From the NCBI GenBank assembly GCA_964596615.1, contig CAZQUN010000001.1, forward strand, positions 66,786-130,785: a stretch of 64,000 bases of DNA, in the 5' to 3' direction. The stretch's first letter is position 1. Every line of letters starts with the position of its first letter. Origin of the DNA: an uncultured Candidatus Saccharibacteria bacterium. GTDB taxonomy: Bacteria > Patescibacteriota > Minisyncoccia > Portnoybacterales > UBA2143. The position numbers and the translations under genes are program-made. The notes beneath the pieces are model-generated. The model did no database searches. It was given only the letters and a program-made list of their open reading frames with translations, and was not told where the DNA came from. Of the stretch, positions 1-64,000 are shown one piece after another.

Positions 1-687
1 AAGAATAATGAAAAAAGGAATAAAGAGATAGAATAGAAACTTTTTTTCTTTCTTAAGCAGAAGATAAATTAAAAGAATTGGCGCTGCAATTAAGAACGCT
101 TCCCTGGCTATCCCGGCTAAAGCCAGGAAAATCCCGGCCAGAGACATTAGAATATATTTATATCTAAAATCTGATTTAAAACCAACAAAAAACAAAAGAA
201 AGAATATTGATAAGAAGAGAAGGGCGACTTCATAGACCCCAAAGTTGTAGGCGGCATACCACCAGTTAAAGGGAAGGAGGATATAGATGAAGGAGAATAA
301 GGCGGCTGTTTTTAGATTGAAGAGATAATAGACGGCGATAGTAAAGATAATTAGTGCTAGGACCAGAATACCAATTGAGATAAAGATTAGATTATTATAG
401 GAAGGTAATCCTGTTATCTTAAATATCTGAGATATGACAATGGGGGCGAGGCGGTTGCTTTCAGTTGAAATTTGTCCCTCCTCTTCAACCAAAGAAGAAG
501 CCAGGAAAACATTAAGACTGTTCTCTGCCCCAAAAAATCCTTCTTGGGACAGATTCCTGGCCAAAAGAGAACTCTTCCATAATTCCATCGGCGAGTAACC
601 TTTGAACATAACCGGAGAATACCAAACTAAAGCTGCTAGGGCAGAGATAATAATTAAAAAACTAATGAGATTTAAAGCATTCTTCAT
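1..687 (-). CDS. Integral membrane protein, C-terminally truncated by window edge (N-terminus MKNALNLISFLIIISALAALVWY...). Not in ORF track
   Basis: Hand translation of the minus strand from ATG at 687..685 gives an open, highly hydrophobic frame to position 1. The ATG overlaps the upstream stop as ATGA (translational coupling). Confidence 0.45.
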   Translation of the reverse strand, partial: MKNALNLISFLIIISALAALVWYSPVMFKGYSPMELWKSSLLARNLSQEGFFGAENSLNVFLASSLVEEEGQISTESNRLAPIVISQIFKITGLPSYNNLIFISIGILVLALIIFTIAVYYLFNLKTAALFSFIYILLPFNWWYAAYNFGVYEVALLFLSIFFLLFFVGFKSDFRYKYILMSLAGIFLALAGIAREAFLIAAPILLIYLLLKKEKKFLFYLFIPFFIIL

Positions 688-1457
688 GATTTCCTGGCAA
701 TAACTAATTGATGATCTCCTTTAATAGAAGAAGGAAGAAACATAGCGAAAAAATCAAGCAAAGGAATAGAAACCAGAGGATAAATATCTTTTTTCTCAAC
801 CTTAAATCCTGTCTGAGTTATCCTTTTTAGCAACTCTTTAGAAGAGACCGGACTAATATGACCAGGGTGATAATCTTTAAACTGCCTTCGATGGATTTCA
901 ACTTTTTTAATTAATCGATAAGCCCTTCCAGAAGCGCTTGTCCTCATCAAAATATTTCTCATGTGATTAAAAGGAAATTTGGAAAAAAAGTAATCATCAT
1001 TATCGGTGGTAATAACTATCCTTCCTCCTGGCTTTAAAATCTTAAAGACCTTTTCTAAAAATACTTCTGGTTTGCCTAAATGCTCAATAACATCAAAAGC
1101 AGTTATTAAATCCGGAGATTCAATATCTAATTGATCAATTTCGTAAGCAGAGTGCTGAATAACTTTTAATCCCGGATAGCGTTCTTTGGCAAATTCAACC
1201 GCGTACCGGGAATAATCGCAGCCGATTACTCTTGCTCCCATCTTTGACATTCTGTCCGTGAAAAATCCGCCGCCACAGCCAACATCCAAGACAGATTTTC
1301 CTTTTAGGCCTAGTCCGTTTAAATGTTTGAAAATATGACCGAGCCGGGAAGAGCTAAATTTAGAAAAATACCTGTATTCCAGACTTAAAAAGTATTCCAA
1401 GTCATAAAAGCCATCATCTTTTTCATCAAATTGAACAACCTTTTGTTCTTTAGTCAT
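684..1457 (-). CDS. Class I SAM-dependent methyltransferase
   Basis: Motif I VLDVGCGGGFF and the downstream acidic and post-II motifs typical of Methyltransf_11/12 fold. Confidence 0.7.
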   Translation of the reverse strand: MTKEQKVVQFDEKDDGFYDLEYFLSLEYRYFSKFSSSRLGHIFKHLNGLGLKGKSVLDVGCGGGFFTDRMSKMGARVIGCDYSRYAVEFAKERYPGLKVIQHSAYEIDQLDIESPDLITAFDVIEHLGKPEVFLEKVFKILKPGGRIVITTDNDDYFFSKFPFNHMRNILMRTSASGRAYRLIKKVEIHRRQFKDYHPGHISPVSSKELLKRITQTGFKVEKKDIYPLVSIPLLDFFAMFLPSSIKGDHQLVIARKS

Positions 1458-2820
1458 TTTTTATCTTCTTAAAATATTTAACAACAAACAAGGTCTGAAG
1501 CAGTATCCCGCCGAATCCGAAATATATTGAAAGAGAAACTGCCGATTCTAAAGGAGAAAAAAAGAACTTATTCAGGATAAAAAACAAAGCCAGGCCGCTA
1601 GCAATAATTGACAGATTAATTACCAAGAGCGGCCTCATCTTATTCAAAGTCCTAAAGAAACTGCCGTAGCCAACCGCCAGACCAGCCAGAACCCAGCCCA
1701 AAAGCAAAACATAAATTAGCTTTATCGCGGGTAAAAACTCCTGGCCATACAAAAATTTAATCAGAACTGGCGCTAGTAAAACAAAGGGGATTAACAACAG
1801 AAGAAAAATAAGGCCGGAAGTTAGACTAGCTTTCTTAAAATTATCCTTAAAAATCTTTCCACCATAAACTAACGATTTAGGCAATTGAACAATTAAAATC
1901 CTTGAAATTGGGGTCATAAAAACCAAAGGCAGAGCTAAATAGCTACTGGCTATTTTAAAGAAGGCCGTTTGAGAGGTATTAGCGGCAAACATACCCAGAA
2001 GGAATACTGGTAGGATAGTATAGAGATTGGTCAGATTCTTATTAACAGAAATCAAAAGACCAAAACCAAAATATTTCCTAAACCTAATATTTTTAAGATT
2101 CCTCAAAATTTGAGAAAGCGATGGAATTAAATTATCTCTTTTTGACAAGCGAGAAAGGATTAAGAGAGAAATGATAAAAAATATTATTGCCGAAAAGAAA
2201 TGACCAAAAACAATTCCCCAAAGACCGTAACCCAATAAAACAAAAGAAACCGGCAAAATCAAATAGATTAATTTATTGAAATTTTCAATAATAGTTAGTT
2301 TCTTTATTTCCCTAATCGACTGAAGAATCAAAGTCAGCATTGAAAAAAGAATTCTGATTAAAACAGCCAAAAAAAGAAGACGGGCCATTTGACCAATTTC
2401 TGGATTCTGATAAAACCAACTAGTTAAAATTGGAGAAATTATTAAAGCTAAAAGACCAACTGTTAGAAAGATAAGCAAACTTAAATAGACAAAATAGCTT
2501 AAAATATTTTTAATTTCTTTTTTGTTCTTTTCCACATAAGCAGCCGGGAATAAAGTCAAAGCACTATAACCCGCTCCCCAATCCATAAACAAACTAACTA
2601 ATCCAACAAAAGCAAAAATTAAAGCGTAAAGACCATAGGTTTCCGCTCCTAATAAGCGGGCGATAACTATTGAGCCAATAGCTGAAACAGCCAAAGAGAA
2701 AAATGAGCCAACCTGAAGAACCGAAACGTCCTGAACGAATTTCTTTTGGCTTAATTCTTTAATTGTTTTAGGTATCTTATTCATTGTATAAATTAAACAC
2801 CGCTTTAAAAACATCGTCAA
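1450..2820 (-). CDS. Polysaccharide flippase-like membrane protein (MOP/Wzx-type)
   Basis: About 12-14 predicted TM helices, 456 aa, located in a GT cluster. Confidence 0.5.
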   Translation of the reverse strand: MTMFLKRCLIYTMNKIPKTIKELSQKKFVQDVSVLQVGSFFSLAVSAIGSIVIARLLGAETYGLYALIFAFVGLVSLFMDWGAGYSALTLFPAAYVEKNKKEIKNILSYFVYLSLLIFLTVGLLALIISPILTSWFYQNPEIGQMARLLFLAVLIRILFSMLTLILQSIREIKKLTIIENFNKLIYLILPVSFVLLGYGLWGIVFGHFFSAIIFFIISLLILSRLSKRDNLIPSLSQILRNLKNIRFRKYFGFGLLISVNKNLTNLYTILPVFLLGMFAANTSQTAFFKIASSYLALPLVFMTPISRILIVQLPKSLVYGGKIFKDNFKKASLTSGLIFLLLLIPFVLLAPVLIKFLYGQEFLPAIKLIYVLLLGWVLAGLAVGYGSFFRTLNKMRPLLVINLSIIASGLALFFILNKFFFSPLESAVSLSIYFGFGGILLQTLFVVKYFKKIKND

Positions 2821-3913
2821 CAGTTATTAATTTAAGACATTTTAACTTTTCTGGGTTGCGACAAACTCTGGCCGGAGGAAGAACAAAAGAACAAGGAAGA
2901 CATTCAATTTTTTTCTGGACAATAATGCAATTTTCACCTAAAGGTGGTTGTTCATTAATATCAATTGGACCAGCTATATCAACAACCGGAATACCAACAG
3001 CATTAGCCATATAAAGAGGCCCGGTATCAACACTGACAAATACTTTCATTTTTGATAAGAAAGCTGATGACTGAGGAAGAGTAAATAATCCGGCCAGATT
3101 AAATATCCTATTCTTCATCATTGATTCCAAATGATTAATTTTACCTTTATCCTTTTCAGAACCAAAAACAATAATCTCAACACCTAAATCATTGATTAAT
3201 TTGTCAAATAATTGAGCGAATTTTTCCAATGGCCACTCCTTTAAAACATTGCCGGCAGTTACGGCTGTTCCAATTAAATTTTTACCAACCAAATCATTTT
3301 CTCTTAAAAAGCTATCAACTTTTTTTTCATCTTCTTGACTAAAGAATAATTCCTTCTTTTTATCTGTTTCTTTAATATTAATAAATTCAAGCAATTTAAG
3401 ATAATGGGTCGCTGTTAAAGTATGCCTCTTGTACTCCAATCTATCTTTAAAAAGAAGAGAAAGCATCCTGTTGGTTTTGCTAGTATATCTAGAAGTTGTC
3501 ATAACTCTTTTCGGAATAGGCGACCACAAAGAGACTAGAATACCTAAGAGGTCTGGTAATAAGGTAAAACAGGTATCAAATTTCTTTTCCCTGATTTTGG
3601 AAATGAAGGCCAGTTTTTTAAAAAATCCGCCTTTAATGAAATTATCGGCTAAAATTATTTCATCAATATGAGGATTGTTTTCTAAAACCGAAGAAGCCAT
3701 CCCGAGACAGATAACCGCTAAATAGCTTTCCGGATATTTTCTTTTTATCTCTCTAAAAACCGGTGTTGAACAAACCAAGTCCCCTATTTTAGCTGTCTGA
3801 ACAATTAAAATCTTTTTCTGATTGCTTTTTTTAAAAAAACTAATCAATGAAAATAAGGGATAGAAAAGATAAGTTAAAATGAGGAAAATTAATTGTTCAA
3901 TGTATTGATTCAT
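2777..3913 (-). CDS. GT9 family glycosyltransferase (heptosyltransferase-like)
   Basis: N-terminal ILIVQTAKIGDLVCSTPVFREIK and C-terminal SVDTGPLYMANAVGIPVV resemble RfaF/RfaC signature regions. Confidence 0.65.
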   Translation of the reverse strand: MNQYIEQLIFLILTYLFYPLFSLISFFKKSNQKKILIVQTAKIGDLVCSTPVFREIKRKYPESYLAVICLGMASSVLENNPHIDEIILADNFIKGGFFKKLAFISKIREKKFDTCFTLLPDLLGILVSLWSPIPKRVMTTSRYTSKTNRMLSLLFKDRLEYKRHTLTATHYLKLLEFINIKETDKKKELFFSQEDEKKVDSFLRENDLVGKNLIGTAVTAGNVLKEWPLEKFAQLFDKLINDLGVEIIVFGSEKDKGKINHLESMMKNRIFNLAGLFTLPQSSAFLSKMKVFVSVDTGPLYMANAVGIPVVDIAGPIDINEQPPLGENCIIVQKKIECLPCSFVLPPARVCRNPEKLKCLKLITVDDVFKAVFNLYNE

Positions 3914-5694
3914 AGAAACTGATAAAGACTAACATCTTTTCCTTGATAGACCGGTTCCAAAAAGCGATAATTATCCAAATTCCATTGAGGATGAAGATTT
4001 TTATCCCAGATAATATAATCTATTGGGTGTTTTCTGAATTCTTCTTCTAGATCTTTTTGATAAAATTCTCTGTATTGGTCAACAACTTTTTGAACCTCCT
4101 CGTCAGTCGGCAGTTTATCTTTTTCAAGATAGGTTAATCGATAGCGATAATAATCATAGATTTTAAGAAATATTTCTTCTCTCTTCTCGTTAAAAAATAA
4201 TTCTTGGGTCATTTCGGGAGTAATTTTATCAAGACGATATTCAAAAAACATTGTCAGCTTATTGTCTTCAATCAAAGGAGGATTAAGATACCGGCTTTTG
4301 TATAAATACTCATCTAATTGAACATAGCAGGATATTAAATGAGCCGGCTTATTCTCCAGTGTCCCAGCGAAATATATTTGATTTTTCTGAGTGTTTTCCT
4401 TTATCCATTGATAAGCTGGCCCGTATTGCTGGCTATGTAAAAGCGTTTCTTCCTTAAATTCGTTGTAAACAAAGATTTCTTGGCTGATGACTAAATAAAA
4501 GCCGGTAAGAATAAACAAGATTAGAAGGAAATTAAAGAATTTAATGCTTTTCTTTCTGACTAAATCAAAGACAAGCCAGATAAAAAATACAATAACCAGG
4601 GGCTTAATAACATACCAATGATAATGGCCTGGCTGGACAATTCGCTGGGTAATGAGCTGCTGATTCAAAATGGCAATAAAGGAAAAAACTATCAAAGACC
4701 AAAGCCAAAGATTTTGACCTTTAATTCTTTTAGTCCAAAGGCCTAAAAGATACAGAACTAAAGCCAAGATTAAATACTTTCCAATTATCATTGAATTGGA
4801 AAGAGTCACCCCAACCAAGCTGGTAAATGAATTAAATGTTTCAGCAGTTGCCAGTTTGTAAAAATTAAACCAATAGGGCAGGGCAATTAAAAGACCGAGA
4901 AGTGTTATCCAAATAATTTTCTTCAATTTTAACCAGTCCCTTCTAAACCAAAACCAGAAAAGCGAAGATAGAATAAAAACAACCAAAAAGCTCCAGGTGA
5001 AAAAATAGATATAGAATGAAAGACCAAGTAAAATTCCAGCCAGCCAGAAATGCTTTTTCTTGGATTGGCCAAGATATGAATAGAAAGAAGATAAGAAGGA
5101 AAATAGGATTATCATTCCAAAAACAGGGATAATCGGACGAGAGAAAATAGAATACCTTGGAATAACAAAACTATTAGCCAGAAAAGCGCTTAGCTCTGAA
5201 GCTGAGCTAATTCCATACCAAAGCATTAAGCCGGCTGCTGAAACCAAGGCTATTTTTTTGTCCTGCTTAAACGAAAGAACAAAAAAATATATTGATAAAA
5301 ACAAGATTAGGGGCAGAATAAACTTGGTTAAGAGAAATATCTGAGAAACATCCAAAAAGAATATCCTCCCTAGCCGATAAAGAATCAATTGGCCTAAATG
5401 CGGACGCTGATAAGGTTGGTCGCCATTAAACGTCCAGAAAACATCTTTTAATCCCCAATCACCTTCAGAGATTTCTTGAAAACGGGATAAATAGTTTGTC
5501 TCAGCATCAATATTTAATATATTAACACCAGCATAATTATCCCCCATTTTAATCATAAAGATAAATTGGGGTAAAACCATTAAAAAACCAATTAGAATTG
5601 AAAAAATAATAGCCAAATAATGATCTTTGATAAATTGCCTCATATTTTTCGGATAAACTTTTTGATAATAATCAACTCTATTGGGAAACTCCAA
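3910..5694 (-). CDS. Large polytopic membrane protein with soluble C-terminal domain (GT-C/YfhO-like?)
   Basis: More than 10 TM segments followed by a ~200 aa hydrophilic tail; context only. Confidence 0.3.
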   Translation of the reverse strand: MEFPNRVDYYQKVYPKNMRQFIKDHYLAIIFSILIGFLMVLPQFIFMIKMGDNYAGVNILNIDAETNYLSRFQEISEGDWGLKDVFWTFNGDQPYQRPHLGQLILYRLGRIFFLDVSQIFLLTKFILPLILFLSIYFFVLSFKQDKKIALVSAAGLMLWYGISSASELSAFLANSFVIPRYSIFSRPIIPVFGMIILFSFLSSFYSYLGQSKKKHFWLAGILLGLSFYIYFFTWSFLVVFILSSLFWFWFRRDWLKLKKIIWITLLGLLIALPYWFNFYKLATAETFNSFTSLVGVTLSNSMIIGKYLILALVLYLLGLWTKRIKGQNLWLWSLIVFSFIAILNQQLITQRIVQPGHYHWYVIKPLVIVFFIWLVFDLVRKKSIKFFNFLLILFILTGFYLVISQEIFVYNEFKEETLLHSQQYGPAYQWIKENTQKNQIYFAGTLENKPAHLISCYVQLDEYLYKSRYLNPPLIEDNKLTMFFEYRLDKITPEMTQELFFNEKREEIFLKIYDYYRYRLTYLEKDKLPTDEEVQKVVDQYREFYQKDLEEEFRKHPIDYIIWDKNLHPQWNLDNYRFLEPVYQGKDVSLYQFL

Positions 5695-7112
5695 AATTCA
5701 TGGTCCCATCTGAATTTCTCAATCTTATGCATCAAATATCCCGCTATTTTAAGAAAAGGATTCTTAAAAAATCCGGAAAAGCGATTGTATTCTGTGGCAA
5801 AGCGGGAACAAAGAGAAAAATGAGGAGAGAATTTATGCTTCGGCCAAGGAGTATTAACCTCTTCAATATTATAGTCCGCCCAGGAAACCAAACTATCAGG
5901 AGGAATAAAGCCATATTCCTGGCTTGTTTTAAAAATCGGCGTGCCCGGATAAGGAGTAAAAATCTTAATAGAAGTATTAGCTTCTGGAGTAATTCTTTTA
6001 AGTTCTTTCATAACCTTGATTGTCTCTGAAACATCTTCGGGTTTTTCACCGGGAAAACCAAGCATAAAAGAATACCAGCCCTTGAAATCATATTTTTTAA
6101 TTATTCGAGCGCTTTCAATGATTTGCTCAACAGTAATATCTTTTCTAATTTTATCCAAAACTCTTTGAGAGCCCGATTCTGCTCCCAAAAACAAGGCCGA
6201 AAGACCAGCTGATTTTAATAATTTCAAGAAATCATCATCCATTCTGGCTAAATAGTCGATTCGGCAATCCGCCTCCCACTTTATGTCTAAGTTGTTTTCT
6301 ATGAATAACTGGCAAATCTTTTTAACTCTGTCAAAATTAACAAAAAAATTATCATCCCAGAAAATTATTCCATCAACCCCATATTTCTCCTTAACTCGTT
6401 TAACCATTTCCAGGACTTTTTCAGGAGACATTGCCCGCCAGTTTCTTTTGTTAAACTCCATGTTGTAGCAAAAAGTACATTGATGACAACATCCTCGGCT
6501 AACCTGAAGAGCAGTGTTTTTTCCGCTCAAACCTGATGACTGATAATTTTTTAAATTAACAAGATTCCAGGCTGGATCCGGTAATCCATCCACGGCTAAA
6601 AACGGCCTTTCCGGATTGTTAACCACCTGACCATTCTTCTTAAAAGAAATCCCTGAAATGCTGTCCAATGGCTTTTCTTCTTTTAAAGCTCTGACTAATT
6701 CCAATAGGGTTTCCTTGCCTTCTCCTCGAACAACAATATCAATATTTTTTTCTTCCAAAGTTTGTTTGGGGAATAAGCTTGAATGGACCCCTCCCCAGAT
6801 AAGAGGCAAATCAGGAAAATTCTTTTTAACAAAGTTAGTCACTTCCAACCCATTATATATCTGATGACCGGTTAAAGCTGAAATACCAAGACAAATAGCG
6901 TCTTTCCCTTCTGATAAAATCAGTTCTTTCCAGTTTGAATCAAAATCAGCATCAATCACCACTGGTGAAAAACCGGCTTTTTCAAGATAAGAAGCCAGGC
7001 AAAGAATCGATAAAGGAGGCCTTCTAACAACTAAAGTCCCTAATTTTGGGTAAACTAAAATTATTTTTCTTTTGTCCTTCATCCTATTTTTTGGAAGAAA
7101 TAGAGCTTCCAT
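5640..7112 (-). CDS. Cobalamin-binding radical SAM enzyme (class B rSAM)
   Basis: N-terminal B12-binding-like Rossmann region (ICLGISALTGH..IWGGVH) followed by SRGCCHQCTFC, which matches the CxxxCxxC motif. Confidence 0.8.
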   Translation of the reverse strand: MEALFLPKNRMKDKRKIILVYPKLGTLVVRRPPLSILCLASYLEKAGFSPVVIDADFDSNWKELILSEGKDAICLGISALTGHQIYNGLEVTNFVKKNFPDLPLIWGGVHSSLFPKQTLEEKNIDIVVRGEGKETLLELVRALKEEKPLDSISGISFKKNGQVVNNPERPFLAVDGLPDPAWNLVNLKNYQSSGLSGKNTALQVSRGCCHQCTFCYNMEFNKRNWRAMSPEKVLEMVKRVKEKYGVDGIIFWDDNFFVNFDRVKKICQLFIENNLDIKWEADCRIDYLARMDDDFLKLLKSAGLSALFLGAESGSQRVLDKIRKDITVEQIIESARIIKKYDFKGWYSFMLGFPGEKPEDVSETIKVMKELKRITPEANTSIKIFTPYPGTPIFKTSQEYGFIPPDSLVSWADYNIEEVNTPWPKHKFSPHFSLCSRFATEYNRFSGFFKNPFLKIAGYLMHKIEKFRWDHEFWSFPIELIIIKKFIRKI

Positions 7113-8377
7113 GCATCAATGTAAGCATCTATAATCTCTTGAAAATTATTGATATCAATATTTTTCTTTTTTTTAACCGGGTATGCTTTTTCAAGTAATC
7201 GGATTCCCTTTTTTATTGCCTTCTTATCAATCCCTCCTTCTTGATTAATGCTTGAAGTAATAAAAAGTAAAGAATTATATATCTTCATCCCCGGATCGCG
7301 CAGATCAAATAAAATTGGCCAGTGAATTTTCCCTCTGAACTGATAAACTCTTAAAAACCAAATCAATGACAGATATGCCTGACTGAAAAAATTGGCTAAT
7401 GATAAAACAAATTTATTTTCAATTTTAAACCGGTTTTTTAAAATAATCTTTAAATAGGGCTTAAAATATTTCCTAGAAGTTCTTGATAGAAACTGATCAA
7501 AACTATTAATGGAAAAAGATTCTTTTAAAACAAACTTGATTGCTCTTAATAAATCATCTCTTGCCTCAAACCAACGCTCTAGATAATTATCAATCCCCTC
7601 ATATTCTGATTTTAATTTTAATTGGGTGTAATAATCAATTTTTTCCAATAGATCGGGGGTTTGATTTTTAAGATCAATAAATTCTTGGTCAAAAACTTTT
7701 TTTAATTCCTCTAATCGTTTCTGGTAAGTTGGTTGGTAAACTCCGGCTAATTGAGTTAAACAAGTACAGATTTCGATATAGGATTTGGAGATATCGTACA
7801 AGAGAGCATCCTTTTGCCATTGAGGCAAATCTTTTTTTAAGATTAAATCAACTGGCCCCCATAAAGAGATTGAAGACAGCCTGTTAAGTATAAAGCGAAG
7901 CCCTTCAGATACTGGCAAATCCTGAGGCTTGTAATCTGGTATTAAATTTCTGATATCTTCTCCGAATAAAACATATGAAGCATGCTTCATTTCATAGTAT
8001 TTGATAAAAGGAGAGAGTTTGGTTAATTGATTTAAGTTTAAAAAACGGATATCAAAATAGAACGATTTTTCTGATTTTTCGTATAAAGAAAATCCTGAAG
8101 TCTCGGCCTTTTCCTCAATTTCTTTGGTTAGTTCCTGATTTTCCGATTCGCTGATTTTAAAATTATCTTTTAAAACAACGTAAATATCATAGTCATTAAG
8201 AGGAATCATTTTCTCATTTTCTAATTTAACACTTCCTTCTCCCCGGCCAAAACCACCAACTAAAATTATTGAAGAAATATTCTTTATTCTTTTCTCTATT
8301 ATATCTACCGCTAAATCTAATTGCCTCTTAATTTGTTCATCAACCCAAGGTTGATTATATGCCGTATATTTCCCCAT
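7079..8377 (-). CDS. Hypothetical protein with N-terminal Pol-beta-type nucleotidyltransferase motif
   Basis: LVGGFGRGEGS...NDYDIYVV fits the GS-x(n)-DxD nucleotidyltransferase signature. Confidence 0.3.
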   Translation of the reverse strand: MGKYTAYNQPWVDEQIKRQLDLAVDIIEKRIKNISSIILVGGFGRGEGSVKLENEKMIPLNDYDIYVVLKDNFKISESENQELTKEIEEKAETSGFSLYEKSEKSFYFDIRFLNLNQLTKLSPFIKYYEMKHASYVLFGEDIRNLIPDYKPQDLPVSEGLRFILNRLSSISLWGPVDLILKKDLPQWQKDALLYDISKSYIEICTCLTQLAGVYQPTYQKRLEELKKVFDQEFIDLKNQTPDLLEKIDYYTQLKLKSEYEGIDNYLERWFEARDDLLRAIKFVLKESFSINSFDQFLSRTSRKYFKPYLKIILKNRFKIENKFVLSLANFFSQAYLSLIWFLRVYQFRGKIHWPILFDLRDPGMKIYNSLLFITSSINQEGGIDKKAIKKGIRLLEKAYPVKKKKNIDINNFQEIIDAYIDAWKLYFFQKIG

Positions 8378-9503
8378 GAATAAGATTTAAAATTTCATTA
8401 TAAAAAACCTGCTCTTTTTTCCCTAAATTAAGATTGGAAATAAATATTCCTTTTTGATCGCCTTCTGGTAAATAGCCATGCATACCCTTAGCCATTTTCT
8501 TTGACATATAGCTCTGTAAAATTATCTTTCCTTCATCCAAGACAAAGAATTCATCGCCGTAACGATTATCAAAAAAATTATACCCATATTCATCTTTTTC
8601 CTGGGAAGTCAGAAAATGACCGACTGATAATGATTCTAATTTCTCTCTGAACGCTGGAAAAACATTGGAATTAAAAAACCAAAAACGCGCCATAGCTGAG
8701 TCCAAAAAAATTAAATAATCTTTTCCCATCTTAAAAGGAAGTTCTTTAAGAATTCCCAAAAGATCAACTGAATCCTTAACCTCTGCCATACCATGATCAG
8801 AATGGATAATAAATTTCTCTCCTTTTAGATAATTTTCTAAAAGCTTATCTATTTTTTTAACTTGGTTAATGGCCTCTGGAGAATCAGGGCCAAATTTATG
8901 AGTAATAGCATCAAGTTCTAAAAGCCAAATTAAATTAAAATCCTTATCCCTGTATTTTTCAGCTAACCCTATTGTTCTCTCATCTCCGCGAAAGAATATA
9001 TTACGGAAGAAATTTCGCATAAACTTATTCTCTCTATCTGTTATTAACCAAGGGCCTTTAATAAAAGCAAAACTTTTATTCTTTTCAATTAAATCATCGA
9101 AAATAGTTTTAACTTCTAAAACATAATTATTTGGCTCTAAACTATGAGTACTAATGTCAAAATTGGAAATAAATTTAATCGGAATATCAGATTTACCTAA
9201 ATGCTTTTCTTTTTTAAAAAAATGAGACAAAGTAATTAATCCATATTTAAAAAGTGTCAAATCTAAAAAACGAAAATACTTAAATAATTTTAGCCAGGAA
9301 AATATCGAGGTCTTGGGGCTATAACAAAACAAGGGCCCAATATTTATCTGATCAGGTTTTTTCCCAGAAAAAAAACTCAAGCCATCTTCCTGATATCCAA
9401 GGGGAGGAATAAAATCCGCTTGATAATTATCAGCAACTGAACTCAAAAAGGGAGCGTGTTTTAATTGTTTAAACATTAAGGAATCAATAATAATCCACTT
9501 CAT
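8355..9503 (-). CDS. Alkaline-phosphatase-superfamily-like metalloenzyme (hypothetical)
   Basis: The HSDHGM motif is typical of AlkP-core phosphotransferase/phosphomutase enzymes. Confidence 0.3.
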   Translation of the reverse strand: MKWIIIDSLMFKQLKHAPFLSSVADNYQADFIPPLGYQEDGLSFFSGKKPDQINIGPLFCYSPKTSIFSWLKLFKYFRFLDLTLFKYGLITLSHFFKKEKHLGKSDIPIKFISNFDISTHSLEPNNYVLEVKTIFDDLIEKNKSFAFIKGPWLITDRENKFMRNFFRNIFFRGDERTIGLAEKYRDKDFNLIWLLELDAITHKFGPDSPEAINQVKKIDKLLENYLKGEKFIIHSDHGMAEVKDSVDLLGILKELPFKMGKDYLIFLDSAMARFWFFNSNVFPAFREKLESLSVGHFLTSQEKDEYGYNFFDNRYGDEFFVLDEGKIILQSYMSKKMAKGMHGYLPEGDQKGIFISNLNLGKKEQVFYNEILNLIHGEIYGI

Positions 9504-10339
9504 ATTTTTTCAGCTAAAATGTATCGATGATGAGCCCAACAAAGCTTTAATCGCCAATAAAGAGGCAGATTTTCCAAAAAAGCAAACTTTTTAATTCTTT
9601 TTAGCATATCTTTGTCTTTGCCAGTAAAGTAATCCAAGCTGTTCCATTGCCAGGAAGAAAAATCTTCTTTTGATTTCCTGATTTTTAATTTAGACAAAAG
9701 ATCCGTTATCGGCATACAAGTATCAGGCCAGACAGGAATATCAAAGACCCCTTCCTTTATTACTCGACAATTATTCTTTTTCAAATTCCTTTTAACCCTT
9801 GAAGCGCTCAGGGCCTTGAAATTTAAACCAATAAAATATTCTTTATTCAAAAAATATTTCCCCAAGAAATATCCTGGCTGATAGCGATTAGGAATATAGA
9901 TTAAAATTAACTTGTTACTAGTCCTGACCACCTCAGAAAGCAAATCCTCAAAGTTTCTAAGTCGCCATAAAGAAGCGAAATTCCAAACTAAATCAAAGGA
10001 ATCATCATTAAATGGCAGTTGATTGTAGTTTGATAAAATAAAATCTGCTTTTAGATTTAAATGATTCCAAATCTTTTCAACTTCTTCCAAATACTCTTTA
10101 TTATCATCAACTAAACTGACATTAATCCCGTTCTGGGCTAAAGAAACGCTGTTTATACCCGGAAGACCCAACATTCCTCGGGTCGGGACTTCTAAAACAT
10201 TTTTCAGATTATGTTTTTTGGCTAATTTAACTAAATTATCAGCTAGTAAAAGCCGCTCGTAGACCAAACCCAGCCCTTCGTTAAAATTAAACTTATTCTT
10301 GGATTTCCAATAGCTATTATAAATATCCTGACCGATCAT
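9500..10339 (-). CDS. Hypothetical protein, possible degenerate class I methyltransferase fold
   Basis: VLEVPTRGMLG / VSLVDDN / FDLVWNF resemble MTase motifs I-III. Confidence 0.3.
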   Translation of the reverse strand: MIGQDIYNSYWKSKNKFNFNEGLGLVYERLLLADNLVKLAKKHNLKNVLEVPTRGMLGLPGINSVSLAQNGINVSLVDDNKEYLEEVEKIWNHLNLKADFILSNYNQLPFNDDSFDLVWNFASLWRLRNFEDLLSEVVRTSNKLILIYIPNRYQPGYFLGKYFLNKEYFIGLNFKALSASRVKRNLKKNNCRVIKEGVFDIPVWPDTCMPITDLLSKLKIRKSKEDFSSWQWNSLDYFTGKDKDMLKRIKKFAFLENLPLYWRLKLCWAHHRYILAEKI

Positions 10340-11288
10340 AATATTTTGTTAATTCAATTAAAGAATCTTTAATATCAAATTTTGGCTGATAGCCAAGTTC
10401 TTTTTCAGCCCTGCTAATATCATAGCGCTGATTTTTAGTCAGCAGATTAATCCGATAAACATCTAAGGGAGGATTTTTAAAAAATAATTCTGCTAAAAGA
10501 CCAATAGATTTCGCTAAAAAAACAGGAAGGGTTAATGGAAATATTTTAACTTTAAGGACTTGGGAGATTAAAGAAACAATCTCTCTTATTCTCAAAGCCT
10601 GACCATCCCCAATAATATATATCCTTCCAATAGAATTCTTGTTTTCCAAAACAAGGATAAAGGCCTCAACTAAGTTCCTAACATCAACCAAATGAAGATA
10701 ATTATCGCCTTTTCCAATTTGAAAATAGTTTCTTTGTTTTATCATTTTAATTAATTTAAAAATCATGCCATCAAAGTCATTTCTGCCATAGATAATTGTC
10801 GGACGAACAATTGTCGCCCTATGCCCTAAACCAATCGCTTCCTTAACTTTCTTTTCAGCTTCAATTTTTGATAAATGATAATATTGATTGCCTCTGGTTG
10901 TCTGATAAGGAGAATTATCTAAGGCAATTTTCTCCTTTGGCCAGCCCAAAACCCCAACGCTGCTGCAATGAATAATTCTTTTTTCCTTGCCAGCTGCTTT
11001 TAATATATTTTCTGTTCCTTTAACATTAACTTCCCAGTAATCTTTTTTGGATTTATCTGTCTGTCCCCGGATGGCAGCTAAATGAAAAACAACCTCAACG
11101 TCCGAAGTGATTTTTTTCAAAAACTCTAAGTCAGTTATCTGGCCATAGACAACCTCAGCGCCAATTCTTTCCAATTCTTTTCCATTTTGACGGACAAGGC
11201 ATTTAACTCTGAAATTTTTTCTCAATAATTCCTTAACTAAATTAGAGCCAATAAAACCTGTTGCTCCAGTAACTAATATTTTAGACAT
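10317..11288 (-). CDS. NAD-dependent sugar epimerase/dehydratase (SDR family)
   Basis: N-terminal ILVTGATGFIGSNLVKEL Rossmann motif; conserved YxxxK region. Confidence 0.8.
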   Translation of the reverse strand: MSKILVTGATGFIGSNLVKELLRKNFRVKCLVRQNGKELERIGAEVVYGQITDLEFLKKITSDVEVVFHLAAIRGQTDKSKKDYWEVNVKGTENILKAAGKEKRIIHCSSVGVLGWPKEKIALDNSPYQTTRGNQYYHLSKIEAEKKVKEAIGLGHRATIVRPTIIYGRNDFDGMIFKLIKMIKQRNYFQIGKGDNYLHLVDVRNLVEAFILVLENKNSIGRIYIIGDGQALRIREIVSLISQVLKVKIFPLTLPVFLAKSIGLLAELFFKNPPLDVYRINLLTKNQRYDISRAEKELGYQPKFDIKDSLIELTKYYDRSGYL

Positions 11289-12379
11289 TATTCCAAAAGC
11301 CCTTTTAAAAAATATTTAAGAGTTAAAAACAAGTTCTGAGGGATACTGGTGTTAGCCGCAACAGCTAAATAGCATCCTGGGCAATTCTCTAATTTTCTCT
11401 TTTTGACTAGTTTTCTGATTTCTTTCGCCCGGCTTGAAAACCAGATCTTTCTGAAATCATATCCAGCCCGATGTAAATTGCCCATCGGATAATGATCAGC
11501 CATCATGCAACAAATCCAGACATTACCATTAGTTGTGATCTGAGTGTGATTAAAACTAGCATAACAAGGCAGGCCATTGCCCTTAATATATTTATCAATA
11601 TATATTCTTCTGACCAAATCAATCAATTTGGTTGTATTCTTTTTAGTACTGTAGCTTTTAACTACATTAACCAAATCCTCTTTTTTAGGCAAAATATCTG
11701 TTCCCATTGTTCCTAATTCAAATCTTAATTCCGAGGGCTCCATCTTAAAAGAATCCGGGTTAAAGTTTTTAACAACATAGTCATAGATTCGAGGAACTTT
11801 CTGGTAATTCCATTTACTGACAACGGTGTGAATGCCTAAATTCAAATTCTTGTACTTTTTTTGAAGCTCTTTAGTTATCTCAATTGTTTCAACAAGTTTT
11901 TCCCAATTCCCTTCCATCCCTCTAATTTTATCATGGTCCTGGCCAATGCCGTCTAAGGACAGATTAACCGTAACATCACTTTTAATTCCCTGGCTTAAAA
12001 ACTTATCCATAATTTCCAAGTATCTTTTCGGCATTGAACCATTATGACAAATGACTAAAATCTCAGGCCGGCAATTCTGATAAAGACCGATTAATAGTTC
12101 TAAAGCATCCTGCCTTAAAAATGGCTCTCCGCCAGTCCAAACACAAAAAGTAGTTTTGCCCATACTTTTCCAAATATCTATCCATTGCTGAGTTGTTAAT
12201 TCCTTTTCAGCCAAATCAGAGTCCTTTCGGTATTTCTCCCAAATATGACAAGTCCGGCATTTGCTATTGCAAAAATTAGTCACTGAAAAAACCGCGTTAG
12301 AAGGTAGCATTTTTGGCCAACCAAAAAAACGAAATGACTTATAACCTAAAATTTTAAAAAAGTAATTAAAATAATTCAT
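11288..12379 (-). CDS. Radical SAM protein with C-terminal SPASM-like Cys cluster
   Basis: CNSKCRTCHIW (CxxxCxxC); C-terminal CYASF..CC..CPGC cysteine-rich region. Confidence 0.7.
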   Translation of the reverse strand: MNYFNYFFKILGYKSFRFFGWPKMLPSNAVFSVTNFCNSKCRTCHIWEKYRKDSDLAEKELTTQQWIDIWKSMGKTTFCVWTGGEPFLRQDALELLIGLYQNCRPEILVICHNGSMPKRYLEIMDKFLSQGIKSDVTVNLSLDGIGQDHDKIRGMEGNWEKLVETIEITKELQKKYKNLNLGIHTVVSKWNYQKVPRIYDYVVKNFNPDSFKMEPSELRFELGTMGTDILPKKEDLVNVVKSYSTKKNTTKLIDLVRRIYIDKYIKGNGLPCYASFNHTQITTNGNVWICCMMADHYPMGNLHRAGYDFRKIWFSSRAKEIRKLVKKRKLENCPGCYLAVAANTSIPQNLFLTLKYFLKGLLE

Positions 12380-13296
12380 TGTTTTTTTAATCTAAAGCTT
12401 AAAAAAACTCCGAAAAGAGCAGGTAAATAGGAAACTAATATCAAACCACTCAAAGAAAGAGCAACTATGCTCTCTATCGAAACATCAAACTGAGAAAAAA
12501 GAAGAATTAAAGCCATTTCCCTTGTTCCTAATCCACTGATTGTAATAGGGATCAAACTAACAACGGTAGCAATCGGCAAATAGAATATTATCTGCCAAAA
12601 ACCAATATCAATATTTAGGGCTTTAACAATGAGATAACTCTGCGAATAAATTAAAAACCAGATTAAAATTGTCAAAAGAAAGGAAAAAAGCAGTTTTCTG
12701 CGACGAGGCAAGTTGTCATAGAAATCATGAAATACTTTTTTTAATGGTTCCTGGAATTTATCTGGAACAAGTTTCTTTAAAAAACCGAACAAAAACTTTG
12801 CTCTTTTCTTAGAGTAGAAAAGCAGGACTATTAGAATAAAAACGGAAGCGAAAATTGAAACTTGAAGAATTAAATTCGGGAATTGACTAATCAGCATAAT
12901 TGCTCCAATAGAAGCGAAAATTATCAAAGCTGAAATATCTAAAATCCGGTCAATGATAACACTGGCGCCAACTGCGCCAAATGAATCTCTAAGATAGCCG
13001 ATTTTGATAAAATAGCCTAGCCGGGAAGGGGTCAAAAGGGCGTAATAATGACTAACAAGCTGAACTTTAAAAAGATGCCAAAAATTATAATCCAATTTCT
13101 GGATTTTTAATAGTTTCTGCCATTTTAATGCTTGAAAAAGAAAGACTGAGAGAATAAGAAAAGGCAGAAAGGCAAAAAATGAATAATCAGCTTGTTTTAG
13201 AAGTAGCAAAAACTCGTCTAAATCAATTCTGGACAGAATTAATAGGAATAAAAGGATTCCTATCAAAGCAAGGTATTTATACCAATTTTTCCGCAT
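12376..13296 (-). CDS. Flippase-like membrane protein (lysyl-PG-synthase TM region-like / UPF0104)
   Basis: About 8 TM helices, 306 aa, directly downstream of a GT2 gene. Confidence 0.4.
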   Translation of the reverse strand: MRKNWYKYLALIGILLFLLILSRIDLDEFLLLLKQADYSFFAFLPFLILSVFLFQALKWQKLLKIQKLDYNFWHLFKVQLVSHYYALLTPSRLGYFIKIGYLRDSFGAVGASVIIDRILDISALIIFASIGAIMLISQFPNLILQVSIFASVFILIVLLFYSKKRAKFLFGFLKKLVPDKFQEPLKKVFHDFYDNLPRRRKLLFSFLLTILIWFLIYSQSYLIVKALNIDIGFWQIIFYLPIATVVSLIPITISGLGTREMALILLFSQFDVSIESIVALSLSGLILVSYLPALFGVFLSFRLKKQ

Positions 13297-13335
13297 ATTC
13301 TCTTAATAATACTCTTTATTTAACCTTTTTTCAAG

Positions 13336-13362
13336 ATAAAAAAACGAAGCCAAAGCCTCGTC
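13336..13362 (-). terminator. Intra-cluster rho-independent terminator followed by promoter-like TTGAAA-17-TATTAT
   Basis: Hairpin ACGAAGC-caaa-GCCTCGT followed by a U-run on the minus strand. This is the only gap longer than 60 bp in the 33-kb cluster. Confidence 0.4.
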
Positions 13363-13391
13363 TCTTGTAAAAATTATTCTGTTTTTTAGAC

Positions 13392-14342
13392 CTATTTTCT
13401 CTTATTAACCAACCCGTAAAAAAATCCTATTCCATAAGTTAAATGAGTTAAAATTATAGCGATAAAAATCAAAGGGCTCAAAACAAAATTAATTATTAAA
13501 CTGGTAATAATAATTATGATTAAATAGAAAGCCGTTAATAGCAAAAACATTTTAGCGATCATTAGAGACAAGAAGGAAAAAATCGTTCCAAAAACTAGAA
13601 AAAGAACAAAGGAAAAAGGAATGAAATAATAGAGTTTGTCAAAAGAAAAATCCTCTTTTATTACCCAGGCCTTATCCCGACTATAATTCCAAATCTGCCT
13701 TAAATGCGGTTTCCATAAATGACGCCTGTCATGGTAAACAACTGCTTCAGGAATATAGAGTACTTTTTTCCCCAATTTCCTAATATTAAAACAGAACTTA
13801 GCATCTTCGCCAGTCAAAAGCGTCTCATCAAAGCCATTAACTTTTAGAGCGTCTTTTCTTTTAACTATCAGATTACAAGAAGGCATTTCTTTAACCGGCA
13901 ATCCTTCTCTGAATTTTAATCTCAGCTTGTACCTTAGAGCAAAAGCGCCGCTAGCAATCGAGGAAGCAAAAATATATCCGCTGACTTTTTGGCCAATTGA
14001 GTTATCACTGGGAGTCAAATTAGGACCACCAACCGCACCGACATCATCTCTTTCAAAGTACCTCAAGGCAATTTTGAGCCAATCTTTGATTGGATAAGCA
14101 TCATCATCAACAAAAGCCAGGATTTCTCCTTTGGCTTTTTTTATAGCTATGTTTCTTTTTCTGGAAGGTTTAACTGGGCCGGTTTCAATAATCTTAATCT
14201 TATCACTACTTGGCTCGGTTGTTTTTTTATCCGGCAAAGCAATAATTTCAAAGTCCTTTTCAGATTGATTTAAGCAATGTTTAAAACATTTTCCTGCCTG
14301 AGCGCCAAATAGCGGGTATGGGATAATAATTGAAACCTTCAT
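13392..14342 (-). CDS. GT2 family glycosyltransferase
   Basis: N-terminal VSIIIPY..., DDD and DxD-like motifs, C-terminal TM helices. Confidence 0.7.
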   Translation of the reverse strand: MKVSIIIPYPLFGAQAGKCFKHCLNQSEKDFEIIALPDKKTTEPSSDKIKIIETGPVKPSRKRNIAIKKAKGEILAFVDDDAYPIKDWLKIALRYFERDDVGAVGGPNLTPSDNSIGQKVSGYIFASSIASGAFALRYKLRLKFREGLPVKEMPSCNLIVKRKDALKVNGFDETLLTGEDAKFCFNIRKLGKKVLYIPEAVVYHDRRHLWKPHLRQIWNYSRDKAWVIKEDFSFDKLYYFIPFSFVLFLVFGTIFSFLSLMIAKMFLLLTAFYLIIIIITSLIINFVLSPLIFIAIILTHLTYGIGFFYGLVNKRK

Positions 14343-15610
14343 ATGAATTTAATCTTTCTCATGGCGAAAATGACCATTTTTAACAAAATCCAGCCATGTC
14401 TGAATCGACTAATATTCGTTTCTCCGTAAATTCTTTCCTGGTATCTAATTGGCAAATCAACAATTTTCAGATTTAACTTAGCCGCTCCAAAAAGCATATC
14501 AAAATCACCAAAAGGATCAAAATCACCAAAAAACTTTCTCCCCTTCCTTATCCTTTGGTAGTCATCCCGCCACATAACTTTTGTCCCGCAAAGAGTATCT
14601 TTAATCCTTTGGTCTAAAAGCCAGGAAAACATTAAGCTAAAAAACTTATTCCCCAAAACATTCAAAAACCTCATTGATTCTTTTTCCAAAGGATAAACCA
14701 AACGACAGCCATTAATGAATTCTCCCCGGCCGCTGGTAATTGCTCGGTAAAACTTTCTTAATTCCTTTGGCCTAACTGTCATATCAGCATCTAAAATCAT
14801 TAAAATATCTTTTTTAGCGTTTCTGAAACCTTTTCTGACAGCATTGTATTTTCCTTTGCCATCCTGGACAAAAACCCTAATATTCTTATCAGAATATTTC
14901 TTTTTTACCCTTTTAATCTCTTCCAGAGTATTATCTTTTGAATCGCCTTCGACAAAAATGATTTCTGTTTCAGAACCAAGCATAGGGGTTTTTTGAACAA
15001 CCGGTTCAATATGGTCTTTTTCATTTCTGGTCGGGACAATTATTGAAACACTTGGTTTTTTCTTAATCAGCTTCTTTTCCGGTTGAGACCTAACTATGAA
15101 AAATTTTAACAAACAGAATTTTCTGATTAAAGGAAACCTTGATAAGAACCGGTTAAAAAAAGATGAAAGAAAAGGAATATATTTAGGAATTAAAAGGCGT
15201 TCCCCTTTTTTAACAACATCGAAACCGGCTAAATAGAGGAGGTTCTCAATATCAGAAGAAGCCAGCCAGTTCCGAAAGGGTTGTGGCCTTTTTAGACGGA
15301 AAAATTCAGCTAATTTCAAAACCGGCTCCCATAAATAATTGTGGTAAGTCAAAACTATTCTTGATCCGGGATTAACTACCCGGTGAAGCTGCTGGAGAGT
15401 TTTCTGAATATCTCTGGCAAAACTAATTAAATCAAGGGCAATAATATATTGATATTTTTTCCCTTTTTTCAATTGAATAGCTGGAATTTCTCCTTTAGAG
15501 CAATCTATTCTTAAAATTAAACTTTCTTTCGGAACCAAAAAGCCAAGAAGATTTTTAATCTCTTGATGATAATATTTATTCTTTTTTGCCCATTTATCTG
15601 GATTGTTCAT
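14339..15610 (-). CDS. GT2 polyprenyl-phosphate glycosyltransferase-like (DPM1/ArnC-like) with N-terminal extension
   Basis: SVSIIVPTRNEKDHI, DGKGKYNAVRKG, LDADMT motifs. Confidence 0.6.
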   Translation of the reverse strand: MNNPDKWAKKNKYYHQEIKNLLGFLVPKESLILRIDCSKGEIPAIQLKKGKKYQYIIALDLISFARDIQKTLQQLHRVVNPGSRIVLTYHNYLWEPVLKLAEFFRLKRPQPFRNWLASSDIENLLYLAGFDVVKKGERLLIPKYIPFLSSFFNRFLSRFPLIRKFCLLKFFIVRSQPEKKLIKKKPSVSIIVPTRNEKDHIEPVVQKTPMLGSETEIIFVEGDSKDNTLEEIKRVKKKYSDKNIRVFVQDGKGKYNAVRKGFRNAKKDILMILDADMTVRPKELRKFYRAITSGRGEFINGCRLVYPLEKESMRFLNVLGNKFFSLMFSWLLDQRIKDTLCGTKVMWRDDYQRIRKGRKFFGDFDPFGDFDMLFGAAKLNLKIVDLPIRYQERIYGETNISRFRHGWILLKMVIFAMRKIKFI

Positions 15611-16964
15611 CTAGATTAAAGTATCTCAAATATCGATAAACCCCATAAAAGAAAAGGATAAATAGAAATGGCTGGAATGGCAAGCGCAGCCGGGCCATGG
15701 CAGCCCAACTTGAGCCAAAAGCAATTAATCCGATAATAATTAACAGGACCAAACCGATTCGGCGTAAATCTCTTTTTTTTAACATCAAAATTGCGCCAAT
15801 TAAAGCAATTAAATTAATTAAAAGCCAAAAGCCAATACCAAAAATTCTGATTAAAAATATCTGATTGCCTTTCAAAGAAGAAGCCAAAGCTGAAAAATCT
15901 TTCTGAGTTAAAAGATTAGAAATATTGACTGAAACTGATTGGCCTAAGTCAATATTCCAAAAAGATAATATTCTTAGCCAGCCTGATTCGGTAAAAACAG
16001 GAATGGCTTTAATAATATGCCATTTTAAATATGTTAATGGCTGGGCTGTGACAACCGAGAAATTAATTTCTCTTAGAACTGGGATGTATTCGTCAACATA
16101 GCGTATTTGTTCAAAACTCTCAACGCCGGCTTTTTCAACAGCCAAGTTCTGTAAATATGCATCAGCCTGTTCCCGTGTCATTCCCTGGCTCAGGACTAAA
16201 TAGTCGCGGACTCCACCAAAAAAATACAGGAAATGATTAATATTGGAAATAGTATAGGTTCCGAACTGAACCTTATTCCTCATCATCCAAGGAGAAAGAA
16301 CTGCTAAAAATATGATTAAATAGACAATTAAGTATTTAACTAATTTAGGCCAACTCACTTTTTTCCAGAGGATAATGATGGTTGCAATTGCCAGAATCGG
16401 ATAAAAGAAAAGGGCAATCTGTCTGACAAAAGCTGCTAAAGCTAGAAAAACCGCTGACCAGATAATGAATTTCCATTTTTCTTTTTTCCAGAATAAGGCC
16501 AGAAGATAAACTGAGAGAATGAAGAAGAACATAAAAGGCGCCTCTGAAGAAGTGACATTGGATGAATAAAAGCTGAATGGCTCAAAAGCCATAAAAACCG
16601 CTGTTCCGATTGAAATGAAATTATTAAAGAAGAGGCGAGCGAACTTGTAAACGAAAACAATGAAAAATGAATAAATAATATTCTGCCAAAGAACAATAAA
16701 AAGATATTTGGGAATAATCAGCCAGGAAACAGCCATTAAAATCGGGTAGCCCGGAGCTGGATAAGAATGAGGGATTACTCCATCAGCACTGAAAATACCC
16801 TGGGTTAAAAAATTCAAACCGGCCTGAATATATCCATCCTGATCCTTGATAAAATTAATATCGCCCAATTTAAAAAAGGCGATGAGCATGTAAATTAGCC
16901 GAGGAATCAAAGCCAGAAAAAATAAAATAACAATTACCTTATTCTTTTTTATCCAGTTTTTCAT
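15594..16964 (-). CDS. GT-C fold glycosyltransferase (ArnT/PMT-like, GT39/GT83-like)
   Basis: About 12 TM helices, 456 aa, directly downstream of a DPM1/ArnC-like GT2 gene (classic lipid-P-sugar donor pair). Confidence 0.5.
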   Translation of the reverse strand: MKNWIKKNKVIVILFFLALIPRLIYMLIAFFKLGDINFIKDQDGYIQAGLNFLTQGIFSADGVIPHSYPAPGYPILMAVSWLIIPKYLFIVLWQNIIYSFFIVFVYKFARLFFNNFISIGTAVFMAFEPFSFYSSNVTSSEAPFMFFFILSVYLLALFWKKEKWKFIIWSAVFLALAAFVRQIALFFYPILAIATIIILWKKVSWPKLVKYLIVYLIIFLAVLSPWMMRNKVQFGTYTISNINHFLYFFGGVRDYLVLSQGMTREQADAYLQNLAVEKAGVESFEQIRYVDEYIPVLREINFSVVTAQPLTYLKWHIIKAIPVFTESGWLRILSFWNIDLGQSVSVNISNLLTQKDFSALASSLKGNQIFLIRIFGIGFWLLINLIALIGAILMLKKRDLRRIGLVLLIIIGLIAFGSSWAAMARLRLPFQPFLFILFFYGVYRYLRYFNLDEQSR

Positions 16965-17845
16965 TTAAATGAATTCTTAATTTCAATAGTTTGCTTAATT
17001 TTTCCTAAAAAAATCAGGGGAGAATAAAGCAGAACACTTGGCCTGAATCTGACCCATTTCAATATTATAAACCCGGTATAAAGAATCGCCAAGGGAAGGA
17101 TATAGAGATAAGCTATTAATAAGGAATTGGGCATTAGATAAGATAAATCCATTTTCATTCCTTTTCTCATTTTAACAGCATGTTTGCCGCAATGGGCCTG
17201 ATGGGCTAAAAAGCCCTTCAAATCATCCCGGTCATAATGACGAACAACTATATCTGATTTAAAATACAATTTCAGATTATTCTTCAGGGCCCGAAAACTG
17301 AATTCAGCATCTTCTCCACCATGTCCTAATTCTTCATTGAAATAGCCAATTTTTTCAAAAACACTCCTTTTAATTGAAAGATTATTGGTTGGGAAATGGA
17401 ATCTTTTGATATAGTAATCTTTGCTAAAAGGAACTGATGTCCACCAGCTGGAAAATGTATCAGCTGCTCCATAAATCGTCTTGTAAATTCCAACTACTCC
17501 CCCGCCAATTAAATCAGTCTCATTTTCCCTATGGGCTTGGACATGTCTTTTTATCCAATCCTTTTCAACCAAACTATCAGCATCGAGCAGAATAATTAAA
17601 TCTCCATCTGAATTCTTAATTCCGACATTCCTACTAAAAGCCGTCAACGACCTTGCTTGATTGGAATAGTATTTCAATCTTTTGTCTTTGATGCTTTCTA
17701 AAATCTCTAAGGTATTATCAGTTGATTTATCATCAACAACAATAACCTCAAAATTCTGATAATCATTTTCAAAAACACTCTCTAGGCATTCTCCAATTGT
17801 TTTTCCCATGTTATGAACCGGGATTATAAGACTAACTTTTCCCAT
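16961..17845 (-). CDS. GT2 family glycosyltransferase
   Basis: VSLIIPVHN...VVDDKSTDNT...LLDADS motifs. Confidence 0.7.
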   Translation of the reverse strand: MGKVSLIIPVHNMGKTIGECLESVFENDYQNFEVIVVDDKSTDNTLEILESIKDKRLKYYSNQARSLTAFSRNVGIKNSDGDLIILLDADSLVEKDWIKRHVQAHRENETDLIGGGVVGIYKTIYGAADTFSSWWTSVPFSKDYYIKRFHFPTNNLSIKRSVFEKIGYFNEELGHGGEDAEFSFRALKNNLKLYFKSDIVVRHYDRDDLKGFLAHQAHCGKHAVKMRKGMKMDLSYLMPNSLLIAYLYILPLAILYTGFIILKWVRFRPSVLLYSPLIFLGKIKQTIEIKNSFK

Positions 17846-18825
17846 TGTTTTGGATTTAAGAAAATATTATCGATTAAATTACAATTATGGTAGCAATAGC
17901 ATTCCTTTTGTTTAATACAATTCCTTTGCTCAATCGCCCTTTCTGATTTGAATAATTCCTTTAATTCTTTCTCCCTAATATTCCCATAGGGTTTTAACAT
18001 TTCGCAACTTGAAACATCGCCATTAGCATAAACAACCAGATGATGCTTCCAGGCCAGACAATCCGGAATTTGCCTCTTTTCCTTTATCACCCTTAAACTG
18101 GCATCAAAAGCTGTTCTCTGGTAATTCCTTAAAATTCTTCTTTCTAATGGCCCAAAGCCGTAATCATATTCTTTCCAAATGTCAAATATCTTATCTTTAA
18201 TCTTTAACAGCTCTTCATATGACGGGCGTCTTAAATTAGGATCTCTTGAAATTCCTCTCTGGATATTAATTGAATGAAAATCAACGCCTAACTTTTTAAC
18301 AAAATTCATCAAGTCAATTATTTCCCCGTAATTATCCTTTGAAAGGACGCTGGTAACTTTAACTCTAACTCCATCTATTTCTTTAAGTTTTCCAATTGTT
18401 TCAATCGCCTTGTTAAAAGTCCCTTCGCCTCTGATTGAATCATTGGTTTTTTCAAATCCATCTAATGAAACAGAAAGAACTATTTCAGCTTTTGTCCTTT
18501 CCTTGATTTTTTTAACCTGAGAACAAATTAATTCTCCATCAAAGCCATTGGTTGCAATGGCTATTGATTTAGTATCAAAGGTTGCGCAAATCTCATCTAA
18601 ATCATCTCTTAAAAATGGTTCTCCTCCGCCAATTTCCAGCCAGATTAATTTATCTAAATATTTTGAAATCCCTTTTATCTCTTCCAAGGTTAATTCTTTT
18701 CCTTTTAGATTATCAAAATCAACAAAACAAGTCCGGCATCTTAAATTACACCGGTTAGTAACATGAAGAATTAAATGAACCGGCTTATTAGAAAAAAAAG
18801 CGGATTTCAGTATTCTTTTTTTCAT
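17824..18825 (-). CDS. Radical SAM protein with SPASM/twitch-like C-terminal Cys motifs
   Basis: CNLRCRTCFV; IGGGEPFL; C-terminal CEMLKP...CYCYHNCN. Confidence 0.7.
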   Translation of the reverse strand: MKKRILKSAFFSNKPVHLILHVTNRCNLRCRTCFVDFDNLKGKELTLEEIKGISKYLDKLIWLEIGGGEPFLRDDLDEICATFDTKSIAIATNGFDGELICSQVKKIKERTKAEIVLSVSLDGFEKTNDSIRGEGTFNKAIETIGKLKEIDGVRVKVTSVLSKDNYGEIIDLMNFVKKLGVDFHSINIQRGISRDPNLRRPSYEELLKIKDKIFDIWKEYDYGFGPLERRILRNYQRTAFDASLRVIKEKRQIPDCLAWKHHLVVYANGDVSSCEMLKPYGNIREKELKELFKSERAIEQRNCIKQKECYCYHNCNLIDNIFLNPKQWEKLVL

Positions 18826-19928
18826 GAAATAAAGTTTAGAATATTTTCAGTTCTTTTCTGCCAGGAATATTTTTTAATATCTTCTCTGGCTTGTTTTGAA
18901 ATTCTCTCAGAAAGAGCTCCATCTTCTAAAACAATTTTAATTCCTTTGGCTAATTCTTCAGGATTATCTGGTTTAACTAAATATGAATTATTCTCATTCA
19001 AAACTTCTCTGATAGAAGGCAAATCAGAAGCGACAATTGGCCGATTACTGGCCATGTAGGTAAATAGCTTTAAAGGAGATGTCCAATATTGGGAAATCTT
19101 TTCTTTTCCTGAATTAGGCAAAACCAGAACATCAGCTGCTTTTTGATTAAAAGGCAGGTCTGTATAGGATAAATATCCAAGAAAAATGACATCAGGATAT
19201 TCTTTTTTAAGTTTTTCAACCTGTTCTTTAGTTCCGCCAATCATGACTAATTTAACTTCTTCGCTAAAAAACTTGGAAGATTCTAAAAGCGTCGAATATC
19301 CTTTCCATTCGTCAAAAAGCCCGGCGTAAAGAACAATCTTTTTATCTAAAGGCAGATTTAATTTTTCCCTTGCTTCTGTTTTTGATACTTCAATATTAAA
19401 ATCATTTAAATCAACTCCATCCGGAGCAACTAGAATCTTTTCTTCTGGAATTCCTTTTTCAATCAATTCGTTTTTTAATCCCTGGGTAATGGTAATAAGG
19501 CCTTTTGTTTTTTCTAAATCCTCTTTATTCAAACTTCTTGGTAATCTATGTATTTCGCAAAAAATATTCTCATCAGAAATACTTAAACGCTTGGCAAAGG
19601 AAATATCTCTTGTATAGATAATATTGGCTTCCTTTTTCTTTAAATATGACAAAACTGATTTAAGAAAACTTCTGCTTTGAAGCCAAAAGGAAATTCTTGG
19701 GACAAAAAATTGCATAAAATCTGTAATTTCCAAATATTTAATTTTAAAATTTTCTTCTTGGCCGTAATATTGCCAAACGCTTTCTTTTATCTCGTTTTTT
19801 CTTTTTGGAACAACTAATTCAACATTTAATCCAGCCAAAGCAAAATTCCGGCACATTTTCATGATTTGAATTCCATGCGCTTTTTCCGTCGGCATTCGAG
19901 TATTAGCAATGTAGATCAATTTTTTCAT
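18822..19928 (-). CDS. GT4 family glycosyltransferase
   Basis: GT-B fold; C-terminal EX7E-like region. Confidence 0.7.
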   Translation of the reverse strand: MKKLIYIANTRMPTEKAHGIQIMKMCRNFALAGLNVELVVPKRKNEIKESVWQYYGQEENFKIKYLEITDFMQFFVPRISFWLQSRSFLKSVLSYLKKKEANIIYTRDISFAKRLSISDENIFCEIHRLPRSLNKEDLEKTKGLITITQGLKNELIEKGIPEEKILVAPDGVDLNDFNIEVSKTEAREKLNLPLDKKIVLYAGLFDEWKGYSTLLESSKFFSEEVKLVMIGGTKEQVEKLKKEYPDVIFLGYLSYTDLPFNQKAADVLVLPNSGKEKISQYWTSPLKLFTYMASNRPIVASDLPSIREVLNENNSYLVKPDNPEELAKGIKIVLEDGALSERISKQAREDIKKYSWQKRTENILNFIS

Positions 19929-21349
19929 ATGCCTAAATATTTAATTCCGGCTTTAATTAAACTTTTCAAATCTGAAAATGACTCAACCTTTTTCAGCTTA
20001 TTCCACCCCTTTTTCCAAATATCTCCATCAGACAAATTCTTAACCATAAAGGCTTTAACTTTTTCTAATTCCATTCCTGACCATTCCATATATGGAACGC
20101 TGGGATCTTCTCCGGTAATTCTTGATTTCTTTCCTTGATAATGACTATTCCAGGAAAAATTGTTATCCAGGATTCCTTTTTTCTTAGCAATCCATTCTAT
20201 TTCTGTCCCTGGATAAATTAGGGCAAAACCATAGCTAGCTTCCACATTCTCATAACTCCTTAATTCTTTAATCAAATCAGCGCTCATTTTTAAATCTTCC
20301 ATTGTTTCATCGGGCAAATTGACAATAAAATTCAAGCTAACAATTAAACCAGCCTTTGAAGAAATTTGAACTGCTTTTCTGGTTTGTTCTAAAGTAATAT
20401 TCTTCTTAATTTCCTTCAAAATCCTTGGACTGCCGGATTCAATACCAAAACTGATTCTCCGACAACCGGCTTTTTTCATCATATTAATCATTTCCTCATC
20501 AACTGTATTGACCCTTGCCCGGGCGTACCATTTAATATCAAGCCCGCGATCAAGAATTTCCTGACAAATACCCATAACATGATTCTTTGAAACAGTTAAA
20601 GTATCATCCCAAAAATTAAAACCCTCAAATCCATATTTCTGATTCAAAAACTCTAACTCATCAACAAAATTCTTTGGAGTTCTTAAACGAAGAATTGATT
20701 TTGAAAAAGCAGCATTATCGCAGAAAACACATTGATTTGGACAGCCTCGGGCGCTAATGACTCCAATTGTCCGAAAATCAGTTCCATGAATCTTTTTCTG
20801 GTATCTATCTAAATCATACAAATACCAGGCTGGAAAAGGTAATTGGGACAAGTCTCTTAAAAAGGGCCTGTCCGGATTAGAAACAATTTCCCCGTTATCC
20901 CGATAGGTAATGCCTAAAACATTTTTCAGTTTTTCCCTCTCAGGCCAGGCATCTAAAAGTTCTTTAGCTGTAATTTCTCCTTCTCTTTTAACAACAACAT
21001 CAATTTCAGGGACAACCTCCAGAGCATTTTTATCGCTCAAAGAAAAATGAGGGCCACCAACCATAATCATCAAATCTGGCTTTTTCTTTTTTAAAAGTTT
21101 AATTACTGAAATAGCTTGGAGACGATTATGAGTTGTCGCAGTCAAACCGACAACTTCCGGAGAAAAGGATAAAATCTTTTTAACGGTTTCTTCCTGATTT
21201 AAATTTTCGCTATGCCCGTCAACAATGACAACATTATGATTACCTTTTTTTTCTAAATACGAAGCAACATAGCCAATGCTAAGAAATGGCAATCCTGCCA
21301 TTTCAATCTCTCCTAATGCTCTTGGTCCTGTGGCTAATACTATTTTCAT
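19925..21349 (-). CDS. Cobalamin-binding radical SAM enzyme (class B rSAM)
   Basis: B12-binding-like N-terminal domain (VVGLTATTH..MVGGPHFS) and ARGCPNQCVFC. Confidence 0.8.
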   Translation of the reverse strand: MKIVLATGPRALGEIEMAGLPFLSIGYVASYLEKKGNHNVVIVDGHSENLNQEETVKKILSFSPEVVGLTATTHNRLQAISVIKLLKKKKPDLMIMVGGPHFSLSDKNALEVVPEIDVVVKREGEITAKELLDAWPEREKLKNVLGITYRDNGEIVSNPDRPFLRDLSQLPFPAWYLYDLDRYQKKIHGTDFRTIGVISARGCPNQCVFCDNAAFSKSILRLRTPKNFVDELEFLNQKYGFEGFNFWDDTLTVSKNHVMGICQEILDRGLDIKWYARARVNTVDEEMINMMKKAGCRRISFGIESGSPRILKEIKKNITLEQTRKAVQISSKAGLIVSLNFIVNLPDETMEDLKMSADLIKELRSYENVEASYGFALIYPGTEIEWIAKKKGILDNNFSWNSHYQGKKSRITGEDPSVPYMEWSGMELEKVKAFMVKNLSDGDIWKKGWNKLKKVESFSDLKSLIKAGIKYLGI

Positions 21350-21355
21350 ATTATT

Positions 21356-22267
21356 TTAAATATTCAATAAATAAACTCCTATAAACATAATCATAATCGC
21401 TACCAATCTTTGAGCAATATGCTTCTTTGCTAAACTTTCTTTTGCTAAATAAGGAAAGAATAGAGTAATAATTATCCCGAAGATTAAAACAAAGAATGGT
21501 TGAAATCCGTTAATTACCCATGCTAAGGCCAGAGGGGCTAAAAGAGTGGCAAGGTTCATTATTATTTTAGCAATAATATTTAACGTTTCGTTAATTGTAT
21601 TCCAAGTTAAAACAGGAACCCTGTTTAATTTAATAACAGACAAAAATTGCCTTCTGTATGAACCAATGAATACTAACAGTATTACAGATAATATGGCAAA
21701 GCCAATATATTCCCAAAAACTTGTTGTCCAAAAACCCTCTTTAATTGCTACGAACTTAAAGACTAACCCATTTAATGCTACTAAAAAAGAAGCTAAAAGC
21801 ATTAACCAGAAAACTTTTTGCTTTAATTCTGGCTTCCCTTTATCTAAATCTAAAGATAGCGCTACTGCCCCTGCTATAATCAGCAAAGAGGCAAAAATCT
21901 GAATACCCGTTAAAACCTCCCTCAAAACAACTAAAGCTAAAATATAGCTAAAAACAGGGATGGTCTGAAACAGCGGCACGACAATTGAAACTTCATCTTC
22001 TTTTAAGGCGTGATAGTAAGGCAAAAGACCTAAAACATAGAGAAAACCATTCACTACAATCAGAAGGGCAAATACTGGCTTAACAGCAAAAACAGCAGGG
22101 TGGATTATTAAGATAAAAGGTAAAACTAATATTCCAATCAAAGAAGAAAAAATAACCAAAGCACCAATCCCGTCACCCTTAAAATACCTACTAATCAAAT
22201 GCTTGTCTATATAATTTGTGATAGCCCACAGGGCAGGCGCTATTGACGCTATAAGAAGCCAGTTCAT
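21356..22267 (-). CDS. DMT/EamA-like 10-TM transporter
   Basis: Two 5-TM repeats, 303 aa. Confidence 0.4.
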   Translation of the reverse strand: MNWLLIASIAPALWAITNYIDKHLISRYFKGDGIGALVIFSSLIGILVLPFILIIHPAVFAVKPVFALLIVVNGFLYVLGLLPYYHALKEDEVSIVVPLFQTIPVFSYILALVVLREVLTGIQIFASLLIIAGAVALSLDLDKGKPELKQKVFWLMLLASFLVALNGLVFKFVAIKEGFWTTSFWEYIGFAILSVILLVFIGSYRRQFLSVIKLNRVPVLTWNTINETLNIIAKIIMNLATLLAPLALAWVINGFQPFFVLIFGIIITLFFPYLAKESLAKKHIAQRLVAIMIMFIGVYLLNI

Positions 22268-22273
22268 ATACCT

Positions 22274-22921
22274 TTATTTCCTCCCAACCACGAAATACCC
22301 CAATGGACAAGGATGAAGTCTTTTAACCTTCTTCGGAATCAACTTGTCAAAAACCATGGCTTTAGTAAAAGAAATTAAACGGATAAAGTTAAAAAGGAAA
22401 AAACTGTGCCATAAATGAATTCCAGCAGTAAATCTTTCCCCAAAAGGAATAATTTCAAAATCAGAAAAGCCGCCTTGTTTTAATAACTCCTCTAATCCCT
22501 GTGAAGTCAATCTTCGGTAATCATTAGGCTCTTTAGCTTCGTTAAAAACAAAAGGCGAGGCAATGAATAGTCTTCCTTCTTTTTTAAGAACCCGATGAAT
22601 TTCTTGCATTAATTTTTCCGGTTCTTTAACAATATAGATAGCGTTGAAGAAAAAGATATTATCTATTGAATTATCTTCCAAAGGCAACTCTCTATTAAAA
22701 TCAATTTGTAAATCAGGATTTTTATCCTGATTGTAATCAGCATTGATTAATTCGGCATTTTCCAAGGACCAATACTGATGATAGCTTGGATCTTTGCCCG
22801 CAGCCAGATCAAGGCATTTACCGGTTAAATTCCGGCAATGCTTTTGAACCTGCCAATTGAATTGAATCCGGTAAATGCTTTTTCCTCTAAAAACTTGTTT
22901 TATAAAATCAAATATCTTCAT
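22274..22921 (-). CDS. SAM-dependent methyltransferase-like protein
   Basis: CLDLAAGKDP motif I-like; LKKEGRLFIASPF. Confidence 0.5.
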   Translation of the reverse strand: MKIFDFIKQVFRGKSIYRIQFNWQVQKHCRNLTGKCLDLAAGKDPSYHQYWSLENAELINADYNQDKNPDLQIDFNRELPLEDNSIDNIFFFNAIYIVKEPEKLMQEIHRVLKKEGRLFIASPFVFNEAKEPNDYRRLTSQGLEELLKQGGFSDFEIIPFGERFTAGIHLWHSFFLFNFIRLISFTKAMVFDKLIPKKVKRLHPCPLGYFVVGRK

Positions 22922-22922
22922 A

Positions 22923-23942
22923 TTATTTCCTCCCTTTAATATAGACTAATTTTCCAAATTTACTAACTAATTTCTGAGCAATGAAATTAGGTGTAATAAA
23001 TTTAAACAAAGGCAATTTGCTCCAAGGGAGCAATTTAATTTGTTCAACTGGACCAGTTGGATAGAACTTTAATCTGGAAAATTTATTCAACATCCTTTTT
23101 AATTCCTTTTTGCTGGTAAAATCAGCCTTGGGATTGCCCCCTTGGTAATTTCTATCAGTTCTCATAGCAGTCAATTGTTTCGAATTCATTTTCCAAAGTT
23201 TCCCTTTAATAATCCCCCAGCCAAACCAGATATGCCACCAGTAATTAATTGAATCCTTGTTGTACATCATAATCAGGAATCTTCTATTTGGTTTTAAAAC
23301 CCGATGAATTTCATCAAAGGCCTTCTGGGTGTCTTCTGTATGATGAAGAACTCCATAAGAGAGGATATAGTCAAAAGAATTGTTTTTAAAAGGGAGGGTT
23401 TCTGCGTCGCCCTGATAAATATATCCTTTGCCTTCAAAATTATTCAACTGGGTTCTTTGATGAGTCATTCTGGCGCTGGGAAAATTTAATTCCAGGCCAT
23501 GGGTTTCAATTCCTTGACCAACAAACTGCTCAAACATTGTTCCAACCCCAGACCCAATCTCTAAAACTCTCTTTTTCTTTAAGGAAGAATAATCAATCCA
23601 TCGATGGAGAATAGGGAATTGGAAATTAGCCCAGGGATGATGCCATTTAAACCATTTCCGGTCCGTGTTCTGGAAATATTTCCAAGTCCCCTCTTCAATA
23701 TTTTCTGAACCAGTGACATAGGCATCCAAATCACACTTATTCTCTCCCCACCATTCCATAATTTCCCTCTTCTTTTCAGAAATATTTTTAGGAATTAAAA
23801 CAAAGAAATTATCATCTAAAACATCGTATCTATCACTGCATTTCTGACATTGAAATGATTTCTTGTTTTTTGACAAAGTTAAACTTCCTCGGCAAATTGG
23901 ACAGGCAAGTATTTTAACAAGTTTTGGATCTATTTCTCTCAT
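22923..23942 (-). CDS. Methyltransferase with N-terminal Trm112-like zinc-ribbon
   Basis: LVKILACPICRGSL..CQKCS followed by VLEIGSGVGT motif I. Confidence 0.6.
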   Translation of the reverse strand: MREIDPKLVKILACPICRGSLTLSKNKKSFQCQKCSDRYDVLDDNFFVLIPKNISEKKREIMEWWGENKCDLDAYVTGSENIEEGTWKYFQNTDRKWFKWHHPWANFQFPILHRWIDYSSLKKKRVLEIGSGVGTMFEQFVGQGIETHGLELNFPSARMTHQRTQLNNFEGKGYIYQGDAETLPFKNNSFDYILSYGVLHHTEDTQKAFDEIHRVLKPNRRFLIMMYNKDSINYWWHIWFGWGIIKGKLWKMNSKQLTAMRTDRNYQGGNPKADFTSKKELKRMLNKFSRLKFYPTGPVEQIKLLPWSKLPLFKFITPNFIAQKLVSKFGKLVYIKGRK

Positions 23943-24667
23943 ACCTTTGATTTGAATTGAATAAAGGAAACTATTGAATTAATTGATTGTCTTTTTAATT
24001 CAAAGAGATTATCTCCTTTTTTAATAAATCCTCTTTCTATAGTCAAAACTGCTTCAAATCCTTCGTTTTCCAATATTTCTTTAACTTCTTGGCTAATCCT
24101 TCCTTTGGGCGGAGCGAAAAACCGGCATTCTTTGTTTAATTTCTCTTCAATGATCTTTTTTGATTGAATAATCTCTGATTCAATTTCTCCCAAGGTAATT
24201 TGATCTAATTTTGGATGAGTTATGGTGTGGGGCTGGAAATCTATTAAATCAGAACTATGCATTTCTTCAATTTCATTCCAATTAAGAGCAGGGAAAGCCC
24301 CGTGAGAAGTTACTACTTCTTTTCCAACCCAGCCAACAGTCAAAAATATTGTTGCAGGAAGATTGTATTCCTTTAAAACAGGGAAGGCGTTTGAATAATT
24401 GTCTTTAAACCCATCATCGAATGTTAAAACAACAGTTTTTTCTGGCAATTCCTTACCACCCTTTAAAAGATTAACTAAATCAGATAATTTAATCACCTGG
24501 TAGCTATTATCCTTCAAGTATTTCATTTGCTTTTGAAAAATCTCTGGTTTAACCGCAAGAAGAGGAATAGCATCATTACGTTCAACAGAATGATACATTA
24601 AAATAGATGCTCCCTTAGAGCGAGGCATTAAAGTCAAAATATCTTTAATTATTCTCTTCAAAAGCAT
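23939..24667 (-). CDS. Polysaccharide deacetylase (NodB homology domain)
   Basis: TFDDG motif, HTITHP His motif. Confidence 0.7.
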   Translation of the reverse strand: MLLKRIIKDILTLMPRSKGASILMYHSVERNDAIPLLAVKPEIFQKQMKYLKDNSYQVIKLSDLVNLLKGGKELPEKTVVLTFDDGFKDNYSNAFPVLKEYNLPATIFLTVGWVGKEVVTSHGAFPALNWNEIEEMHSSDLIDFQPHTITHPKLDQITLGEIESEIIQSKKIIEEKLNKECRFFAPPKGRISQEVKEILENEGFEAVLTIERGFIKKGDNLFELKRQSINSIVSFIQFKSKV

Positions 24668-25697
24668 TGACTATTCCTTTCAACAAATTATCTAGATTGT
24701 GGTGCTTAATAACCTGTTCTCTTAAATACATTCCAATTTCTTCCATTTTGCCACTTCGGGAGAGATTAATAATCTTATCAGCCAAATCCTGAGGGTTTTT
24801 TTCTTTAAAAAGCAACTGGTCTTTGTATGGACCAAAATTCTGAACATAACTCTGATTACAGGCCAGGAGGGGCAGGCCAACTGCCATGGCTTCAAAGCCA
24901 ACCTTATCCGGCGCTCCGGTTGGACATAAATTAACACTCAAATCAGAATTTTGGTAAAGCCTAATTGTTTCAGATTGGATAGTGCCCCCTAAAAGTTGTA
25001 TCTGATTTTCTAATCCTTTTTCCTTTATTAATTCTTTTAGTTTATCTAAATACCCTTTCTGTTTCTCTAAAAGAACTGGACCAGCAATATTTACTATCAA
25101 ATTCACTCCTTTGTCTTTTAAAATGCCAGCAGCATTAATTAACGTTTCGTAGTTTTTAATCGGAGAAATTCTGCCAACTGCAATAATCCTTAATTTATCT
25201 GATTTTTCTTTATTCGGATCTGGCCTAAACAAATCTGTATCAATCCCCTGGCTAATGACAATTCTTTTCGGACTATCTATTTGAAATCCGTCTTTGCTTG
25301 AAGTCACAACCTTATCGGCAAAAAAATGCATTAATTTTGTTTTCCAGGTAACAGCTTTGTGGGCATAAAAACAAATTATCTTTTTTCTGAATAATTTAGC
25401 GAAAGGAGCAATTAAAATAGTGTATTCCGGATTTTGATGGCAAAAAACTCCATCAACCCTGGAAATGAATTTAAAAGCGCCTATTTGGAAGTTAATAAAT
25501 TCCTTTAATCTATTCTTTCCTCTCTCCTTGCCCAAAGAAAAAACTTCAACATTTTCCAATCCTTCAATATTTCCTTTTTCCAAACAGATTACTTTTAATA
25601 AGTTAACTTTCTGGCTTAACTTTTTAACCCAATTAAAAGCAAACCCGGCCTGGGCATCATCTTTATCCAATTTTCTTGTTATCATTAACAATTTCAT
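24645..25697 (-). CDS. GT4 family glycosyltransferase
   Basis: GT-B fold, C-terminal GFEAMAVGLPLLA. Confidence 0.7.
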   Translation of the reverse strand: MKLLMITRKLDKDDAQAGFAFNWVKKLSQKVNLLKVICLEKGNIEGLENVEVFSLGKERGKNRLKEFINFQIGAFKFISRVDGVFCHQNPEYTILIAPFAKLFRKKIICFYAHKAVTWKTKLMHFFADKVVTSSKDGFQIDSPKRIVISQGIDTDLFRPDPNKEKSDKLRIIAVGRISPIKNYETLINAAGILKDKGVNLIVNIAGPVLLEKQKGYLDKLKELIKEKGLENQIQLLGGTIQSETIRLYQNSDLSVNLCPTGAPDKVGFEAMAVGLPLLACNQSYVQNFGPYKDQLLFKEKNPQDLADKIINLSRSGKMEEIGMYLREQVIKHHNLDNLLKGIVNAFEENN

Positions 25698-27544
25698 AAA
25701 TTCTGTTTAGCCCAAATCTGGAAAGTGATTAAAATCCAAAGACAGGTTAAATTGTATCTTTTTTTACTAATATGGTCGTCCAGCATTTTATTGACTTCCT
25801 TGAAATTAAAGTATTGGCTGGTAGCTGGAGAATAGTTTTCTGACAGAACATCATGGGCAAAATCATTTAAATCCGTTCTTAGCCATTTGGCCACCGGGGA
25901 AAACCAGCCTCTTTTTGGAGCTTTAATAACATACTCTGGCAAATATTCTTTCATTGCTTTCTTGAAAATATCCTTCCCCTCTCCCTTGATTTTGTATTTA
26001 CTCGGAATCTTGGCTGCTAATTCAACCAGGCGATGATCTAAAATCGGAACCCTTTCTTCCAACCCAAAAGCCATGGTCATTTTATCAGTCCTCATTAACG
26101 ATTCATTCACCAGCCAGGTTTTAACATCTGTCAGCATAAAATGTTTTTCAAAATCATCTTCAGGCCAGTTCTGGAAATATTCCTTCCCATAAAAATCCTT
26201 AGTTAAATCTCTTTGAAAATATTCCTGATTAAGGACTTCTTCTAAAACATTATCTTTTTGGGACATAAAGAGCAAGTATCTTCCAACACCGGAAGGAAGA
26301 TTAAGTTTTTGAGAAAGATTTTCTTTTTTCAAATATTTTCCCAATAAATTAAGGGAAAAATCAGTCAAAACGTTTTCTCTTAAAAATTGAGGTAGCTTTT
26401 GCCAATTACTCGTTAATTGGCTGTAAGCATAGCGGGGATAGCCGCCAAAAAGCTCATCGCCGCCATCACCGCCCAAAGCAACAGCAACTTTCTCTTTGGT
26501 AAATTTAGACAAAAGAAAAGTCGCGATCTGAGTCGCATTGGAAATTGGCTCATCCAAATGGTAAATGACCTTTTCAACATTCTCCAGCATATCTTTTCCG
26601 TTGATGATTAACTCATGATGGTTAGTTCTGTAATCCTGGCTGACTCGCCGGGCCATATCCAGGTCAAAATTAAATTTCTTTTTGTCTTCGAAATCAAAAC
26701 CAACTGAAAAGGTATTAATCTTTTTATGACCCAATTGATTAACTATGCCTAAAATTGAAGTTGAATCAATTCCTCCGCTTAAAAATATGCCGACTGGCCG
26801 GTCTGAAATCAACTGACCCTTGACTGATTCTTTCATTAAAGATTGGATCTGTTCAATAATTTCATTTTCTGATTCAATATTTTCCAAGTCATTTATCTGC
26901 CAATACTCTTTAATATCAACCTGATTGTTTTTAAAAATCAAATAACTGGCCGGCGGAAGCTTGTAGATGTTCTTGTAAATTGTTAAAGGATGAGGAATGT
27001 AGTGAAGGCGGAAATAGTGGTTAAAGGCATTTAAATCAATTTCTCTCTTAATATCATGCTCTAAAATTGCCTTGATTTCTGAAGAGAAAATGAACTTCTT
27101 GTTGTCAAAGTAATAATAAAGGGGCTTGACTCCAATTCTGTCCCGGGCTAAAAAGAATTCTTTCTTTTTTAAATTAAGAATGGCAAAGGCGAAAATTCCA
27201 TTAAGGAGTTTAAGGCAATCAGGGCCGTGATCTTCATACAAGTGCAAAATGACTTCTGAATCTGATTGGCTGATAAATTGATGTCCTTTTTTGACTAAAT
27301 CCTTTCTTAATTCCTTGAAATTGTAAATCTCGCCGTTGTAAACCAAGGTCAATGATTTATCTTCATTAAACATTGGCTGTTTGGCATTATCCGACAGGTC
27401 AATAATTGAAAGGCGAGTCTGGCCCAGTGAAAAATTGTCAAAACAAAACGAACCTTTTTGATCCGGCCCTCGATGCCGAATCTTCTGATTCATTTTCTCA
27501 ACTAAATCCGGCTGGTTAGAATCAAACCCGTTTATTCCACACAT
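25694..27544 (-). CDS. asnB: Asparagine synthase (glutamine-hydrolysing)-type amidotransferase
   Basis: MCGINGF N-terminal nucleophile; SGGIDS PP-loop. Confidence 0.85.
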   Translation of the reverse strand: MCGINGFDSNQPDLVEKMNQKIRHRGPDQKGSFCFDNFSLGQTRLSIIDLSDNAKQPMFNEDKSLTLVYNGEIYNFKELRKDLVKKGHQFISQSDSEVILHLYEDHGPDCLKLLNGIFAFAILNLKKKEFFLARDRIGVKPLYYYFDNKKFIFSSEIKAILEHDIKREIDLNAFNHYFRLHYIPHPLTIYKNIYKLPPASYLIFKNNQVDIKEYWQINDLENIESENEIIEQIQSLMKESVKGQLISDRPVGIFLSGGIDSTSILGIVNQLGHKKINTFSVGFDFEDKKKFNFDLDMARRVSQDYRTNHHELIINGKDMLENVEKVIYHLDEPISNATQIATFLLSKFTKEKVAVALGGDGGDELFGGYPRYAYSQLTSNWQKLPQFLRENVLTDFSLNLLGKYLKKENLSQKLNLPSGVGRYLLFMSQKDNVLEEVLNQEYFQRDLTKDFYGKEYFQNWPEDDFEKHFMLTDVKTWLVNESLMRTDKMTMAFGLEERVPILDHRLVELAAKIPSKYKIKGEGKDIFKKAMKEYLPEYVIKAPKRGWFSPVAKWLRTDLNDFAHDVLSENYSPATSQYFNFKEVNKMLDDHISKKRYNLTCLWILITFQIWAKQNL

Positions 27545-27550
27545 AGGTCT

Positions 27551-28144
27551 CTACTTTACTAAAAAGACATTAAAGCCCGATGCTTGTTTTCCTGAAAAAA
27601 ACTTATCAATTAACCTGATAAAAGGAAGAAAAATCTTAATTTTCCTCAAAGGAGTCAGATTAAAAACTGTCTCCAGATTACCCCGAACCGGACAAATCTC
27701 AATTACCTTAAAATCTTCGAACAAATATTTAACTCCATCCTCAGTGTATCGAAAGTAATCCTGGTAAACCCCTTTATGAGCATGATAAGGATAAAGGAAA
27801 GGAAGATAGATTAATCCTTTGCCGCCTGGTTTCAAAACTCTGAAAATTTCCCGGGCGGCTTTTTTCGGTTCCTGGATATGCTCTAAGACCGCTTTGCAGA
27901 TAACAGCATCGAAGGATCCATCTTCAAAAGGCATTTGGCAAACATCGCCAACAATATCGGGATTAAAACTTGGCTCTTTATCCAAAACCTGGTAATTGCT
28001 TTCCTTAAAAAGCTCTTTGTATTTTTGAAGTTCTTTTTGGAATTTAAAGCCGCCGCCAATATCAAGGATATTTTTCTCCTGGGCAATTTCTCTAATTTTA
28101 TCGTCAAAAAACCTTTCCCATTTGGTCATGTTAAATCTTTCCAA
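27551..28144 (-). CDS. Class I SAM-dependent methyltransferase
   Basis: ILDIGGG; VLKPGGKGLIYLP. Confidence 0.65.
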   Translation of the reverse strand: MERFNMTKWERFFDDKIREIAQEKNILDIGGGFKFQKELQKYKELFKESNYQVLDKEPSFNPDIVGDVCQMPFEDGSFDAVICKAVLEHIQEPKKAAREIFRVLKPGGKGLIYLPFLYPYHAHKGVYQDYFRYTEDGVKYLFEDFKVIEICPVRGNLETVFNLTPLRKIKIFLPFIRLIDKFFSGKQASGFNVFLVK

Positions 28145-29244
28145 AACTTAATTATCTTTCTAATAGTTTTCTCTTGATTGAACCTTTCTCTGACTATTCT
28201 TCTTCCAGCTCTCCCTATTTCCTTGGCTTTTTCCGGATTATTAAGCAAAAACAAAACCTTCCTAGCCAAAGCAGCGCTGTCGCCAATATCAATCAAATAT
28301 CCATTAACTCCGTTTTTAATGATTTCTTTGGAGCCGGTTGTTCTGGTTGCAACAACTGGCAGTCCAGCCGCCATAGCTTCAACTAAAACCTTGCCAAAGC
28401 TTTCATGCTTGGATGAGGAGATATATATATCTGAAGCATGATAGTAATTAGTTAATTCTTCTAATTTAATTTCCCCAGTTGAGGTTAAAATTAAATTCTT
28501 ATCCCCTTTTATTCTCCCTGGTAAATATTCTCTGTTTCCGACCTGCCAGAAAGCCAGATTCTTGTAATCCTGATGAATTGATTCAATTACTTTGTAGAGA
28601 GTTTTAAAATCCTTGGATGGATCTTTCCGGCCAACATTAATTAAAACTTTTTTGTTCCGATGTTTTTCTCTAAAGCTCTTTACTTTTTTCTCATCAAAAT
28701 CTTCAAACTTTTCCAAATCAATTGGGGTTGAAATGACTCTAATTTTTTCCTTCTTAATTCCATTGCTAACCAATTTCTTTTTAATCCCTGAACTGGTTAC
28801 CCTGACCCCATCCGCTCCTCTAACAACAAATTTACTGATTAAAAGGAAAAACCAGTTAAACCACCATCTTCCCTTTTCAAAAAACCAATACTTGTTCTGC
28901 CAAAAATCTCCATGGAAATGAACCAGCAAAGGAACATTAAAGGCCTTCTTAATCAGCCAGCCAGCCAGACCATTAAGAAACGGATCTTGGCAGACAATCA
29001 AATCAAAATCCAGGCGTCGGGCAATTCCAAAAGCGTTAAAAACATAATTTAATTTAGTTCTGGAATTAGTCGGATAAATTGTTAAATGCGAATTAACTTT
29101 CCTTTTTTCAAATCCTTTTTTAGTTAGAAGGATGACATCCAAATGATCAGCTCTTTGGCCATACTCCTTATGACGCTCTAAAGCATCGCCGCTGAATCCG
29201 GCGCCTAATAATGCTCTTTCAATGCTGATCATTAAAACCCTCAT
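28126..29244 (-). CDS. GT4 family glycosyltransferase (start trimmed to MRVLMISIE)
   Basis: GT-B fold; ESFGKVLVEAMAAGLPVV. The ORF-track start would overlap the upstream mini-gene. Confidence 0.7.
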   Translation of the reverse strand: MRVLMISIERALLGAGFSGDALERHKEYGQRADHLDVILLTKKGFEKRKVNSHLTIYPTNSRTKLNYVFNAFGIARRLDFDLIVCQDPFLNGLAGWLIKKAFNVPLLVHFHGDFWQNKYWFFEKGRWWFNWFFLLISKFVVRGADGVRVTSSGIKKKLVSNGIKKEKIRVISTPIDLEKFEDFDEKKVKSFREKHRNKKVLINVGRKDPSKDFKTLYKVIESIHQDYKNLAFWQVGNREYLPGRIKGDKNLILTSTGEIKLEELTNYYHASDIYISSSKHESFGKVLVEAMAAGLPVVATRTTGSKEIIKNGVNGYLIDIGDSAALARKVLFLLNNPEKAKEIGRAGRRIVRERFNQEKTIRKIIKFWKDLT

Positions 29245-29248
29245 AATA

Positions 29249-29428
29249 TTAATCCTTCCTATAAAGCCAGGTAACTCCGGCAATAACACCTAAAGAAACG
29301 ATAATATCAAACTCCAGGGCAATAATCTCCCTAAAATCTTTAACCTCTGAGAAATAGTAGATAATTTCGAAAATGAGAAAAAATATCATCAGAGACAAGA
29401 CTAAATAGTAGGCTGCTTTTTTATTCAT
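29249..29428 (-). CDS. 59-aa two-TM membrane mini-protein (MNKKAAYYLVLSLMIFFL...)
   Basis: Internal Met of the 94-aa ORF; its ATG overlaps the stop of the upstream rSAM gene as ATGA; hydrophobic. Confidence 0.4.
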   Translation of the reverse strand: MNKKAAYYLVLSLMIFFLIFEIIYYFSEVKDFREIIALEFDIIVSLGVIAGVTWLYRKD

Positions 29429-30885
29429 GTTTTTGTGACAAATCTTTTTGCTAATTTGTAATCCCAGGGAAAACCAAAAAACTTTAATTTCCATCTCATC
29501 TGGCAAAGCAGAACAAAAGGCAGTTTCAGCCATTTGGTTGCTTTAACAGTTGAACCAAGAGCGCTTTTAATTGAATGAGCGCCAAATCTGACATAGGCCT
29601 CCAATGACTCAACAAAATCAGGATTCTCCAGCCAGGGAAACCTGGAAACGTCTAAATAGTTTAATTGGTCTCTGGCTGTCTCTGACCATTCCTGAAGCGA
29701 TCTTGGTTCTTGCCAGCCGGACTGAAGGCATTCAGCATAAAGTTCGGAGCCAGGATAGGGCCGAAAAGCCTGAGGGCCTAAAATTTGAATCCTGTCGCCT
29801 AATTTAACCAACCGGTCAATTAATTTCAATGTTTCCATAACTTCATCTTTGGTTTCTCCCGGTAGGCCGGCCATAAAGGAATATTGGGGAATAATATCAT
29901 ATTTCAAGCACATCTCAGCTGAACGAAGCACATCTTCTGGATCAATATCCTTTTTAATTTTCTTAAGAATCCTCGGACAACCTGATTCAGCTCCAAAAGA
30001 TAAAAGATAGCAACCGGACTCTTTAATTTTCTTCAAAAATTCCTCATCAATCATTCCATCTTTTAAATAGTTAGCCCGAACGGTCGTCTCCCAAGGAATA
30101 ACTAAATCACTCTCAATCATGCCATTAATAATACCTTTAGCTCTTTTAATATCAACAAAGAAATTCTCATCCCAGAAACGAAGTTTCTTTCCTTTGAAAT
30201 ATGGACTGGTTTTAATGCTTCTAATATCCTCCAAAACCTGATCAACTGTTCTTGGTCGCCAATTACACTTTAAAATGGCGTTAATACAAAAAGCGCAGCG
30301 ATGAGGGCATCCTCTTGAAGTCAAGGAAGGAACCAGATACAAATCTTGAAGGATTTTTTCCGGCATTAATTCCCATTTGAACAAGGGCATTTGAGTTGGA
30401 TCATGTAATCCCTGAGACAAGCTTATCGCTATCTCCCCACCCTTTTTAAAGGCGATGCCTGATATCTGATTCAAGGACTTTTGATTAACAATATCAAGCA
30501 TGGGCAATTCCCCTTCCCCATAGCAGACAACATCAATTAAAGGATGTCTGGCGGTCTGGTCAGTAAAAAAGCTCGGATGAGGCCCACCCCAGATAATCTG
30601 ACATTCTGGATTAATTTCTTTAATTAATTCCGAGGCCTTAAGAGCAGCTGGAACTTGAGTGGTCATAACGGAGATTCCGGCAAAATTACAATCAGGAGCT
30701 TTTTCCTTAATTAAATTCAAATAGTTTTTCTGTCTGACACCGTCAATAATTTCAACATCAATTCCATTATCATTTAAATATGTGGCAATGCTCAAAAGCC
30801 CGACAGAAATGGAACTGTCGTAATTCTCTTTGTTAATATTAAATGGTGGATTAATGAGTAAAACTTTAGGCATTGAACAATTCAT
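29425..30885 (-). CDS. Cobalamin-binding radical SAM enzyme (class B rSAM)
   Basis: B12-binding-like N-terminal domain and SRGCPHRCAFC. Confidence 0.8.
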   Translation of the reverse strand: MNCSMPKVLLINPPFNINKENYDSSISVGLLSIATYLNDNGIDVEIIDGVRQKNYLNLIKEKAPDCNFAGISVMTTQVPAALKASELIKEINPECQIIWGGPHPSFFTDQTARHPLIDVVCYGEGELPMLDIVNQKSLNQISGIAFKKGGEIAISLSQGLHDPTQMPLFKWELMPEKILQDLYLVPSLTSRGCPHRCAFCINAILKCNWRPRTVDQVLEDIRSIKTSPYFKGKKLRFWDENFFVDIKRAKGIINGMIESDLVIPWETTVRANYLKDGMIDEEFLKKIKESGCYLLSFGAESGCPRILKKIKKDIDPEDVLRSAEMCLKYDIIPQYSFMAGLPGETKDEVMETLKLIDRLVKLGDRIQILGPQAFRPYPGSELYAECLQSGWQEPRSLQEWSETARDQLNYLDVSRFPWLENPDFVESLEAYVRFGAHSIKSALGSTVKATKWLKLPFVLLCQMRWKLKFFGFPWDYKLAKRFVTKT

Positions 30886-31504
30886 CTAATGAATTAATTA
30901 CAGCAAGAGAATGCTTTTTTAAATCAAGAGTATGTTCTCCTCTTTCCAGATGGATAAAATCAGCCCCGGCATTCTTGGCGTAAAGAGCATCTTCATTGCT
31001 ATTACCGATATAGAGGGTTTCTTTTGGTTTAATTTTCATCTCTTTTAAAACAAAATGAAAGCTTTTTGGATCTGGTTTTTCTTTGTGTTTGCTTTCGAAT
31101 ATAGATAGGTAGAAGTCATAAGGAGCACCATTTATTTTTTTAATCTCAAAATTCGCGATTCTGTCAGGAGCGCCTGTGATAATAGAGACCAATTTATCAT
31201 GCTTTTTTAACTTTTTAAATCCCGGTTCAACATCCTGATAGGCTTTAGTAAATCTAGCTCTTTCCCTGGCTTTATCGTTCTTTCTAAAGGCGGGCCAGAA
31301 AACAAAGGGGTCAAGACCGAATTCATCTTTAATTATTTTATCCCTTCCTGTTTCAAACCAAAATCTGTTTACAGAATTACTGTCTCCGACTTTTCCTCCT
31401 AATTCCTTTACTGTTTTCGAAACAACCCGATGCCTATACTCTGGTAGGGTATAGACTAACGTTCCATCTAAATCAAATGAAATATGCTTGTATTTTTCAA
31501 TCAT
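30866..31504 (-). CDS. HAD superfamily hydrolase/phosphatase
   Basis: ISFDLDGTLV motif I; C-terminal GNSNEDAL...AG. Confidence 0.7.
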   Translation of the reverse strand: MIEKYKHISFDLDGTLVYTLPEYRHRVVSKTVKELGGKVGDSNSVNRFWFETGRDKIIKDEFGLDPFVFWPAFRKNDKARERARFTKAYQDVEPGFKKLKKHDKLVSIITGAPDRIANFEIKKINGAPYDFYLSIFESKHKEKPDPKSFHFVLKEMKIKPKETLYIGNSNEDALYAKNAGADFIHLERGEHTLDLKKHSLAVINSLDELFNA

Positions 31505-32655
31505 ACTTTCTCAAAGACACTTATCGTCTCCCTAATCAAATTATCCCAATTAAATCTTTTTAAATCCTCTTTAGCTTTTTCAACAAACCCGTTAGCTAAA
31601 TCGGAATTATCCAAAACCTTTCCAATCGCCCCTATCCACTCTTCCTTATCCCTATACCCAACCAGAATTCCAGTTTGATTATCCTTAATTGTTTCTAGAT
31701 TCCCACCAGCCGGAGTAGTAATAATTGGAATACCAGCTTTCATAGCTTCTAAAAGCAAATGAGACATGCCTTCATAATTAGTATTTAAAAGGAAAACATC
31801 GGCTAAAGACAAGTAATCAATAACTTGCTGACGGCTGGCCTTGCCGGTAAAGACAACATTATTCTCCAATTTAAGATTTTTGGTTAATTGCTTTAAATTT
31901 TCTGACTCCGGACCCTGGCCAACAACAACCAGTTTGATTTCTCCGTGTTTCTTAATCAAATCCGGCACAATTTCAATTAGCATGTCAATTCCTTTCCAGG
32001 GAACCAATCGGGCAATAGTTAAAAGAATTTTTCCTTCCAAATCCGCTTTTTGCTTTAACTCTTCTTTCCCAGCTGAGGGATTCATTTCAAAAAAATCAAT
32101 TGAATTGTAAATGACTTTAATTTTTTCTTCCGGCAAACCAATCTTTAAGGCAACCTCTTTTAAGAAATTACTGGCAACAATAATTTTGTCCGAATTAACC
32201 AGTATTTTCTTTCTGATTTTTTTCCTTTTTTCAACCTTTGGAGAATATTTCTTTTCCTGGAAAACCATAATATCATCAGAGACAATTTTTTCAGCAGATG
32301 ACTTCTCCCAGGCTGAATCACCGACAAACCGGGTAACTAATCTCTTTCCTAAAACCTTTTTAATAATTAAACTGGTTAGTCCGGCAGTATACAAATCTTG
32401 GCTGTATAAGATATCTGTTCTCAGTCCATACCAAAGACCCCATTTGAGGTAGATAAAGCTCTTTAAAAATCCAGGCCAGAGATTAGAAACTCTTTTGACC
32501 GGATAAGGATATTTATCTTTGCTCTTACCAAAAGTCAAAACCCTGACTTTAAAACCATTCTTAATCAAATCCTTAGCTAAAGGATCCAAAAAAGCACTCG
32601 GTCCGCCAATATCAGGCGGGAAAACTCCTGATAAGATTAAAATTCTTTTGCTCAT
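31501..32655 (-). CDS. GT4 family glycosyltransferase
   Basis: GT-B; EGMSHLLLEAMKAGIPIITT. Confidence 0.7.
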   Translation of the reverse strand: MSKRILILSGVFPPDIGGPSAFLDPLAKDLIKNGFKVRVLTFGKSKDKYPYPVKRVSNLWPGFLKSFIYLKWGLWYGLRTDILYSQDLYTAGLTSLIIKKVLGKRLVTRFVGDSAWEKSSAEKIVSDDIMVFQEKKYSPKVEKRKKIRKKILVNSDKIIVASNFLKEVALKIGLPEEKIKVIYNSIDFFEMNPSAGKEELKQKADLEGKILLTIARLVPWKGIDMLIEIVPDLIKKHGEIKLVVVGQGPESENLKQLTKNLKLENNVVFTGKASRQQVIDYLSLADVFLLNTNYEGMSHLLLEAMKAGIPIITTPAGGNLETIKDNQTGILVGYRDKEEWIGAIGKVLDNSDLANGFVEKAKEDLKRFNWDNLIRETISVFEKV

Positions 32656-33806
32656 AATTGATTGAAGGCCTCTTCCATTTTCAAAGCAATATTATCCCAG
32701 TTGTATTTCTCCCTAACTAATTCTAAACCATTTTTAATTAATTTCTCTCTCAATAAGTCATCTTCTAAAACTTCCTTAACTTTCTGAGCGATACTTTCAG
32801 GGCTTTTTGGCTGACAAAACAATCCGGTCTCTCTGTCAATCAGAAAATCAGGAATTCCGCCAACTGGCGTTCCAATAATTGGCAAACCGGTTGCCATGGC
32901 TTCCAAAAAAACATTGCCCAATCCTTCGGAAACTGAAGGCCGGACAAAAACATCAGCTAGATAATAGTATTTAACAATTTCCTTATGATCCATATGGCCC
33001 AAGAATTTAATCTTATCCTCAAGATTCAACTCTTTAACCAAGTTCCTTAATTTCTTCTCTTCCGGGCCAATATCAATAATTAAAATCTTAAAAGGGAAAT
33101 CAAGGTATTGCCCGGCTTTGATTAAATCATCAACTCCATTCTTTTTAACTAATCTTGAAACAGTTAGAATTATTTTTTCTCCTGAAACAATTCCTGATTT
33201 TTCCTCCGGTCTTTTCGGTCTAAACAAATCCAAATCAACTCCATTGGGAATAATTTTAATCGGAACTCTGTCATTGTTTTTTAAAGCTCTTTTTTTCAGA
33301 TGACTACTGATGACTGTAATAGCATCGGCATTTTTAAAGGAAAGCAGATGCCAGGGTTTAATTAAAATCTGGTAAAGAAATTTAATTCCAAAAACATATC
33401 TTTCCAAATGCTCTTCTGGATCACCTTCTTGGATAGTTAAAAGCAGTTTCTTGCCTTTGCTTGAGAATTTAAAGAATACTGCTGCCACTCCGGCTTGAGA
33501 AGCCATAATTGACCAGATTATTGAGTAATCCCTTTTCTTATCCAATTGAACCACTTTTAAAACTCCTAGAATAGGGAGAAGAAATTTATCTAAAATATTC
33601 AGACCAAAGCCGGTCCGATAAATATTAACATTGTCTATTTTCTCAAATTTAGCCAGTTTTGGGCTAATTCTAGCTGTAATCAAATCAAACTGCCAATCGG
33701 GCAGCCTTTGGGTGATTTCTCTGACGGCAATTTCCGCTCCGCCGGTCAAAGGAAGATAGGCAGTCGAGAAAATGAGAATAGTTTTTTTGGCTTGATTGCT
33801 AGCCAT
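32652..33806 (-). CDS. GT4 family glycosyltransferase
   Basis: GT-B; EGLGNVFLEAMATGLPIIGT. Confidence 0.7.
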   Translation of the reverse strand: MASNQAKKTILIFSTAYLPLTGGAEIAVREITQRLPDWQFDLITARISPKLAKFEKIDNVNIYRTGFGLNILDKFLLPILGVLKVVQLDKKRDYSIIWSIMASQAGVAAVFFKFSSKGKKLLLTIQEGDPEEHLERYVFGIKFLYQILIKPWHLLSFKNADAITVISSHLKKRALKNNDRVPIKIIPNGVDLDLFRPKRPEEKSGIVSGEKIILTVSRLVKKNGVDDLIKAGQYLDFPFKILIIDIGPEEKKLRNLVKELNLEDKIKFLGHMDHKEIVKYYYLADVFVRPSVSEGLGNVFLEAMATGLPIIGTPVGGIPDFLIDRETGLFCQPKSPESIAQKVKEVLEDDLLREKLIKNGLELVREKYNWDNIALKMEEAFNQL

Positions 33807-33830
33807 ATCTATGTTTTAATATATAATAGA

Positions 33831-34958
33831 ATGGCGAAAAAATCAATCCTATACATTATTACCAAATCAGTCTGGGGCGGCGGCAACCGCTATGTTTTTG
33901 ATTTGGCTACTGCTTTAAAAAAAGAAAATCACCGGGTTTTTATCGCTGCTGGCGGAAAAGAAAGATTCTACCAGGAAATTAACAAAACCGACATCCCATA
34001 TTTCAACATTAACGGTTTTCAAAGAACCGTTAATTCTTTTAAGGATATTTTTGCTTTTTTTGAAATTCTAAGCTTGATTCTTCAATTAAAGCCGGAAGTC
34101 ATTCACACCAATAGCCCTAAGGTCGGAGGAATTGCCGGCTTGGCTGGTTGGATTTACAAATTTTTCTCACATCAAAAAACCAAATTAATCTATACTCCTC
34201 ATGGCTGGGCTTTTTCAGAAGACCGACCCCAATGGCAAATTTCATTAATTAAATTATTCAGCAAATTAACCTGTCTTTTTTACGATAAAATTATCTGTGT
34301 TTCGGAGCACGATAAGAGAAACGCCCTTAAAAACAATATCGCGCCTGAGAATAAATTAATTACAATCCATAACGGACTTCGTCCAGTATCATTTTTAGAA
34401 AAAAAACAAGCCCAGGAAAAATTAATCCAAAAAACCCCTCCTTTAGTTATTGGAACAATTGCTGAATGGACTAAAAACAAAGGACTTTTCTATCTCTTAA
34501 AAGCAATTAAAGAAATTGACAAGGAATTTGAATTAATCATGATTGGCAGCGGAGAGAACCCGGATAAAGAGAAAATGCATCAATATATTAAAAAGAATGA
34601 ATTAAAAAATGTTCATTTAATTGAATGGATTGACAATGCTTCTCAATATTTAAAGGCTTTTGACATTTTTATCCTTCCCTCAATTAAAGAGGGCCTGCCT
34701 TATACAATTCTTGAGGCCTCGGCAGCTGAAATTCCGATTATCACTACTCCAATCGGAGGTATCCCGGAAATAATTAAAAATAATGTTAATGGTCTTTTGG
34801 TTCAACCAAAAAACAGCCAACAACTGGCTGAAAAGATAAAATACTTGATTAATAATCCGGAGAAAATTAAAGAATTAACTCGAAAAGCAAAAGAAAAGGC
34901 AGAAAAAGAATTTAGTTTGGAAAAAACAATAGAAAAGACAAAAGGATTGTATGCCTAG
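33831..34958 (+). CDS. GT4 family glycosyltransferase (start at MAKKSILYII)
   Basis: GT-B; EGLPYTILEASAAEIPIITT. Diverges from the 32652..33806 gene with only 24 bp between the two start codons. Confidence 0.7.
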   Translation: MAKKSILYIITKSVWGGGNRYVFDLATALKKENHRVFIAAGGKERFYQEINKTDIPYFNINGFQRTVNSFKDIFAFFEILSLILQLKPEVIHTNSPKVGGIAGLAGWIYKFFSHQKTKLIYTPHGWAFSEDRPQWQISLIKLFSKLTCLFYDKIICVSEHDKRNALKNNIAPENKLITIHNGLRPVSFLEKKQAQEKLIQKTPPLVIGTIAEWTKNKGLFYLLKAIKEIDKEFELIMIGSGENPDKEKMHQYIKKNELKNVHLIEWIDNASQYLKAFDIFILPSIKEGLPYTILEASAAEIPIITTPIGGIPEIIKNNVNGLLVQPKNSQQLAEKIKYLINNPEKIKELTRKAKEKAEKEFSLEKTIEKTKGLYA

Positions 34959-34967
34959 GAGGAAAGT

Positions 34968-35237
34968 ATGTTCTTTAATAAGGAAAAGATTAAGTTTTTT
35001 CGCCAAAATTGGAAACTAAGCGTACATCTACTTCTCAGAACAAAGTATTTTGGCGTTAATAATCAGTGGCGGTCAAGTTTTCCGTCAATATTCGGATGGC
35101 CCTGGTGGAAGATATTTCTGAGTGTCATCACCATTTATCCGATTATCCTAAACTATCGGCGAACTAAGTGGAGAGCAAAACATGTACATTTCCTACATCC
35201 CACAATCATTGAAACATTGGGGTGGAATAAAAAATAG
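34968..35237 (+). CDS. Hypothetical 89-aa Trp-rich small protein
   Basis: Strong SD (GGAGG 6 nt upstream of the ATG), immediately after the GT4 stop, followed by a terminator. Confidence 0.4.
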   Translation: MFFNKEKIKFFRQNWKLSVHLLLRTKYFGVNNQWRSSFPSIFGWPWWKIFLSVITIYPIILNYRRTKWRAKHVHFLHPTIIETLGWNKK

Positions 35238-35276
35238 CCTTTCGTTAAAAAAACCAACAAAAGGCTGTTTTAATAC
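35238..35276. terminator. Bidirectional rho-independent terminator
   Basis: AGCCTTT-loop-AAAGGCT hairpin flanked by T/A runs, between convergent genes. Confidence 0.5.
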
Positions 35277-37544
35277 TTACTTTCCAAACTTTCCAGCTAA
35301 AACATCGTTGATAAAGGCCTCGGCCTGTTCAACATAGCTGCCGCCGAATTCTTTGACCTTTTCGGCGGTTTTAATTGCTTCCTGACGCTGACCTAAATGA
35401 GCGTAGGACAAAGCCAGATTAACCCAGTAGTCCGGATTTTGAGGAGATATCTCAAGTAATTCCTGGTAAATCCTTAAAGTCCATTGATACTGCTCAGCAT
35501 GAATTGCTGAATTAGCCATTCTTGTCAGCTTGTCTTCTGTGCGCCAATTAAGGCCAAGTTCATCCATTCTGTCTAAATAGAGTTGAACCTGATCAGATTG
35601 GTCAACAAGATAAAGAATCATAATCATATTAAGGTATGATTCTATTACTTCAGGATTTAAGGCAATTGCTTTTTCCATGTTGACTATGGCCTGTTGGCGA
35701 AGCTGTTCGGCCTTATTCGTTTCCCCTATAGTCTGATAATATCTTCCTAAATAGAATTGACTGTAGCCAGCCTCCGTATATATCTGAGGCCTGGTCGGGC
35801 TTATCTTAGCTACCCTTTCAAAAAGGACCAATGCCTTGACTAAGTGTTCTGGATTTTGACCGCGGGTATTATTCAGGAATCTCATAAACATCAGGTAGTT
35901 CCGGGCGCTTAGAGGCCTCTCCTCTATCTGTTTCTCAAGCTCCTGTTCTACTCTAATAGCGCTTTGATTAAGCCAGCTTCCGCTAATGCCTGGCTCTTTT
36001 AATGCTCCATCGACAAACTCAGCAAAATGCTGCCGATATTCCTGATTACCATGGGTTTCCCTGTCTAAAACACTAACAAACTGGGTGTTGGCTTCCTGAT
36101 ACTTTTTAAGGTAAATCATCTCCATTGCTTTAATCAGCCCCCGATTGGCTGAGGCCGGCTTAATATTAAAGGTAAACAGAACTGGCAAATAGATTATGAT
36201 GCCAATGACTAATAGGGTTAAATAGATTTTTTTCGATTGGGAAAATCTTCCAGGCCACTTGGGGCTGTAACGGGATAAATATCCCAAGACCAGGAAAAGG
36301 GGAATATATGTCACCAGAGATTCAAAAATGAAGAGGTTCTGGATAAAATAGGCGAGCATGACCAGACTGAGAATAACCGGGATCAGGTATTGTTCCCTCT
36401 TTTTCTTGCGGAAATAGACCCAAAGATAAACCAAAGGAACAATCAACAAGCTCAAATACAAAGACAAACCAATTATTCCCCCTGTAATCAAACGATCAAA
36501 AACAATATTATGAGCTCGGTCAAACCAGATAACCGAACCTGCTTTTCTGTAAATCTGAGGTTCAAAATATTTATCAAAAACCTTGTAAAAACTCTCGTAG
36601 CCGTATCCCAGGATCGGTTTCTCCTTAAATCCTCTCAAGGACGATTTCCAGGTCAAAAGCCTGTTCTCGGCTGTAGTATCAGAAAAGGAAATACTAACAA
36701 CTCTTCTTAAGGTCCCGTTTTTCTTAACCCAGGTAGCATCTTTATTGGCAAAAACTATCCCGGTAAAAATTATTCCCAAAAGCAAGATAATAATGCCGGT
36801 ATTTCTAATCATCTTGTTCTCCTTCAAATGAAAGAAAGCTAAATAGAAAATGAAAATGAATAATGAAAAACTCAAGGAAAGAATAGCGCCTCGAGTCAGG
36901 GTATTCATGGTAATAAATATCTGTAAAAGAATACCAAGGATATAGTACCAGCGAAGATATTTGTTTTTTCTGGAGAAAAATAATATTAAGCCAAAGAAAA
37001 TATTGAAGATTAGATACCCGGCAACGTAGCCCGGATTACCAATAGTCGAAGCCAGCCTTGCTCCGGCAGCTGAAGCCAGAATCCATCCCAGATTAAGATA
37101 CTGACCCAAAGCAAACAAACTAACTAAAATACTACTAATAAAACTGGCCTCAAAAAGAACGAGCCAGTTTTTAGCTTTATGCAGAAATCCAGTCAGGACG
37201 AATAAATAGAGGAAGAGATGGAGCAATAAAAGTAATCCTTCGCTCCTTTCATTGTTAGACCAAAAACTGAAATAGAAGCCGTCATTTATCAAAGAAGAAG
37301 CAAAAACAATGATGATATACAAAAAGAACAAAACTAAAACCAAATTCAGCTTTGGCCGGTATTCTTTTTTAATCACTGCCAAGCCCAAAAAAAGCAAAAA
37401 CAGGACCTCTGTCACAATCTTGAAAATCAGTGTCTTTGGAACAATGTAGGGGAAATAATAGCTGCTGTTAAGAAAAACAGGAATAAGGGTAACAGCAACC
37501 AAACCAACCCAAATAGAATATTTTAATGCTTTTTCCATATTCAT
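35277..37544 (-). CDS. O-antigen ligase/polymerase-like (Wzy_C) membrane protein fused to C-terminal TPR repeats
   Basis: About 12 TM helices in the N-terminal 470 aa; a TPR-like helical repeat region follows. Confidence 0.6.
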   Translation of the reverse strand: MNMEKALKYSIWVGLVAVTLIPVFLNSSYYFPYIVPKTLIFKIVTEVLFLLFLGLAVIKKEYRPKLNLVLVLFFLYIIIVFASSLINDGFYFSFWSNNERSEGLLLLLHLFLYLFVLTGFLHKAKNWLVLFEASFISSILVSLFALGQYLNLGWILASAAGARLASTIGNPGYVAGYLIFNIFFGLILFFSRKNKYLRWYYILGILLQIFITMNTLTRGAILSLSFSLFIFIFYLAFFHLKENKMIRNTGIIILLLGIIFTGIVFANKDATWVKKNGTLRRVVSISFSDTTAENRLLTWKSSLRGFKEKPILGYGYESFYKVFDKYFEPQIYRKAGSVIWFDRAHNIVFDRLITGGIIGLSLYLSLLIVPLVYLWVYFRKKKREQYLIPVILSLVMLAYFIQNLFIFESLVTYIPLFLVLGYLSRYSPKWPGRFSQSKKIYLTLLVIGIIIYLPVLFTFNIKPASANRGLIKAMEMIYLKKYQEANTQFVSVLDRETHGNQEYRQHFAEFVDGALKEPGISGSWLNQSAIRVEQELEKQIEERPLSARNYLMFMRFLNNTRGQNPEHLVKALVLFERVAKISPTRPQIYTEAGYSQFYLGRYYQTIGETNKAEQLRQQAIVNMEKAIALNPEVIESYLNMIMILYLVDQSDQVQLYLDRMDELGLNWRTEDKLTRMANSAIHAEQYQWTLRIYQELLEISPQNPDYWVNLALSYAHLGQRQEAIKTAEKVKEFGGSYVEQAEAFINDVLAGKFGK

Positions 37545-37545
37545 G

Positions 37546-38232
37546 TTACAAATCAGGCAATTGATCTTTTAAATCAGGATCGATTTCCAATGTTTTTTGA
37601 GTATAATCTTTGGCCTTGGCAATATCATTGCCACCGTTATTCTCCGGACCTTCGGCAAAATAGTTAGCCAAATACATGTAATAATTCTGTGCTTCGCCCG
37701 GATTAAAGACTATGGCATCATTCATTAGGTCTTCTATCTGATCGGCTTTTTCAGTCATATCATAGCGATACAATGTTGCCAGACCAACAAAATAATTGTA
37801 ATTGTAAGGATTCTTTGTCAGAACGGTCTTGTAATACTCTTCGGCTTTTTCAACGTCTCTTAAATCAAAAAGATACAAATCAGCTAAATTACCATAAGCC
37901 AGGGTCTGATCCGGATTGTATGAAATAGCGTTTTGCCAGGCATCTTCTGCGCCTTTGTAATCCCCTAGTCGCTTTTTCAAAATACCAATATTAATCCATC
38001 TGATATAGACATGTTCATCGCCTTCTCTTAATTTCTGGTACTGCTTGTTTAAATCTTCGAGAGTAAAATCCAGAGCTTCCTGGCTCATCTTATTCAAAGC
38101 CCCGGGGAAATCTTCAGCAGTATAAACTTTATCTAATCTATTTGGAAGGAAAAATTGGGTTAAATAGAAATAAAAAATCGCTCCGATAGCCAAAGCAATT
38201 AGGATAATAAAAAAATAGCGTTTTTTGTTCAT
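37546..38232 (-). CDS. Membrane-anchored TPR repeat protein
   Basis: N-terminal TM helix, then TPR-like W-x2-A-x3-Y-x8-A-x3-Y repeats. Confidence 0.6.
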   Translation of the reverse strand: MNKKRYFFIILIALAIGAIFYFYLTQFFLPNRLDKVYTAEDFPGALNKMSQEALDFTLEDLNKQYQKLREGDEHVYIRWINIGILKKRLGDYKGAEDAWQNAISYNPDQTLAYGNLADLYLFDLRDVEKAEEYYKTVLTKNPYNYNYFVGLATLYRYDMTEKADQIEDLMNDAIVFNPGEAQNYYMYLANYFAEGPENNGGNDIAKAKDYTQKTLEIDPDLKDQLPDL

Positions 38233-38257
38233 AATAATCTAATAATACACAACCAAC

Positions 38258-38292
38258 AAAGAAAAGGCAAGACCAAAAGGACCTGCCTTTTC
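38258..38292 (-). terminator. Rho-independent terminator of the 447-aa surface protein gene
   Basis: AAGGCAAGACC / GGACCTGCCTT imperfect hairpin followed by a U-run on the minus strand. Confidence 0.45.
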
Positions 38293-38324
38293 TAAAGGTA
38301 TACCAAATATTTAACCATTAATAT

Positions 38325-39668
38325 CTATCCAGTAATATCTGTGCCAGTAGTATAGGCGTTCTTGTCAGTAGCGTTAATCTCGTAGATGGAATCAGCGTCA
38401 TAACCTCCGGCAGTAAATTCAGCTGCTGTCATGTTCAACCATTGTTTAGTCCCGGAATCACCATTAGCAATCAATTTGTAAACTTCGTCTTCTCCGGTTG
38501 CCCGGACCAAATCAGAAGTTGTGTATTCGTCCATTTTGGACTGGTTGACATCCAAAACATCGTTCCAAGGACTCCCATCTCCATCTTTGTCAAAATGCTC
38601 ATAGCTCTCAAAAACATGAGGACTTAGGATAAGACGCTTAAACTTACTACTACCAACTACTTTGACGATATAGATGTCGAACTGGGCCATGCCTTCGGCA
38701 TTAGGATTACGGATTAAGTCACCATCAACAACCGTTATTTCCGTTGAAGGAGTTTCTTCTGTCAGATCTTCTTCTTCTCCCTCTTCCCTGCCCATAACAG
38801 CAAAGTAAGTAAAGTGATCAGTTGTTGCAGTCAAACTATTATTCGTCTCATCAACTGTTGTTGGCAGAGCCACCCATTGGGAAGTAGATTCTTTCCAATA
38901 AAAGACCCTCAAGATTGATTCGTCTAGTCCTTCAATTTGACTATCGGTATAGGTGAAAGTTAGTGTGACAGTCTGGTCAAAACTACTGACTGCTTCTCCA
39001 CTGGCCGTAGCGGTAAAATCATAGACATAGGTTCCAACAACGCTTCTTCCCGAAGGAGTTGGCCGAGAATTGGTAATAGTATCCTTGGCTTTGGATTCTA
39101 CTTTAACATCTGTCGAAGCATCAACTGCGTCAGCCGGTAATTCTGCTGCTGCAGTTGTGTTTTCACCAGTTGTCAAGGTTGTCTTGCCTCCGCCTGAAGC
39201 GGTCGCGGTTACCTCGCCGGTTGTTGTCTCCGGCATTGTCGTTGAGGTTGTCTCTTCGGTGGTTGTTGTTGGAGTTGCGGTGCCTCCACCGCCTCCGCCG
39301 CCAGAGCTACCTCCGCCTCCACCAGTGCTACCGCAAACAGCATCAGTCGGAGTAACTTTTAAAGTAGAACCAATACTATTACCGCTAACATTTATTCGAG
39401 AATACGAGGCAGTACAGACGACATCTGCAGTTGGAGTAGTCCCTAAAGCTTTTCTGTTATTAGACTGGACAACCAATGATGAGCCACTAGAAAGGGAAAA
39501 AGTGACACTATTAGCACCAACAACCATCTGATCAACTGTTCCGCTGACTACTAAAGTATAGCCACCGACATCAACATTCGTATCGCTGAAAACAGCATCA
39601 TCAGCTCCATTAGCCACAAGTGGTAAAAGCAGCAGCAAAGACAAAACTGGAATAACAATTTTTCTCAT
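38325..39668 (-). CDS. Secreted Gly/Thr-rich surface protein with C-terminal ~130-aa module shared with the 1207-aa protein
   Basis: Signal peptide; poly-Gly/Thr linker; C-terminal LIRNPNAEGMAQFDIYIVKVVGSSKFKRL... is homologous to the N-terminus of the 40908..44531 product. Confidence 0.6.
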   Translation of the reverse strand: MRKIVIPVLSLLLLLPLVANGADDAVFSDTNVDVGGYTLVVSGTVDQMVVGANSVTFSLSSGSSLVVQSNNRKALGTTPTADVVCTASYSRINVSGNSIGSTLKVTPTDAVCGSTGGGGGSSGGGGGGGTATPTTTTEETTSTTMPETTTGEVTATASGGGKTTLTTGENTTAAAELPADAVDASTDVKVESKAKDTITNSRPTPSGRSVVGTYVYDFTATASGEAVSSFDQTVTLTFTYTDSQIEGLDESILRVFYWKESTSQWVALPTTVDETNNSLTATTDHFTYFAVMGREEGEEEDLTEETPSTEITVVDGDLIRNPNAEGMAQFDIYIVKVVGSSKFKRLILSPHVFESYEHFDKDGDGSPWNDVLDVNQSKMDEYTTSDLVRATGEDEVYKLIANGDSGTKQWLNMTAAEFTAGGYDADSIYEINATDKNAYTTGTDITG

Positions 39669-39698
39669 ATCAAGCTTCTATTACGAAAGCAAGGCAAC

Positions 39699-39714
39699 GA
39701 AACAAAATTGTTTC
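39699..39714. promoter_or_regulatory. Perfect 16-bp palindrome GAAACAAAATTGTTTC upstream of the 447-aa surface protein gene
   Basis: Seen directly; lies in the 77-bp gap between two surface-protein genes. Confidence 0.35.
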
Positions 39715-39745
39715 TGTCTCCATTGTCCCCGTAATATCCTTATTT

Positions 39746-40609
39746 TTACTCCCAAATTTGCTTCCAGGCAGAGCCGTTGTAACAGTTAAGCTGGTTGTCG
39801 GTGTTGTCAACAAAACACTTTCCTGCAACCTCAGAAGTAGGAGTAGCTGTTGGTTCTAACTTGAGAGTGGTTTGAATGAAGATAGAACTGGTTGTTGCGA
39901 TTGAAGAAGTAGAATTACCGAAATACATAGTCCCGTCAACTTCGACATCACCCTGAACATAGATATCATTGGACATATCAATATTGTTCATTGTTCCTCC
40001 AGCGCCAGCCCAAAAACCGGTTGAAGTTGCTACACCACCAATATTCATGCCATCGCTAACGTCGAATTCTCCCGGGCTGTCATCCCATCTGATAAACTCT
40101 GATGAAGAAGCGTCAAAGAAGATAGAGTCGTCATCATCGGCGATAAGATTACCTACCCAGAAATCATTAGATGTTGAAGCGCTTTCAAAGGTAGCCCAGC
40201 CAGTGCCATAGAGAGTTCCGTCAATTTCAACATCATCCTGGACGTAGAGGTCATTGGACATATCAATATTGTTCATTGTTCCTCCAGCGCCAGCCCAAAA
40301 ACCGGTTGAGGTTACTTTGCCGCCAACGTTAAAATCGTCTGTTAAATCAAACTCTCCTGGAGCATTGTCCCACATTAGCCATTCGCTTCCTGAAGCATCA
40401 AAAAAGAGCGAGTCATCATCATCGGCAATAACATTGCCCAACCAGAAATCATTGGTTGTTGAAGCGCTTTCCATTGTTACAGTTCCAGCAGTATTAATGT
40501 TGCTGTCAATAGTGGTGGCTGCGTAAGTAATTACGCTAACCAAGAAAACCGAAACGATGACACTTAACAAACCAGCAAAAAATTGGTGTTTTTTGAATAT
40601 TTTACTCAT
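39746..40609 (-). CDS. Secreted/anchored protein with two tandem ~95-aa repeats
   Basis: N-terminal TM/signal; the 285-nt DNA repeat is visible as duplicated antisense ORFs both starting MDISILFIVPPAPAQKPVEV. Confidence 0.55.
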   Translation of the reverse strand: MSKIFKKHQFFAGLLSVIVSVFLVSVITYAATTIDSNINTAGTVTMESASTTNDFWLGNVIADDDDSLFFDASGSEWLMWDNAPGEFDLTDDFNVGGKVTSTGFWAGAGGTMNNIDMSNDLYVQDDVEIDGTLYGTGWATFESASTSNDFWVGNLIADDDDSIFFDASSSEFIRWDDSPGEFDVSDGMNIGGVATSTGFWAGAGGTMNNIDMSNDIYVQGDVEVDGTMYFGNSTSSIATTSSIFIQTTLKLEPTATPTSEVAGKCFVDNTDNQLNCYNGSAWKQIWE

Positions 40610-40823
40610 ATAATTCTGAAAAGCTCAAAGTTGAAACCTAAGGTGTATTATTCAGAAGTTCCAAGCCTTAACTTTTCAGCCCTAAAAATATTTTCGACCT
40701 TTCTTGTTTGATAACACTAACCAAGAATACAAACCGACCTTCTTGCATTCTTATAGGAATATATAGAATTTAACTTACTCAATAATTATACCATTGGACA
40801 AGAATTAAAAAAACCTGTCAATT

Positions 40824-40851
40824 GTGGATAAGTTCTATGGTTGTGGATAAT
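40824..40851 (-). promoter_or_regulatory. Two DnaA-box-like 9-mers (TTATCCACA on minus strand) abutting a TTGACA -35
   Basis: TGTGGATAA at 40824-40832 and 40843-40851; the minus strand reads TTATCCACAAccatagaaCTTATCCACAATTGACA. Confidence 0.4.
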
Positions 40852-40855
40852 TAAA

Positions 40856-40886
40856 AGACCCCCGAAAAACGGGGGCCTTTTGTCCA
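40856..40886 (-). terminator. Rho-independent terminator of the 1207-aa gene
   Basis: CCCCCG-aaaaa-CGGGGG hairpin; the minus strand reads GGCCCCCGTTTTTCGGGGGTCTTTT. Confidence 0.7.
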
Positions 40887-40907
40887 ATTCTGTAATAAAC
40901 CTACTCG

Positions 40908-43900
40908 TTAGCCAGACCAACCAATAACATATGGTGTGGTTGAAACAGCATTCTCTAAGCCTGGTACTAAGTGACCGTTATACCACATTGGTAGAGTGGT
41001 AGCGTTGTTAGCGCCAGTTCCTGAAATGCTCGCGCCCTTGTAGTTGTCAGACCATAGGAAGTTACCTAGGTTAGCTGACAGATTCTGGCCGGTTGGGGCC
41101 GTGAATCCTGAGGCGTTGGTAGCATTAGCGAAGTTATGGGTATTAACCTCGTTTGAAGTAGAAACTGTGTCACCAACTAGGAAGGTACTTAGGTTTTCAC
41201 CAGTACCTGCTCCTGAAACAGTACCGCAGACCTTATAAAGTTTGCTTTCGCCAGCCGGAATCTTAATAGCTTCCGTGCTGTCATCAACACTAATGTCTGG
41301 GTTGTCAAAGGTCGCTGTATACCAAGATTCCATATTGCCATCATAGTTGTTGATAGCAGCCGCTGATTTAATCGTATTGCCATCCTGGTCTTTGACATAG
41401 ACATTGGATAATGTCATGCCAGATCCAGAGGTAGCAAAGACGAAAGTAGTTCGATAGAGAAGAACTTCTCCACCGGAAGCATCGGCTGTAACCTTATAGG
41501 CATACATACAAACCGTACCGTTGGTCAGTTCGTCTGCCAAACCGATAGAGTCTGCATCGGTTGAACTAAGTGATCCGGCCTTAGTAACGGTCGGCTTGCT
41601 GGACCTCATAATCATGGCTGAACTGGTTGAATCACGATAAACCTCATAGGTACTAGTGGTAAGTTTGGTATTAGAGGACATACCTGTCGTCTGAATACCA
41701 TTGATACCGCCGATACCAAGCTTTAAGTCAGCTGAGTTAGTACCCGGCGAATTATCGGTGTCTGGGTCAATCGTGCTCATATCGGCTTTGATTGCCAAGG
41801 TCTTATCGCCACCCTTTGGAACGGTCAAGTCGCCAGCGTCAAAGTTGAAGGTGTACTTAGCGGTTGACGGAATAGCCGCTTCGCCTAACTTGGTTGTGCC
41901 ATCATAGACAGCAACATTAGTAAAGTCGCGGTATTCACCACTACCAGCGCTGAAGCCATAACTACCATCAGCTACATAGATTGTCAACTTGTCTAGCCTC
42001 AAATCTTCATACTTGGATGACAGTTTAACGTTGGTAAAGACATTTCCAGTTGAGCCGGCCAAAACAATCGCTGAAGAAGGATTGCTCTCGGTCTCAATTG
42101 TCAATTCTCCATTAGCTCTGGACGTCAAAGTTGGACCATCATCAGAGGTTAAGCTTTCGGTAACTGAGTTACCGGTGTTAACACCATAAGCGGTGATAGA
42201 GTCGCCCCGGAGACCCCAGTTTTCTGTATCATCAGAAACAACTGTGTCTTTATCACCGTGCAACTCAATTGTCATAACCGTACCCTTTTCAATGATGATT
42301 GGCTCTTCCAAAGCGAACGTTGAGGAAGCTGCTGCAGCATCAGAAGAATCAGAAATAGCGTCATTGACTGGAGATTGCGCCACATCATCAGCGTAAACAG
42401 TTAGCGCGTTGGTGTTGGTTGCAGCGAAACCGCTAGCCTTGGCGGTGAAGCCAATAGATGTAATTCTGATGTCTTCTCCTGAGTCAGTCGCATCAAAACG
42501 CCAGCTGGAAAGATTAACATCCTTCTGGTCAATAATGATGTTTGTGTCAGCAGGAAGAGTATTCCTGGTAACTGTCAATGAAGCTGCTTTAACTGTCTGA
42601 GTGTTGCCGCTAATAGATGAGGATGGGGTCGGCGTGATAGAATTGCCGGTTGTAACCCCTTGAGCAGTCATAGCTGAAGGAGTAAAACTGACAACAATAG
42701 TATCATCACTTGCCCAACCACCATTGGTAGCTAGGTCGCCTCGAACCTTGTAAATAGTGTTGCCAACCGGGACGGTAAAGGTATCTGTCCAGGCAACAGT
42801 CAAGACATTGTTAGTAATGTCTGTCGGACCAGCAACAACTGTTCCGTCAGGATCAACTAATTCCAAACCAGTCAAAGCGTCTTCAATCTGACCAGTACCT
42901 CCGCCGGAGGCAACAGTCAAAGTTAGAGCGGAAATATCAATCTCTTCACCCTTAACTTCGAAGTTAAAGGCGCCTAAGATTTGATCATTGGCAACGCCAA
43001 TGTTCTCTGAGCCAACTGAATTACTTCTGGTAACCTGCAAGGTACCATTAGAAATTGTGAATTGGTTATCGCTCAAGACTGGATTGCCACTGCTTGAACC
43101 AGTGCTGCTGTAGGTTGGAGTAATGTTATAACCATAGGTAACACCTTCAACCAATAGGTCGGTTGTTCGGTAAATACCCAGGTCAATGGTTCGAGCTGAA
43201 CCATCTTCAATATCGGCTCTGACTTGATACTGGAGGGTTTGTCCCTTATCAAGAGTAATCGGGTCGAAACTGAAGTTAACGTACTTGCTGCTGGCTACAA
43301 CGCCGTCAGCAACTTTTACTCCATCTTGAAGTAATTCCATGTTAATAACATCAGTTCCTAGAGTAGCGCTACCTTCCTGATAAACCTTAATCTGGCTGAA
43401 TTTAACTTTTTCAGCTGAACCAGCCTGAATCTGGAAGGAAAAGAAGGTGTAATCTTCTTTACCAACCTGAATGCTGGTTGAGGTCGCATTGGTGTAAGCG
43501 CCTCTTTGAACAGTAGCTGTACCAATAGCAATGGTGCTGTTCAAAGTCATTCGGTTACCAGTTAATGGCAAGCTGGCATTTACACTAGCGTCATCTTTAA
43601 CTGTAACAGCAGCTAGAGATAATGACGGTGTTTCACCGTTGTATGAATCTAGGCTGGCAGGCATGTTAGCCGCAATAATAATCGGCTTGGTTGTTCCATC
43701 CTCAACAGTAAAGTCGTTGTTAAAGGTTGACTTATGAAGTGAGTTTAGAGTTTTACTGTTGGTATTGATTGGCAAACCTGTGTCGCCATCAATAAGATCT
43801 AATGAGGAGAAACCGCCATCCTGACCAACGCCAGTTCTTTCAACTACTACCTGGTCAACGATAACATCGCCGCCTGAAGCAGTGAAGTTGAGTTTTGTGA

Positions 43901-44531
43901 AGTAATATCTGGCTGCGTTCTCAACAACGATAGCCGATGCTGGAGTGTCAGCCGCCAAAGAAACTGAAAGAGTTCCTTCGCTGGTAGTAGTGCCTGCTGG
44001 CGGGAAAGTTGCATTCGGATCAGTGACATTAGCACCAGACGTATACCCAGCTGAATCGGTGCTGTTAATGGTGTAAATTGAATCAGCGTCAAAGACCGCC
44101 GTGAACTCACTTGAGGTCATATTGAGCCAATACTTATCACCGGTATCAGTGCCATCGGCAGCATGGAGTCGGTAGACATTGTCAGCTCCATCAACTCTGA
44201 CTAGGTCAGAGGTAGAAAACTCGTCCATGGTTGACTGGTCAACATCCATAACATCATCCCAGTTATCACCATTGCCGTTCTTGTCAAAGTGTGCATAGCT
44301 CTCAAAAACATGAGGGCTAAGAACTAATCTTTTGTACTTCTCGCTGCCAACAACTTTAACAATATAGATGTCGAGTTGAGCTAATCCTGCAGCGCTTGGG
44401 TTGCGGATTAAATCACCATCAACAACATCGACTGCTAAAGCCGCTACTGGAGCAAGCATTGCTACTCCTGAAAGCGATAGAGTTGTAGCGATAGAAGTCA
44501 AAACTGTAATTGACTTTTTCATTTTATTCAT
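40908..44531 (-). CDS. Giant (1207 aa) secreted Ser/Thr-rich surface protein, probable adhesin/S-layer-like with Ig-like beta-rich repeats
   Basis: Signal peptide; N-terminal module shared with the 447-aa protein; low-complexity T/S/G/V-rich repeats. The 262-nt 5' UTR contains the GAGATTG/CAATCTC hairpin. Confidence 0.65.
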   Translation of the reverse strand: MNKMKKSITVLTSIATTLSLSGVAMLAPVAALAVDVVDGDLIRNPSAAGLAQLDIYIVKVVGSEKYKRLVLSPHVFESYAHFDKNGNGDNWDDVMDVDQSTMDEFSTSDLVRVDGADNVYRLHAADGTDTGDKYWLNMTSSEFTAVFDADSIYTINSTDSAGYTSGANVTDPNATFPPAGTTTSEGTLSVSLAADTPASAIVVENAARYYFTKLNFTASGGDVIVDQVVVERTGVGQDGGFSSLDLIDGDTGLPINTNSKTLNSLHKSTFNNDFTVEDGTTKPIIIAANMPASLDSYNGETPSLSLAAVTVKDDASVNASLPLTGNRMTLNSTIAIGTATVQRGAYTNATSTSIQVGKEDYTFFSFQIQAGSAEKVKFSQIKVYQEGSATLGTDVINMELLQDGVKVADGVVASSKYVNFSFDPITLDKGQTLQYQVRADIEDGSARTIDLGIYRTTDLLVEGVTYGYNITPTYSSTGSSSGNPVLSDNQFTISNGTLQVTRSNSVGSENIGVANDQILGAFNFEVKGEEIDISALTLTVASGGGTGQIEDALTGLELVDPDGTVVAGPTDITNNVLTVAWTDTFTVPVGNTIYKVRGDLATNGGWASDDTIVVSFTPSAMTAQGVTTGNSITPTPSSSISGNTQTVKAASLTVTRNTLPADTNIIIDQKDVNLSSWRFDATDSGEDIRITSIGFTAKASGFAATNTNALTVYADDVAQSPVNDAISDSSDAAAASSTFALEEPIIIEKGTVMTIELHGDKDTVVSDDTENWGLRGDSITAYGVNTGNSVTESLTSDDGPTLTSRANGELTIETESNPSSAIVLAGSTGNVFTNVKLSSKYEDLRLDKLTIYVADGSYGFSAGSGEYRDFTNVAVYDGTTKLGEAAIPSTAKYTFNFDAGDLTVPKGGDKTLAIKADMSTIDPDTDNSPGTNSADLKLGIGGINGIQTTGMSSNTKLTTSTYEVYRDSTSSAMIMRSSKPTVTKAGSLSSTDADSIGLADELTNGTVCMYAYKVTADASGGEVLLYRTTFVFATSGSGMTLSNVYVKDQDGNTIKSAAAINNYDGNMESWYTATFDNPDISVDDSTEAIKIPAGESKLYKVCGTVSGAGTGENLSTFLVGDTVSTSNEVNTHNFANATNASGFTAPTGQNLSANLGNFLWSDNYKGASISGTGANNATTLPMWYNGHLVPGLENAVSTTPYVIGWSG

Positions 44532-44784
44532 TTTGTTTCAATCTCTGAGATTGGCTAATTCATATGATATTAAACAATCTCATTCGACTTTTTTATCCCG
44601 TTTTACAGGGATTTCTTCAATCATATCGACCATTTATATTTACGATTGAATCTCTATTTATATCTCAAACCAGTCCAAAAGTCAAGGTTTTTTCACTATT
44701 TACGCGAAAACACGACCAATCCCTGACTTAGGCTTGGACTTCTTCAAATTATACAATAAATAAACTATTTTAAAACAACTTCTT

Positions 44785-44793
44785 TGTGGATAA
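44785..44793 (-). promoter_or_regulatory. DnaA-box-like 9-mer upstream of the giant-protein promoter
   Basis: TGTGGATAA abuts the anti-sigma gene stop; the minus strand reads TTATCCACAaagaagTTGTTT...TATAAT. Confidence 0.35.
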
Positions 44794-45546
44794 CTATTTC
44801 TCAATAATATCGTCTGTTGAAGTCACGGTTTCAAGGAAAATTAGGATTTCCTCGTCAATTATTCCGGTTGTAGTAGCATTATGATTGTTTTCTTCTCCAT
44901 TATCAATTAAAACCGCCAAAATATCCTGGCTAATTTCTTTAATCGTTTTTTCTGCTTCATCAATATCACCCTTAACCTCAATTGGCATTCCTTCCTTGGT
45001 TTTATCCAGGTTTTCCTTTAATCTTTTGGTCTTTTTAGCGACAACAACAGCCTCTTCTTTAGAAGAAATTCCTTTAACATGCTGGCTGAATCCAGCTAAA
45101 TTATCCTTAAAATTAGTCATGACCTGCTTGGTTTTTTCTGTTTTTTCTTCCGGACTAAAGGAATCCCCCGTTATTTTCGCCAATTCCTCTAATCGGCGGC
45201 TGGCAAATTTGACTTCCAGTTGAGTTTTGCTTTCCTGAGAAGCAACTGTTTTCTGAATATCTTCTCCTGCTCTTTTGACCGCATAAAGAAATTCTCCTGG
45301 CAAACTTGGCTCTGAGGCCTTTAATGTCAGCCATGGTCCAAGAACCAGAATCAAGGTCAAAGAGACAGCCAAAGCCATTGGCTGTAATCTCATAAACCAG
45401 CCGAAATCAAGGCTATTCCTTCCTTCTCTAACCATTTCAAAATCAATCTGAGCAGATAAATTACGGCGCAATAAGGCCAGCCAATGGCGAGACGGCTGGA
45501 TTTTATCCAATTTCTTTATTCTTTTGATTAAATCTTGTTCAGTCAT
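44794..45546 (-). CDS. Putative anti-sigma factor (single-TM, coiled-coil ectodomain)
   Basis: Immediately downstream of the ECF sigma gene; one TM at ~aa 55-75; context-based call. Confidence 0.35.
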   Translation of the reverse strand: MTEQDLIKRIKKLDKIQPSRHWLALLRRNLSAQIDFEMVREGRNSLDFGWFMRLQPMALAVSLTLILVLGPWLTLKASEPSLPGEFLYAVKRAGEDIQKTVASQESKTQLEVKFASRRLEELAKITGDSFSPEEKTEKTKQVMTNFKDNLAGFSQHVKGISSKEEAVVVAKKTKRLKENLDKTKEGMPIEVKGDIDEAEKTIKEISQDILAVLIDNGEENNHNATTTGIIDEEILIFLETVTSTDDIIEK

Positions 45547-45590
45547 GTATTACTATATTAAGACGATTAAAAACCCTTTTTGTTACAGGT

Positions 45591-46094
45591 TTAAAGCTTC
45601 TTTTTTAGAGCATTCATTGCCCGATGGACAAGAACCCGGGTTGCTCCCTCTGATTTACCTAAAATCTGGCTAATTTCCTTGGTTGAAAGTTCGTCTAAAT
45701 ACCGCCAGACAATCACATTCTGATGCTCATCTTTTAGTTGAGAAAGCGCCTTTTTAACCCCTTCCATATCCGAGTCTACCTTAATTTTAGCGCCTAGATC
45801 GCTTTTATCTTTAATTCCAGCTAAAACATTCTCGCTCGGGTTTAAAATTATTTCTTTCCTGGATTTCTTCCGATAGAGATCAATAACCAGATTATGGGCT
45901 ATCCGATAAAGTAAAGCCCGCGGATTATCTATCTTTTTCTTTTGGCGGTTGTTTTTAACATTTTGCCAGAACTTAAAAAAGGTTTCTGAAGTCAAATCTT
46001 CAGAATCTTCTGGCGAACTCACCTTTAGGAAAATGAAGCGATAAATTCGCGGAGCGTAGTTATCGTATAGTTTTACAAATTGTCTTTTTCTCAT
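45591..46094 (-). CDS. RNA polymerase sigma-70 factor, ECF subfamily
   Basis: Region 2 LYRIAHNLVIDLYRK and region 4 HTH ISQILGKSEGATRVLVHRAMNALKK. Confidence 0.8.
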   Translation of the reverse strand: MRKRQFVKLYDNYAPRIYRFIFLKVSSPEDSEDLTSETFFKFWQNVKNNRQKKKIDNPRALLYRIAHNLVIDLYRKKSRKEIILNPSENVLAGIKDKSDLGAKIKVDSDMEGVKKALSQLKDEHQNVIVWRYLDELSTKEISQILGKSEGATRVLVHRAMNALKKKL

Positions 46095-46103
46095 TTTAGC
46101 AGG

Positions 46104-46112
46104 TTATCCACA
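46104..46112 (+). promoter_or_regulatory. DnaA-box-like 9-mer, 9 nt upstream of the sigma start codon
   Basis: TTATCCACA on the plus strand. Confidence 0.35.
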
Positions 46113-46120
46113 AAAACAAG

Positions 46121-46213
46121 TAATAAGGAATTAATAAGGAATCTTCAGGATTAATAAGGAACTAATAGGGAATTAATAAGGAATTTTATTGTTCCTTATT
46201 AAGTTCCTTATTA
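46121..46213. repeat. Decamer array: 5 direct TAATAAGGAA (one TAATAGGGAA) plus 2 inverted TTCCTTATTA
   Basis: Seen directly; sits in the sigma promoter region; the inverted copies encode the C-terminal NKELNKEQ of the upstream HTH protein. Confidence 0.8.
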
Positions 46214-46722
46214 TTTCGATAAAAACTACTCCTTCCCCGGCCTTGCTGGATTAATAATTTCCTTTTAACCATTTTATTCAAATCTTTACGGATTGTTCTG
46301 GGATTAACCTTGGGAAGTAAAACTAATAATTCTTTTAATTGAACCTCTCTAACTTCTTTAATATATTTAAGAATCTTCTTTTGTCTTTCGCTTAGATTCT
46401 CAATTCTCTCTTTTTTTAAAAGATTTGTTTGTTCTTTCTTGTTTCCCCGTCTTATCTCTCTTAATAACTCATTATATCCCCTTATTAGTATATCAAAATT
46501 AACGTTTCTTATCCAATTCTGGTCCCGGGCAATTTGAAGATAACTTAAAATGATTTCTATTTTTTTACCGGCCTTTGCCCTTTGGTTTAAAGCTAAATCG
46601 GATAATATCTCATTGGCTATCCCTCTCATCTGGGAAATTAAAATCTCACCCCCGGGGAAAAGCTTGGTCACACGGTATACTGCCAAGCCTAATCTGAGTG
46701 CTTTTTCCTTCAAATCTTCCAT
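46186..46722 (-). CDS. Putative DNA-binding protein with C-terminal winged HTH (DeoR/HTH_11-like)
   Basis: SERQKKILKYIKE...VQLKELLVLLPKVNPRTIRKDLNKMVKRKLL resembles DeoR-type wHTH; N-terminal helical domain. Confidence 0.4.
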   Translation of the reverse strand: MEDLKEKALRLGLAVYRVTKLFPGGEILISQMRGIANEILSDLALNQRAKAGKKIEIILSYLQIARDQNWIRNVNFDILIRGYNELLREIRRGNKKEQTNLLKKERIENLSERQKKILKYIKEVREVQLKELLVLLPKVNPRTIRKDLNKMVKRKLLIQQGRGRSSFYRNNKELNKEQ

Positions 46723-46808
46723 GTATTAAAGAGTATATGATATTTAACAATTCAAGGCAACATAAAAGCGACTAAGAATTACTTTCCCTAGTCGCCATAT
46801 TTTTTGGG

Positions 46809-46898
46809 TGGTGGCGATGACGGGGCTCGAACCCGTGACAGTACGGCTACAGCCCACAGGTTATGAACCTGCCGCTCTATCCTCTGAGCTACATCGCC
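46809..46898 (-). tRNA. tRNA with CAT anticodon (Met/Ile2-type) carrying an unusual 19-nt variable region; 90 nt incl. CCA
   Basis: Hand fold: acceptor GGCGATG/CATCGCC, U8A9, D-stem GCTC/GAGC, anticodon stem GCAGG/CCTGT with loop TTCATAA, T-arm ACGGG-TTCGAGC-CCCGT, encoded CCA. Confidence 0.55.
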
Positions 46899-46911
46899 AC
46901 ACTTTTTGGGT

Positions 46912-46987
46912 TGGAGCGGGAGGCGGGAATCGAACCCACGACCCGCTGATTAAGACTCAGACGCTCTTCCAACTGAGCTACTTCCGC
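46912..46987 (-). tRNA. tRNA-Lys (CTT), 76 nt incl. CCA
   Basis: Hand fold: acceptor GCGGAAG/CTCCCGC (one A-C mismatch), D-stem GCTC/GAGC, anticodon loop GTCTTAA, T-arm GTGGG-TTCGATT-CCCGC, CCA. Confidence 0.65.
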
Positions 46988-47037
46988 CCAAAACCACTTA
47001 GGAACTAAAAAGAATTTATCATAAATATTTTTCCAAG

Positions 47038-47529
47038 TCAAACCTCAACCAACTCCGGACTCGCCCGGACTTTTCTAATGGGCTGGGAAATAAACTTTAT
47101 TTCAGCGGTAGCAATAGTATCTTTTCCCCTCAAAACAATTGCTCGACCTTCGGCCCAAGTATATCTCCCTAAATCTTTACTCGACATATTTTTTGTCCTC
47201 CTAAGCCGAGCCTTAACCACGACACTTTCGCCAATCAGTAAGAGGTTTTCAAAATCTATGATTGACTTCATCTCTACTCTACGAGTCATGCCCGCAATTC
47301 CATTCCTAGCAGCCAAATTACTCACCGCTCCGTCAATTAGACCGAAAATAATCGCTCCATGACAGATTCCAGGCCAACTAACATGGAAAGCATTAGGGGT
47401 AAACTCTGCTTCGCATCTGTTTTTGCCAGTATTTTCAAATTCCAGACCAAGCCCCCATGGATTTGAAGACCCGCAGACAAAACACCTGGGAGAATGTCCT
47501 TCTACTCCTGGCTTGCCATCCATAACCAA
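47038..47529 (-). CDS. Hotdog-fold thioesterase (PaaI/COG2050-like)
   Basis: CFVCGSSNPWGLGLEF matches the conserved N-terminal motif of PaaI-type thioesterases. Confidence 0.55.
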   Translation of the reverse strand: MVMDGKPGVEGHSPRCFVCGSSNPWGLGLEFENTGKNRCEAEFTPNAFHVSWPGICHGAIIFGLIDGAVSNLAARNGIAGMTRRVEMKSIIDFENLLLIGESVVVKARLRRTKNMSSKDLGRYTWAEGRAIVLRGKDTIATAEIKFISQPIRKVRASPELVEV

Positions 47530-47542
47530 TCCCTCTTTATTC

Positions 47543-48142
47543 CTATTTCAAAGAATATCCAGGGATTTTAATTTCCCCGGTTGTGATTTTTTGCAATGTT
47601 TTTGGGAATAAAATATGCTCTTGTTTTAAAACCCGGGCTGCCAAACTTTCTGGTGTATCATTTTTTTCAACCGGAACCCGAACTTGGGCAATAACCGGTC
47701 CGGTATCGTAGTCAGCATCAACAATATGAATTGAAACGCCAGTTTCCCTTTCTCCGGCTTTAAGAACCGCCTGATGAACCCTAATTCCATACATTCCGTC
47801 TCCGCCAAACTTGGGTAAAAGCGCTGGGTGAATATTTAAAATTGCCCCGTTATAGCGAGACAATATTTCCGGTCCGATTTTCTTCATATATCCAGCTAAA
47901 ACCACAATATCAACAGAATGTTTATTCAAGGCATCAATAATGGCCTGATCAAGATTTTGATGAGTCTTATTACTTAAATGAAAATAGGGGATATTTTCTT
48001 TTTTTGCTCTTTTAATTGCCCCTGAATCGCTGTTGTTACTAATGACAACAACCGGCTTTGCTTTCAAAGCCTCTGATTTGCAGGCATCAATAATCGCCTG
48101 CATATTACTTCCATTACCTGATGCTAAAAACCCAATTCTCAT
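47543..48142 (-). CDS. purN: Phosphoribosylglycinamide formyltransferase
   Basis: MRIGFLASGNGSNMQAIIDA; NIHPALLPKFGG; HIVDADYDTGPVIAQ. Confidence 0.85.
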   Translation of the reverse strand: MRIGFLASGNGSNMQAIIDACKSEALKAKPVVVISNNSDSGAIKRAKKENIPYFHLSNKTHQNLDQAIIDALNKHSVDIVVLAGYMKKIGPEILSRYNGAILNIHPALLPKFGGDGMYGIRVHQAVLKAGERETGVSIHIVDADYDTGPVIAQVRVPVEKNDTPESLAARVLKQEHILFPKTLQKITTGEIKIPGYSLK

Positions 48143-48189
48143 CGTTATATCCAGAATACCTTTTCACTATCAAAAGTCAATCTTTTGAC

Positions 48190-48218
48190 TTGACAAAACC
48201 AAATAATTTTGGTAGACT
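48190..48218 (+). promoter_or_regulatory. Sigma70-like promoter TTGACA-17-TAGACT for the His-rich ORF
   Basis: Seen directly; preceded by the AGTCAA/TTGACT inverted repeat. Confidence 0.45.
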
Positions 48219-48281
48219 GAATTAATTGAATTAAAAGAAAAACAAGTTCTCTTTAAATAAATTTCCGAAAAGGAGAGAGAA

Positions 48282-48629
48282 ATGAGAAAAGTAGTAATAG
48301 TTCTTTTTTTAGTCGCTGTTATGATTTTTATGACGGCGATAGGGGCGACGGCTCGCCCTGGTCACGGTCAGGCTCGCGGTCACGGTCCACGATGGCATGG
48401 ACACGGGCATGGTCCACGGTGGCCCCTTGTACCATTTGTGCCATGTCTTGTTTCGTGGCCCCATCGTGATTCACCTCCCCGTGACTATTCCGTACGGTAC
48501 GACCCAGCAGTGCCTGCCCGCGGCTGCTGGATCTGGGTTGAGAGTTACCGGATTCCAGGACATTGGAATCGTCACGGTCATTGGGTCAACGAGCTCCGAG
48601 TGGGGGAATGGAAAAGGTGTCCCCCATAA
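48282..48629 (+). CDS. GC-rich small secreted His/Arg/Trp/Pro-rich protein (115 aa) with HGPRW-type repeats
   Basis: Strong SD AAAGGAGAGAGAA-ATG; signal peptide; ~60% GC body in a ~33% GC genome; strong terminator follows. Confidence 0.5.
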   Translation: MRKVVIVLFLVAVMIFMTAIGATARPGHGQARGHGPRWHGHGHGPRWPLVPFVPCLVSWPHRDSPPRDYSVRYDPAVPARGCWIWVESYRIPGHWNRHGHWVNELRVGEWKRCPP

Positions 48630-48644
48630 AAATAAACCCTTTCC

Positions 48645-48682
48645 GGCCAGCTCTATAAATGTATAGATCTGGCCATTTTTTA
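48645..48682. terminator. Rho-independent terminator (bidirectional)
   Basis: GGCCAGcTCTATAaatgTATAGAtCTGGCC hairpin followed by TTTTTT. Confidence 0.75.
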
Positions 48683-48701
48683 TTATGGCTCGTATTTGAC
48701 A

Positions 48702-49319
48702 TTATCCATTAATATCATTTAGAGCAATTTCGGCAACCTCCTCAGAGACTCCAAATATCTTTGACATTAAGACTGCTAGGTAGGAATCTAATGTCTTTTT
48801 GTCTATTTCCTCTAGTTTCTTGGATAAAGCAAGCTTATCTTTCTCTTTTAGTATTTTGTTTTTTCTAGACGCCAATATATCTCTTGGCACTAGCAAATAG
48901 TTAGCAAATTTATTTGCTTGTGTTTCCAAATAACTATACTGTTTTTCTGGAATTTCTCGGTAAAGCCTGTAAAAATCGATTGGATTTCTAATGTTAAGAC
49001 CCTTATAGAATTCTTTATGCAAAACAAAATGGCCCACTTCATGAGCCAGTGAAAATCTCAAACGATTCTGAAAACGATCGCTTAAAAACCTGCCTTTATC
49101 GACGTAGATGGATTTCCAGTTTGAAGTGATAAGAGCGTCAACATCAAAACTTTTCTGCAGTCCTGACTTGGGAATAAGGTCTATTTCTAGCTTTATATCA
49201 ATAATACTTTCTATATCAACTGGCACAGACCCATCCCAGAATTTTTCCCTAAATAAATCTGCTTTCTTTTTTACGACTAAATTATCTAAAAAGGGAACTA
49301 CTATCTTTCTGTAATCCAT
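48702..49319 (-). CDS. ImmA/IrrE family zinc metallopeptidase (COG2856-like)
   Basis: HEVGHFVLH HExxH motif; directly downstream of an XRE HTH gene. Confidence 0.7.
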   Translation of the reverse strand: MDYRKIVVPFLDNLVVKKKADLFREKFWDGSVPVDIESIIDIKLEIDLIPKSGLQKSFDVDALITSNWKSIYVDKGRFLSDRFQNRLRFSLAHEVGHFVLHKEFYKGLNIRNPIDFYRLYREIPEKQYSYLETQANKFANYLLVPRDILASRKNKILKEKDKLALSKKLEEIDKKTLDSYLAVLMSKIFGVSEEVAEIALNDING

Positions 49320-49320
49320 T

Positions 49321-49692
49321 TCAACTACCCCTGATTAATTCTATTAATTTATCTATTTCTTCCTTGGTCGGTTTTTTATTCCGAACAGTCCTAAAAAAAG
49401 CGGGTAGGTACTCAACCGCATTTTTTTGAGATAAGATATCCCGAGGAATAATGCCTTGAGCCACTTTAGCCTGATCTATAAGCTCCCCGGTTTTATTCTG
49501 GGAGAGTCCTAAAGTTTTTGCCCATTTTCGCAAGATTCTTTCATCAGACGGAGGAGAAATAATTCCTCTTTCTATTTTACTCCAATTACTTGGATCATAA
49601 TCTATTAACCGACACATCTTTCTTAGGGTTAGTCCTCTTTGAATCCTCATCTCTTTTAAGTTTTTACCAAATTTTTTAAGGTTTTTGTACAT
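49321..49692 (-). CDS. XRE-family helix-turn-helix transcriptional regulator
   Basis: LKEMRIQRGLTLRKMCRLIDYDPSNWSKIERG matches the HTH_3 pattern. Confidence 0.75.
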   Translation of the reverse strand: MYKNLKKFGKNLKEMRIQRGLTLRKMCRLIDYDPSNWSKIERGIISPPSDERILRKWAKTLGLSQNKTGELIDQAKVAQGIIPRDILSQKNAVEYLPAFFRTVRNKKPTKEEIDKLIELIRGS

Positions 49693-49719
49693 AATATTAG
49701 AGATAATTATTTATTCTCC

Positions 49720-49739
49720 TGTGGTATTATCCTACCACA
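49720..49739. promoter_or_regulatory. Operator-like palindrome TGTGGTA-ttatcc-TACCACA overlapping the XRE gene -10 region
   Basis: Seen directly; 7-bp perfect arms. Confidence 0.4.
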
Positions 49740-49767
49740 ATAATATGTTGGATGTCAAATAAACATC

Positions 49768-49776
49768 TGTGGATAA
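49768..49776 (-). promoter_or_regulatory. DnaA-box-like 9-mer, 9 nt upstream of the TTGACA -35 of the XRE gene
   Basis: The minus strand reads TTATCCACAgatgtttatTTGACA. Confidence 0.35.
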
Positions 49777-49962
49777 ATTCTACGGTTCGTATCTGATATT
49801 ATCTCCCAAAACAACATCGGAGCTAATAAGCTGCAAGGGCTGAGCACTACCATACCGGAAAAGGATATGGTCCAATTCTCCCCGACTGCCGGTAAAGAAC
49901 TTAATATTCTTCCAGTCGCCAACCGCCGGCGTTGTGCTGACATTGTCTTTTGAATTTTATTG

Positions 49963-51453
49963 TTAAATCTGAACTATTTCGTCCATTTTCGTCTGTAAGA
50001 AATTGTTAATTATCTCGTCCCTATTTCTATCAAGAACAGCATTAAGCAAGACAATTATATCTTTGTCCGTCAAAACAAATACATAAACGCTCCTATTGAT
50101 AACAAAATCTCTACAAGTTTCCAAAGCTCTTTTTTTATTTTTGATACCCCTACACACAATATACCCGATGGTAGATTCGCGGTTATTAAATCTGCCATTC
50201 ATTTGGTCATACTCAGGGTTATTTATGTCGTGACTATAATTCTTACATTCAAACAATATCTTAGCGCAGAATAATCTGCCATAATTAGATAGCCGCGAGA
50301 AAAAACCCCTATCGCTTGAATTATGAAAAGTAATGTCTATTCTTTTTCTGCCTTGGTTTTGGGGGTCTTCCTTTTTAGGACCGCATAAGTAATTACTTGA
50401 ACTGGGGTCATTAAAAATCGTATTTAAACAATCTAGAATATGTTCGTGATAATCGTCAGCATCTTGATTTCCGGGTTTTATTTTTTGAAACATTTTTATT
50501 TTCTGAGTTATAGACTCTTGTATCTCATTTTTTCTTCTTTGCTTCTTTATAATATCTTCGTTTCCAACAGTATTTAAAGCAACCTTGCTCTTTTTGTTCT
50601 TATATTCTTTTAGTAAAGTTGGACGGTCCTTAATATAATCAAACACTAGTTCCCGTGACAGATTATACCGCCCATCTTTTTTAAGAGTCTTCTTGTATGG
50701 TTTAGCTATGCTTTTGTCTTTAAGAGTCCGACATAAAGCAGTTCTCAAATCATAATGTCTGGCTTGCTCAAACTCCAGTATTCCTTTGTTGTAAAAGTCA
50801 GCATAATTTATTGAGATATGTCTTCTTAATACCCTTTTAGGCACTAGCAACATCTTTTTACCTTCAACCACCAATAATCTTTCTTGGTTTTTCTGAAGAA
50901 AATCCCTTTTAGACTCATCCCAAAATATCTTGGTCTGAGTTTCTGCCATATCAATACCATATAAATCACATTGTTGTTGGGTATACTTAATTAAATCTAA
51001 TCTAATTATGTTCGTTACAATATCAGATACATTATCATTTCCGATATTCTCTATATGTAACGCGGTATCTTCAAGGTCGTTTAAATAACCAGACTTAACC
51101 GCCTTACTCTCTTTTAATTTACGGTAAATAGCTCTTGATTTTTTTCTGCCAATAGATTTTCCATCCTTTGTCTTGCGACCATAACCCAGTCCAGTTTCGC
51201 TAGGTTCGTGTAAATTATCTAATAAATCTAAAGCTTTATCCCTATTGCCCTTACGGATATAATTTATCAATCTTTCAAAAACAGATTGTATCTTTTGATA
51301 GCAATCCACAGAAAAATCATCATCTCCGCATCTTATAGCCCAAGGATCAATAAATAGAGGCGTATCCTTTTTGATAAAGCAATCAAAAAAATCCAAATCA
51401 TACTGGGTTTTTCCTAATTCAAAATATTCGGAAATAGTCTTTTTCATTTTCAT
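49963..51453 (-). CDS. Hypothetical protein with C-terminal PD-(D/E)xK nuclease-like motif (restriction-endonuclease-like; possible defense protein)
   Basis: RIDITF ... LFECKNY (D...ExK arrangement); the 350-aa N-terminal domain has no recognisable motif. Confidence 0.35.
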   Translation of the reverse strand: MKMKKTISEYFELGKTQYDLDFFDCFIKKDTPLFIDPWAIRCGDDDFSVDCYQKIQSVFERLINYIRKGNRDKALDLLDNLHEPSETGLGYGRKTKDGKSIGRKKSRAIYRKLKESKAVKSGYLNDLEDTALHIENIGNDNVSDIVTNIIRLDLIKYTQQQCDLYGIDMAETQTKIFWDESKRDFLQKNQERLLVVEGKKMLLVPKRVLRRHISINYADFYNKGILEFEQARHYDLRTALCRTLKDKSIAKPYKKTLKKDGRYNLSRELVFDYIKDRPTLLKEYKNKKSKVALNTVGNEDIIKKQRRKNEIQESITQKIKMFQKIKPGNQDADDYHEHILDCLNTIFNDPSSSNYLCGPKKEDPQNQGRKRIDITFHNSSDRGFFSRLSNYGRLFCAKILFECKNYSHDINNPEYDQMNGRFNNRESTIGYIVCRGIKNKKRALETCRDFVINRSVYVFVLTDKDIIVLLNAVLDRNRDEIINNFLQTKMDEIVQI

Positions 51454-51455
51454 AA

Positions 51456-51854
51456 TCAGGGCAACGTCTCACAAGCCGACCCGTCTTTGTCTCGGTCTAG
51501 CCCGTGAACATCGTTAGATATTCCACCACAATACTCGTAGACCCCTTGGGCTTGTCTGTGGGTAGAGAAATCATCGCAGTTGTAGGCATTGTAAGAACAA
51601 GTATATTTCGGGGTTGGCTCGGGTTCTTTCTTAAAAATCTCGTCAAGCGTAGGTTTGGATTCAACTGGCTCTTGTTCTTCTTCTTTTAATTGTTCTGAAT
51701 CGGTTGGCTGTTCTAAATCAGCTGGTTGTTCTAACCTAGTATTAACCGACTGGATAATGTTTGCTTCCTGATTGTTCTTTTCATCACTACCAGAAAAAGC
51801 GATGATTAGGATAATCACCATTACTCCTCCAGCGATGTAAAGATATTTTTTCAT
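51456..51854 (-). CDS. Secreted Excalibur calcium-binding domain protein
   Basis: Signal/TM; C-terminal CDDFSTHRQAQ...GLDRDKDGSACE matches the Excalibur DxDxDGxxCE motif. Confidence 0.65.
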   Translation of the reverse strand: MKKYLYIAGGVMVIILIIAFSGSDEKNNQEANIIQSVNTRLEQPADLEQPTDSEQLKEEEQEPVESKPTLDEIFKKEPEPTPKYTCSYNAYNCDDFSTHRQAQGVYEYCGGISNDVHGLDRDKDGSACETLP

Positions 51855-51860
51855 ATTTTT

Positions 51861-52454
51861 TTATTCAATATCATCAATGTTATATCCAGCCGCCAAACAA
51901 TGGTCTTTAGTCATTTGTATTAAGCCATCCCAGCTATTTAGGTTTCCATCAATGTATTGTATTTCATTTCTGTATTTGCCGTATTTTGATTTTAAAAGAT
52001 TAACCTCGCCTATAAACATAAAATAAGCATTCTCTCGAGTAGTGCGTGCTTTAATGATACTTGGACAAAGTTGCTTTGGAGAATTAAGAACAGCCCCAAG
52101 CAAAAGTTCTCCTAATTCTTCAACATCATCGGTTGCTAATTTATATTCGGTCAAAATAGTATCGTTATCCTTTTGGGGTTGTATATAGACAGGTTTTTCT
52201 ATGATTTTTTCTTGTGGTAGCTGTTGTTTAAGTGTTTCTATTTCCTGTTTTAATGCTTCTATTGTATCTTGAGTAGTCGTGCCAGATTCATCGGACGTTT
52301 CTTGTTGATTAGGTAGTATTTGAGCTTTCTGATGTTGCCAATCACTATATTTGCCAAACCCATAAGAAAAAACTAAGCCGACACCGATGACAAGTAAGCC
52401 GACTTTTAACCATTCCTTTCTTAGGAATTCTATAATTTTGTCTTTTTCTTCCAT
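51861..52454 (-). CDS. Hypothetical membrane-anchored protein with coiled-coil
   Basis: N-terminal TM; QQ/EE-rich coiled coil. Confidence 0.35.
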   Translation of the reverse strand: MEEKDKIIEFLRKEWLKVGLLVIGVGLVFSYGFGKYSDWQHQKAQILPNQQETSDESGTTTQDTIEALKQEIETLKQQLPQEKIIEKPVYIQPQKDNDTILTEYKLATDDVEELGELLLGAVLNSPKQLCPSIIKARTTRENAYFMFIGEVNLLKSKYGKYRNEIQYIDGNLNSWDGLIQMTKDHCLAAGYNIDDIE

Positions 52455-52835
52455 ATTTTTATTATACTGACTATTTCTATAAAATCAACCCTGACAGATA
52501 GATGGATATTCAACAGAGATTAGATAGTAATCTTTTTAAAAATAAAAACCCAATAGGCCGTAAACTATTGAGTAAAAAGTTCTTTTCCTAGCCAGTTGTC
52601 TAATAGTTCCCAGATAATACTTGGATTAGCATAGCACCATCATCTCCTTTGTATACTTTAATTTAGGAATCCGAGAAAATCAGGTTCTCTAGGGTTTCCG
52701 AAGATTTACATATCTCCCCATAGAAACTGCAAGGGCTTGGGGCGTGAACTAGCCGAGCCTCATTTACAGCAACTGGCTAGGAAAATAGCTAGCGTATTTA
52801 GTTTAATTCTTTTATTTTATTTTGTCAAATCATCA

Positions 52836-53084
52836 TCAAGAGAACCCGATCCCATATCCTAAAAACCCGGCTAGGGCTGATTTGGAGATTTGTTTGATGC
52901 TCTTGTTATACCAAACCAGAGAAATTCCGCCCAGAAGTCCCAGCACAATAATTGCCATAAAGTGAAAAGGATATTCCAAATCCGGCAACTCGCGATAAAG
53001 TATCCATCCCCAAAGCAAACCGCCCAAACCAAATCCAATAATATTGATTAATAAATATTTTTTAAAAGATATATTCTCAAACAT
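52836..53084 (-). CDS. Small 2-TM membrane protein (82 aa)
   Basis: Strong SD (GGAGG) upstream; Gly-zipper-like GFGLGGLLWG. Confidence 0.45.
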   Translation of the reverse strand: MFENISFKKYLLINIIGFGLGGLLWGWILYRELPDLEYPFHFMAIIVLGLLGGISLVWYNKSIKQISKSALAGFLGYGIGFS

Positions 53085-53192
53085 AAAAATTCCTCCTTGT
53101 TTCTATTTTACCCCAAAAGCCAAACCAAACAAACAAACTTATTAACAACTCAACTATCGACATTCAATATCAATATTTTTGAAGAATAACCC

Positions 53193-53381
53193 TTGACGTT
53201 TATAATGCCTCGTGGTAGTATAAAGAGGCAACCCGCCAAAATGATACCCCAATTGGGTATCGTCTCGCGAAGTAGTGGACATCCTAGACAGCCATTATAC
53301 TGTCGCCTCCGTGCCCTAAAGATGGGATATAGCGGAGAATGGACCCACACGAAGAACGAGTGAGGCGGGTTTCTTCGTTTC
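53193..53381 (+). ncRNA. Candidate small RNA unit 1 (promoter TTGACG-17-TAGTAT; ~155 nt; terminator hairpin CGAAGAAC.../GTTTCTTCG)
   Basis: Promoter and terminator seen directly; no credible ORF (only a 16-codon frame); GC-enriched. Confidence 0.3.
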
Positions 53382-53437
53382 CTAAATTGTAGTTATGGGG
53401 TTATAGGGATATGGATAAGAGATATGCCTAAAAACTC

Positions 53438-53631
53438 TTGACAAGTTTGTTTGTATATGATACGATATTAACAATATTAGCGGCCTGCCGAAAAAAGACG
53501 ACCCCCAGTGTCTTCGGAGTAGAGGCCAGTATTACAGGGGTGATTGGAAGGAATAAAACCGCTCCCCTTCCGAAAAATTGTACTTGAGGCGGAACCCCCC
53601 GGGCGAAATAACAGTAACTCGGGGGTTTTTT
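53438..53631 (+). ncRNA. Candidate small RNA unit 2 (promoter TTGACA-17-TACGAT; ~160 nt; strong terminator CCCCCGGG...CTCGGGGG + U6)
   Basis: No ATG anywhere in the transcript; internal hairpins (GGCCTGCC...GGCCAG; GGAAGG...CCTTCC); followed by a conserved 45-nt block shared with unit 1. Confidence 0.45.
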
Positions 53632-53729
53632 CGCTTCCCAAATTGTAGCTGTGGAGTTATAGGTATATGGATGACAATCATAGCGACCCCGAACAATTCT
53701 ATCCCAAAACCAATAATCCCCCTAAAAAC

Positions 53730-53738
53730 TTATCCACA
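53730..53738 (+). promoter_or_regulatory. DnaA-box-like 9-mer adjacent to a bidirectional terminator
   Basis: TTATCCACA on the plus strand; a GCCGC-tggg-GCGG hairpin + T6 follows at 53741..53767. Confidence 0.3.
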
Positions 53739-53783
53739 ATAAAAAAGCCGCTGGGGCGGTTTTTTACTTACGCCACCAGCGGG

Positions 53784-53948
53784 TTAAGAATTTTGTTCCC
53801 TACTTTGAATATAATCCCATTTTATCCTGTCCTCTCGTATTTCTCTTTCCACGGGATCATTGTCTTCAATTGTCCGAGAATCGGCCCCGCATTCTGGACA
53901 GGATTCTCCCCTGCTAATCCTCCGGTAACCACATATTGGACAATCCAT
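53784..53948 (-). CDS. 54-aa double-CxxC zinc-ribbon protein (MDCPICGYRRISRGESCPECGADSRT...). Not in ORF track
   Basis: Hand translation; SD AAGGAGGG 6 nt upstream; promoter TTGACA-16-TAATAT at 54014..53988; terminator at 53741..53767. Confidence 0.55.
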   Translation of the reverse strand: MDCPICGYRRISRGESCPECGADSRTIEDNDPVEREIREDRIKWDYIQSREQNS

Positions 53949-54011
53949 CTTATCCCTCCTTCTTTGTAAATTCGCTTTTTTTAAGAATATTATCAGAAAA
54001 CGTGCTTATGT

Positions 54012-54044
54012 CAAACCAAAAAGGACCCATCCGTAATGGGCCCC
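54012..54044 (-). terminator. Rho-independent terminator of the 54094..54723 gene
   Basis: The minus strand reads GGGCCCATTACGGATGGGTCC + TTTTT. Confidence 0.55.
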
Positions 54045-54093
54045 GCGGCTCAGAAGAAGAATTGCAACCTCCATTTGTGCCTCCTGTTGAGAT

Positions 54094-54642
54094 TTAGTTG
54101 AAAGTGCTTGCTGGGATATGTGATGAAAGAGTCATGCCGCCTGTTTTTTCCATCGTTGGTTCGGTTTCCTTTTTTTCTTTTTTTGGTCCTGCTTTTGGTT
54201 TAGATTCAGGCAAGGGTTTAACTTCGGGAATTGGCCAATGGCATCTTGAGCAGATCATGCTCGTCTTTGCAAAGGAACCGGTATCTGTTACATATCTCCC
54301 ATTGACAAGAATGATCCTCTCGAATTCTCGACTTTTACCATTAACTCCCTCTTTGAGATGTTCGTGTTGCACTAATATACCATTCCGATAAAGCGCCCCT
54401 ACCCGATGAATGCCATTTTCGCTCTTTGTATTTTTAATCATGCAAAATTCGGAGGCAACCCAACGTTTTTTGGGCGTAATTACTTGAACGATTCCTGACC
54501 AAACATGAGGCCATTTAACCAGCTTTTGCGGATCAAACTTGCCTTCCCAATCTTTCTCCTTCGGAGGCTCTTCTGCTAACGCCACCACCCCCATTAAGAA
54601 CAAGGTGGCTACAACAATCAATATGATTCTTTTCTTTTTCAT
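54094..54642 (-). CDS. Secreted hypothetical protein (start trimmed to MKKKRIILIVV)
   Basis: SD GAGAGGTGAAGAG before the internal Met; signal peptide; two Cys pairs. Confidence 0.45.
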   Translation of the reverse strand: MKKKRIILIVVATLFLMGVVALAEEPPKEKDWEGKFDPQKLVKWPHVWSGIVQVITPKKRWVASEFCMIKNTKSENGIHRVGALYRNGILVQHEHLKEGVNGKSREFERIILVNGRYVTDTGSFAKTSMICSRCHWPIPEVKPLPESKPKAGPKKEKKETEPTMEKTGGMTLSSHIPASTFN

Positions 54643-54733
54643 CTCTTCACCTCTCTGCTTTTTAGTTTTTATGGTACTTTTCCTCTTTGTCTTTGGTATA
54701 GCGCTGGGAAGTGATTTTGTCAAGGGAAAAGCG

Positions 54734-54769
54734 AAACTACCGGCATCGTTAGTTAATAACCGGTAGTTT
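54734..54769 (-). terminator. Hairpin AAACTACCGG/CCGGTAGTTT (10-bp perfect stem) overlapping the stop of the upstream gene, followed by promoter TTGACA-17-TATACC
   Basis: Seen directly. Confidence 0.4.
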
Positions 54770-55397
54770 ATTTCAATTCCTCCTCTCTTTCTTTTTTGGA
54801 TCTATAACAGTAAATATAGACCCAGATACTCAAAAAGGCAAAAATGAGTCCAGGAGCAAGCAAGTAAAACAGAACTTCAAATAAATTTTGCCTGACCTTT
54901 ATTTGCCAGAAATAGAGGTTAAGAATTTCGTACGATTGGACATAAAACCATAACCCAATACTTGTAAAATAAAAAGATGCTTTAAACTTGCCCGTCCAGT
55001 GGACTGAAACATTAATCTTTTTGCGACGGCTGAAAAGACTAATGTAGGATAGAAACGCCTCGCCGACCAGGATTAAGATAATTAGCAATCTAATCCTGTT
55101 GATACCCTGAATCCACAATTCTTTGAAAACAAAGGCGAACATAGTGACTCCAAAGAACTTGTCCCTGGCTTGGTCTAGAAATGCTCCAAACTTAGATTTG
55201 GCATTAAGGGCAAAAGCGGCAAACCCGTCAGCTAAATCAGTCAGCCAAACAAAGAGAACCAGGTAGAAAATATCGGAATTGCTGAACGAGTAGGGCCCGA
55301 ACCATAGAATAATGTTAAGGCCTATAGTCACCACTATTCCTATGCCGGTGATAAAATTAGGAACATCTTGAAGAGTGATTCTTCTCATTTCTTTCAC
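54768..55397 (-). CDS. CDP-alcohol phosphatidyltransferase family protein
   Basis: DLADGFAAF...GAFLDQARDK matches D-x2-DG-x2-A-x8-G-x3-D-x3-D; 5-6 TM. Confidence 0.55.
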   Translation of the reverse strand: MKEMRRITLQDVPNFITGIGIVVTIGLNIILWFGPYSFSNSDIFYLVLFVWLTDLADGFAAFALNAKSKFGAFLDQARDKFFGVTMFAFVFKELWIQGINRIRLLIILILVGEAFLSYISLFSRRKKINVSVHWTGKFKASFYFTSIGLWFYVQSYEILNLYFWQIKVRQNLFEVLFYLLAPGLIFAFLSIWVYIYCYRSKKEREEELK

Positions 55398-55439
55398 CTC
55401 CTCCTGTGATAAATTTTCAAAAGAACCTAATATACATAA

Positions 55440-55457
55440 AGGGCCAAAATCGGCCCT
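55440..55457 (-). terminator. Hairpin AGGGCC-aaaatc-GGCCCT downstream of the protease gene
   Basis: Seen directly; weak U-tract. Confidence 0.4.
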
Positions 55458-55485
55458 CCGGTTAAACTAATGACTTGCGAAATTA

Positions 55486-56232
55486 TTAATTGATAATGAT
55501 GAATTCTTTGATTATGCCGGACGGAATTGTTTTAGTCAATCCTCTTGAGCTAACCAGGTTAAGACCAATAACTTCTCCTTTAATATTAATTAAAGGACTG
55601 CCGTTAGCCAAAGTATCTTCTTCAATTAAATTAAGTTTCAGAGTTGAATCGCTGATGCTTCTAATAGTTCCCAAACTGATAAATCTGTTTAATTCATTTT
55701 TTTCCAGTTTGATTCCGGCTAAGACAACTCTTTGTCCAAGACGAAGGTCTCCTGGTTCAACCAATGAAACAACCGGCAAATTATCCTGGTCTATCTTAAG
55801 AAGAACCAGATTATTCTCTAAATCTCTTTTAATCACCTGGGCAGAAAGATAATCTCCGTTTTTAATAATCCAGTAATTATTTGTCCTTGAAGAAATTAAA
55901 TCAGCGGCGGTAATAATTAAGCCGTCGCTTGTGATAATAAAGCCGGTCCCCTGATTAATCAGAGTCTTATTCTGATAAGATTGAACCGCAACTAGACGAG
56001 GACTAATCCTTTCAATTGCCTCTTCCAAAGCGGTATTTTCAGTAATAATAATTTCCTCAGTCGGATTGATAATGGTCGTCCCATTGCCAGCATGACGGAA
56101 AAATTCAATCTTTGAAAAAGGCGGAATAGTTGCTAAATAGGGCAGGAGGAGATTATCAGCCAAAACGCCTCCCAGGCCTCCAATAACCAGAATCAAAAAA
56201 ATGTTTATGGTCTTATCTTTTAATTTAGACAT
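55486..56232 (-). CDS. Membrane-anchored trypsin-like (S1/DegP-like) serine protease domain protein
   Basis: GTGFIITSDGLIITAAD; ANGSPLINIKGEVIGLN resembles the GNSGGPL..G.VIGIN catalytic-Ser region. Confidence 0.45.
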   Translation of the reverse strand: MSKLKDKTINIFLILVIGGLGGVLADNLLLPYLATIPPFSKIEFFRHAGNGTTIINPTEEIIITENTALEEAIERISPRLVAVQSYQNKTLINQGTGFIITSDGLIITAADLISSRTNNYWIIKNGDYLSAQVIKRDLENNLVLLKIDQDNLPVVSLVEPGDLRLGQRVVLAGIKLEKNELNRFISLGTIRSISDSTLKLNLIEEDTLANGSPLINIKGEVIGLNLVSSRGLTKTIPSGIIKEFIIIN

Positions 56233-56272
56233 AGGGTTTGATTATGGCCGCTTAAATGATAAATGTCAATAT

Positions 56273-56623
56273 TTACCAGGTCACCTCGATTTTCCGGCTG
56301 GCTCCTTGGAATTGGCCAATAGATGTAATTGTATCCGACCCATTATAGGTCGTTGTATAGATGGCATCAGCGCTGAAATCAAGAGCAACATCGGTATAGG
56401 GGCAACTACCAGCTCCGTTTTGCCTGACTTCGTAAAGGCATTTTTCCGCCCCGGCATCGGCAGTATAAAAAGCAATAACTGACTTTCCTGCCTGGCGGGA
56501 GGCCTCAATTTGCTGGATTGCTAAAGCGCCGACTCCGAATCCAATGGCCGTAATTGCGCTTAGAATTAAAAGAGTCAGAATGATTGCTACAGCTCCTTGT
56601 TGATTGATATTTTTTGTTCTCAT
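56273..56623 (-). CDS. PilX-like minor pilin / pilus assembly protein
   Basis: N-terminal QQGAVAIILTLLILSAIT matches the PilX_N pattern. Confidence 0.45.
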   Translation of the reverse strand: MRTKNINQQGAVAIILTLLILSAITAIGFGVGALAIQQIEASRQAGKSVIAFYTADAGAEKCLYEVRQNGAGSCPYTDVALDFSADAIYTTTYNGSDTITSIGQFQGASRKIEVTW

Positions 56624-57120
56624 TAATATATTCTCGGAGCGATAGTGTTTTGGAGATTAATTACCGTTGCTTCTTCGGGCCTGTTGCCGCTTGTTTCGAT
56701 CTTCATAACAATGGTAACTACTTTTCTGGCCGGAGCAGACGGGAAGGTGTAAGCCTGAACATAGAAACTACCCGTTATCTCAACATTACTCGGACTGGTG
56801 ACCTGGCCGTTTCTCAAAAGTTTTTTATTAGTATTATCAAATTGGTAATCAAAGGTCTGGCTATCGGCATTGGTAATATTAAGCGTTGTCAAACCACTGC
56901 CAGCGCCAGTATTAATTGCGCTTGTTCTTAATTCTTTAAACATCGTTTCCGAAAGAAAACGACCGGCTTCCTGGGCATTTTGAATAGCAAATGCCTTTCG
57001 CTGGCCCTTGATAACGGTAGAAGCGATATTACCAACAGTAATGATGATTATACCAAAAGCAGCCATTGCGACAAGCAATTCAACAAGAGTAAATCCTTTG
57101 TTTTTTACTTCCAGTTCCAT
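56623..57120 (-). CDS. Type IV pilin/pseudopilin (prepilin N-terminal cleavage/methylation motif); start trimmed to MELEVKNKGFTL
   Basis: KGFTLVELLVAMAAFGIII matches G/FTLxE. Confidence 0.65.
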   Translation of the reverse strand: MELEVKNKGFTLVELLVAMAAFGIIIITVGNIASTVIKGQRKAFAIQNAQEAGRFLSETMFKELRTSAINTGAGSGLTTLNITNADSQTFDYQFDNTNKKLLRNGQVTSPSNVEITGSFYVQAYTFPSAPARKVVTIVMKIETSGNRPEEATVINLQNTIAPRIY

Positions 57121-57608
57121 AATCTGTTTTCTGTATTTAGATATTGCCAGTCCCCTGTTGGCAAAAGCCATTTAATTTCAATAACAACCTTGACTTCGTT
57201 AGTAGAAACACTTGTTAAACTGACTTTGCGATAAAAGGGGCTGTCATCGCCAGTATCATACTGATAAAGACCACTATTGCTGTCGTACTTGAGAGGAGTC
57301 TCAGAAGAAGATAAGAGCGAAGCGCTGTCATATTGAATCCGGTAATCGCCGGTAGTAACCGAGCTGTACCAATCATCCCATTCAGTTTCTGCTTTTCTCA
57401 TATCCCTGATAACTTCTATCCCTTCCTGGGCTAGACCAGAGGCAATTAGTTTCATCTTGGCAGTACTGGCTCCTTCAAAAGAAGAACTGACTAAACTCAT
57501 AATCCCAACCAAGGCAACCGAGGTAATAAAGACAGCGGTTATTACTCCGATTAAACTAAATCCTTTCTGGTTTTTTCTTTTTTTAGGCATAAAACTATTT
57601 AACTTCAA
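57105..57608 (-). CDS. Minor pilin-like protein (degenerate prepilin N-terminus)
   Basis: KGFSLIGVITAVFITSVAL. Confidence 0.5.
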   Translation of the reverse strand: MKLNSFMPKKRKNQKGFSLIGVITAVFITSVALVGIMSLVSSSFEGASTAKMKLIASGLAQEGIEVIRDMRKAETEWDDWYSSVTTGDYRIQYDSASLLSSSETPLKYDSNSGLYQYDTGDDSPFYRKVSLTSVSTNEVKVVIEIKWLLPTGDWQYLNTENRLWNWK

Positions 57609-58122
57609 TTAAGCCGGCTGTACTAATAACCACCGACTTGGTTAAAGAAGCATCAATAATTTCCAATGTAATGGTTGCTCTCTTGCCAGCTAAGCTTTCT
57701 CCGTCAATATATGTGGTTGGATTGGGCGATTCAAAAAAAACATCAACTTCATTTGATAAAGGAGCGATTTCATTAACTCTAATATTATCGGACAAATTAA
57801 TTGTTTCGATAGTTGTATCGCCTCCCTGATAAGATGAGTCGCCGTTTACATCTCCGTAAATAATATACGAAGTGGCATTATCGGCAACATAGAGACCATA
57901 GCCGTAGTAGTTTCCGGTAATATCAACTCCGCTTAGAGCTTTGTTCTGAGCCTCCCTCAAGTCAGAGGCCAGTTTCTGGGTATCTTGGGAAAGAGTATAA
58001 TTTTTCTGACCAGACCGATAACCAACTAAAACAATTGTCGAAAGCAAACTCAAAATGAACATGACAACAAGAAGCTCAAGCAGGGTTGCTCCGGATTCTT
58101 TTTTCTTTTTATTTCCAAACAT
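57595..58122 (-). CDS. Type IV pilin/pseudopilin (GspH/PilE-like)
   Basis: SGATLLELLVVMFILSLLSTIV prepilin motif. Confidence 0.65.
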   Translation of the reverse strand: MFGNKKKKESGATLLELLVVMFILSLLSTIVLVGYRSGQKNYTLSQDTQKLASDLREAQNKALSGVDITGNYYGYGLYVADNATSYIIYGDVNGDSSYQGGDTTIETINLSDNIRVNEIAPLSNEVDVFFESPNPTTYIDGESLAGKRATITLEIIDASLTKSVVISTAGLIEVK

Positions 58123-58149
58123 CCCTTATATTATACCACACTACTCTAA

Positions 58150-58178
58150 CTTAAAAAACCGCCATCAATTAACGGTTA
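58150..58178 (-). terminator. Hairpin AACCG...CGGTT + U-run downstream of the FN3/PKD gene
   Basis: Seen directly. Confidence 0.4.
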
Positions 58179-58198
58179 AAAAATACTAAAAAATATTT

Positions 58199-59281
58199 TT
58201 AGTGGGGAGTAACTTCTTTCCATTCAGGTAATGGAATCTGAACACCAACAGTCTGTGGGTCGCTTACATTATCGCAACTCAGACCGTCTGAGTCGGTTAC
58301 ATCCAAAGTGACTTCTTTTTCTCCATTAGAAGTAAATTGAACTGTTGGATTTTGGTCGCTGGAACTGGATGGGTCACCATCTTCAAATGTCCAGGACCAA
58401 CTTGATTTAGAAGCCCCACCGTAAACCGTTGATTGATCAGTAAACAAGACATCTTCATCCTGGCTTGGATTCTCCGGCGACCAGGAAAAATCAATTGTCG
58501 GATATTGATGAAGTCCGGTTGTAAATGACGAGCCACTCACCCAGCCGGAATCATCCCCTTCTTCATCGTAGACCTTAACCCGCCAGTAATAGGTGTTATT
58601 GTAGCCAATCTGGTCGGAGCCGGGTGATTCCGCCACGGTTACTGTCTGATTATTAGTTGTCGGGCTTGGATTGGAAAGATCCTCATAATCTCTGTCAACT
58701 TCTGGTGAACCAAAGTCACTATTATCATCCACCTGGAACTCAAATCTCTCCTGGTCATCATCGTCACCGTCAGAATAAGTCCAGGAGAAATAGTGAGAAG
58801 GAGTAGAACAATAATCTCCGCTTGTAACCGAAAGATCGGTCGCAGTCGGGTCGCTTGAACAACTATCACTAACCACAAAAGAACTATCATCTTCGACCCA
58901 TTCACTAATACTGCCGTATTCATCTTCAACCCTTACCCGCCAGTAATAGGTTGCGCCAAAAGACAGGCCTTCTTGATCAACTTCATAGTTTTCATTGCTT
59001 GAATCGACCCAGCCGGTATCTATCTCCGGATCATCAAAATTATCGTCATCGTCAATTTCAACTTCATAATCAGTATGACTAGAAGAACCATCTACAGTCC
59101 ATTCAACCTTTGGGGTTGGATAAGCGCTTGAATAACAAGATGGCTGGTCGACATTGTCGGTACAAAGAGTAAAATCAGTCCCTTCCTCATAAGCCCAGAC
59201 ATAATAGGCGAAATAAAAGCTGCCCGCTATAACAATCAAAAGCAGCATTAAAAACGAATATCTTTCGATAAAACTTCTCAT
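58199..59281 (-). CDS. Secreted highly acidic protein with two FN3-like repeats (YYWRVRV/YYWRVKV) and a C-terminal PKD-like domain
   Basis: N-terminal TM/signal; Asp/Ser-rich; WSWTFEDGD...EVTLDVTDSDG PKD signature. Confidence 0.55.
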   Translation of the reverse strand: MRSFIERYSFLMLLLIVIAGSFYFAYYVWAYEEGTDFTLCTDNVDQPSCYSSAYPTPKVEWTVDGSSSHTDYEVEIDDDDNFDDPEIDTGWVDSSNENYEVDQEGLSFGATYYWRVRVEDEYGSISEWVEDDSSFVVSDSCSSDPTATDLSVTSGDYCSTPSHYFSWTYSDGDDDDQERFEFQVDDNSDFGSPEVDRDYEDLSNPSPTTNNQTVTVAESPGSDQIGYNNTYYWRVKVYDEEGDDSGWVSGSSFTTGLHQYPTIDFSWSPENPSQDEDVLFTDQSTVYGGASKSSWSWTFEDGDPSSSSDQNPTVQFTSNGEKEVTLDVTDSDGLSCDNVSDPQTVGVQIPLPEWKEVTPH

Positions 59282-59325
59282 TTCCTTTCTATTGTATTAC
59301 TTTTTTAAGCAATTAGCCAAAAAAC

Positions 59326-59334
59326 TTATCCACA
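59326..59334 (+). promoter_or_regulatory. DnaA-box-like 9-mer, 5 nt upstream of the -35 of the FN3/PKD gene promoter (TTGGCT-18-TACAAT)
   Basis: TTATCCACA on the plus strand, 3 nt after the stop of the peptidase gene. Confidence 0.35.
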
Positions 59335-59337
59335 ACC

Positions 59338-60546
59338 TTAATTAGCATTAAGAACCAAATGGAATAATGAACTCTTTAAGATTAGAGTAATAATTACTCC
59401 AATAAACATCCATAAAACAAAAGGAAAGGGTTTGCAGATTTTGATTTTTTCATCCTTCTTTTCCAAAAGCCATTTTTTAACTGATTCGGCCTGGCTTCGA
59501 GTTAATCCCTCTGGATAAATCTGGCTAAGATGTTCTTTGAAAAACTTTTTGTCATTTTTAATTTGATTAATAACGCTCTCGTCCAGATTCATTTTAGGTT
59601 TTAGATTCCTGGTCTCTATTTCTCTTGTTCCGGTTCTTGAAATATGAAAATCAATTAATGAGGTAAATATGGTAAAAACTATCATAAAGATAATCATTAT
59701 CTGAACAGTTTTTTTAAGAGATTGCCAGGTAGCGGTCGGGGAAGTAATAAATCCGTAAATCAGAACAATAATTAGGATAGAAGTAATTACTTTAAGAACA
59801 ATTGGTTTTTTCAGAAAATCAGAAGCAATTCTTCTGAAGATAACAAAGGCAGCGAAAACAAACATTTGAAAAGAAGCAATATCAACTGAAAAATATTTCT
59901 TAATTGGTTCTTGGAAAACAGTAAAAATTAAAACTATGGTTACAAAGGCAAGAAGAATTGTTCCCATGCTTTTAATCTTGTCTTTAATTGCTTTTTTAAC
60001 ATCTGGCTTTTTCTTTTTTTCCCGGCTGATTTCTTTCTTAGATATTTTCAAGTAAATAAATTTAAGAAAATAGAAAAAGGCTTTGATGAGTAAATAGATA
60101 AAAATTGGAATAAAAATATTAACCAAGAGAGAAAAAGAAGGAAAAAGAGGCAGATATGATTTCCAATAATATCCCAAAGGGATAAGAAGGGCATAGACAA
60201 AAAAGAGTTTGGCATCACCAGCAGCCCAAGCCCCGCCCCGCCACATTAAAAAGGCGATTATCAGAGCGATAACGGCATTAAGAAAAACTCTTGATAAATA
60301 GACTAAAGAAACAGTAAGGACCGGGGTTGGCGAATTGGCCGGCTGGTCCAATATTTCAAAATGGAAAAAGTGGGTTACCGGCGAGGCAACAAAATACCAA
60401 ATCAAAAAGAACAGAATAATCCCTAATCCCCAGAAAAGACCGAGAAGAATCCATTTGTTTCTGACCTTGCCATATCTAATATCTTCGTAGGTAGTTATCA
60501 GGCCAAGAAATATGACAAAAGGCAGGAATAGAATATTAAATATCAT
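59338..60546 (-). CDS. A24-family prepilin peptidase-like membrane protein with long C-terminal extension
   Basis: YEDIRYGKVRN (first Asp motif) and AAGDAKLF (GGGDxKL-type second Asp motif); 8-10 TM. Confidence 0.55.
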   Translation of the reverse strand: MIFNILFLPFVIFLGLITTYEDIRYGKVRNKWILLGLFWGLGIILFFLIWYFVASPVTHFFHFEILDQPANSPTPVLTVSLVYLSRVFLNAVIALIIAFLMWRGGAWAAGDAKLFFVYALLIPLGYYWKSYLPLFPSFSLLVNIFIPIFIYLLIKAFFYFLKFIYLKISKKEISREKKKKPDVKKAIKDKIKSMGTILLAFVTIVLIFTVFQEPIKKYFSVDIASFQMFVFAAFVIFRRIASDFLKKPIVLKVITSILIIVLIYGFITSPTATWQSLKKTVQIMIIFMIVFTIFTSLIDFHISRTGTREIETRNLKPKMNLDESVINQIKNDKKFFKEHLSQIYPEGLTRSQAESVKKWLLEKKDEKIKICKPFPFVLWMFIGVIITLILKSSLFHLVLNAN

Positions 60547-61463
60547 TTCTCTTTAATCCCAATAATGGGATGGTAAAAATCTTTTGTTTCCTGGATAATT
60601 AAATCTTTTTTAATTGGCTTGAACTCTTTACTTTTATCAGGATAATCCCGATGAATACCAAGACAATATTTCTTGTATTGGCATTTTTTGCAGGTTGAAA
60701 TAAACATGATTTCCTTTTCCGGCAGGGTTCGCCAGACAAAGGGCCAGAACTTAGGTTCAAGAGTACAAAGAGGAAAATGATAGAGTCGAAGTTCTTTTAA
60801 GTCAGAAAAGAATGGCTCAATTTTATTTAAATAGGGCCTAATTTTTGAATAGGAAATCATAACCTTATCTAGATTCTTCTCTGCCTGGCCTTCTGTCTCA
60901 AGGTAAATAACAATGACCCTATCTGTGGAAGGAAATTTAGAATTGATAAGATTGAGTGTTTGATCAATGTATTTGGCTGAAAGTTTACTTAGAACTGTTC
61001 TAATTTCTATTGTCTGGTTTTCCTTCAGATCTAAAATATTTTCTAATCCTTTAACCATTTGGGTAAAGCTATTTTTTGTCTGAGTAATACTATCGTGAAC
61101 TTTTTCATTTGGACCACATAAAGAAACAGCAATATTTAAATTATCAGCGCTCATAATCTCTTTAGCAAAGTCCCGGTAACAAAAACGCCGGCCGTTGGTT
61201 AAAAGTCTTAATTCATGCTTAGGAAAATTTTTCCTGACAAATCGAAAGATATCCAGAAAATGAGGATGAAGAGTTGGTTCGCCGCCGGTTAAAATAACCG
61301 GCTCATTGGGACCAATCTTTTTCTTAATCTGTTTAATCCTTGAAATTAGAAGATTGTAATCATAGCCTTTGCCAACATGACCACCCTCAGATTCCCAGGG
61401 CAAATCCGGATTGGTGCACATCAGACACTTATTATTACATTTATCCCAAACGCATATATCCAT
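60543..61463 (-). CDS. Small radical SAM enzyme with C-terminal CxxCxxxxxC auxiliary motif (twitch-like)
   Basis: CNNKCLMC; ILTGGEPTL; CKKCQYKKYC. Confidence 0.65.
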   Translation of the reverse strand: MDICVWDKCNNKCLMCTNPDLPWESEGGHVGKGYDYNLLISRIKQIKKKIGPNEPVILTGGEPTLHPHFLDIFRFVRKNFPKHELRLLTNGRRFCYRDFAKEIMSADNLNIAVSLCGPNEKVHDSITQTKNSFTQMVKGLENILDLKENQTIEIRTVLSKLSAKYIDQTLNLINSKFPSTDRVIVIYLETEGQAEKNLDKVMISYSKIRPYLNKIEPFFSDLKELRLYHFPLCTLEPKFWPFVWRTLPEKEIMFISTCKKCQYKKYCLGIHRDYPDKSKEFKPIKKDLIIQETKDFYHPIIGIKEK

Positions 61464-61465
61464 AA

Positions 61466-62383
61466 TTAGACTGGTTTTAATTCCTTATCGCCGTAATGCT
61501 TTAAATACTCCTTCCAAATTCCTTCGCATTGGTTGAATAATTTGCATTGACGGCATTTTTTTGGTTTTATCCGGCCGACTATTTTCCTTGAATTTTCAAC
61601 ATCAAGATTCTTAAAATCAGGAGCGATGTGTTCCGTTTTGAAAGTAGCAACTTCTTGAAGTTCGCTGACCTGATTGAGATAGTCCTGGAAATAACAAAGG
61701 GGGACATAGCGAATATGCCAGTGGGGGATTTTATTTTTTTTTCCGATATCAAGGCATTTTTTAATAGCGGGAGCGGCTTTTGAGATTTGAGGAACTAATT
61801 TATTGAAATTATCATGGGCGGCGCCGTAGCTCGGATCAACAAAGATGAATTCTGAGTTCCTAATGCCCTGATTAAAAATGAATTTTCCAATCTCGGGCAA
61901 ATATTTAAGATTATCCTTGATAATAGTTGTATTAGAGCCGATCTTTTCGAAATTGAGTTTTTTTAAATTGTTTAATCCTTTTTTTAACTGATTAAAACTT
62001 CCTTTTGACTGAGTCAGGTAATCATGGGTTTTGGCATTATGGCCGTGAATAGAAAAAATAATATCTGTTAGGCCGGCCTTAATGATTTTTTGAGCGTATT
62101 TGGGATAAGAAAACATCCGGCCATTAGTTGCCATATTAATCGTTTCAAAGCCTAAATCCTTGGCAAACTTTATCAGTTCAACCGCGTCTTCTCTGATGGT
62201 TGTTTCTCCGCCGATTAATTCGAGATAGGTCGTTCCTCTTTTTCTGGCTCGAATCATTTCCTGTTTAATTTCATTGGTTGTTTTATTGGGTAATTCCCTT
62301 TTATTGGAATCAATACAAAAACGGCAATGATTATTGCACTCATAGCCGATAATAAGCACTGTTTTTTTTATTTTATCCGTCAT
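61466..62383 (-). CDS. Small radical SAM enzyme, paralogue of the preceding gene
   Basis: CNNHCRFC; LIGGETT; CRQCKLFNQC; blocks shared with the 60543..61463 product (TNGR.F.Y; HD..TQ.K.SF.Q..KGL.N). Confidence 0.7.
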   Translation of the reverse strand: MTDKIKKTVLIIGYECNNHCRFCIDSNKRELPNKTTNEIKQEMIRARKRGTTYLELIGGETTIREDAVELIKFAKDLGFETINMATNGRMFSYPKYAQKIIKAGLTDIIFSIHGHNAKTHDYLTQSKGSFNQLKKGLNNLKKLNFEKIGSNTTIIKDNLKYLPEIGKFIFNQGIRNSEFIFVDPSYGAAHDNFNKLVPQISKAAPAIKKCLDIGKKNKIPHWHIRYVPLCYFQDYLNQVSELQEVATFKTEHIAPDFKNLDVENSRKIVGRIKPKKCRQCKLFNQCEGIWKEYLKHYGDKELKPV

Positions 62384-62388
62384 TAAAA

Positions 62389-63381
62389 TTACCTATTCGG
62401 TTTAACTAAAACCGGGATATATTGGTTTTCTTTTTTAACTTTAGTAATTCTTTTCTTGTCTTTGTATATTTCAAAATATTGAGGGGTCATAACCAATCTG
62501 TTACCTTTTTTAATTCCTTTATAGATATTCTCTATATTGTTTAAAAAGTTTTCATCATTTTCCTGATAAAAAACACCTGATTCTATCTTAGATTCAGATT
62601 TATGGTATTTAATCTCTGAATTCTTAAAGTTTCCTTTAAAATTTCCGTAGAGAAGTATTTTATCAACGCAGGTCCAATACAAGGAGGCTGGCTCTTTTAA
62701 ACTCTCTTCTGTGATTTTAACCCTTTCCGGATCCATAACTTTTAATATCTCCAAAATATCATTGACGAACTTGATTGAAGGCCTACATTCTAAATGGCAG
62801 GGGTAATAAGAAAGGAGTGAATATGAAAAAACATTTAGTTGCCAGGCGAAATTCTTTGATCTTTTTAAAGATTCAACTGCTGGATTGGAAAATCCAAAAT
62901 TATTTGGATCACGTTTCTTATCTCCCTTGCTGTTAAGACATAAATAATCCCCGAAATCAAGACAGCATTTGGGATAGCCCATAACTTCTCCGAATTTTCT
63001 GCTGTCACGACTGTCTAAAGTTTTTTTGTAATAAAGATCTACCCCCTCCAGAGCCTTGCTTATATCCTTGGATACGCCTAAAGATATCTTTCCTTTTCTC
63101 TTATCATCCATATCAACCATCTCAAAGATTCCTCTTGGGCTGTTGACAATGAACTTACAATTAGAAACTCCTAATTTAAAGCCTAGTTTTTTACACAACT
63201 GATTAACCCGATTAAGTTTGTTAATAAAGGGCTGGTCATATTTGTCAAAATTAATTAGTTCTCCCATTGTCGGCTTTAGATCATACAAAAGAGCAATCAG
63301 TTCTATGTCAGATAACTGGGCCAAATTGGATATCTCCTGTATTATTCCGTACTCCTTTTTAACTTTTTTTTGGTTAACCAT
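62389..63381 (-). CDS. Hypothetical protein (Cys-containing, 330 aa)
   Basis: ORF only; conserved-looking YPKCCLDFGDYLC / YYPCHLECRP motifs. Confidence 0.3.
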   Translation of the reverse strand: MVNQKKVKKEYGIIQEISNLAQLSDIELIALLYDLKPTMGELINFDKYDQPFINKLNRVNQLCKKLGFKLGVSNCKFIVNSPRGIFEMVDMDDKRKGKISLGVSKDISKALEGVDLYYKKTLDSRDSRKFGEVMGYPKCCLDFGDYLCLNSKGDKKRDPNNFGFSNPAVESLKRSKNFAWQLNVFSYSLLSYYPCHLECRPSIKFVNDILEILKVMDPERVKITEESLKEPASLYWTCVDKILLYGNFKGNFKNSEIKYHKSESKIESGVFYQENDENFLNNIENIYKGIKKGNRLVMTPQYFEIYKDKKRITKVKKENQYIPVLVKPNR

Positions 63382-63385
63382 TTAA

Positions 63386-64000
63386 TTAGATATCTGTTAT
63401 CTGCCGAACCGTTAAAGCAATTATGTCTTTGCTTTTCTCGTTTAGAATAATGGAAACACTATCTCCTATTTTTAAATCCGAATACTTATTTTTTTTCTGA
63501 GAGATTATTTTATTGGGAGGAGATATCTCCATAACAACAAATTTCGTTTTACTGGTAAGCAAAACCTTCTCAATCCCTATTTCTGTCTTTATTAAAATAG
63601 AGGTCTTGTTCCTTTTGGCAACAGCGCCGTCTAAGATATTGCCCGAAACAGCGCTTTTTTGTTTTTTCTCTACTTTTTCTTTGTTTGTTTTTTTCATTTT
63701 TTTCTTATAAGAAGCAATTTTAGCATTAGCCCCTTCTAAAAAGAAGAGTAAATGCAAAAAAGGTTCATTTGATTTATTATCTTTAAAGTGAATTTCGTCT
63801 CCAAAACTTGGCTCAATCATTCCAAGATTTTTAAGCTGGGATATGTTTTCTTTAAATTTTTTTAAAAAACTTAAACCAAAGTTACTTCTAAAATCCCTTC
63901 TTGAAATATATCCGTCAATAATCATTTTCTTGCTTATATAGTATAACATCTGCGATATCTTATTATTAGGCGTTCCTTCGTAAAAAACCTTGAACCCACC
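63386..64000 (-). CDS. Hypothetical protein, probably extends beyond window end
   Basis: The frame stays open upstream of the annotated Met to position 64000. Confidence 0.3.
   Translation of the reverse strand, partial: GGFKVFYEGTPNNKISQMLYYISKKMIIDGYISRRDFRSNFGLSFLKKFKENISQLKNLGMIEPSFGDEIHFKDNKSNEPFLHLLFFLEGANAKIASYKKKMKKTNKEKVEKKQKSAVSGNILDGAVAKRNKTSILIKTEIGIEKVLLTSKTKFVVMEISPPNKIISQKKNKYSDLKIGDSVSIILNEKSKDIIALTVRQITDI

Follow-up and report, generated by a model that had tools for sequence, protein, structure and literature searches.

What would a bacterium build with a long run of glycosyltransferase genes that also encodes three radical SAM (rSAM) enzymes with a B12-binding domain (rSAM#1 to rSAM#3) and two with a SPASM domain, and can the chemistry of these enzymes be read from their sequence? 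We examined this question in a 64,000-nucleotide stretch of DNA, hereafter the window. Its source can be placed as an uncultivated, tiny-genome Patescibacteria/Parcubacteria-type CPR bacterium known as a MAG, because the named rSAM#2 homologues at an identity of at least 52% are Patescibacteria, Portnoy-, Nealson- or Pacebacteria, and the GTDB loci carrying rSAM#2 relatives (50-85% identity) are Patescibacteria MAGs; the rSAM#2 family is common across this group. Judging from its predicted proteins, this is a surface-glycan biosynthesis locus with an unusual radical-SAM content. In agreement with the initial annotation, which held that this was not a described O-antigen or capsule architecture, no comparable described locus or product was found in the literature searched; the word "polysaccharide" is absent from two reviews of cobalamin-dependent rSAM enzymes, of which the 2026 one also lacks "glycan". 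Related genomes share the arrangement.

In the ORF table, 30 consecutive ORFs from 684 to 33806 lie on the minus strand, as had been reported, and the ORF at 33708/33831-34958 lies on the plus strand (Table 1). The initial annotation had the glycan block end at 684 and 34958; the block itself stands, and it overruns both ends, since on the left a co-directional multi-TM ORF begins at 687 and leaves the window, and on the right a Wzy_C membrane protein and a TPR protein carry the locus to 38232, for a length of more than 38 kb. The genes do overlap, though not within the 4-30 nt first given: the listed junctions are overlaps of 1-55 nt, the larger of which result from upstream TTG/GTG starts, or spacers of 1-6 nt, and the only two real gaps in the run are at 13297-13391 (95 nt) and 29290-29424 (135 nt). 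The one internal terminator proposed corresponds to a hairpin and U-run beside a promoter-like site (13334-13306, minus strand), and a generic terminator scan found no enrichment (17 found vs 15.9 expected). A 59-aa ORF (29428-29249) begins at the rSAM#3 stop codon. Pfam agreed with the earlier calls of GT2, GT4, GT9, GT-C, AsnB, NodB-type (CE4) deacetylase, SDR and HAD proteins and of both SPASM enzymes. Six stand-alone methyltransferase ORFs were counted, with 9500 as the sixth (starts named: 684, 9500, 22274, 22923 and 27551); calling the one at 9500 degenerate was fair, and the fused remnant at 14339 had been omitted.

Table 1. Features of the locus, with window coordinates and the basis of each assignment.
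Feature	Coordinates	Strand	Basis and remarks
Multi-TM protein, N-terminal 228 aa only, runs off window	1..687	minus	No Pfam hit; start overlaps stop of the 684-1457 gene
Class I SAM methyltransferase	684..1457	minus	Methyltransf_23/11/12 E 1e-19 to 1e-21; GxGxG present
Wzx-type (MOP) lipid-linked oligosaccharide flippase	1450..2820	minus	11 predicted TM segments
GT9 glycosyltransferase, heptosyltransferase-family fold	2777..3913	minus	Pfam; 116 bits to NCBIfam heptosyltransferase II, under the 135-bit cut-off; homologues (39.5-52% identity) in L058, L004, L008
594-aa membrane protein	3910..5694	minus	9 TM segments; no family hit; relatives adjoin GT9 or rSAM genes (L004 30%, L010 28%, L063 25%)
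B12-binding-domain rSAM#1, CCHQCTFC	5640..7112	minus	Pfam
Pol-beta-type nucleotidyltransferase, ANT(4'')/AadA-like fold	7079..8377	minus	No Pfam family; model pLDDT 92.5; invariant motif GGFGRGEGS...NDYD
Alkaline-phosphatase-superfamily phosphodiesterase	8355..9503	minus	PF01663; conserved partner of the 7079..8377 nucleotidyltransferase
Methyltransferase-fold protein, degenerate SAM motif I	9500..10339	minus	Pfam threshold passed; GxGxG absent
SDR sugar epimerase/dehydratase/reductase	10317..11288	minus	Closest named relative HpnA, under cut-off
Radical SAM + SPASM/twitch enzyme #1	11288..12379	minus	Pfam; 5 C-terminal Cys (canonical 7-8)
LPG_synthase_TM flippase-like membrane protein	12376..13296	minus	8 TM segments
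Hairpin + U-run, terminator-like	13338-13366 (about)	minus	dG -14.2 kcal/mol, z -4.3
GT2 with C-terminal TM bundle, polyprenyl-phosphate-sugar-synthase-like architecture	13392..14342	minus	Pfam, TM prediction
Methyltransferase remnant-GT2 fusion	14339..15610	minus	69.5% orthologue in L058
GT-C (PMT_2) membrane glycosyltransferase	15594..16964	minus	Pfam
GT2 glycosyltransferase	16961..17845	minus	Pfam
Radical SAM + SPASM enzyme #2	17824..18825	minus	Pfam; 6 C-terminal Cys (canonical 7-8)
GT4, conserved partner directly downstream of rSAM#2	18822..19928	minus	Pfam, related loci
B12-binding-domain rSAM#2, CPNQCVFC	19925..21349	minus	Pfam
EamA-family transporter	21356..22267	minus	9 TM segments; not conserved in related loci
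SAM methyltransferase	22274..22921	minus	Pfam; homologues (29-82%) in 10/31 loci of >=13 kb, 9 of those 10 Patescibacteria
Methyltransferase with N-terminal Trm112-like zinc ribbon	22923..23942	minus	Pfam
CE4 (NodB/PgaB-type) polysaccharide deacetylase	23939..24667	minus	No signal peptide
GT4 glycosyltransferase	24645..25697	minus	Pfam
AsnB-type glutamine amidotransferase	25694..27544	minus	Intact N-terminal MCG motif; exceeds NCBIfam asparagine-synthase cut-off
SAM methyltransferase	27551..28144	minus	Pfam
GT4 downstream of rSAM#3	28126..29289	minus	Pfam; true start probably ATG at 29244
B12-binding-domain rSAM#3, CPHRCAFC	29425..30885	minus	Pfam
HAD-family phosphatase	30866..31504	minus	Pfam
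GT4 glycosyltransferase	31501..32655	minus	Pfam
GT4, first gene of co-directional run	32652..33806	minus	Pfam
GT4, divergently transcribed	33831..34958	plus	Pfam; 33831 likely the ATG, 24 nt from minus-strand gene start
Wzy_C (O-antigen ligase/polymerase/O-oligosaccharyltransferase family) membrane protein	35277..37544	minus	11 TM; C-terminal TPR
Membrane-anchored TPR protein	37546..38232	minus	Pfam, TM prediction

The co-directional run had been described as a single supercluster, and synteny comparison points instead to a mosaic in which at least two modules are conserved independently of each other; modules A and B may serve two different products rather than one. Module A (18822-33806) has as its core rSAM#2, a GT4 and AsnB: among 12 related CPR loci, 10 have the orthologue of the GT4 at 18822 directly downstream of the rSAM#2 orthologue, and 11 have AsnB within 10 kb. 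Five CPR loci hold orthologues of rSAM#3 (57-73% identity), in the same loci as orthologues of rSAM#2. Module B (about 2777-16964) includes the GT-C, two GT2, flippase-like, rSAM-SPASM, SDR, nucleotidyltransferase and phosphodiesterase genes, and the related locus L058 shares, in nearly unchanged order, PMT_2, MT-GT2, GT2, LPG_synthase_TM, rSAM-SPASM (83%), SDR, MT, NTase-like (60%), Phosphodiest, B12-rSAM and GT9 genes. Much of module B is also common to DPANN archaeal glycosylation loci. The NTase-like and Phosphodiest pair, together with flippase-like and GT2 genes, is kept in Nanoarchaeota, Undinarchaeota and Methanobacterium loci, where the pair adjoins AglH/AglB-type or GT genes, and a 38% homologue of rSAM-SPASM #1 is found in a Nanoarchaeota locus. 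The neighbours of a 65% rSAM#1 orthologue in L063 are two AsnB, six methyltransferase, GT4 and GT2 genes. The glycan association of the rSAM clade extends, by gene neighbourhood, to Omnitrophota, where a member (L034) lies among genes for a carbamoyltransferase, DegT, two methyltransferases, Wzx, GT4 and an rSAM-SPASM enzyme. Since related loci hold 1-5 such rSAMs within at most 21 kb, the rSAM load is typical of the lineage and not specific to this window; the content is unusual for a glycan locus, as first noted, and it is no one-off. The initial annotation had thus missed the CPR host, the modular mosaic, the extent beyond both ends and the lineage-wide rSAM load.

All three B12-domain enzymes have B12-binding and Radical_SAM Pfam matches above gathering scores and carry the motifs first quoted for them (SRGCCHQCTFC, ARGCPNQCVFC and SRGCPHRCAFC in rSAM#1, #2 and #3, respectively). 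The step from class B membership to C-methylation, which the initial annotation had taken, does not hold. None of the rSAM enzymes attains the cut-off of any characterised NCBIfam family or equivalog, and the three B12-domain enzymes score 28-218 bits against BchE, HpnJ, PhpK, TsrM, HpnR, AprD4 and others with cut-offs of 251-775, so that homology gives no basis for assigning their chemistry. The structure model of rSAM#2 (pLDDT 85.9) gave full-length fold matches to the class-B-type enzymes AprD4, TsrM, OxsB, TokK, MgmA and CysS, and its best PDB match is AprD4 (sequence E 1.8e-22; full-length fold TM 0.73/0.76), which dehydrates sugar 1,2-diols and binds no cobalamin. Methylation is the commonest class B reaction, MoeK5 methylates a chiral centre in moenomycin, and HpnJ, MoeK5 and Fom3 cluster together in a sequence-similarity network; HpnJ is in turn the top or a near-top NCBIfam match for rSAM#3 and rSAM#2. 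C-methylation is therefore plausible by analogy but unproven, given that no family cut-off is reached and that the best match works without cobalamin.

Within the same glycan locus, the three enzymes could instead carry out other, non-methylating radical chemistry on sugars, possibly without cobalamin, which we consider a serious though rather doubtful alternative. One option is an AprD4-like 1,2-diol dehydration or deoxygenation, with the SDR reducing the ketone; another is an HpnJ/OxsB-like ring contraction or rearrangement of an amino sugar, in which GT, deacetylase and rSAM would follow a logic like that of HpnI/K/J. AprD4 shares the domain architecture (about 450-490 aa, no extra C-terminal domain), both AprD4 and ArsL lie in the B12-rSAM network without binding cobalamin, and class B includes the non-methylating enzymes HpnJ, BchE and OxsB. 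The leading NCBIfam matches are HpnJ for rSAM#3 and BchE for rSAM#1, with HpnJ near the top for rSAM#2, and the locus holds an HpnA-like SDR, HpnL-like flippase-like proteins and a sugar deacetylase. These matches are nevertheless far from decisive, at 40-91 bits for AprD4, 143-184 for HpnJ and 99-212 for BchE against cut-offs of 500, 577 and 481, and the fold does not discriminate, because the Foldseek E-values of TsrM, OxsB and TokK differ from that of AprD4 by less than a factor of ten. Moreover, the deacetylase here is CE4-type whereas HpnK is YdjC-type, and the conserved module A has no SDR to reduce an AprD4-type ketone.

We lean, with modest confidence, towards a lipid-linked cell-surface glycoconjugate locus of at least two modules with C-methylating rSAMs. 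What was observed directly is the domain make-up, the order of the genes, the host taxon, and the degree to which both modules and the rSAM-GT4 pairing are conserved; the substrates, step order, cobalamin use, methylation and final acceptor of the pathway we infer as follows. With module A, the divergent GT4 and the Wzy_C/TPR genes, an oligosaccharide carried by polyprenyl phosphate would be built in the cytoplasm, its sugars being added by six GT4 enzymes and tailored, while lipid-linked or nucleotide-activated, by the CE4 N-deacetylase, AsnB, SAM O/N-methyltransferases and two B12-domain rSAMs. AsnB would convert a uronic acid carboxylate to a carboxamide. The amidation and N-deacetylation proposed earlier are reasonable, as AsnB has an intact N-terminal Cys2 and the CE4 enzyme, lacking a signal peptide, should act in the cytoplasm. 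A GT4 gene follows rSAM#2 directly and rSAM#3 after 135 nt, an order that points to a radical modification which generates, or comes before, the acceptor used in the next glycosyl transfer. The most likely radical chemistry would be C-methylation of an unactivated sugar carbon, and the conserved rSAM#2-GT4-AsnB triad could yield a C-methyl-hexuronamide-type residue, by the same logic as that of moenomycin unit F (MoeK5 with the AsnB-type MoeF5/H5). Module B would contribute the Wzx flippase and a GT2/flippase-like/GT-C set decorating the glycan outside the membrane, together with cytoplasmic tailoring by rSAM-SPASM and SDR and by the ANT-like nucleotidyltransferase, the AlkP-type phosphodiesterase and rSAM#1, the outcome being probably a substituent of phospho- or nucleotidyl origin or else a deoxy/keto change. 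The glycan would then be flipped by Wzx and polymerised, or ligated to an acceptor, by the Wzy_C-TPR protein; since CPR bacteria lack LPS, a protein, a wall polymer or a lipid anchor would probably serve as that acceptor. Counting against this model, the window has no UDP-sugar 6-dehydrogenase as a source of uronic acid, no initiating phosphoglycosyltransferase and no cobalamin uptake or remodelling gene. CPR genomes are not generally known to encode cobalamin synthesis, which also counts against it and favours a non-methylating role.

The rSAMs could also act on the lipid part, a polyprenyl carrier or membrane-lipid anchor, by methylation, cyclisation or cross-linking, to give a tailored glycolipid or lipoglycan. 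Lipid-modifying enzymes are many among recent assignments of B12-domain rSAMs (HpnP/R, the ladderane enzyme and Gmm, a GMGT methylase that resembles MoeK5), the lipid-biosynthesis family TIGR04072 gives moderate matches of 88-121 bits, under its cut-off of 360, and several module B proteins find their best named match in a "hopanoid-associated" family (HpnA-, HpnL- or HpnB-like). Module B is, in addition, common to CPR bacteria and DPANN archaea despite their differing membrane lipids, and both groups are thought to scavenge lipids. We nonetheless find this improbable: the locus has no lipid-synthesis gene, the conserved neighbours of all three rSAMs are without exception glycosyltransferases, sugar-tailoring enzymes or a flippase, and the tight rSAM-GT4 pairing argues for a sugar acceptor.

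Far less credible is a reading in which the rSAM-SPASM and B12-domain enzymes mature a RiPP for later glycosylation, with the glycosyltransferases in an accessory role. Peptide maturation is the best-known function of SPASM enzymes, and the NCBIfam matches here include WgkB, DynA, AlbA and ApyD, all far under their cut-offs. The 59-aa ORF could be considered as a precursor, but it is hydrophobic and conserved in no related locus, and the tight gene overlaps leave no further space for one. In the locus, Pfam detected neither a protease nor a RiPP recognition element nor an ABC exporter, and GT4, AsnB and a flippase make up the conserved partners.

In the ORF table, positions 684-33806 of the window are filled by 30 successive ORFs, all on the minus strand, which overlap by 1-55 nt or are spaced by 1-6 nt, with only two true gaps (13297-13391 and 29290-29424). 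The initial annotation had listed a wide set of domains for this block, and each of those it named was recovered by Pfam HMM search of the ORFs (see table). This includes the three proposed B12-binding radical SAM enzymes (rSAM#1, rSAM#2 and rSAM#3), all of which match both PF02310 and PF04055 and carry the cluster motifs that had been quoted, as well as the two SPASM-type enzymes. The methyltransferase at 9500, previously called degenerate, passes the Pfam threshold yet lacks the GxGxG motif I; six stand-alone methyltransferase ORFs could be retained, and Pfam adds to them the remnant fused to a GT2, which had not been listed. A single internal terminator had also been proposed, and a hairpin with a U-run at about 13338-13366 on the minus strand, spotted by eye, fits this idea (dG -14.2 kcal/mol, z -4.3), but a generic promoter and terminator scan of 12000-31500 gave no enrichment over shuffles. 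The ends originally set at 684 and 34958 had to be given up, as the locus goes on past both of them, leftward into the ORF at 687 and rightward into the Wzy_C/TPR genes. Neither the left-end ORF nor the 594-aa membrane protein at 3910 has a Pfam or NCBIfam match even at E 0.1.

Features of the glycan locus and its immediate flanks
Feature	Position	Strand	Basis or remark
Multi-TM ORF	starts at 687, runs off left window edge	-	co-directional
Wzx-type flippase	1450-2820	-	Polysacc_synt/Polysacc_synt_3
GT9	2777	-	Pfam
B12-binding + Radical_SAM protein (rSAM#1)	5640-7112	-	Pfam
Pol-beta/ANT-like nucleotidyltransferase, 432 aa	7079-8377	-	no Pfam or NCBIfam match
AlkP-type phosphodiesterase	8355	-	Pfam
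SDR	10317	-	Pfam
Radical_SAM + SPASM protein	11288-12379	-	Pfam
LPG_synthase_TM flippase-like protein	12376	-	Pfam
GT2 (three)	13392, 14339, 16961	-	Pfam; 14339 fused to methyltransferase remnant
GT-C/PMT_2	15594	-	Pfam
Radical_SAM + SPASM protein	17824-18825	-	Pfam
GT4 (five)	18822, 24645, 28126, 31501, 32652	-	Pfam
B12-binding + Radical_SAM protein (rSAM#2)	19925-21349	-	Pfam
EamA transporter	21356	-	Pfam
CE4 deacetylase	23939	-	Pfam
AsnB	25694	-	Pfam
B12-binding + Radical_SAM protein (rSAM#3)	29425-30885	-	Pfam
HAD	30866	-	Pfam
Divergent GT4	33831-34958	+	right of co-directional run
Wzy_C + TPR membrane protein	35277-37544	-	Pfam, TM prediction
TPR protein	right of Wzy_C gene	-	Pfam

The G+C content of the glycan locus (1-38000) is 0.31-0.37, against 0.39-0.45 in the adjoining 38-48 kb. 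Low G+C is common in horizontally exchanged surface-polysaccharide loci, and the signal is ambiguous here because the 50-64 kb region is low in G+C again. The second gap, of 135 nt, is filled by a hydrophobic 59-aa ORF (29249-29428, minus strand), whose ATG overlaps the stop of rSAM#3 and whose end (29249) is followed after 4 nt by the likely ATG of the adjacent GT4. This ORF is probably no gene, since it is not conserved in any related locus.

The general kind of the locus is already known. Co-directional GT4 and GT2 genes, sugar tailoring, a MOP flippase and a Wzy_C protein are shared with Wzx/Wzy-dependent O-antigen, capsule and S-layer-glycan loci: the putative Wzx matches Polysacc_synt and Polysacc_synt_3 at 74 bits and has 11 TM segments, and the Wzy_C protein, which falls outside the boundaries first drawn, scores 68 bits (cut-off 31.7) and combines 11 TM segments with TPR repeats. 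On the other hand, the window lacks a chain-length regulator, export machinery and an initiating phosphoglycosyltransferase; for the latter (WbaP/PglC or WecA/MraY type, acting on polyprenyl phosphate), no Bac_transf or Glycos_transf_4 match was obtained in the scanned window ORFs, and the gene may be located elsewhere in the genome. The host also differs, being a CPR bacterium, for which a lipid A-core is not expected. The GT9 protein has an 89-bit match to its Pfam domain and reaches 116 bits with NCBIfam heptosyltransferase II (cut-off 135), so an assignment as LPS heptosyltransferase does not hold, and a gmhA/hldE-type gene is absent from the window.

A second likeness is with three-component systems (GtrA/B/V, ArnC/E-F/T, CsbB/GtcA/YfhO), whose parts are represented by three neighbouring genes: 13392 codes for a GT2 of the polyprenyl-phosphate-sugar-synthase type ending in 3 TM segments, 12376 for a small flippase-like protein with several TM segments and 15594 for a GT-C. 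The domain match of 12376 (TIGR00374, 90 bits, cut-off 43) points to flippase activity, and 15594 has a PMT_2 match of 36 bits (cut-off 26); in an archaeal counterpart, locus L057, YfhO is found as the GT-C. The window differs from the known three-component systems: its flippase-like protein is a member of LPG_synthase_TM instead of the GtrA or EmrE-like families, and the set forms part of a larger cassette, whose other genes encode an rSAM-SPASM enzyme, an SDR, a nucleotidyltransferase and a phosphodiesterase.

What sets the locus apart from surface-polysaccharide loci is a set of five radical SAM enzymes that includes three B12-binding-domain proteins. The earlier remark that this is not a described O-antigen or capsule architecture agrees with the literature, where we found no described surface-polysaccharide locus with such enzymes: full-text searches returned nothing describing radical SAM enzymes in CPR glycan loci or B12-type ones in O-antigen, capsule or EPS loci, the word "polysaccharide" does not occur in reviews of cobalamin-dependent radical SAM enzymes, and "glycan" is absent from the 2026 review.

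We compared all window proteins by tblastn with 31 loci of at least 13 kb. In 12 Patescibacteria loci an orthologue of rSAM#2 occurs together with orthologues of AsnB and of the GT4s of 18822, 28126, 31501 and 32652, and often also of the methyltransferases of 22274 and 27551, the GT4 of 24645 and the deacetylase. The orthologue of the 18822 GT4 is directly downstream of that of rSAM#2 in 10 of these 12 loci, and AsnB lies within 10 kb of it in 11. Orthologues of rSAM#3 (57-73%) are present in five of the 12; in the window itself, a GT4 gene likewise comes after rSAM#3, on the far side of the 135-nt gap. Outside this group, an rSAM#2 homologue of Omnitrophota (42%) sits between two methyltransferases and a Wzx flippase, with carbamoyltransferase, DegT, GT4 and rSAM-SPASM genes nearby. 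The glycan association does not extend to Desulfarculaceae, since the homologues there (at most 37%) have PIN-TRAM and FtsY as neighbours, which are not glycan-related.

The left half of the block, 684-18825, is absent near the rSAM#2 orthologues of the Patescibacteria loci and forms a block of its own in another related locus, L058. This locus carries PMT_2 (58%), MT-GT2 (69.5%), GT2 (67%), LPG_synthase_TM (63%), rSAM-SPASM (83%), SDR, methyltransferase, NTase-like (60%) and phosphodiesterase genes and then three B12-type radical SAM genes, GT9 (39.5%) and a fourth B12-type radical SAM gene. We therefore rejected the single 34-kb supercluster that had been proposed: the synteny comparison shows a mosaic of at least two modules, one around rSAM#2 (18822-33806) and one at about 2777-16964, because the left half is conserved separately and is missing from the rSAM#2 loci.

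Much of the second of these modules is common to bacteria and archaea. A Nanoarchaeota locus contains rSAM (38%), SDR, NTase-like (41%), phosphodiesterase (41%), LPG_synthase_TM and GT2 genes and adjoins AglH-type and STT3/AglB genes; an Undinarchaeota locus has NTase-like, phosphodiesterase, short B12-type radical SAM, LPG_synthase_TM, YfhO and GT2 genes; and in a Methanobacterium locus the NTase-like and phosphodiesterase pair is found among GT4 and GT2 genes. The recurrence of this pair (7079-9503 in the window; L057, L058, L060 and L061 among the related loci) suggests that it is a glycan-tailoring cassette common to both domains. None of the 219 homologues of the nucleotidyltransferase has a Pfam domain, and the named ones are mostly from DPANN archaea. 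In the alignment of this family the signature GGFGRGEGS...NDYD is invariant, with G41, E47, G48 and D62 invariant and D64 nearly so, and a family profile retrieved 507 cluster representatives at E ≤ 1e-30. Its predicted structure (pLDDT 92.5) matches MntA and the aminoglycoside O-nucleotidyltransferases ANT(4'') and AadA, the latter two with E values of 7e-5 to 5e-4 and low TM scores (0.30-0.35 on the query), which places the modelled protein at the fold level only among the ANT/AadA-type Pol-beta nucleotidyltransferases, a group marked by a Pol-beta fold with a G-S...D-x-D catalytic signature and a helical C-terminal domain.

The initial annotation had moved from class B domains to C-methylation, and of these only the domain content stands as such. 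The three B12-domain enzymes score 55-70 bits with PF02310 (cut-off 32) and 73-100 bits with PF04055, and their CxxxCxxC cysteines for the SAM-binding [4Fe-4S] cluster are in place (C208/C212/C215, C203/C207/C210 and C193/C197/C200), being invariant in the family alignment of rSAM#2. No characterised family was reached, as none of the three attains the NCBIfam equivalog cut-offs of BchE, HpnJ, PhpK, TsrM, HpnR, BzaD, ApyD, MgmA, AprD4 or the ladderane family; the best scores against cut-offs are 212/481 for BchE, 218/750 for ApyD, 184/578 for HpnJ, 147/600 for PhpK, 42/500 for TsrM and 91/500 for AprD4, and HpnJ, a top match, ranges over 143-184 bits (cut-off 577-578). The rSAM#2 model (pLDDT 85.9) superposes over its full length on TsrM, OxsB, TokK and CysS, and the nearest solved structure, by sequence and fold, is AprD4, with TsrM, OxsB, TokK, MgmA and CysS almost equal. 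Placing the enzymes in a characterised family was thus given up, since all the NCBIfam matches are far under cut-off and PDB searches do not separate AprD4 from TsrM, OxsB and TokK.

Methylation is the commonest class B reaction (reviews), and C-methylation of sugars during lipid-linked assembly is the option that we favour, with modest confidence in the model as a whole; this ranking rests on the family scores, the AprD4 and other folds, the reviews and the analogy with moenomycin. Radical sugar chemistry other than methylation is possible, if less probable: AprD4, the structure nearest to rSAM#2, dehydrates a 1,2-diol on an aminoglycoside sugar and, like ArsL, has the related domains yet does not bind cobalamin (review), and HpnJ, BchE and OxsB are class B enzymes that do not methylate (reviews). 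Chemistry directed at the lipid rather than at the sugar we consider unlikely. The window lacks a uronic-acid-forming dehydrogenase, an initiating phosphoglycosyltransferase and a corrinoid uptake gene, and these absences count against the C-methylation model. Parcubacteria-type CPR have tiny genomes, and cobalamin synthesis is not expected in them.

The two SPASM enzymes match PF13186 (cut-off 21.5) at 42 bits (11288) and 30 bits (17824), with 5 and 6 C-terminal cysteines compared with the seven-cysteine motif for two auxiliary clusters, and the best match of the 11288 protein is the twitch-domain family NF033640 (92 bits, cut-off 170). Maturation of a RiPP by the radical SAM enzymes is very improbable: the sole precursor candidate was the ORF of 59 aa at 29428-29249, which is hydrophobic and absent from all related loci.

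The closest functional analogy for C-methylation is with moenomycin, where the AsnB-type MoeF5 and MoeH5 turn a uronic acid into its amide and MoeM5 adds a carbamoyl group to it, the sugar being lipid-linked throughout. MoeK5 is a cobalamin-type radical SAM enzyme that C-methylates a chiral sugar carbon in unit F of the same compound. The rSAM#2-GT4-AsnB triad would mirror this tailoring of unit F, which also combines a B12-domain radical SAM enzyme, an AsnB-type amidotransferase and glycosyltransferases (MoeGT) on a lipid-linked sugar and yields a C-methyl uronamide; a carbamoyltransferase, as MoeM5, is likewise found beside the radical SAM gene of the Omnitrophota relative. Indirect support comes from HpnJ, a top match here, which co-clusters with MoeK5 and Fom3 (review). 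The two systems differ in that moenomycin is a Streptomyces secondary-metabolite phosphoglycolipid and not a Wzx/Wzy surface glycan, in the uronic-acid-forming dehydrogenase that the window lacks, and in the three radical SAM paralogues plus two SPASM enzymes of the locus. AprD4 (with AprD3) and GenK/GenD1 are also radical SAM enzymes that modify sugar rings directly, and they too have a Rossmann "B12-like" domain at the N-terminus. Among PDB entries AprD4 matches rSAM#2 best, but their identity is only about 20%, and AprD4 uses no cobalamin and belongs to antibiotic biosynthesis, in contrast to primary cell-envelope glycan assembly here.

The hopanoid side-chain genes (hpnA, hpnB, hpnH, hpnI, hpnJ, hpnK and hpnL) show a like combination of GT2, sugar deacetylase and B12-type radical SAM enzyme, the HpnA-like SDR and HpnL-like flippase-like protein have counterparts in the window, and HpnA, HpnJ and HpnL are the best or near-best named matches for window proteins. 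The window scores are under cut-off, however (HpnA 156 vs 368, HpnL 52 vs 196), the window holds no hopanoid synthesis genes, and its deacetylase belongs to another family, CE4. HpnJ contracts a glucosamine ring (review).

A high load of such enzymes recurs in related loci of CPR bacteria, which have 1-5 B12-type radical SAM genes per 21 kb or less. One contig of 61.5 kb (loci L008 plus L027) has six, L058 has its four within 7 kb, and on a Portnoybacteria contig tblastn places five within 19 kb, for four of which the Pfam gene table shows a B12-binding domain. The three window paralogues represent distinct clades, as their mutual identity is only 31-35%, and an rSAM#1 orthologue (65%) lies among two AsnB, six methyltransferase, GT4 and GT2 genes. 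On a single 8.9-kb contig we also noticed a 772-aa ORF (P0325; L064, 5562-7880), adjoining a UDP-sugar dehydrogenase, with partial methyltransferase, partial GT1, B12-binding and radical SAM matches. It may be a true radical SAM-glycosyltransferase fusion or, being one ORF on one contig with truncated domain matches, an assembly, gene-calling or frameshift artefact, and is a weak lead.

More than 1,700 homologues of rSAM#2 were found at E < 1e-10. The best 120 of these share at least 52% identity with it, and all those that have a name belong to the Patescibacteria group or to Portnoy-, Nealson- or Pacebacteria; at this identity the sequences form more than 100 clusters. Among GTDB species representatives, 49 loci were found, those at 50-85% identity from Patescibacteria MAGs, some deposited under other names, those at 42-48% from Omnitrophota and Auribacter and those at about 36% from Desulfarculaceae. 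The window flanks agree with a CPR origin: they hold DUF5667, an ECF sigma factor and pilin-like genes, besides numerous ORFs that match no Pfam family. Several GTDB records with close homologues (L008 and L027 on contig CAZJPW010000003.1; L014) are labelled "Candidatus Saccharibacteria", and one "Gammaproteobacteria"; these labels are probably unreliable, because the proteins are 68-85% identical to Portnoybacteria-type sequences.

Three things appear to be undescribed, namely that B12-domain radical SAM paralogues are fixed beside glycosyltransferases, that a major uncultivated lineage conserves this arrangement, and that CPR bacteria have a tailoring cassette in common with DPANN archaea. 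According to reviews, cobalamin-type radical SAM enzymes have no assigned role in the assembly of cell-surface polysaccharides or glycoconjugates; the known ones that act on sugars all belong to secondary metabolism or hopanoid tailoring. Here three clades are fixed beside glycosyltransferases, at least one is conserved across many Patescibacteria and the Omnitrophota relatives keep the glycan context, which defines testable enzyme-partner sets, above all rSAM#2 with GT4 and AsnB. The nucleotidyltransferase family, about 500 cluster representatives (E ≤ 1e-30) with no Pfam model, is a further addition. CPR bacteria are episymbionts whose surface mediates host attachment, and the locus occupies over 38 kb in genomes of some 0.6-1 Mb. 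A cofactor that probably has to be scavenged would tie envelope biogenesis to the surrounding community, and the presence of the cassette in DPANN archaea makes it a case of between-domain gene sharing in surface glycosylation. We tentatively hypothesise, as a reading less likely than not, that a signature surface glycan of CPR bacteria depends on B12-type radical chemistry and that a second cassette (rSAM-SPASM, SDR, ANT-like nucleotidyltransferase and phosphodiesterase) has been exchanged between CPR and DPANN. The rSAM#2-GT4-AsnB triad and the paralogues would then act during lipid-linked assembly to introduce uronamide sugars that are C-branched or carry another radical modification, and one and the same unusual substituent would adorn the surfaces of episymbionts from both domains. 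To our knowledge, sugar chemistry of this kind has so far been described for antibiotics alone, such as moenomycin and gentamicin, and for no cell envelope.

Directly upstream of the Wzy_C/TPR genes, 38325-44531 (minus strand) encodes three secreted or membrane-anchored proteins of 447, 287 and 1207 aa, which have no Pfam or NCBIfam match even at E 0.1; the largest one contains 23% Ser+Thr. One may speculate that they are acceptor glycoproteins for the locus. Two more radical SAM genes lie side by side at 60543-62383 (minus strand); their products of 306 and 305 aa have neither a B12 nor a SPASM domain, and the ORFs around them (59338, 62389 and 63386) match no Pfam family. Just downstream come three genes for type-IV-pilin-like proteins that carry N_methyl motifs (56623-58122) and one for a PKD/Ig surface protein (58199); in total, the 64 kb hold eight radical SAM genes. 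A tRNA with anticodon CAU (46809-46898, minus strand) is 90 nt long, encodes its CCA end and contains about 15-19 extra nt in its variable region, which can form a stem, a class-II-like arm that is unusual for Met/Ile2-type tRNAs; its G1-C72 pair shows that it is not an initiator. Finally, an XRE-type HTH gene is paired with an M78 (ImmA/IrrE-like) peptidase gene at 48702-49692 (minus strand), followed at 49963-51854 by a 496-aa ORF without Pfam match and an Excalibur-domain protein; lying next to the tRNA genes, this region could represent an island of mobile-element or regulatory nature.

Follow-up and report, generated by a model that had tools for sequence, protein, structure and literature searches.

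The closest described counterparts of the locus reported here are the S-layer glycosylation (slg) loci of Gram-positive bacteria. In Geobacillus stearothermophilus NRS 2004/3a and Paenibacillus alvei, the polytopic Wzy_C proteins WsaB and WsfB are predicted oligosaccharyl:S-layer-protein transferases (O-OTases); WsfB, like PglL, carries a C-terminal TPR domain, the small TPR gene wsaA precedes wsaB, and an AsnB homologue is encoded in the P. alvei slg locus (PMC2943079). Genes for PglL commonly lie beside the target gene in the same orientation, and protein O-OTases cannot be told by sequence from glycan ligases and polymerases (PMC3643930). Members of the wider Wzy clan, WpaA and WpaB of B. 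anthracis, are implicated in the synthesis of the cell-wall polysaccharide that anchors the S-layer (PMC6030368). The window analysed here, a 64-kb (64,000-nucleotide) stretch of DNA from a CPR bacterium close to Candidatus Portnoybacteria, holds a Wzy_C–TPR protein and a large surface protein in one operon beside a 33-kb sugar-building cluster. Because this arrangement matches that of the slg loci (WsaA/WsaB, the TPR-bearing WsfB, the AsnB homologue), we favour, at a probability of roughly 0.5, the reading that the window encodes a surface-layer protein O-glycosylation system in a CPR form. The likeness lies in layout and gene content: slg loci also adjoin many glycosyltransferases (GTs), methyltransferases and an asparagine-synthase homologue, and their hosts are likewise monoderm and without LPS. 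Where slg loci have either a C-terminal TPR domain (WsfB) or an upstream small TPR protein (WsaA), both are present here. Unlike in slg loci, the surface-protein gene lies within the same operon-like array, this array includes an ECF sigma/DUF5667 pair and is conserved across CPR classes, the cluster encodes three B12-radical-SAM and two SPASM radical-SAM enzymes, export is apparently of the Wzx type rather than the ABC type (Wzm/Wzt), and a WsaP/WbaP-like initiating transferase was not found in the window.

The candidate O-oligosaccharyl:protein transferase (35277..37544, minus strand, 755 aa; hereafter Wzy_C-TPR) combines a Wzy_C domain at aa 204-364 (67.9 bits against a Pfam cutoff of 31.7) with C-terminal TPR repeats, the fusion that an earlier note on this DNA had described. 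Its structure model contains 13 TM helices and a TPR superhelix of ~290 aa (aa 466-750), and the alternation of Lys/Arg-rich loops puts its TPR domain, like its catalytic loop, outside the cytoplasm. The catalytic Arg/Arg/His residues are kept (R218, R295 and H345, corresponding to PglL R224, R298 and H349), as are the equivalents of P313 and G316/G318, whereas the equivalents of Q178 and N180 differ; Pfam searches found neither the PglL_A (PF15864) nor the Wzy_C_2 motif. The profile comparison with PglL/PilO and WaaL that the earlier note had proposed came out as a near tie, at 53 bits for WaaL (7tpg) and 44.5 bits for a PglL-type structure (9rmk), and on these comparisons neither sequence nor fold can separate an O-OTase from a glycan ligase or polymerase for this protein.

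Wzy_C-TPR is the last gene of a minus-strand array headed by an ECF-type sigma-70 factor (45591..46094, 167 aa; Pfam Sigma70_r2 and r4) and a DUF5667 membrane protein (44794..45546, 250 aa; 39 bits, one TM segment), possibly an anti-sigma-like partner. These are followed by a secreted, S-layer-like protein of 1207 aa (40908..44531), the proposed main glycan acceptor, which has a signal peptide ending in ALA before VD, a pI of 4.2 and 22.8% Ser+Thr. A Pfam search with this protein gave no match. Its AF2 model (pLDDT 83) is a string of beta-sandwich domains, with matches to Ig-like arrays and to one archaeal S-layer, and has low-confidence linkers rich in Thr/Pro or Ser/Ala; the protein family is found only in CPR bacteria, at lengths of 1185-1297 aa. 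Directly after its stop codon stands a GC-rich hairpin with a T-run (40859..40875), resembling a terminator or attenuator. Next come, as read from their translations, an acidic secreted protein of 287 aa (39746..40609; 20.6% Ser+Thr), with an internal 95-aa duplication that TRF reports as a 285-bp repeat at 39929..40471, and a secreted protein of 447 aa (38325..39668) with a Gly/Thr-rich, mucin-like linker, whose C-terminal 135-aa domain is also the N-terminal domain of the 1207-aa protein (residues 34-170; 67% identity over 138 aa). All three have N-terminal signal or anchor segments, a pI of ~4.1-4.2 and 21-25% Ser+Thr, compared with 9.4% in the other proteins of the window. The earlier note had called them downstream of Wzy_C-TPR; they do lie at higher coordinates, but they are upstream in transcription, and between them and Wzy_C-TPR sits a gene it lacked, encoding a membrane-anchored TPR protein of 228 aa (TPR228; 37546..38232; Pfam TPR_1/2/8/16, N-terminal TM segment). 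TPR228 ends 1 nt before the start of Wzy_C-TPR and is, by analogy, a candidate WsaA-like partner for it. A hairpin with a 13-bp stem and a T-run (35236..35266) marks the operon end right after the Wzy_C-TPR stop codon.

This arrangement is conserved. Among related genomes of several CPR classes with enough flanking sequence, a ~1200-aa surface protein lies upstream of Wzy_C-TPR on the same strand in every locus (29/29), a sigma factor homologue is upstream in 24 and TPR228 is kept in 24 of the 29, and DUF5667 is kept in 22. On the downstream side, an opposite-strand GT4 and glycan cluster are present in 26 of 31 loci. GT4a, GT4b, B12-rSAM and GT4c stand in this order in related loci as well. 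The complete order of sigma, DUF5667, ~1200-aa protein, (TPR228), Wzy_C-TPR, convergent GT4, GT4, GT4, B12-rSAM and GT4 recurs in Portnoy-, Komeili-, Buchanan-, Falkow-, Doudna- and Kuenenbacteria-type genomes. The association of Wzy_C-TPR with secreted Ser/Thr-rich proteins is thus far stronger than the earlier note could tell.

A conserved plus-strand GT4 gene (33708..34958; Pfam Glycos_transf_1 and Glyco_transf_4; true start probably near 33834) runs towards Wzy_C-TPR and away from the minus-strand glycan operon. According to Pfam, the first half of this operon (17824..33806) encodes five GT4 enzymes, a HAD phosphatase, a polysaccharide deacetylase, three methyltransferases, two B12-binding radical SAM enzymes, one radical SAM/SPASM enzyme, an AsnB-type amidotransferase (491.8 bits, above the TIGR01536 cutoff) and an EamA (DMT) transporter (21356..22267; 41 bits, ~10 TM helices). 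Its distal part (684..12379; Pfam and NCBIfam) encodes an rSAM/SPASM enzyme, an SDR epimerase, a methyltransferase, a phosphodiesterase, a B12-rSAM enzyme, a GT9, another methyltransferase, a 432-aa protein of unknown family, a polytopic membrane protein of unknown family (3910..5694, 594 aa) and a Wzx-like MOP flippase (1450..2820). With E-values between 1e-9 and 1e-19, the domain matches of the described genes are not due to chance. The ORFs named in the earlier note were all recovered at their coordinates on the minus strand; the EamA transporter it put forward as a flippase has the expected family and helices but is the weakest such candidate, better ones lying beyond the region it covered in the MOP protein and in a TIGR00374 protein (12376..13296; 90 bits against a cutoff of 43.2).

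Under the favoured reading of surface-layer protein O-glycosylation, about ten Leloir GTs (six GT4, three GT2, one GT9) would build a lipid-linked oligosaccharide in the cytoplasm, SAM and B12-radical-SAM methylases, the AsnB-type amidotransferase and the deacetylase may tailor it, and the Wzx-like MOP protein would flip it. The 13-TM Wzy_C-TPR would then transfer the glycan en bloc onto hydroxyl residues. Its likely target, in preference to pilins, is the co-transcribed 1207-aa protein, a putative S-layer subunit, with the two smaller Ser/Thr-rich proteins probably modified too; the extracytoplasmic TPR superhelix, together with the co-translated TPR228, would hold the acceptor at the catalytic loop. 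Counting for this reading are the conserved gene order around Wzy_C-TPR and the surface protein, the operon signals (the 1-nt gap after TPR228 and a terminator-like hairpin that comes only behind Wzy_C-TPR), the modelled outward orientation of catalytic loop and TPR domain, and the secreted, acidic, Ser/Thr-rich character of the acceptors with their mucin-like Gly/Thr linker. Genes for an LCP ligase, Wzz/PCP, an ABC exporter or LPS, the machinery of polymer systems, were found neither in the 64 kb nor in the annotated 10-kb flanks of three relatives, which also counts for it. Counting against it are the near-tied WaaL and PglL scores together with the missing PglL_A and Wzy_C_2 motifs, a window in which no initiating phosphoglycosyl transferase was found, the Ser/Thr-rich linkers of the large protein, which are not kept across its family (in some relatives they are replaced by acidic ones), and the distant Wzy_C-TPR paralogues (<35% identity), most of which are not beside Ser/Thr-rich proteins.

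The proposal that the cluster glycosylates proteins is the one we favour, with pilins an unlikely target and a cell-wall-glycan role as a serious, if tentative, rival. In that role Wzy_C-TPR would polymerise or ligate the product of the adjacent cluster, either a secondary cell-wall glycopolymer or a membrane-anchored lipoglycan; the acceptor would not be protein, and the surface proteins would be anchored on the polymer, for instance by way of their common 135-aa domain, rather than modified. The Wzy_C family includes polymerases as well as ligases that sequence does not distinguish, and WpaA and WpaB, Wzy-clan membrane proteins (CL0499) functionally tied to S-layer assembly in a monoderm, as Wzy_C-TPR may be, are proposed secondary cell-wall polymer polymerases/ligases needed for S-layer assembly (PMC6030368). 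They nevertheless belong to PF13425, while PF04932 is the only Wzy-type Pfam match of Wzy_C-TPR, no TPR domain is reported for them and, unlike here, their genes do not share an operon with that of the S-layer protein. TPR domains do also occur in polysaccharide secretion proteins such as PgaA, to which there is a weak NCBIfam match, a point against the favoured reading; yet a Wzy_C protein with TPR repeats and a small TPR gene upstream are what has been reported for S-layer O-OTases. The 135-aa domain occurs in the large surface protein and in one or two of its neighbours, the pattern that an anchoring module would give, and in four distant loci (L047, L049, L051 and L053) it is found on the protein directly 3' of Wzy_C-TPR; relatives of the 447-aa protein, however, have an additional bacterial SH3_3 domain, typically a peptidoglycan binder, that offers anchoring independent of the glycan. 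The large, variable GT cluster looks like a polysaccharide locus, but its ~11 different GTs would suggest a long non-repeating oligosaccharide more than a short polymerised repeat, and neither an LCP ligase, Wzz/PCP nor a tyrosine-kinase co-polymerase was found in the window or the annotated flanks.

A second enzyme of the cluster could in principle be the protein glycosyltransferase, leaving Wzy_C-TPR to another purpose. The minus-strand module at 12376..17845 contains, in addition to the TIGR00374 flippase-like protein and two GT2s (16961..17845 and 13392..14342), a GT-C enzyme of 456 aa (15594..16964; ~8-10 TM helices) and a methyltransferase–GT2 fusion of 423 aa (14339..15610), and the GT-C enzyme might use a polyprenyl-phosphate hexose made by the fusion, as in actinobacterial Ppm1/Pmt O-mannosylation; we regard this as improbable. 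The GT-C enzyme is PMT-like as the earlier note had it (PMT_2 36.3 bits against a cutoff of 26.1, PMT 24.4 against 22.7), although its gene precedes rather than follows the GT2 gene on the coding strand (17-nt overlap). Likewise, the GT2 domain of the fusion (aa 189-317, 79 bits) has the expected relatives, with AglJ (104.6 bits, below cutoff), Dol-P-hexose transferase and ArnC its best NCBIfam matches and Pyrococcus DPMS (5mlz) and ArnC its best PDB matches, but it lies behind an N-terminal methyltransferase-like domain (aa 47-134) and no TM helix is predicted, unlike in ArnC and GtrB with their membrane anchor. A different PMT_2 gene directly follows Wzy_C-TPR in a 73%-identical relative (L001/L007), yet across relatives the position and presence of PMT_2 vary while Wzy_C-TPR stays beside the surface proteins. 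PMT_2 is moreover a GT-C family of wide scope whose acceptors include lipids and glycans, and the enzyme gave no match in a PDB sequence search and a single, weak NCBIfam match. Three-component side-branch glycosylation of existing glycans is widespread, and the trio of GT2, candidate flippase and GT-C fits it. Compared with GtrA/GtrB/GtrC, ArnC/ArnE-F/ArnT, CsbB/GtcA/YfhO and Ppm1/Pmt, the three kinds of gene are similarly side by side, although the flippase candidate is of the MprF/TIGR00374 type rather than GtrA or ArnE/F. The ArnC/ArnT-like pair is more likely part of such a side-decoration system and, within surface-layer protein O-glycosylation, the trio would attach additional sugars on the outer side of the membrane, with a polyprenyl-phosphate sugar as donor.

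It is very unlikely that Wzy_C-TPR acts as a PglL/PilO-type glycosylase of type IV pilins. PglL of Neisseria and PilO/TfpO share with it the family, the Wzy_C core and the catalytic Arg/Arg/His, their acceptors likewise have low-complexity Ser/Thr/Ala-rich regions, and pglL commonly adjoins its target in the same orientation, as Wzy_C-TPR does its presumed one; three pilin-like N_methyl genes are indeed in the window (56623..58122). These genes nonetheless form a separate group, ~19 kb away from Wzy_C-TPR instead of the 15 kb first given, and pilin homologues lie within 10 kb of Wzy_C-TPR in only one (L015) of 80 related loci. Pilins are thus no conserved neighbour; the one that is conserved is the 1200-aa Ig-like-array protein. 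PglL, with its PglL_A motif, further differs in having a much smaller TPR domain and a host that is not monoderm. A role as WaaL lipid A-core O-antigen ligase is effectively refuted: the nearest solved structure is WaaL of Cupriavidus metallidurans (7tpg/7tpj) and the cluster has a 'heptosyltransferase-family' GT9, but the latter scores below equivalog cutoffs, the 64 kb yielded no lpx, kdt or outer-membrane gene, WaaL lacks a TPR domain and spans the membrane with 12 helices, and the LPS setting that the earlier note had named as counting against protein glycosylation does not apply, since both the host and all close homologues of Wzy_C-TPR belong to the Patescibacteria/CPR, generally accepted to be a monoderm group in which LPS, and with it the lipid A-core acceptor, does not exist.

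The Wzy_C-TPR protein, a 755-aa membrane protein encoded at 35277..37544 on the minus strand, stands at the end of an operon-like array of surface-protein genes. Its most likely function, to which we give a probability of roughly one half, is to glycosylate the large surface protein and the proteins encoded beside it by en bloc O-linked transfer. A 228-aa membrane-anchored TPR protein (TPR228, 37546..38232, minus strand) ends 1 nt before its start codon. Continuing upstream on the same strand are the genes for three secreted surface proteins of 447 aa (38325..39668), 287 aa (39746..40609) and 1207 aa (40908..44531), a DUF5667 membrane protein (44794..45546) and an ECF-type sigma factor (45591..46094). 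TPR228 and the three secreted proteins have higher coordinates than Wzy_C-TPR and are therefore transcriptionally upstream of it. A hairpin with a 13-bp stem and a T-run lies directly 3' of the Wzy_C-TPR gene, and the 1207-aa gene carries a separate hairpin past its stop codon. Beyond the Wzy_C-TPR terminator comes a convergent GT4 gene (33708..34958, plus strand), followed by an operon that occupies about 33 kb of the minus strand (684..33806). Every gene that the earlier note had assigned to an O-linked protein glycosylation system is present where it had been placed, all on the minus strand; the system extends beyond the boundaries drawn for it there and reaches at least 684..46094.

Comparison with related loci from other genomes revealed that this arrangement is conserved. 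Our set comprised 80 species-level loci together with the annotated contigs of three homologues, whose six-frame ORFs were searched with the window proteins; upstream genes were counted in loci where Wzy_C-TPR was at least 35% identical to the window protein and at least 7 kb of upstream sequence was available. A homologue of the 1207-aa protein was encoded upstream on the same strand in all 29 such loci, together with the small TPR protein in 24, the sigma factor in 24 and the DUF5667 protein in 22 of these 29. Downstream of Wzy_C-TPR, the convergent GT4 gene was found in 26 of 31 loci and the next GT4 gene in 24 of 31, with B12-radical-SAM and further GT4 genes usually coming next in the same order. 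The syntenic loci at or above 35% identity bear the names Portnoy-, Buchanan-, Falkow-, Doudna- and Komeilibacteria and Parcubacteria group, and a Kuenenbacteria locus below this cutoff (L073, 29% identity) has an identical gene order. The family as a whole is broader, with more than 600 full-length homologues, virtually all from Patescibacteria/CPR, relatives in 224 Patescibacteria/CPR genomes in a scan of one genome per species, and the closest named homologues in Candidatus Portnoybacteria. Distant paralogues (<35% identity) are mostly without a conserved surface-protein context, and Ser/Thr-rich neighbours sought beside them were mostly absent, so that the linkage to surface proteins is confined to one orthologous group.

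The same comparison moves the probable target away from the pilins, which had been proposed as acceptors. Three pilin-like genes lie about 19 kb from the Wzy_C-TPR gene, and a pilin homologue was found within 10 kb of Wzy_C-TPR in just 1 of the 80 related loci. The gene-beside-target layout of PglL-type systems is therefore not seen for pilins, and it is another putative target, the surface protein of ~1200 aa, that is adjacent throughout (29/29). The idea of a protein-glycosylating cluster is thus supported in part, with the large surface protein replacing the pilins as the probable target. The pilin genes themselves adjoin two more radical SAM genes and a secreted protein with PKD/Ig domains (60543..62383 and 58199..59281, both minus strand), with a weakly prepilin-peptidase-like membrane protein nearby (59338..60546).

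Wzy_C-TPR matches PF04932 (Wzy_C) at 67.9 bits against a cutoff of 31.7 over aa 204-364, a result that was unchanged when the N-terminal 620 aa were used alone, and Pfam places TPRs at the C-terminus. An AlphaFold2 model built from 55 homologues (pLDDT 91.3, pTM 0.86) adopts a WaaL-like polytopic membrane fold of 13 TM helices with a large extracytoplasmic loop (residues 267-346) ahead of the last TM helices, and continues into a TPR superhelix, helical throughout, that spans residues ~466-750, much more TPR than Pfam finds. Short Lys/Arg-rich loops alternate with uncharged loops along the sequence, a charge pattern that puts the N-terminus on the inner side of the membrane, with the 267-346 loop and the TPR domain both facing outward. 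Across 16-55 homologues, conservation of R218, R295 and H345 is complete or reaches at least 90%, and a profile alignment to PDB 9rmk, whose residue numbering agrees with N. meningitidis PglL, pairs them with R224, R298 and H349. The catalytic residues reported are R224/R298/H349 in N. meningitidis PglL and R215/R288/H338 in E. coli WaaL (numbering PMC3643930).

Of the PglL-specific residues Q178, N180, G316 and G318, the two glycines have invariant equivalents (G313 and G315), a G-x-G that C. metallidurans WaaL shares; in place of Q178 stands an invariant Asn (N170), and in place of N180 Ala, Pro or Gly. Pfam searches found neither PglL_A (PF15864) nor Wzy_C_2 (PF11846) in the full protein at E<=0.001 or in aa 1-620 at E<=10, nor PF13425 in aa 1-620 at E<=10, and precomputed annotation assigns PF11846 to just 2 of 120 homologues. 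Searched against PDB sequences, a profile of the TM core scored 53 bits with WaaL 7tpg and 44.5 bits with the PglL-type OTase 9rmk, with no WsaB or WsfB entry among the matches; single-sequence phmmer matched WaaL alone, weakly. Profile comparison of PglL/PilO with WaaL, which the earlier note had put forward as a check, therefore ends in a near tie that does not discriminate. Ligases and protein O-OTases have been described as not separable by simple sequence comparison (PMC3643930).

We favour en bloc O-glycosylation because the CPR locus combines the features of Gram-positive slg loci with a presumed substrate in the operon. The slg loci of WsaB and WsfB are the closest described systems, the likeness being one of described features. 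These predicted oligosaccharyl:S-layer-protein transferases both carry Wzy_C; WsfB has a C-terminal TPR, as does PglL, WsaB lacks one and has a small TPR gene, wsaA, ahead of it, and the P. alvei slg locus contains an asparagine-synthase homologue (PMC2943079). The CPR locus possesses every one of these features, namely Wzy_C, a C-terminal TPR, an upstream small TPR gene and AsnB: the superhelix at aa 466-750 and the closely abutting TPR228 reproduce the WsaB/WsfB-type layout, and the 33-kb cluster supplies glycan biosynthesis alongside. Encoding the presumed substrate in the same operon goes beyond the slg features; pglL and the pilins that it targets are known to share this pattern (PMC3643930). 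Presenting the protein acceptor would be the task of the outward TPR domain and its small TPR partner.

The main rival reading, less probable but serious, is that Wzy_C-TPR acts as polymerase or ligase for a glycan bound to the wall or membrane, and that this glycan anchors the surface proteins. B. anthracis WpaA/WpaB offer a precedent (PMC6030368), and a ~135-aa domain shared among the surface proteins could be the anchoring part. Three points count against this reading, none of them decisive: the lack of co-polymerase and LCP genes, a match to PF04932 instead of PF13425, and a TPR-bearing layout typical of O-OTases.

The surface proteins bear out the earlier description of Ser/Thr-rich secreted proteins beside the enzyme. 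All three are acidic and secreted, with 21-25% Ser+Thr against 9.4% in the remaining window proteins, and none has a Pfam or NCBIfam match. Members of the 1207-aa family are uniform in length (1185-1297 aa), occur in CPR only and are wholly unannotated. Its model (pLDDT 83) consists of an alpha/beta N-terminal domain and a string of beta-sandwich domains, and a fold search returned generic Ig-like arrays and, lower in the list, one archaeal S-layer; the protein is a putative S-layer subunit. Over its first 135 mature residues it shares 67% identity with the C-terminal end of the 447-aa protein, which defines the ~135-aa common domain (44022..44432, aa 34-170 of the 1207-aa protein; 38328..38738, aa 311-446 of the 447-aa protein), again without a Pfam match. 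In relatives, one or two neighbouring proteins carry this domain as well, and in the distant loci L047, L049, L051 and L053 it is also present on the protein directly downstream of Wzy_C-TPR; it is a candidate module for anchoring or recognition. A bacterial SH3_3 domain is added in relatives of the 447-aa protein. We also considered Ser/Thr-rich linkers of the large surface protein as a glycosylation signature and set this aside, as the linkers vary and are acidic in some relatives. Within the 287-aa protein, a 285-bp (95-aa) unit is duplicated in tandem at 77% identity (39929..40471), and the protein ends in a Cys-x9-Cys...W motif.

The 33-kb cluster holds 10 Leloir GTs, 5 methyltransferases, AsnB and a Wzx-like flippase. 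The GTs of the 684..33806 operon are five GT4 beyond the convergent one, three GT2, one GT9 and a PMT_2 GT-C; alongside them are five SAM methyltransferases, three B12-binding radical SAM enzymes (29425..30885, 19925..21349, 5640..7112), two SPASM radical SAM enzymes (17824..18825, 11288..12379), an AsnB-type amidotransferase, a deacetylase, an epimerase, a HAD phosphatase, a phosphodiesterase, and EamA, TIGR00374 flippase-like and Wzx-like MOP transporters. We found no initiating phosphoglycosyl transferase, LCP ligase, Wzz/PCP protein or ABC exporter at this locus in the window. The density of radical SAM genes is unusually high for a glycan cluster; the best NCBIfam match is HpnJ-like, far under its cutoff. 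Orthologues of 29425..30885 are 64-73% identical where other locus genes reach only ~40% (e.g. L005, L028, L041, L044, L059), suggesting that its chemistry is strongly constrained. The GT9 at 2777..3913 (minus strand) is of the heptosyltransferase family (115.9 bits to heptosyltransferase II, cutoff 134.6), here in a monoderm CPR cluster, and may point to a glycan that contains heptose or a related sugar. A 594-aa protein inside the operon (3910..5694, minus strand) combines ~10-12 TM helices with a soluble C-terminal domain of 190 aa. It matched nothing in Pfam, in NCBIfam or by PDB profile, and its homologues number only 21, all of them unannotated CPR proteins; checked as a separate Wzy polymerase or GT-C, it aligned to the Wzy_C core with an hhalign probability of 35%, and could be an unrecognised enzyme of either kind.

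Within this operon, a GT2, a flippase-like protein and a PMT_2 enzyme fit the widespread three-component mechanism, which decorates glycans outside the membrane. The 423-aa GT2 (14339..15610; GT2 domain 79 bits) has as its nearest curated relatives the archaeal Dol-P-hexose synthase AglJ (104.6 bits, sub-cutoff), a haloarchaeal Dol-P-hexose transferase and ArnC, and as nearest solved structures Pyrococcus Dol-P-Man synthase and ArnC. Its earlier description as ArnC-like holds for this kinship, but the protein carries an N-terminal methyltransferase-like domain and, having no TM helix, lacks the C-terminal membrane anchor. The adjoining 456-aa polytopic protein (15594..16964) overlaps the GT2 gene by 17 nt and passes the cutoffs of PMT_2 (36.3 bits vs 26.1) and PMT (24.4 vs 22.7), confirming it as PMT-like and supplying the GT-C component. 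For the flippase there are two candidates, the TIGR00374-like protein (90 bits, cutoff 43) and the protein at 21356..22267, an EamA/DMT protein with 10 TM helices; the small flippase GtrA, sought beside the GT2 and GT-C genes, was not found. The flanking GT2s at 13392 and 16961 have one hydrophobic segment each and resemble other GT2 subfamilies. Direct, PMT-like action of the PMT_2 enzyme on protein is possible but less likely than glycan decoration. A lipid A-core ligase of the WaaL type, which the earlier note had named as the contrary case in an LPS context, does not apply, since CPR bacteria are known as monoderms without LPS, the homologues are Patescibacteria-restricted and the 64-kb window contains no lipid A or Kdo genes.

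Taken further, the module of sigma factor, DUF5667 protein, ~1200-aa Ig-like-array protein, small TPR protein, Wzy_C-TPR and GT4 with the B12-radical-SAM cluster might tentatively represent the main S-layer glycoprotein of much of the CPR and its dedicated O-oligosaccharyltransferase, with a glycan containing sugars C-methylated or otherwise rearranged by B12-radical-SAM enzymes. The CPR/Patescibacteria are a large, mostly uncultivated share of bacterial diversity that live attached to other cells, and to our knowledge almost nothing has been established about their surface molecules; a literature search on S-layer glycosylation or O-antigen ligases in the CPR returned nothing relevant. The mechanism is not itself new, as it parallels Gram-positive S-layer glycosylation loci, and what the locus offers is a candidate system in a phylum without a comparable description in the literature searched. 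Its value lies in concrete candidates conserved across several CPR classes: a CPR-only ~1200-aa family as major surface (S-layer-like) protein, a likely glycosylating transferase, and a gene cluster as the glycan source. With these nominated, CPR surface glycosylation becomes directly testable by glycoproteomics on enrichments and by heterologous expression, and the system, if true, would provide a first molecular handle on the cell surface where ultra-small CPR episymbionts meet their hosts.

Several smaller features accompany the array. Among relatives, the stretch that separates Wzy_C-TPR from the convergent GT4 (34958..35277) is a variable insertion point, occupied by a PMT_2 gene in L001 and L007, a B12-rSAM gene in L003 and an IS200-like Y1_Tnp in L005, with DUF3800 genes just past the GT4; in the window this junction is only 320 bp, with an 89-aa ORF (34968..35237, plus strand). 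About six tandem copies of the 11-bp unit TAATAAGGAAT (46121..46185) lie a short way upstream of the start of the sigma-factor gene (46094) and may be a regulatory site. An Rfam scan called two tRNAs only, with no riboswitch in the locus: a tRNA-Met (CAT) at 46809..46898 (minus strand), whose called length of 87-90 nt exceeds the tRNA standard, adjoins a normal tRNA-Lys at 46912..46987.

Follow-up and report, generated by a model that had tools for sequence, protein, structure and literature searches.

A predicted operator array at the 3' end of a four-helix-bundle winged-helix regulator gene, upstream of an ECF sigma factor gene and of other cell-envelope genes in Patescibacteria

Between the gene for a 178-aa winged-helix (wHTH) regulator and an ECF sigma factor gene of an uncultured Patescibacteria bacterium, and reaching into the last codons of the former, lies an array of short repeats (46104-46213 of the window, as we call the whole 64-kb stretch of DNA that was analysed). 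It is likely, though well short of certain, that this array is the operator of the adjacent regulator, bound cooperatively and in helical phase, and that it gates transcription into the ECF sigma gene, with repression as the probable mode. What the analysis shows is the anatomy of the array, its conservation, its linkage to the regulator and not to sigma, the covariation of the unit with the wHTH domain and the modelled fold of the protein; that the protein binds, in what stoichiometry, and with which sign it regulates is what we infer. That the array might be an iterated site for the multimerising product of the adjacent wHTH gene, controlling the sigma/anti-sigma genes, had been suggested in the first-pass annotation, and it is this reading, as a predicted site, that the comparative evidence supports best: the position of the array is conserved, its units are lineage-specific, it stays with the regulator where the sigma gene is absent, and its divergence tracks that of the wHTH domain.

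All genes of the region are on the minus strand, in the order 178-aa ORF, 91-bp spacer, ECF sigma gene, DUF5667 gene and a 1207-aa gene (40908..44531), and the neighbourhood (purN, tRNAs, the ECF sigma and anti-sigma genes) is syntenic in many genomes. The features of the locus, in the direction of transcription, are these:

46767..46796, minus strand: terminator-like hairpin and T-run, after the tRNA genes and before the regulator promoter
46732..46760, minus strand: sigma70-like regulator promoter, TTGCCT-17-TATACT, ending 9 nt before the regulator ATG
46186..46722, minus strand: regulator gene (178 aa), N-terminal four-helix bundle and C-terminal DeoR-type winged helix
46204..46213, minus strand: distal inverted copy, reading TAATAAGGAA on the gene strand, within the last codons of the regulator (NKEL)
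46192..46201, minus strand: proximal inverted copy, TAATAAGGAA on the gene strand, codons NKEQ, left arm of the palindrome
46152..46183, minus strand: three direct copies (46174-46183, 46163-46172 and 46152-46161), TTCCTTATTA / TTCCCTATTA / TTCCTTATTA on the gene strand, with 11-nt spacing
46142..46151, minus strand: non-repeat spacer, ATCCTGAAGA on the gene strand, equal to one skipped unit, the flanking copies being about two helical turns (20 nt) apart
46121..46141, minus strand: the two direct copies nearest the sigma gene, TTCCTTATTA twice with 11-nt spacing, ending 26 nt before the sigma ATG
46104-46112, plus strand: perfect DnaA-box consensus TTATCCACA (TGTGGATAAC on the gene strand, 46103..46112, minus), about 8-9 nt before the sigma ATG (46094)
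45591..46094, minus strand: ECF sigma gene (167 aa; Pfam Sigma70_r2/r4, TIGR02937), directly downstream of the array
45562..45587, minus strand: ECF-type promoter motif TGTAAC-N16-CGTC, within the 44 bp that separate the sigma gene from the anti-sigma gene
44794..45546, minus strand: gene for a DUF5667 protein (250 aa; PF18915, E=9e-10), presumed anti-sigma, with conserved synteny

On the plus strand of the window the decamer TAATAAGGAA occurs exactly at 46121, 46132, 46152 and 46174 and with one mismatch (A>G, TAATAGGGAA) at 46163, and two exact inverted copies (TTCCTTATTA on the plus strand) occupy 46192-46201 and 46204-46213, so that the first-pass count of five direct copies, one with A->G, and two inverted ones is borne out. 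Its description of the direct copies as tandem is right only in part, since the copies are there but fall into groups of two and three with one unit skipped, at spacings of 11, 20, 11 and 11 nt over 46121-46183. The inverted pair is 12 nt, or 4 codons, apart. Tandem Repeats Finder (TRF) reports the two blocks separately, the first at 46121-46185 (period 11, 6.1 copies, score 81) and the second at 46191-46213 (period 12). Where they meet there is a perfect 11-bp palindrome, TTAATAAGGAA/TTCCTTATTAA, centred on the regulator stop, and the stop codon itself (TAA, 46186-46188, minus strand) lies inside the 8-nt centre of the palindrome (46184-46191). The ORF ends ...FYRNNKELNKEQ, and its last residues, NNKELNKEQ, are encoded by the inverted copies, in agreement with the first-pass translation of these copies as NKELNKEQ-stop.

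Seven copies of the decamer are thus packed into 93 bp. Outside the array, the 64-kb window has exact copies at 17117 and 34976 only, each of them isolated, and no second array of the unit; when one mismatch is allowed, the whole window holds 21 occurrences against 15.5 expected, and because these window-wide counts are near expectation the array is a local cluster and not the common genome-wide repeat that the first-pass annotation had named as the outcome that would refute it. The best 8-mer in the 250-nt array region has 8 copies; 100 shuffles gave no more than 6, and 74 other windows no more than 5. Two independent assemblies (L001 and L002, in our numbering of loci) carry the same array sequence, so that it is not an assembly artefact.

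Homologous loci were gathered by looking up identical proteins and by scanning genomes and metagenomes, and the 3' ends of their regulator genes were then read. All 22 Patescibacteria lineages, at ~26-72% regulator identity, carry short repeats straddling the regulator stop codon, which overlap the last codons of the regulator and continue up to the next gene. The sequence of the unit is specific to the lineage while position and architecture are kept, as can be seen from the units themselves:

Window: TTCCTTATTAA
L003: TTTCCGGATAA / TTTCCAGATAA
L006, L009, L010: TTTCCCTAT(A/T)A, in L009 and L010 also written TTTCCCTATAA
L011: TACCTTATTAA
L025: TGCCCTATTAA, 8 direct copies in four doublets
L018: TTGCCYTATTA
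L030: TGACCCATTAA
L012: ATGTCACTATT
L027: AATCACGCCAA
L019: ATGTCCGCA, 7 copies
L029: TTTCGTGAT
L021: TTCGCAT, 4+4
L039: TTGCATCGTA
L020, L041-L043: TGTCCTA(T/A/C)C, in L042 and L043 also written TGTCCTATC

The common layout has one to three copies of the same orientation in the last codons, usually 12 nt apart; then the stop codon, in or beside the junction of inverted and direct copies; and then two to eight copies of the opposite orientation, ~11 nt apart with occasional gaps of 20-21 nt. The 11-nt spacing with such gaps is found in most lineages, the gap of the window being shared with L003, L006, L009, L010 and L025, and fits helical phasing; in some lineages (L019, L042) the spacing is 9-13 nt. 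Copy number exceeded all 100 shuffles in 11 of the 19 lineages tested. For the short arrays of L012, L020, L026 and L029 repeat counts alone were not above shuffles, but counting of 8-mers is underpowered for arrays of 2-4 copies (L011, L012, L020, L026, L029), and in these exact 10-11-mers were read directly.

Copy number also varies among strains with identical regulators (3+3 in L027, L028 and L031, 3+2 in L032 and L017), and this polymorphism, together with the AT-rich genome (GC about 0.34-0.39), is what could be said for the array being a non-functional, slippage-prone minisatellite in an AT-rich spacer. We think this very improbable, because position and architecture are kept in 22 lineages despite complete turnover of the unit, the array intrudes into coding region, its spacing is near one helical turn, changes of the unit go with changes of the regulator's wHTH domain, and other 250-nt windows at these loci seldom reach such copy numbers.

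Downstream of the array is an ECF sigma gene in 14 lineages, the distant subfamily L041-L043 among them, usually followed by the DUF5667 protein gene; an RmlA-like gene takes this place in L018, L019, L021, L026, L029 and L030, and a GalU-like one in L020 and L039. Since eight lineages have an rmlA- or galU-like gene in place of sigma, the constant partner of the array is the four-helix-bundle wHTH gene and not the sigma factor. Covariation was assessed with 9-nt unit consensuses, registered by hand, in 20 lineages. The distance between units correlated with the distance between wHTH domains (Spearman 0.28), and the correlation persisted when the N-terminal domain was controlled for (partial Mantel r=0.29, p=0.0024), whereas with the wHTH domain controlled for there was none between unit and N-domain (r=-0.12, p=0.80). 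The comparison of the window protein with that of L003 illustrates this, as the N-domains are 90% identical, the wHTH domains 57%, and the units differ. Variants of the recognition helix (residues ~141-150) are likewise paired with kinds of unit: RTIRKD with ..CCTTATT, RTIRN(D/Y) with ..CCCTAT and ..CCGGAT, and RTLRRD with TGTCC.... As the lineages are phylogenetically non-independent and the registers manual, we regard the apparent covariation as supportive, not decisive.

The regulator has a DNA-binding domain at its C-terminus, where residues 113-163 match the DeoR-type HTH profile PF08220 (E=6.7e-8, 32.6 bits vs a cutoff of 21), a match shared by 12 of 17 homologues. In the AlphaFold model (pLDDT 81.6), four long helices (residues ~2-108) are followed by the winged helix (~112-170) and a tail (172-178) of low pLDDT, and this tail is exactly the part encoded by the inverted copies; its protein sequence tracks the DNA unit lineage by lineage. 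The N-terminal domain gave no above-threshold profile match. Its modelled bundle is structurally closest to 2gsc, 2rld and Avd and is superposable on structures of the PF05635 family, and on this model we take the domain to be a four-helix bundle like those of Avd and the 23S-rRNA-IVS proteins. Profile matches to PF05635 stay below the Pfam gathering score: 8 of 17 homologues match it below threshold only (best E=0.001), two distant members scanned singly reach 17-20 bits vs a cutoff of 33.8, and the window protein itself has no match at E<=1. Both 2gsc and 2rld have five chains, A-E, and Avd is a pentameric barrel (PMC6182149).

No match to the sugar-phosphate effector domain DeoR_C was found at E<=1 in the regulator or in the homologues scanned, and the whole-protein NCBIfam DeoR equivalog scores 16.7 bits vs a cutoff of 351. 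With its HTH C-terminal and no DeoR_C domain, the regulator is not a canonical DeoR protein. Its named homologues are from Candidatus Portnoybacteria and other Patescibacteria, and the family comprises 1119 clusters (50% identity) at E<=1e-10. A profile search of all window ORFs returned this gene only, with no paralogue carrying a different array. The Avd-like domain raised the question of a link to diversity-generating retroelements (DGRs), which was rejected: there is no reverse transcriptase (RT) and no template/variable repeat pair, and the repeats are 10-11 nt long and not adenine-mutated copies.

How the sigma gene is transcribed bears on what a regulator bound at the array would do. 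The first-pass annotation had the array occupying the ECF sigma promoter, and this is not supported. A promoter scan found no sigma70-consensus promoter in the 91-bp spacer (46095-46185), no ECF-type promoter was found there upstream of the sigma gene, and the ECF-type motif lies downstream of sigma, where TGTAAC-N16-CGTC at 45587-45562 is the only match in 40001-50000; it is kept in L004, L006, L009 and L010, and as TGTAAT-N16-CGTC in L012 and L042. This predicted ECF-dependent promoter would drive the anti-sigma gene separately. With no ECF promoter before it, transcription of sigma would therefore have to read through from the regulator promoter or begin at a weak promoter that went unrecognised. 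The regulator promoter, of which L012 has a homologue (TTGCCC-17-TATACT), ends 9 nt before the ATG, so the regulator mRNA would be nearly leaderless, and the hairpin at 46767..46796 probably insulates the regulator-sigma unit from upstream transcription. Two other candidate promoters were considered and discarded. In a GGATAAC-N17-CGTC motif of the DnaA-box region of L003 and L010, the CGTC codes for an Arg-His pair at the N-terminus of sigma, AGAC stands in its place in the window, and the start site would lie within the ORF; and the TTCC.. and TATTAA parts of the repeat units, which might have formed a sigma70 promoter, are 11 or 22 nt apart, not 17.

A near-leaderless start of the sigma mRNA is plausible. 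The lack of a Shine-Dalgarno sequence is uninformative in this regard, since ~80% of window genes have none, but for many first genes of the window the -10 lies just 6-9 nt ahead of the ATG and there is no Shine-Dalgarno sequence. In the window clade a conserved 26-nt block, TTGTGGATAACYTGSTAAR, separates the last doublet from the sigma ATG, and it holds a TAACYT hexamer 6 nt before the ATG. These observations could be taken to mean that the adjacent regulator is an activator, with the promoter-proximal doublet, which ends 26 nt before the ATG in this clade, replacing the -35 and recruiting RNA polymerase to a weak -10, much as PhoB does; there is no -35 consensus, the conserved block with its TAACYT follows the doublet, and PhoB-type winged helices are known to sit head-to-tail on 11-bp direct repeats. 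We nonetheless consider activation unlikely. The candidate -10 is weak and conserved in the close clade only, and the arrays of L012, L018, L019, L027 and L029 reach to within 3-9 nt of the downstream ATG, where an activator would cover both the -10 and the start site. An array so placed in many lineages leaves no room for a promoter beyond it, which favours repression by roadblock or occlusion, and on these grounds repression appears the most likely sign of regulation.

For the operator reading we envisage the following. Each 10-11-bp unit would be the site of one winged helix, and the two convergent units around the stop codon would form a head-to-head palindrome for nucleation, from which more subunits would join head-to-tail along the direct copies. 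As copies are 11 nt apart, or 20-21 nt where a unit is skipped, all subunits would lie on one face of the helix, and cooperativity would be supplied by the oligomerising four-helix-bundle domain. The bound complex, between the regulator gene with its own sigma70-type promoter and the ECF sigma gene, would determine the amount of transcription arriving at sigma or beginning there, by acting as a roadblock to read-through or by occluding a weak, near-leaderless promoter. The anti-sigma gene would be driven separately, from the conserved ECF-type promoter that follows sigma.

Pairing of inverted with direct copies in RNA is also possible in most lineages, and the rival reading is an element acting at that level in the regulator-sigma read-through transcript. 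As a long hairpin it would terminate or attenuate transcription, be processed by an RNase, or stabilise the regulator mRNA at its 3' end, and the extra direct copies would provide alternative pairing registers. The window RNA 46085-46235 (minus strand) does fold at -37 kcal/mol (z = -4.2, with 0 of 200 shuffles as good), the folding z is -2.4 to -5.3 in 12 of 17 lineages, and in L021 complementarity reaches into the spacers between units. The folding excess is, however, absent in L027 (z +2.0), where the copies are all of one orientation, and in L019 (+0.5), L025 (+0.2) and L006 (-0.9), while tandem direct copies are universal. The direct copies outnumber the inverted ones, and their helical-turn spacing is meaningless for an RNA stem. 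Nor does the stem look like a terminator, being AT-rich with no U-tract, and a terminator scan of 46095-46215 found no terminator-like site. No Rfam family matches; at E<=1 the search gave only a sub-threshold miRNA-hairpin artefact (28.9 bits vs 90), and a known RNA family was set aside. The covariation of unit and wHTH domain is left unexplained by pairing in RNA, and we judge such an element quite improbable as the reason for the array.

The first-pass annotation was correct in placing a DnaA-box 9-mer between the array and the sigma start: TTATCCACA stands without mismatch at 46104-46112, and close relatives share it, the box before sigma being kept in five related lineages (L003, L006, L009, L010 and L023). 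The window has 7 occurrences of this 9-mer where 0.49 would be expected (0 of 100 shuffles reach 7). Each of the seven lies between genes, in most cases a short way upstream of a sigma70-like promoter, next to one, or immediately behind a stop codon; the box is absent from the arrays of more distant relatives. We take it to be a separate, genome-wide intergenic signal, a putative DnaA site, that happens to adjoin the array. The combination of a perfect DnaA box, 11-bp direct repeats in two blocks and an adjoining winged-helix gene is superficially like iteron origins and R1 parC, as if the array were a replication origin or a centromere-like partition site with the wHTH protein as its Rep- or ParR-like partner. 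To this we give almost no credence, given that GC skew is uniformly negative over the 64 kb with no inflection at 46 kb, the genes on both sides share one strand, none of the adjacent genes encodes ParM, ParA or Rep, the surroundings are chromosomal (purN, tRNAs) with a gene order shared by many genomes, and the array has a single box of a 9-mer that is scattered over seven intergenic regions and missing from distant arrays.

The array shares with iteron-type sites short repeats about one helical turn apart beside a putative binding-protein gene (spacings of 11/20/11/11 nt, and 12 nt). In R1 parC, 2x5 11-bp iterons flank a promoter and are bound cooperatively by ParR, and the site is the operator of the adjacent promoter (PMC2241845). 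Both ParR/parC and the present system have short 11-bp direct repeats in two blocks beside a small-protein gene, with a specificity that is cis-linked and diverges between families. Here, however, the protein is a winged helix with a four-helix bundle, whereas ParR is a ribbon-helix-helix protein; the array follows the regulator gene, with whose stop codon it overlaps, whereas parC is upstream of its operon and flanks a defined promoter; and the locus is chromosomal, in CPR (candidate phyla radiation) bacteria, with no ParM or partition function. The omega protein of pSM19035 binds contiguous short repeats, mixed direct and inverted, in operators of variable copy number (PMC9499535). These heptad arrays are alike in mixed orientation and variable copy number, and differ in their 7-bp period, the ribbon-helix-helix dimer that binds them, their plasmid location, the sharing of one repeat by multiple promoters, and the role of omega in also binding a centromere.

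Among winged-helix proteins, the OmpR-family regulators PhoB and PhoP bind pho boxes head-to-tail, on 11-bp direct repeats near the core promoter. PhoB is a response regulator controlled by phosphorylation, its regulon is global and the sequence of its box is fixed; the regulator described here has no receiver domain, apparently a single local target, and a lineage-specific unit. BldC, a small regulator, forms asymmetric head-to-tail oligomers on a variable number of direct repeats (PMC5859096). It differs in its MerR-like fold, in having no separate oligomerisation domain and in its multi-gene regulon. Repeated operators are also reported for some members of the DeoR family. The HTH here, like theirs, matches PF08220, but it is C-terminal and not N-terminal, and the sugar-phosphate sensor domain is replaced by the N-terminal Avd/IVS-like bundle. 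Avd and the 23S rRNA-IVS ('S23p') proteins are, for their part, single-domain proteins, while the bundle here is fused to a wHTH, and Avd works with a DGR reverse transcriptase; there is no RT, TR or VR at this locus. By analogy, then, the regulator and its array would resemble R1 parC/ParR, omega, PhoB and BldC functionally, and they appear to belong to none of these systems, as the protein is neither ribbon-helix-helix, OmpR-type nor MerR-like. What is new is the fusion of an Avd/IVS-like bundle to a winged helix, together with a predicted operator that lies at, and partly within, the 3' end of its own regulator's gene, and a unit that is lineage-specific throughout a CPR family of very large size with links to envelope genes. 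Literature searches on the regulator family, DUF5667 and ECF regulation in the CPR found nothing relevant, and, as far as searches show, there is no earlier description of the bundle-wHTH fusion and its repeat-array association in the searchable literature.

The Avd-like bundle also permits a bolder version of the roadblock, one that we hold to be unlikely as it stands, in which the regulator assembles through the bundle into a barrel and the array is wrapped around it, so as to form a small nucleosome-like roadblock exactly at the end of the regulator gene. The barrel would be an oligomer like the pentameric Avd, with several winged helices pointing outward and ~55 bp of DNA for five 11-bp units, and the operator would co-drift with the wHTH domain because the target is single. 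If this were true, the regulator would set the ratio of its own message to the downstream one (ECF sigma or rmlA/galU) co-transcriptionally, and the family would be a CPR-wide, previously unrecognised class of 'self-terminal' roadblock regulators of cell-envelope genes, of >1000 clusters.

To our knowledge, regulation in the CPR is almost unstudied, since these organisms are not grown in pure culture, and the locus offers a concrete and testable regulator-operator pair: the protein is small and soluble-looking, the predicted site is an obvious repeat, and natural variants of differing predicted specificity exist. At every locus examined the family is directly upstream of cell-surface functions, either the cassette of ECF sigma, anti-sigma and giant surface protein, or rmlA/galU, and cell-surface functions are thought to be important for the episymbiotic lifestyle of these bacteria. 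The finding thus brings into view a large family of regulators, so far unstudied, whose genes lie directly upstream of those for the cell envelope, and what may be a natural example of the co-evolution of a transcription factor with its predicted operator, in which the regulon would be a single cis-linked target and the operator would be partly written in the regulator's own last codons.

The 44-bp spacer separating the ECF sigma gene from the DUF5667 gene, which encodes its presumed anti-sigma factor, contains an ECF-type promoter motif in textbook form:

45562-45587, minus strand, ECF-type promoter TGTAAC-N16-CGTC.

The motif is kept in relatives of this locus from other genomes and metagenomes out to L012 and L042, where it reads TGTAAT-N16-CGTC. 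As judged from its position between the two genes, the putative ECF-dependent promoter has the anti-sigma gene, not the sigma gene, as its target.

Further downstream, the spacer 5' of the gene for the 1207-aa surface protein (44532-44793, minus strand) is strongly conserved in five related loci (L004, L006, L010, L012 and L014) and includes a promoter of a different type:

within 44532-44793, minus strand, sigma70-like promoter CTTGACT-N17-TATAAA, 5' of the 1207-aa surface-protein gene.

This spacer also specifies a leader of ~110 nt with conserved blocks (AGTCGAATGAGATTGTCTAATATCATATGAATTAGCCAATCTCAGAGAT, stem GAGATTG/CAATCTC), and it holds an inverted repeat with compensatory changes, i.e., AGTCCAA/TTGGACT in the window versus CTAAACGT/ACGTTTAG in L012. 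The spacer had no match in Rfam, and 44532-44793 may represent a cis-regulatory leader RNA that has so far gone undescribed. On the 3' side of the giant surface-protein gene, ORF 39746..40609, which had no Pfam match, encloses a 285-nt tandem repeat (39929-40471; 1.9 copies, 77% match), probably a duplicated protein domain.

The exact DnaA-box 9-mer TTATCCACA was found seven times in the window versus an expectation of 0.49, a count reached in none of 100 shuffles. The copies, all exact matches and occurring in both orientations, are as follows:

40823-40831, DnaA-box 9-mer
40842-40850, DnaA-box 9-mer
44785-44793, DnaA-box 9-mer
46104-46112, DnaA-box 9-mer
49768-49776, DnaA-box 9-mer
53730-53738, DnaA-box 9-mer
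59326-59334, DnaA-box 9-mer

Every copy is intergenic, lying either beside a sigma70-like promoter or immediately 3' of a stop codon, and related loci carry the 9-mer at syntenic places, e.g., L003 and L006, where it directly follows the stop codon of the anti-sigma gene. It looks like a genome-wide regulatory box, with DnaA or another factor as its putative binder.

Among relatives of the regulator locus, L027, L028 and L031 encode a 180-aa regulator identical to that of L032 and L017, and have three AATCACGCCAA units 3' of its stop codon versus two in the latter. In this lineage several units are read through by the regulator ORF, and some gene calls stretch that ORF over the entire array (198-205 aa). 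The distant relative L043 has two more units, CGGACAT and AGGACAT (1880-1925), just 5' of the -35 element in the promoter of the regulator gene itself, an adjacency that suggests additional autoregulation in L043; no units were found at this position in the window or the other loci checked. In several related loci, L003-L006 and L009, a Y1_Tnp gene (PF01797; IS200/IS605-like or RAYT-type), absent from the window, adjoins purN two to three genes 5' of the regulator. In the window, a tRNA with anticodon CAT (46809-46898, minus strand; 87-90 nt) contains a long insertion resembling an extra arm (GGGCTGTAGCC...), a feature not usual in tRNAs of the Met/Ile2 type.

Several operon-first genes, e.g., those starting at 52454, 58122 and 46722, have a -10 hexamer just 6-9 nt 5' of the ATG, as in:

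52455-52469, near-ATG -10, TATAAT-AAAAAT-ATG
58123-58138, near-ATG -10, TATAAT-ATAAGGG-ATG

Since a Shine-Dalgarno-like motif is also missing in ~80% of ORFs across the whole window, this proximity suggests that leaderless or near-leaderless mRNAs are widespread.
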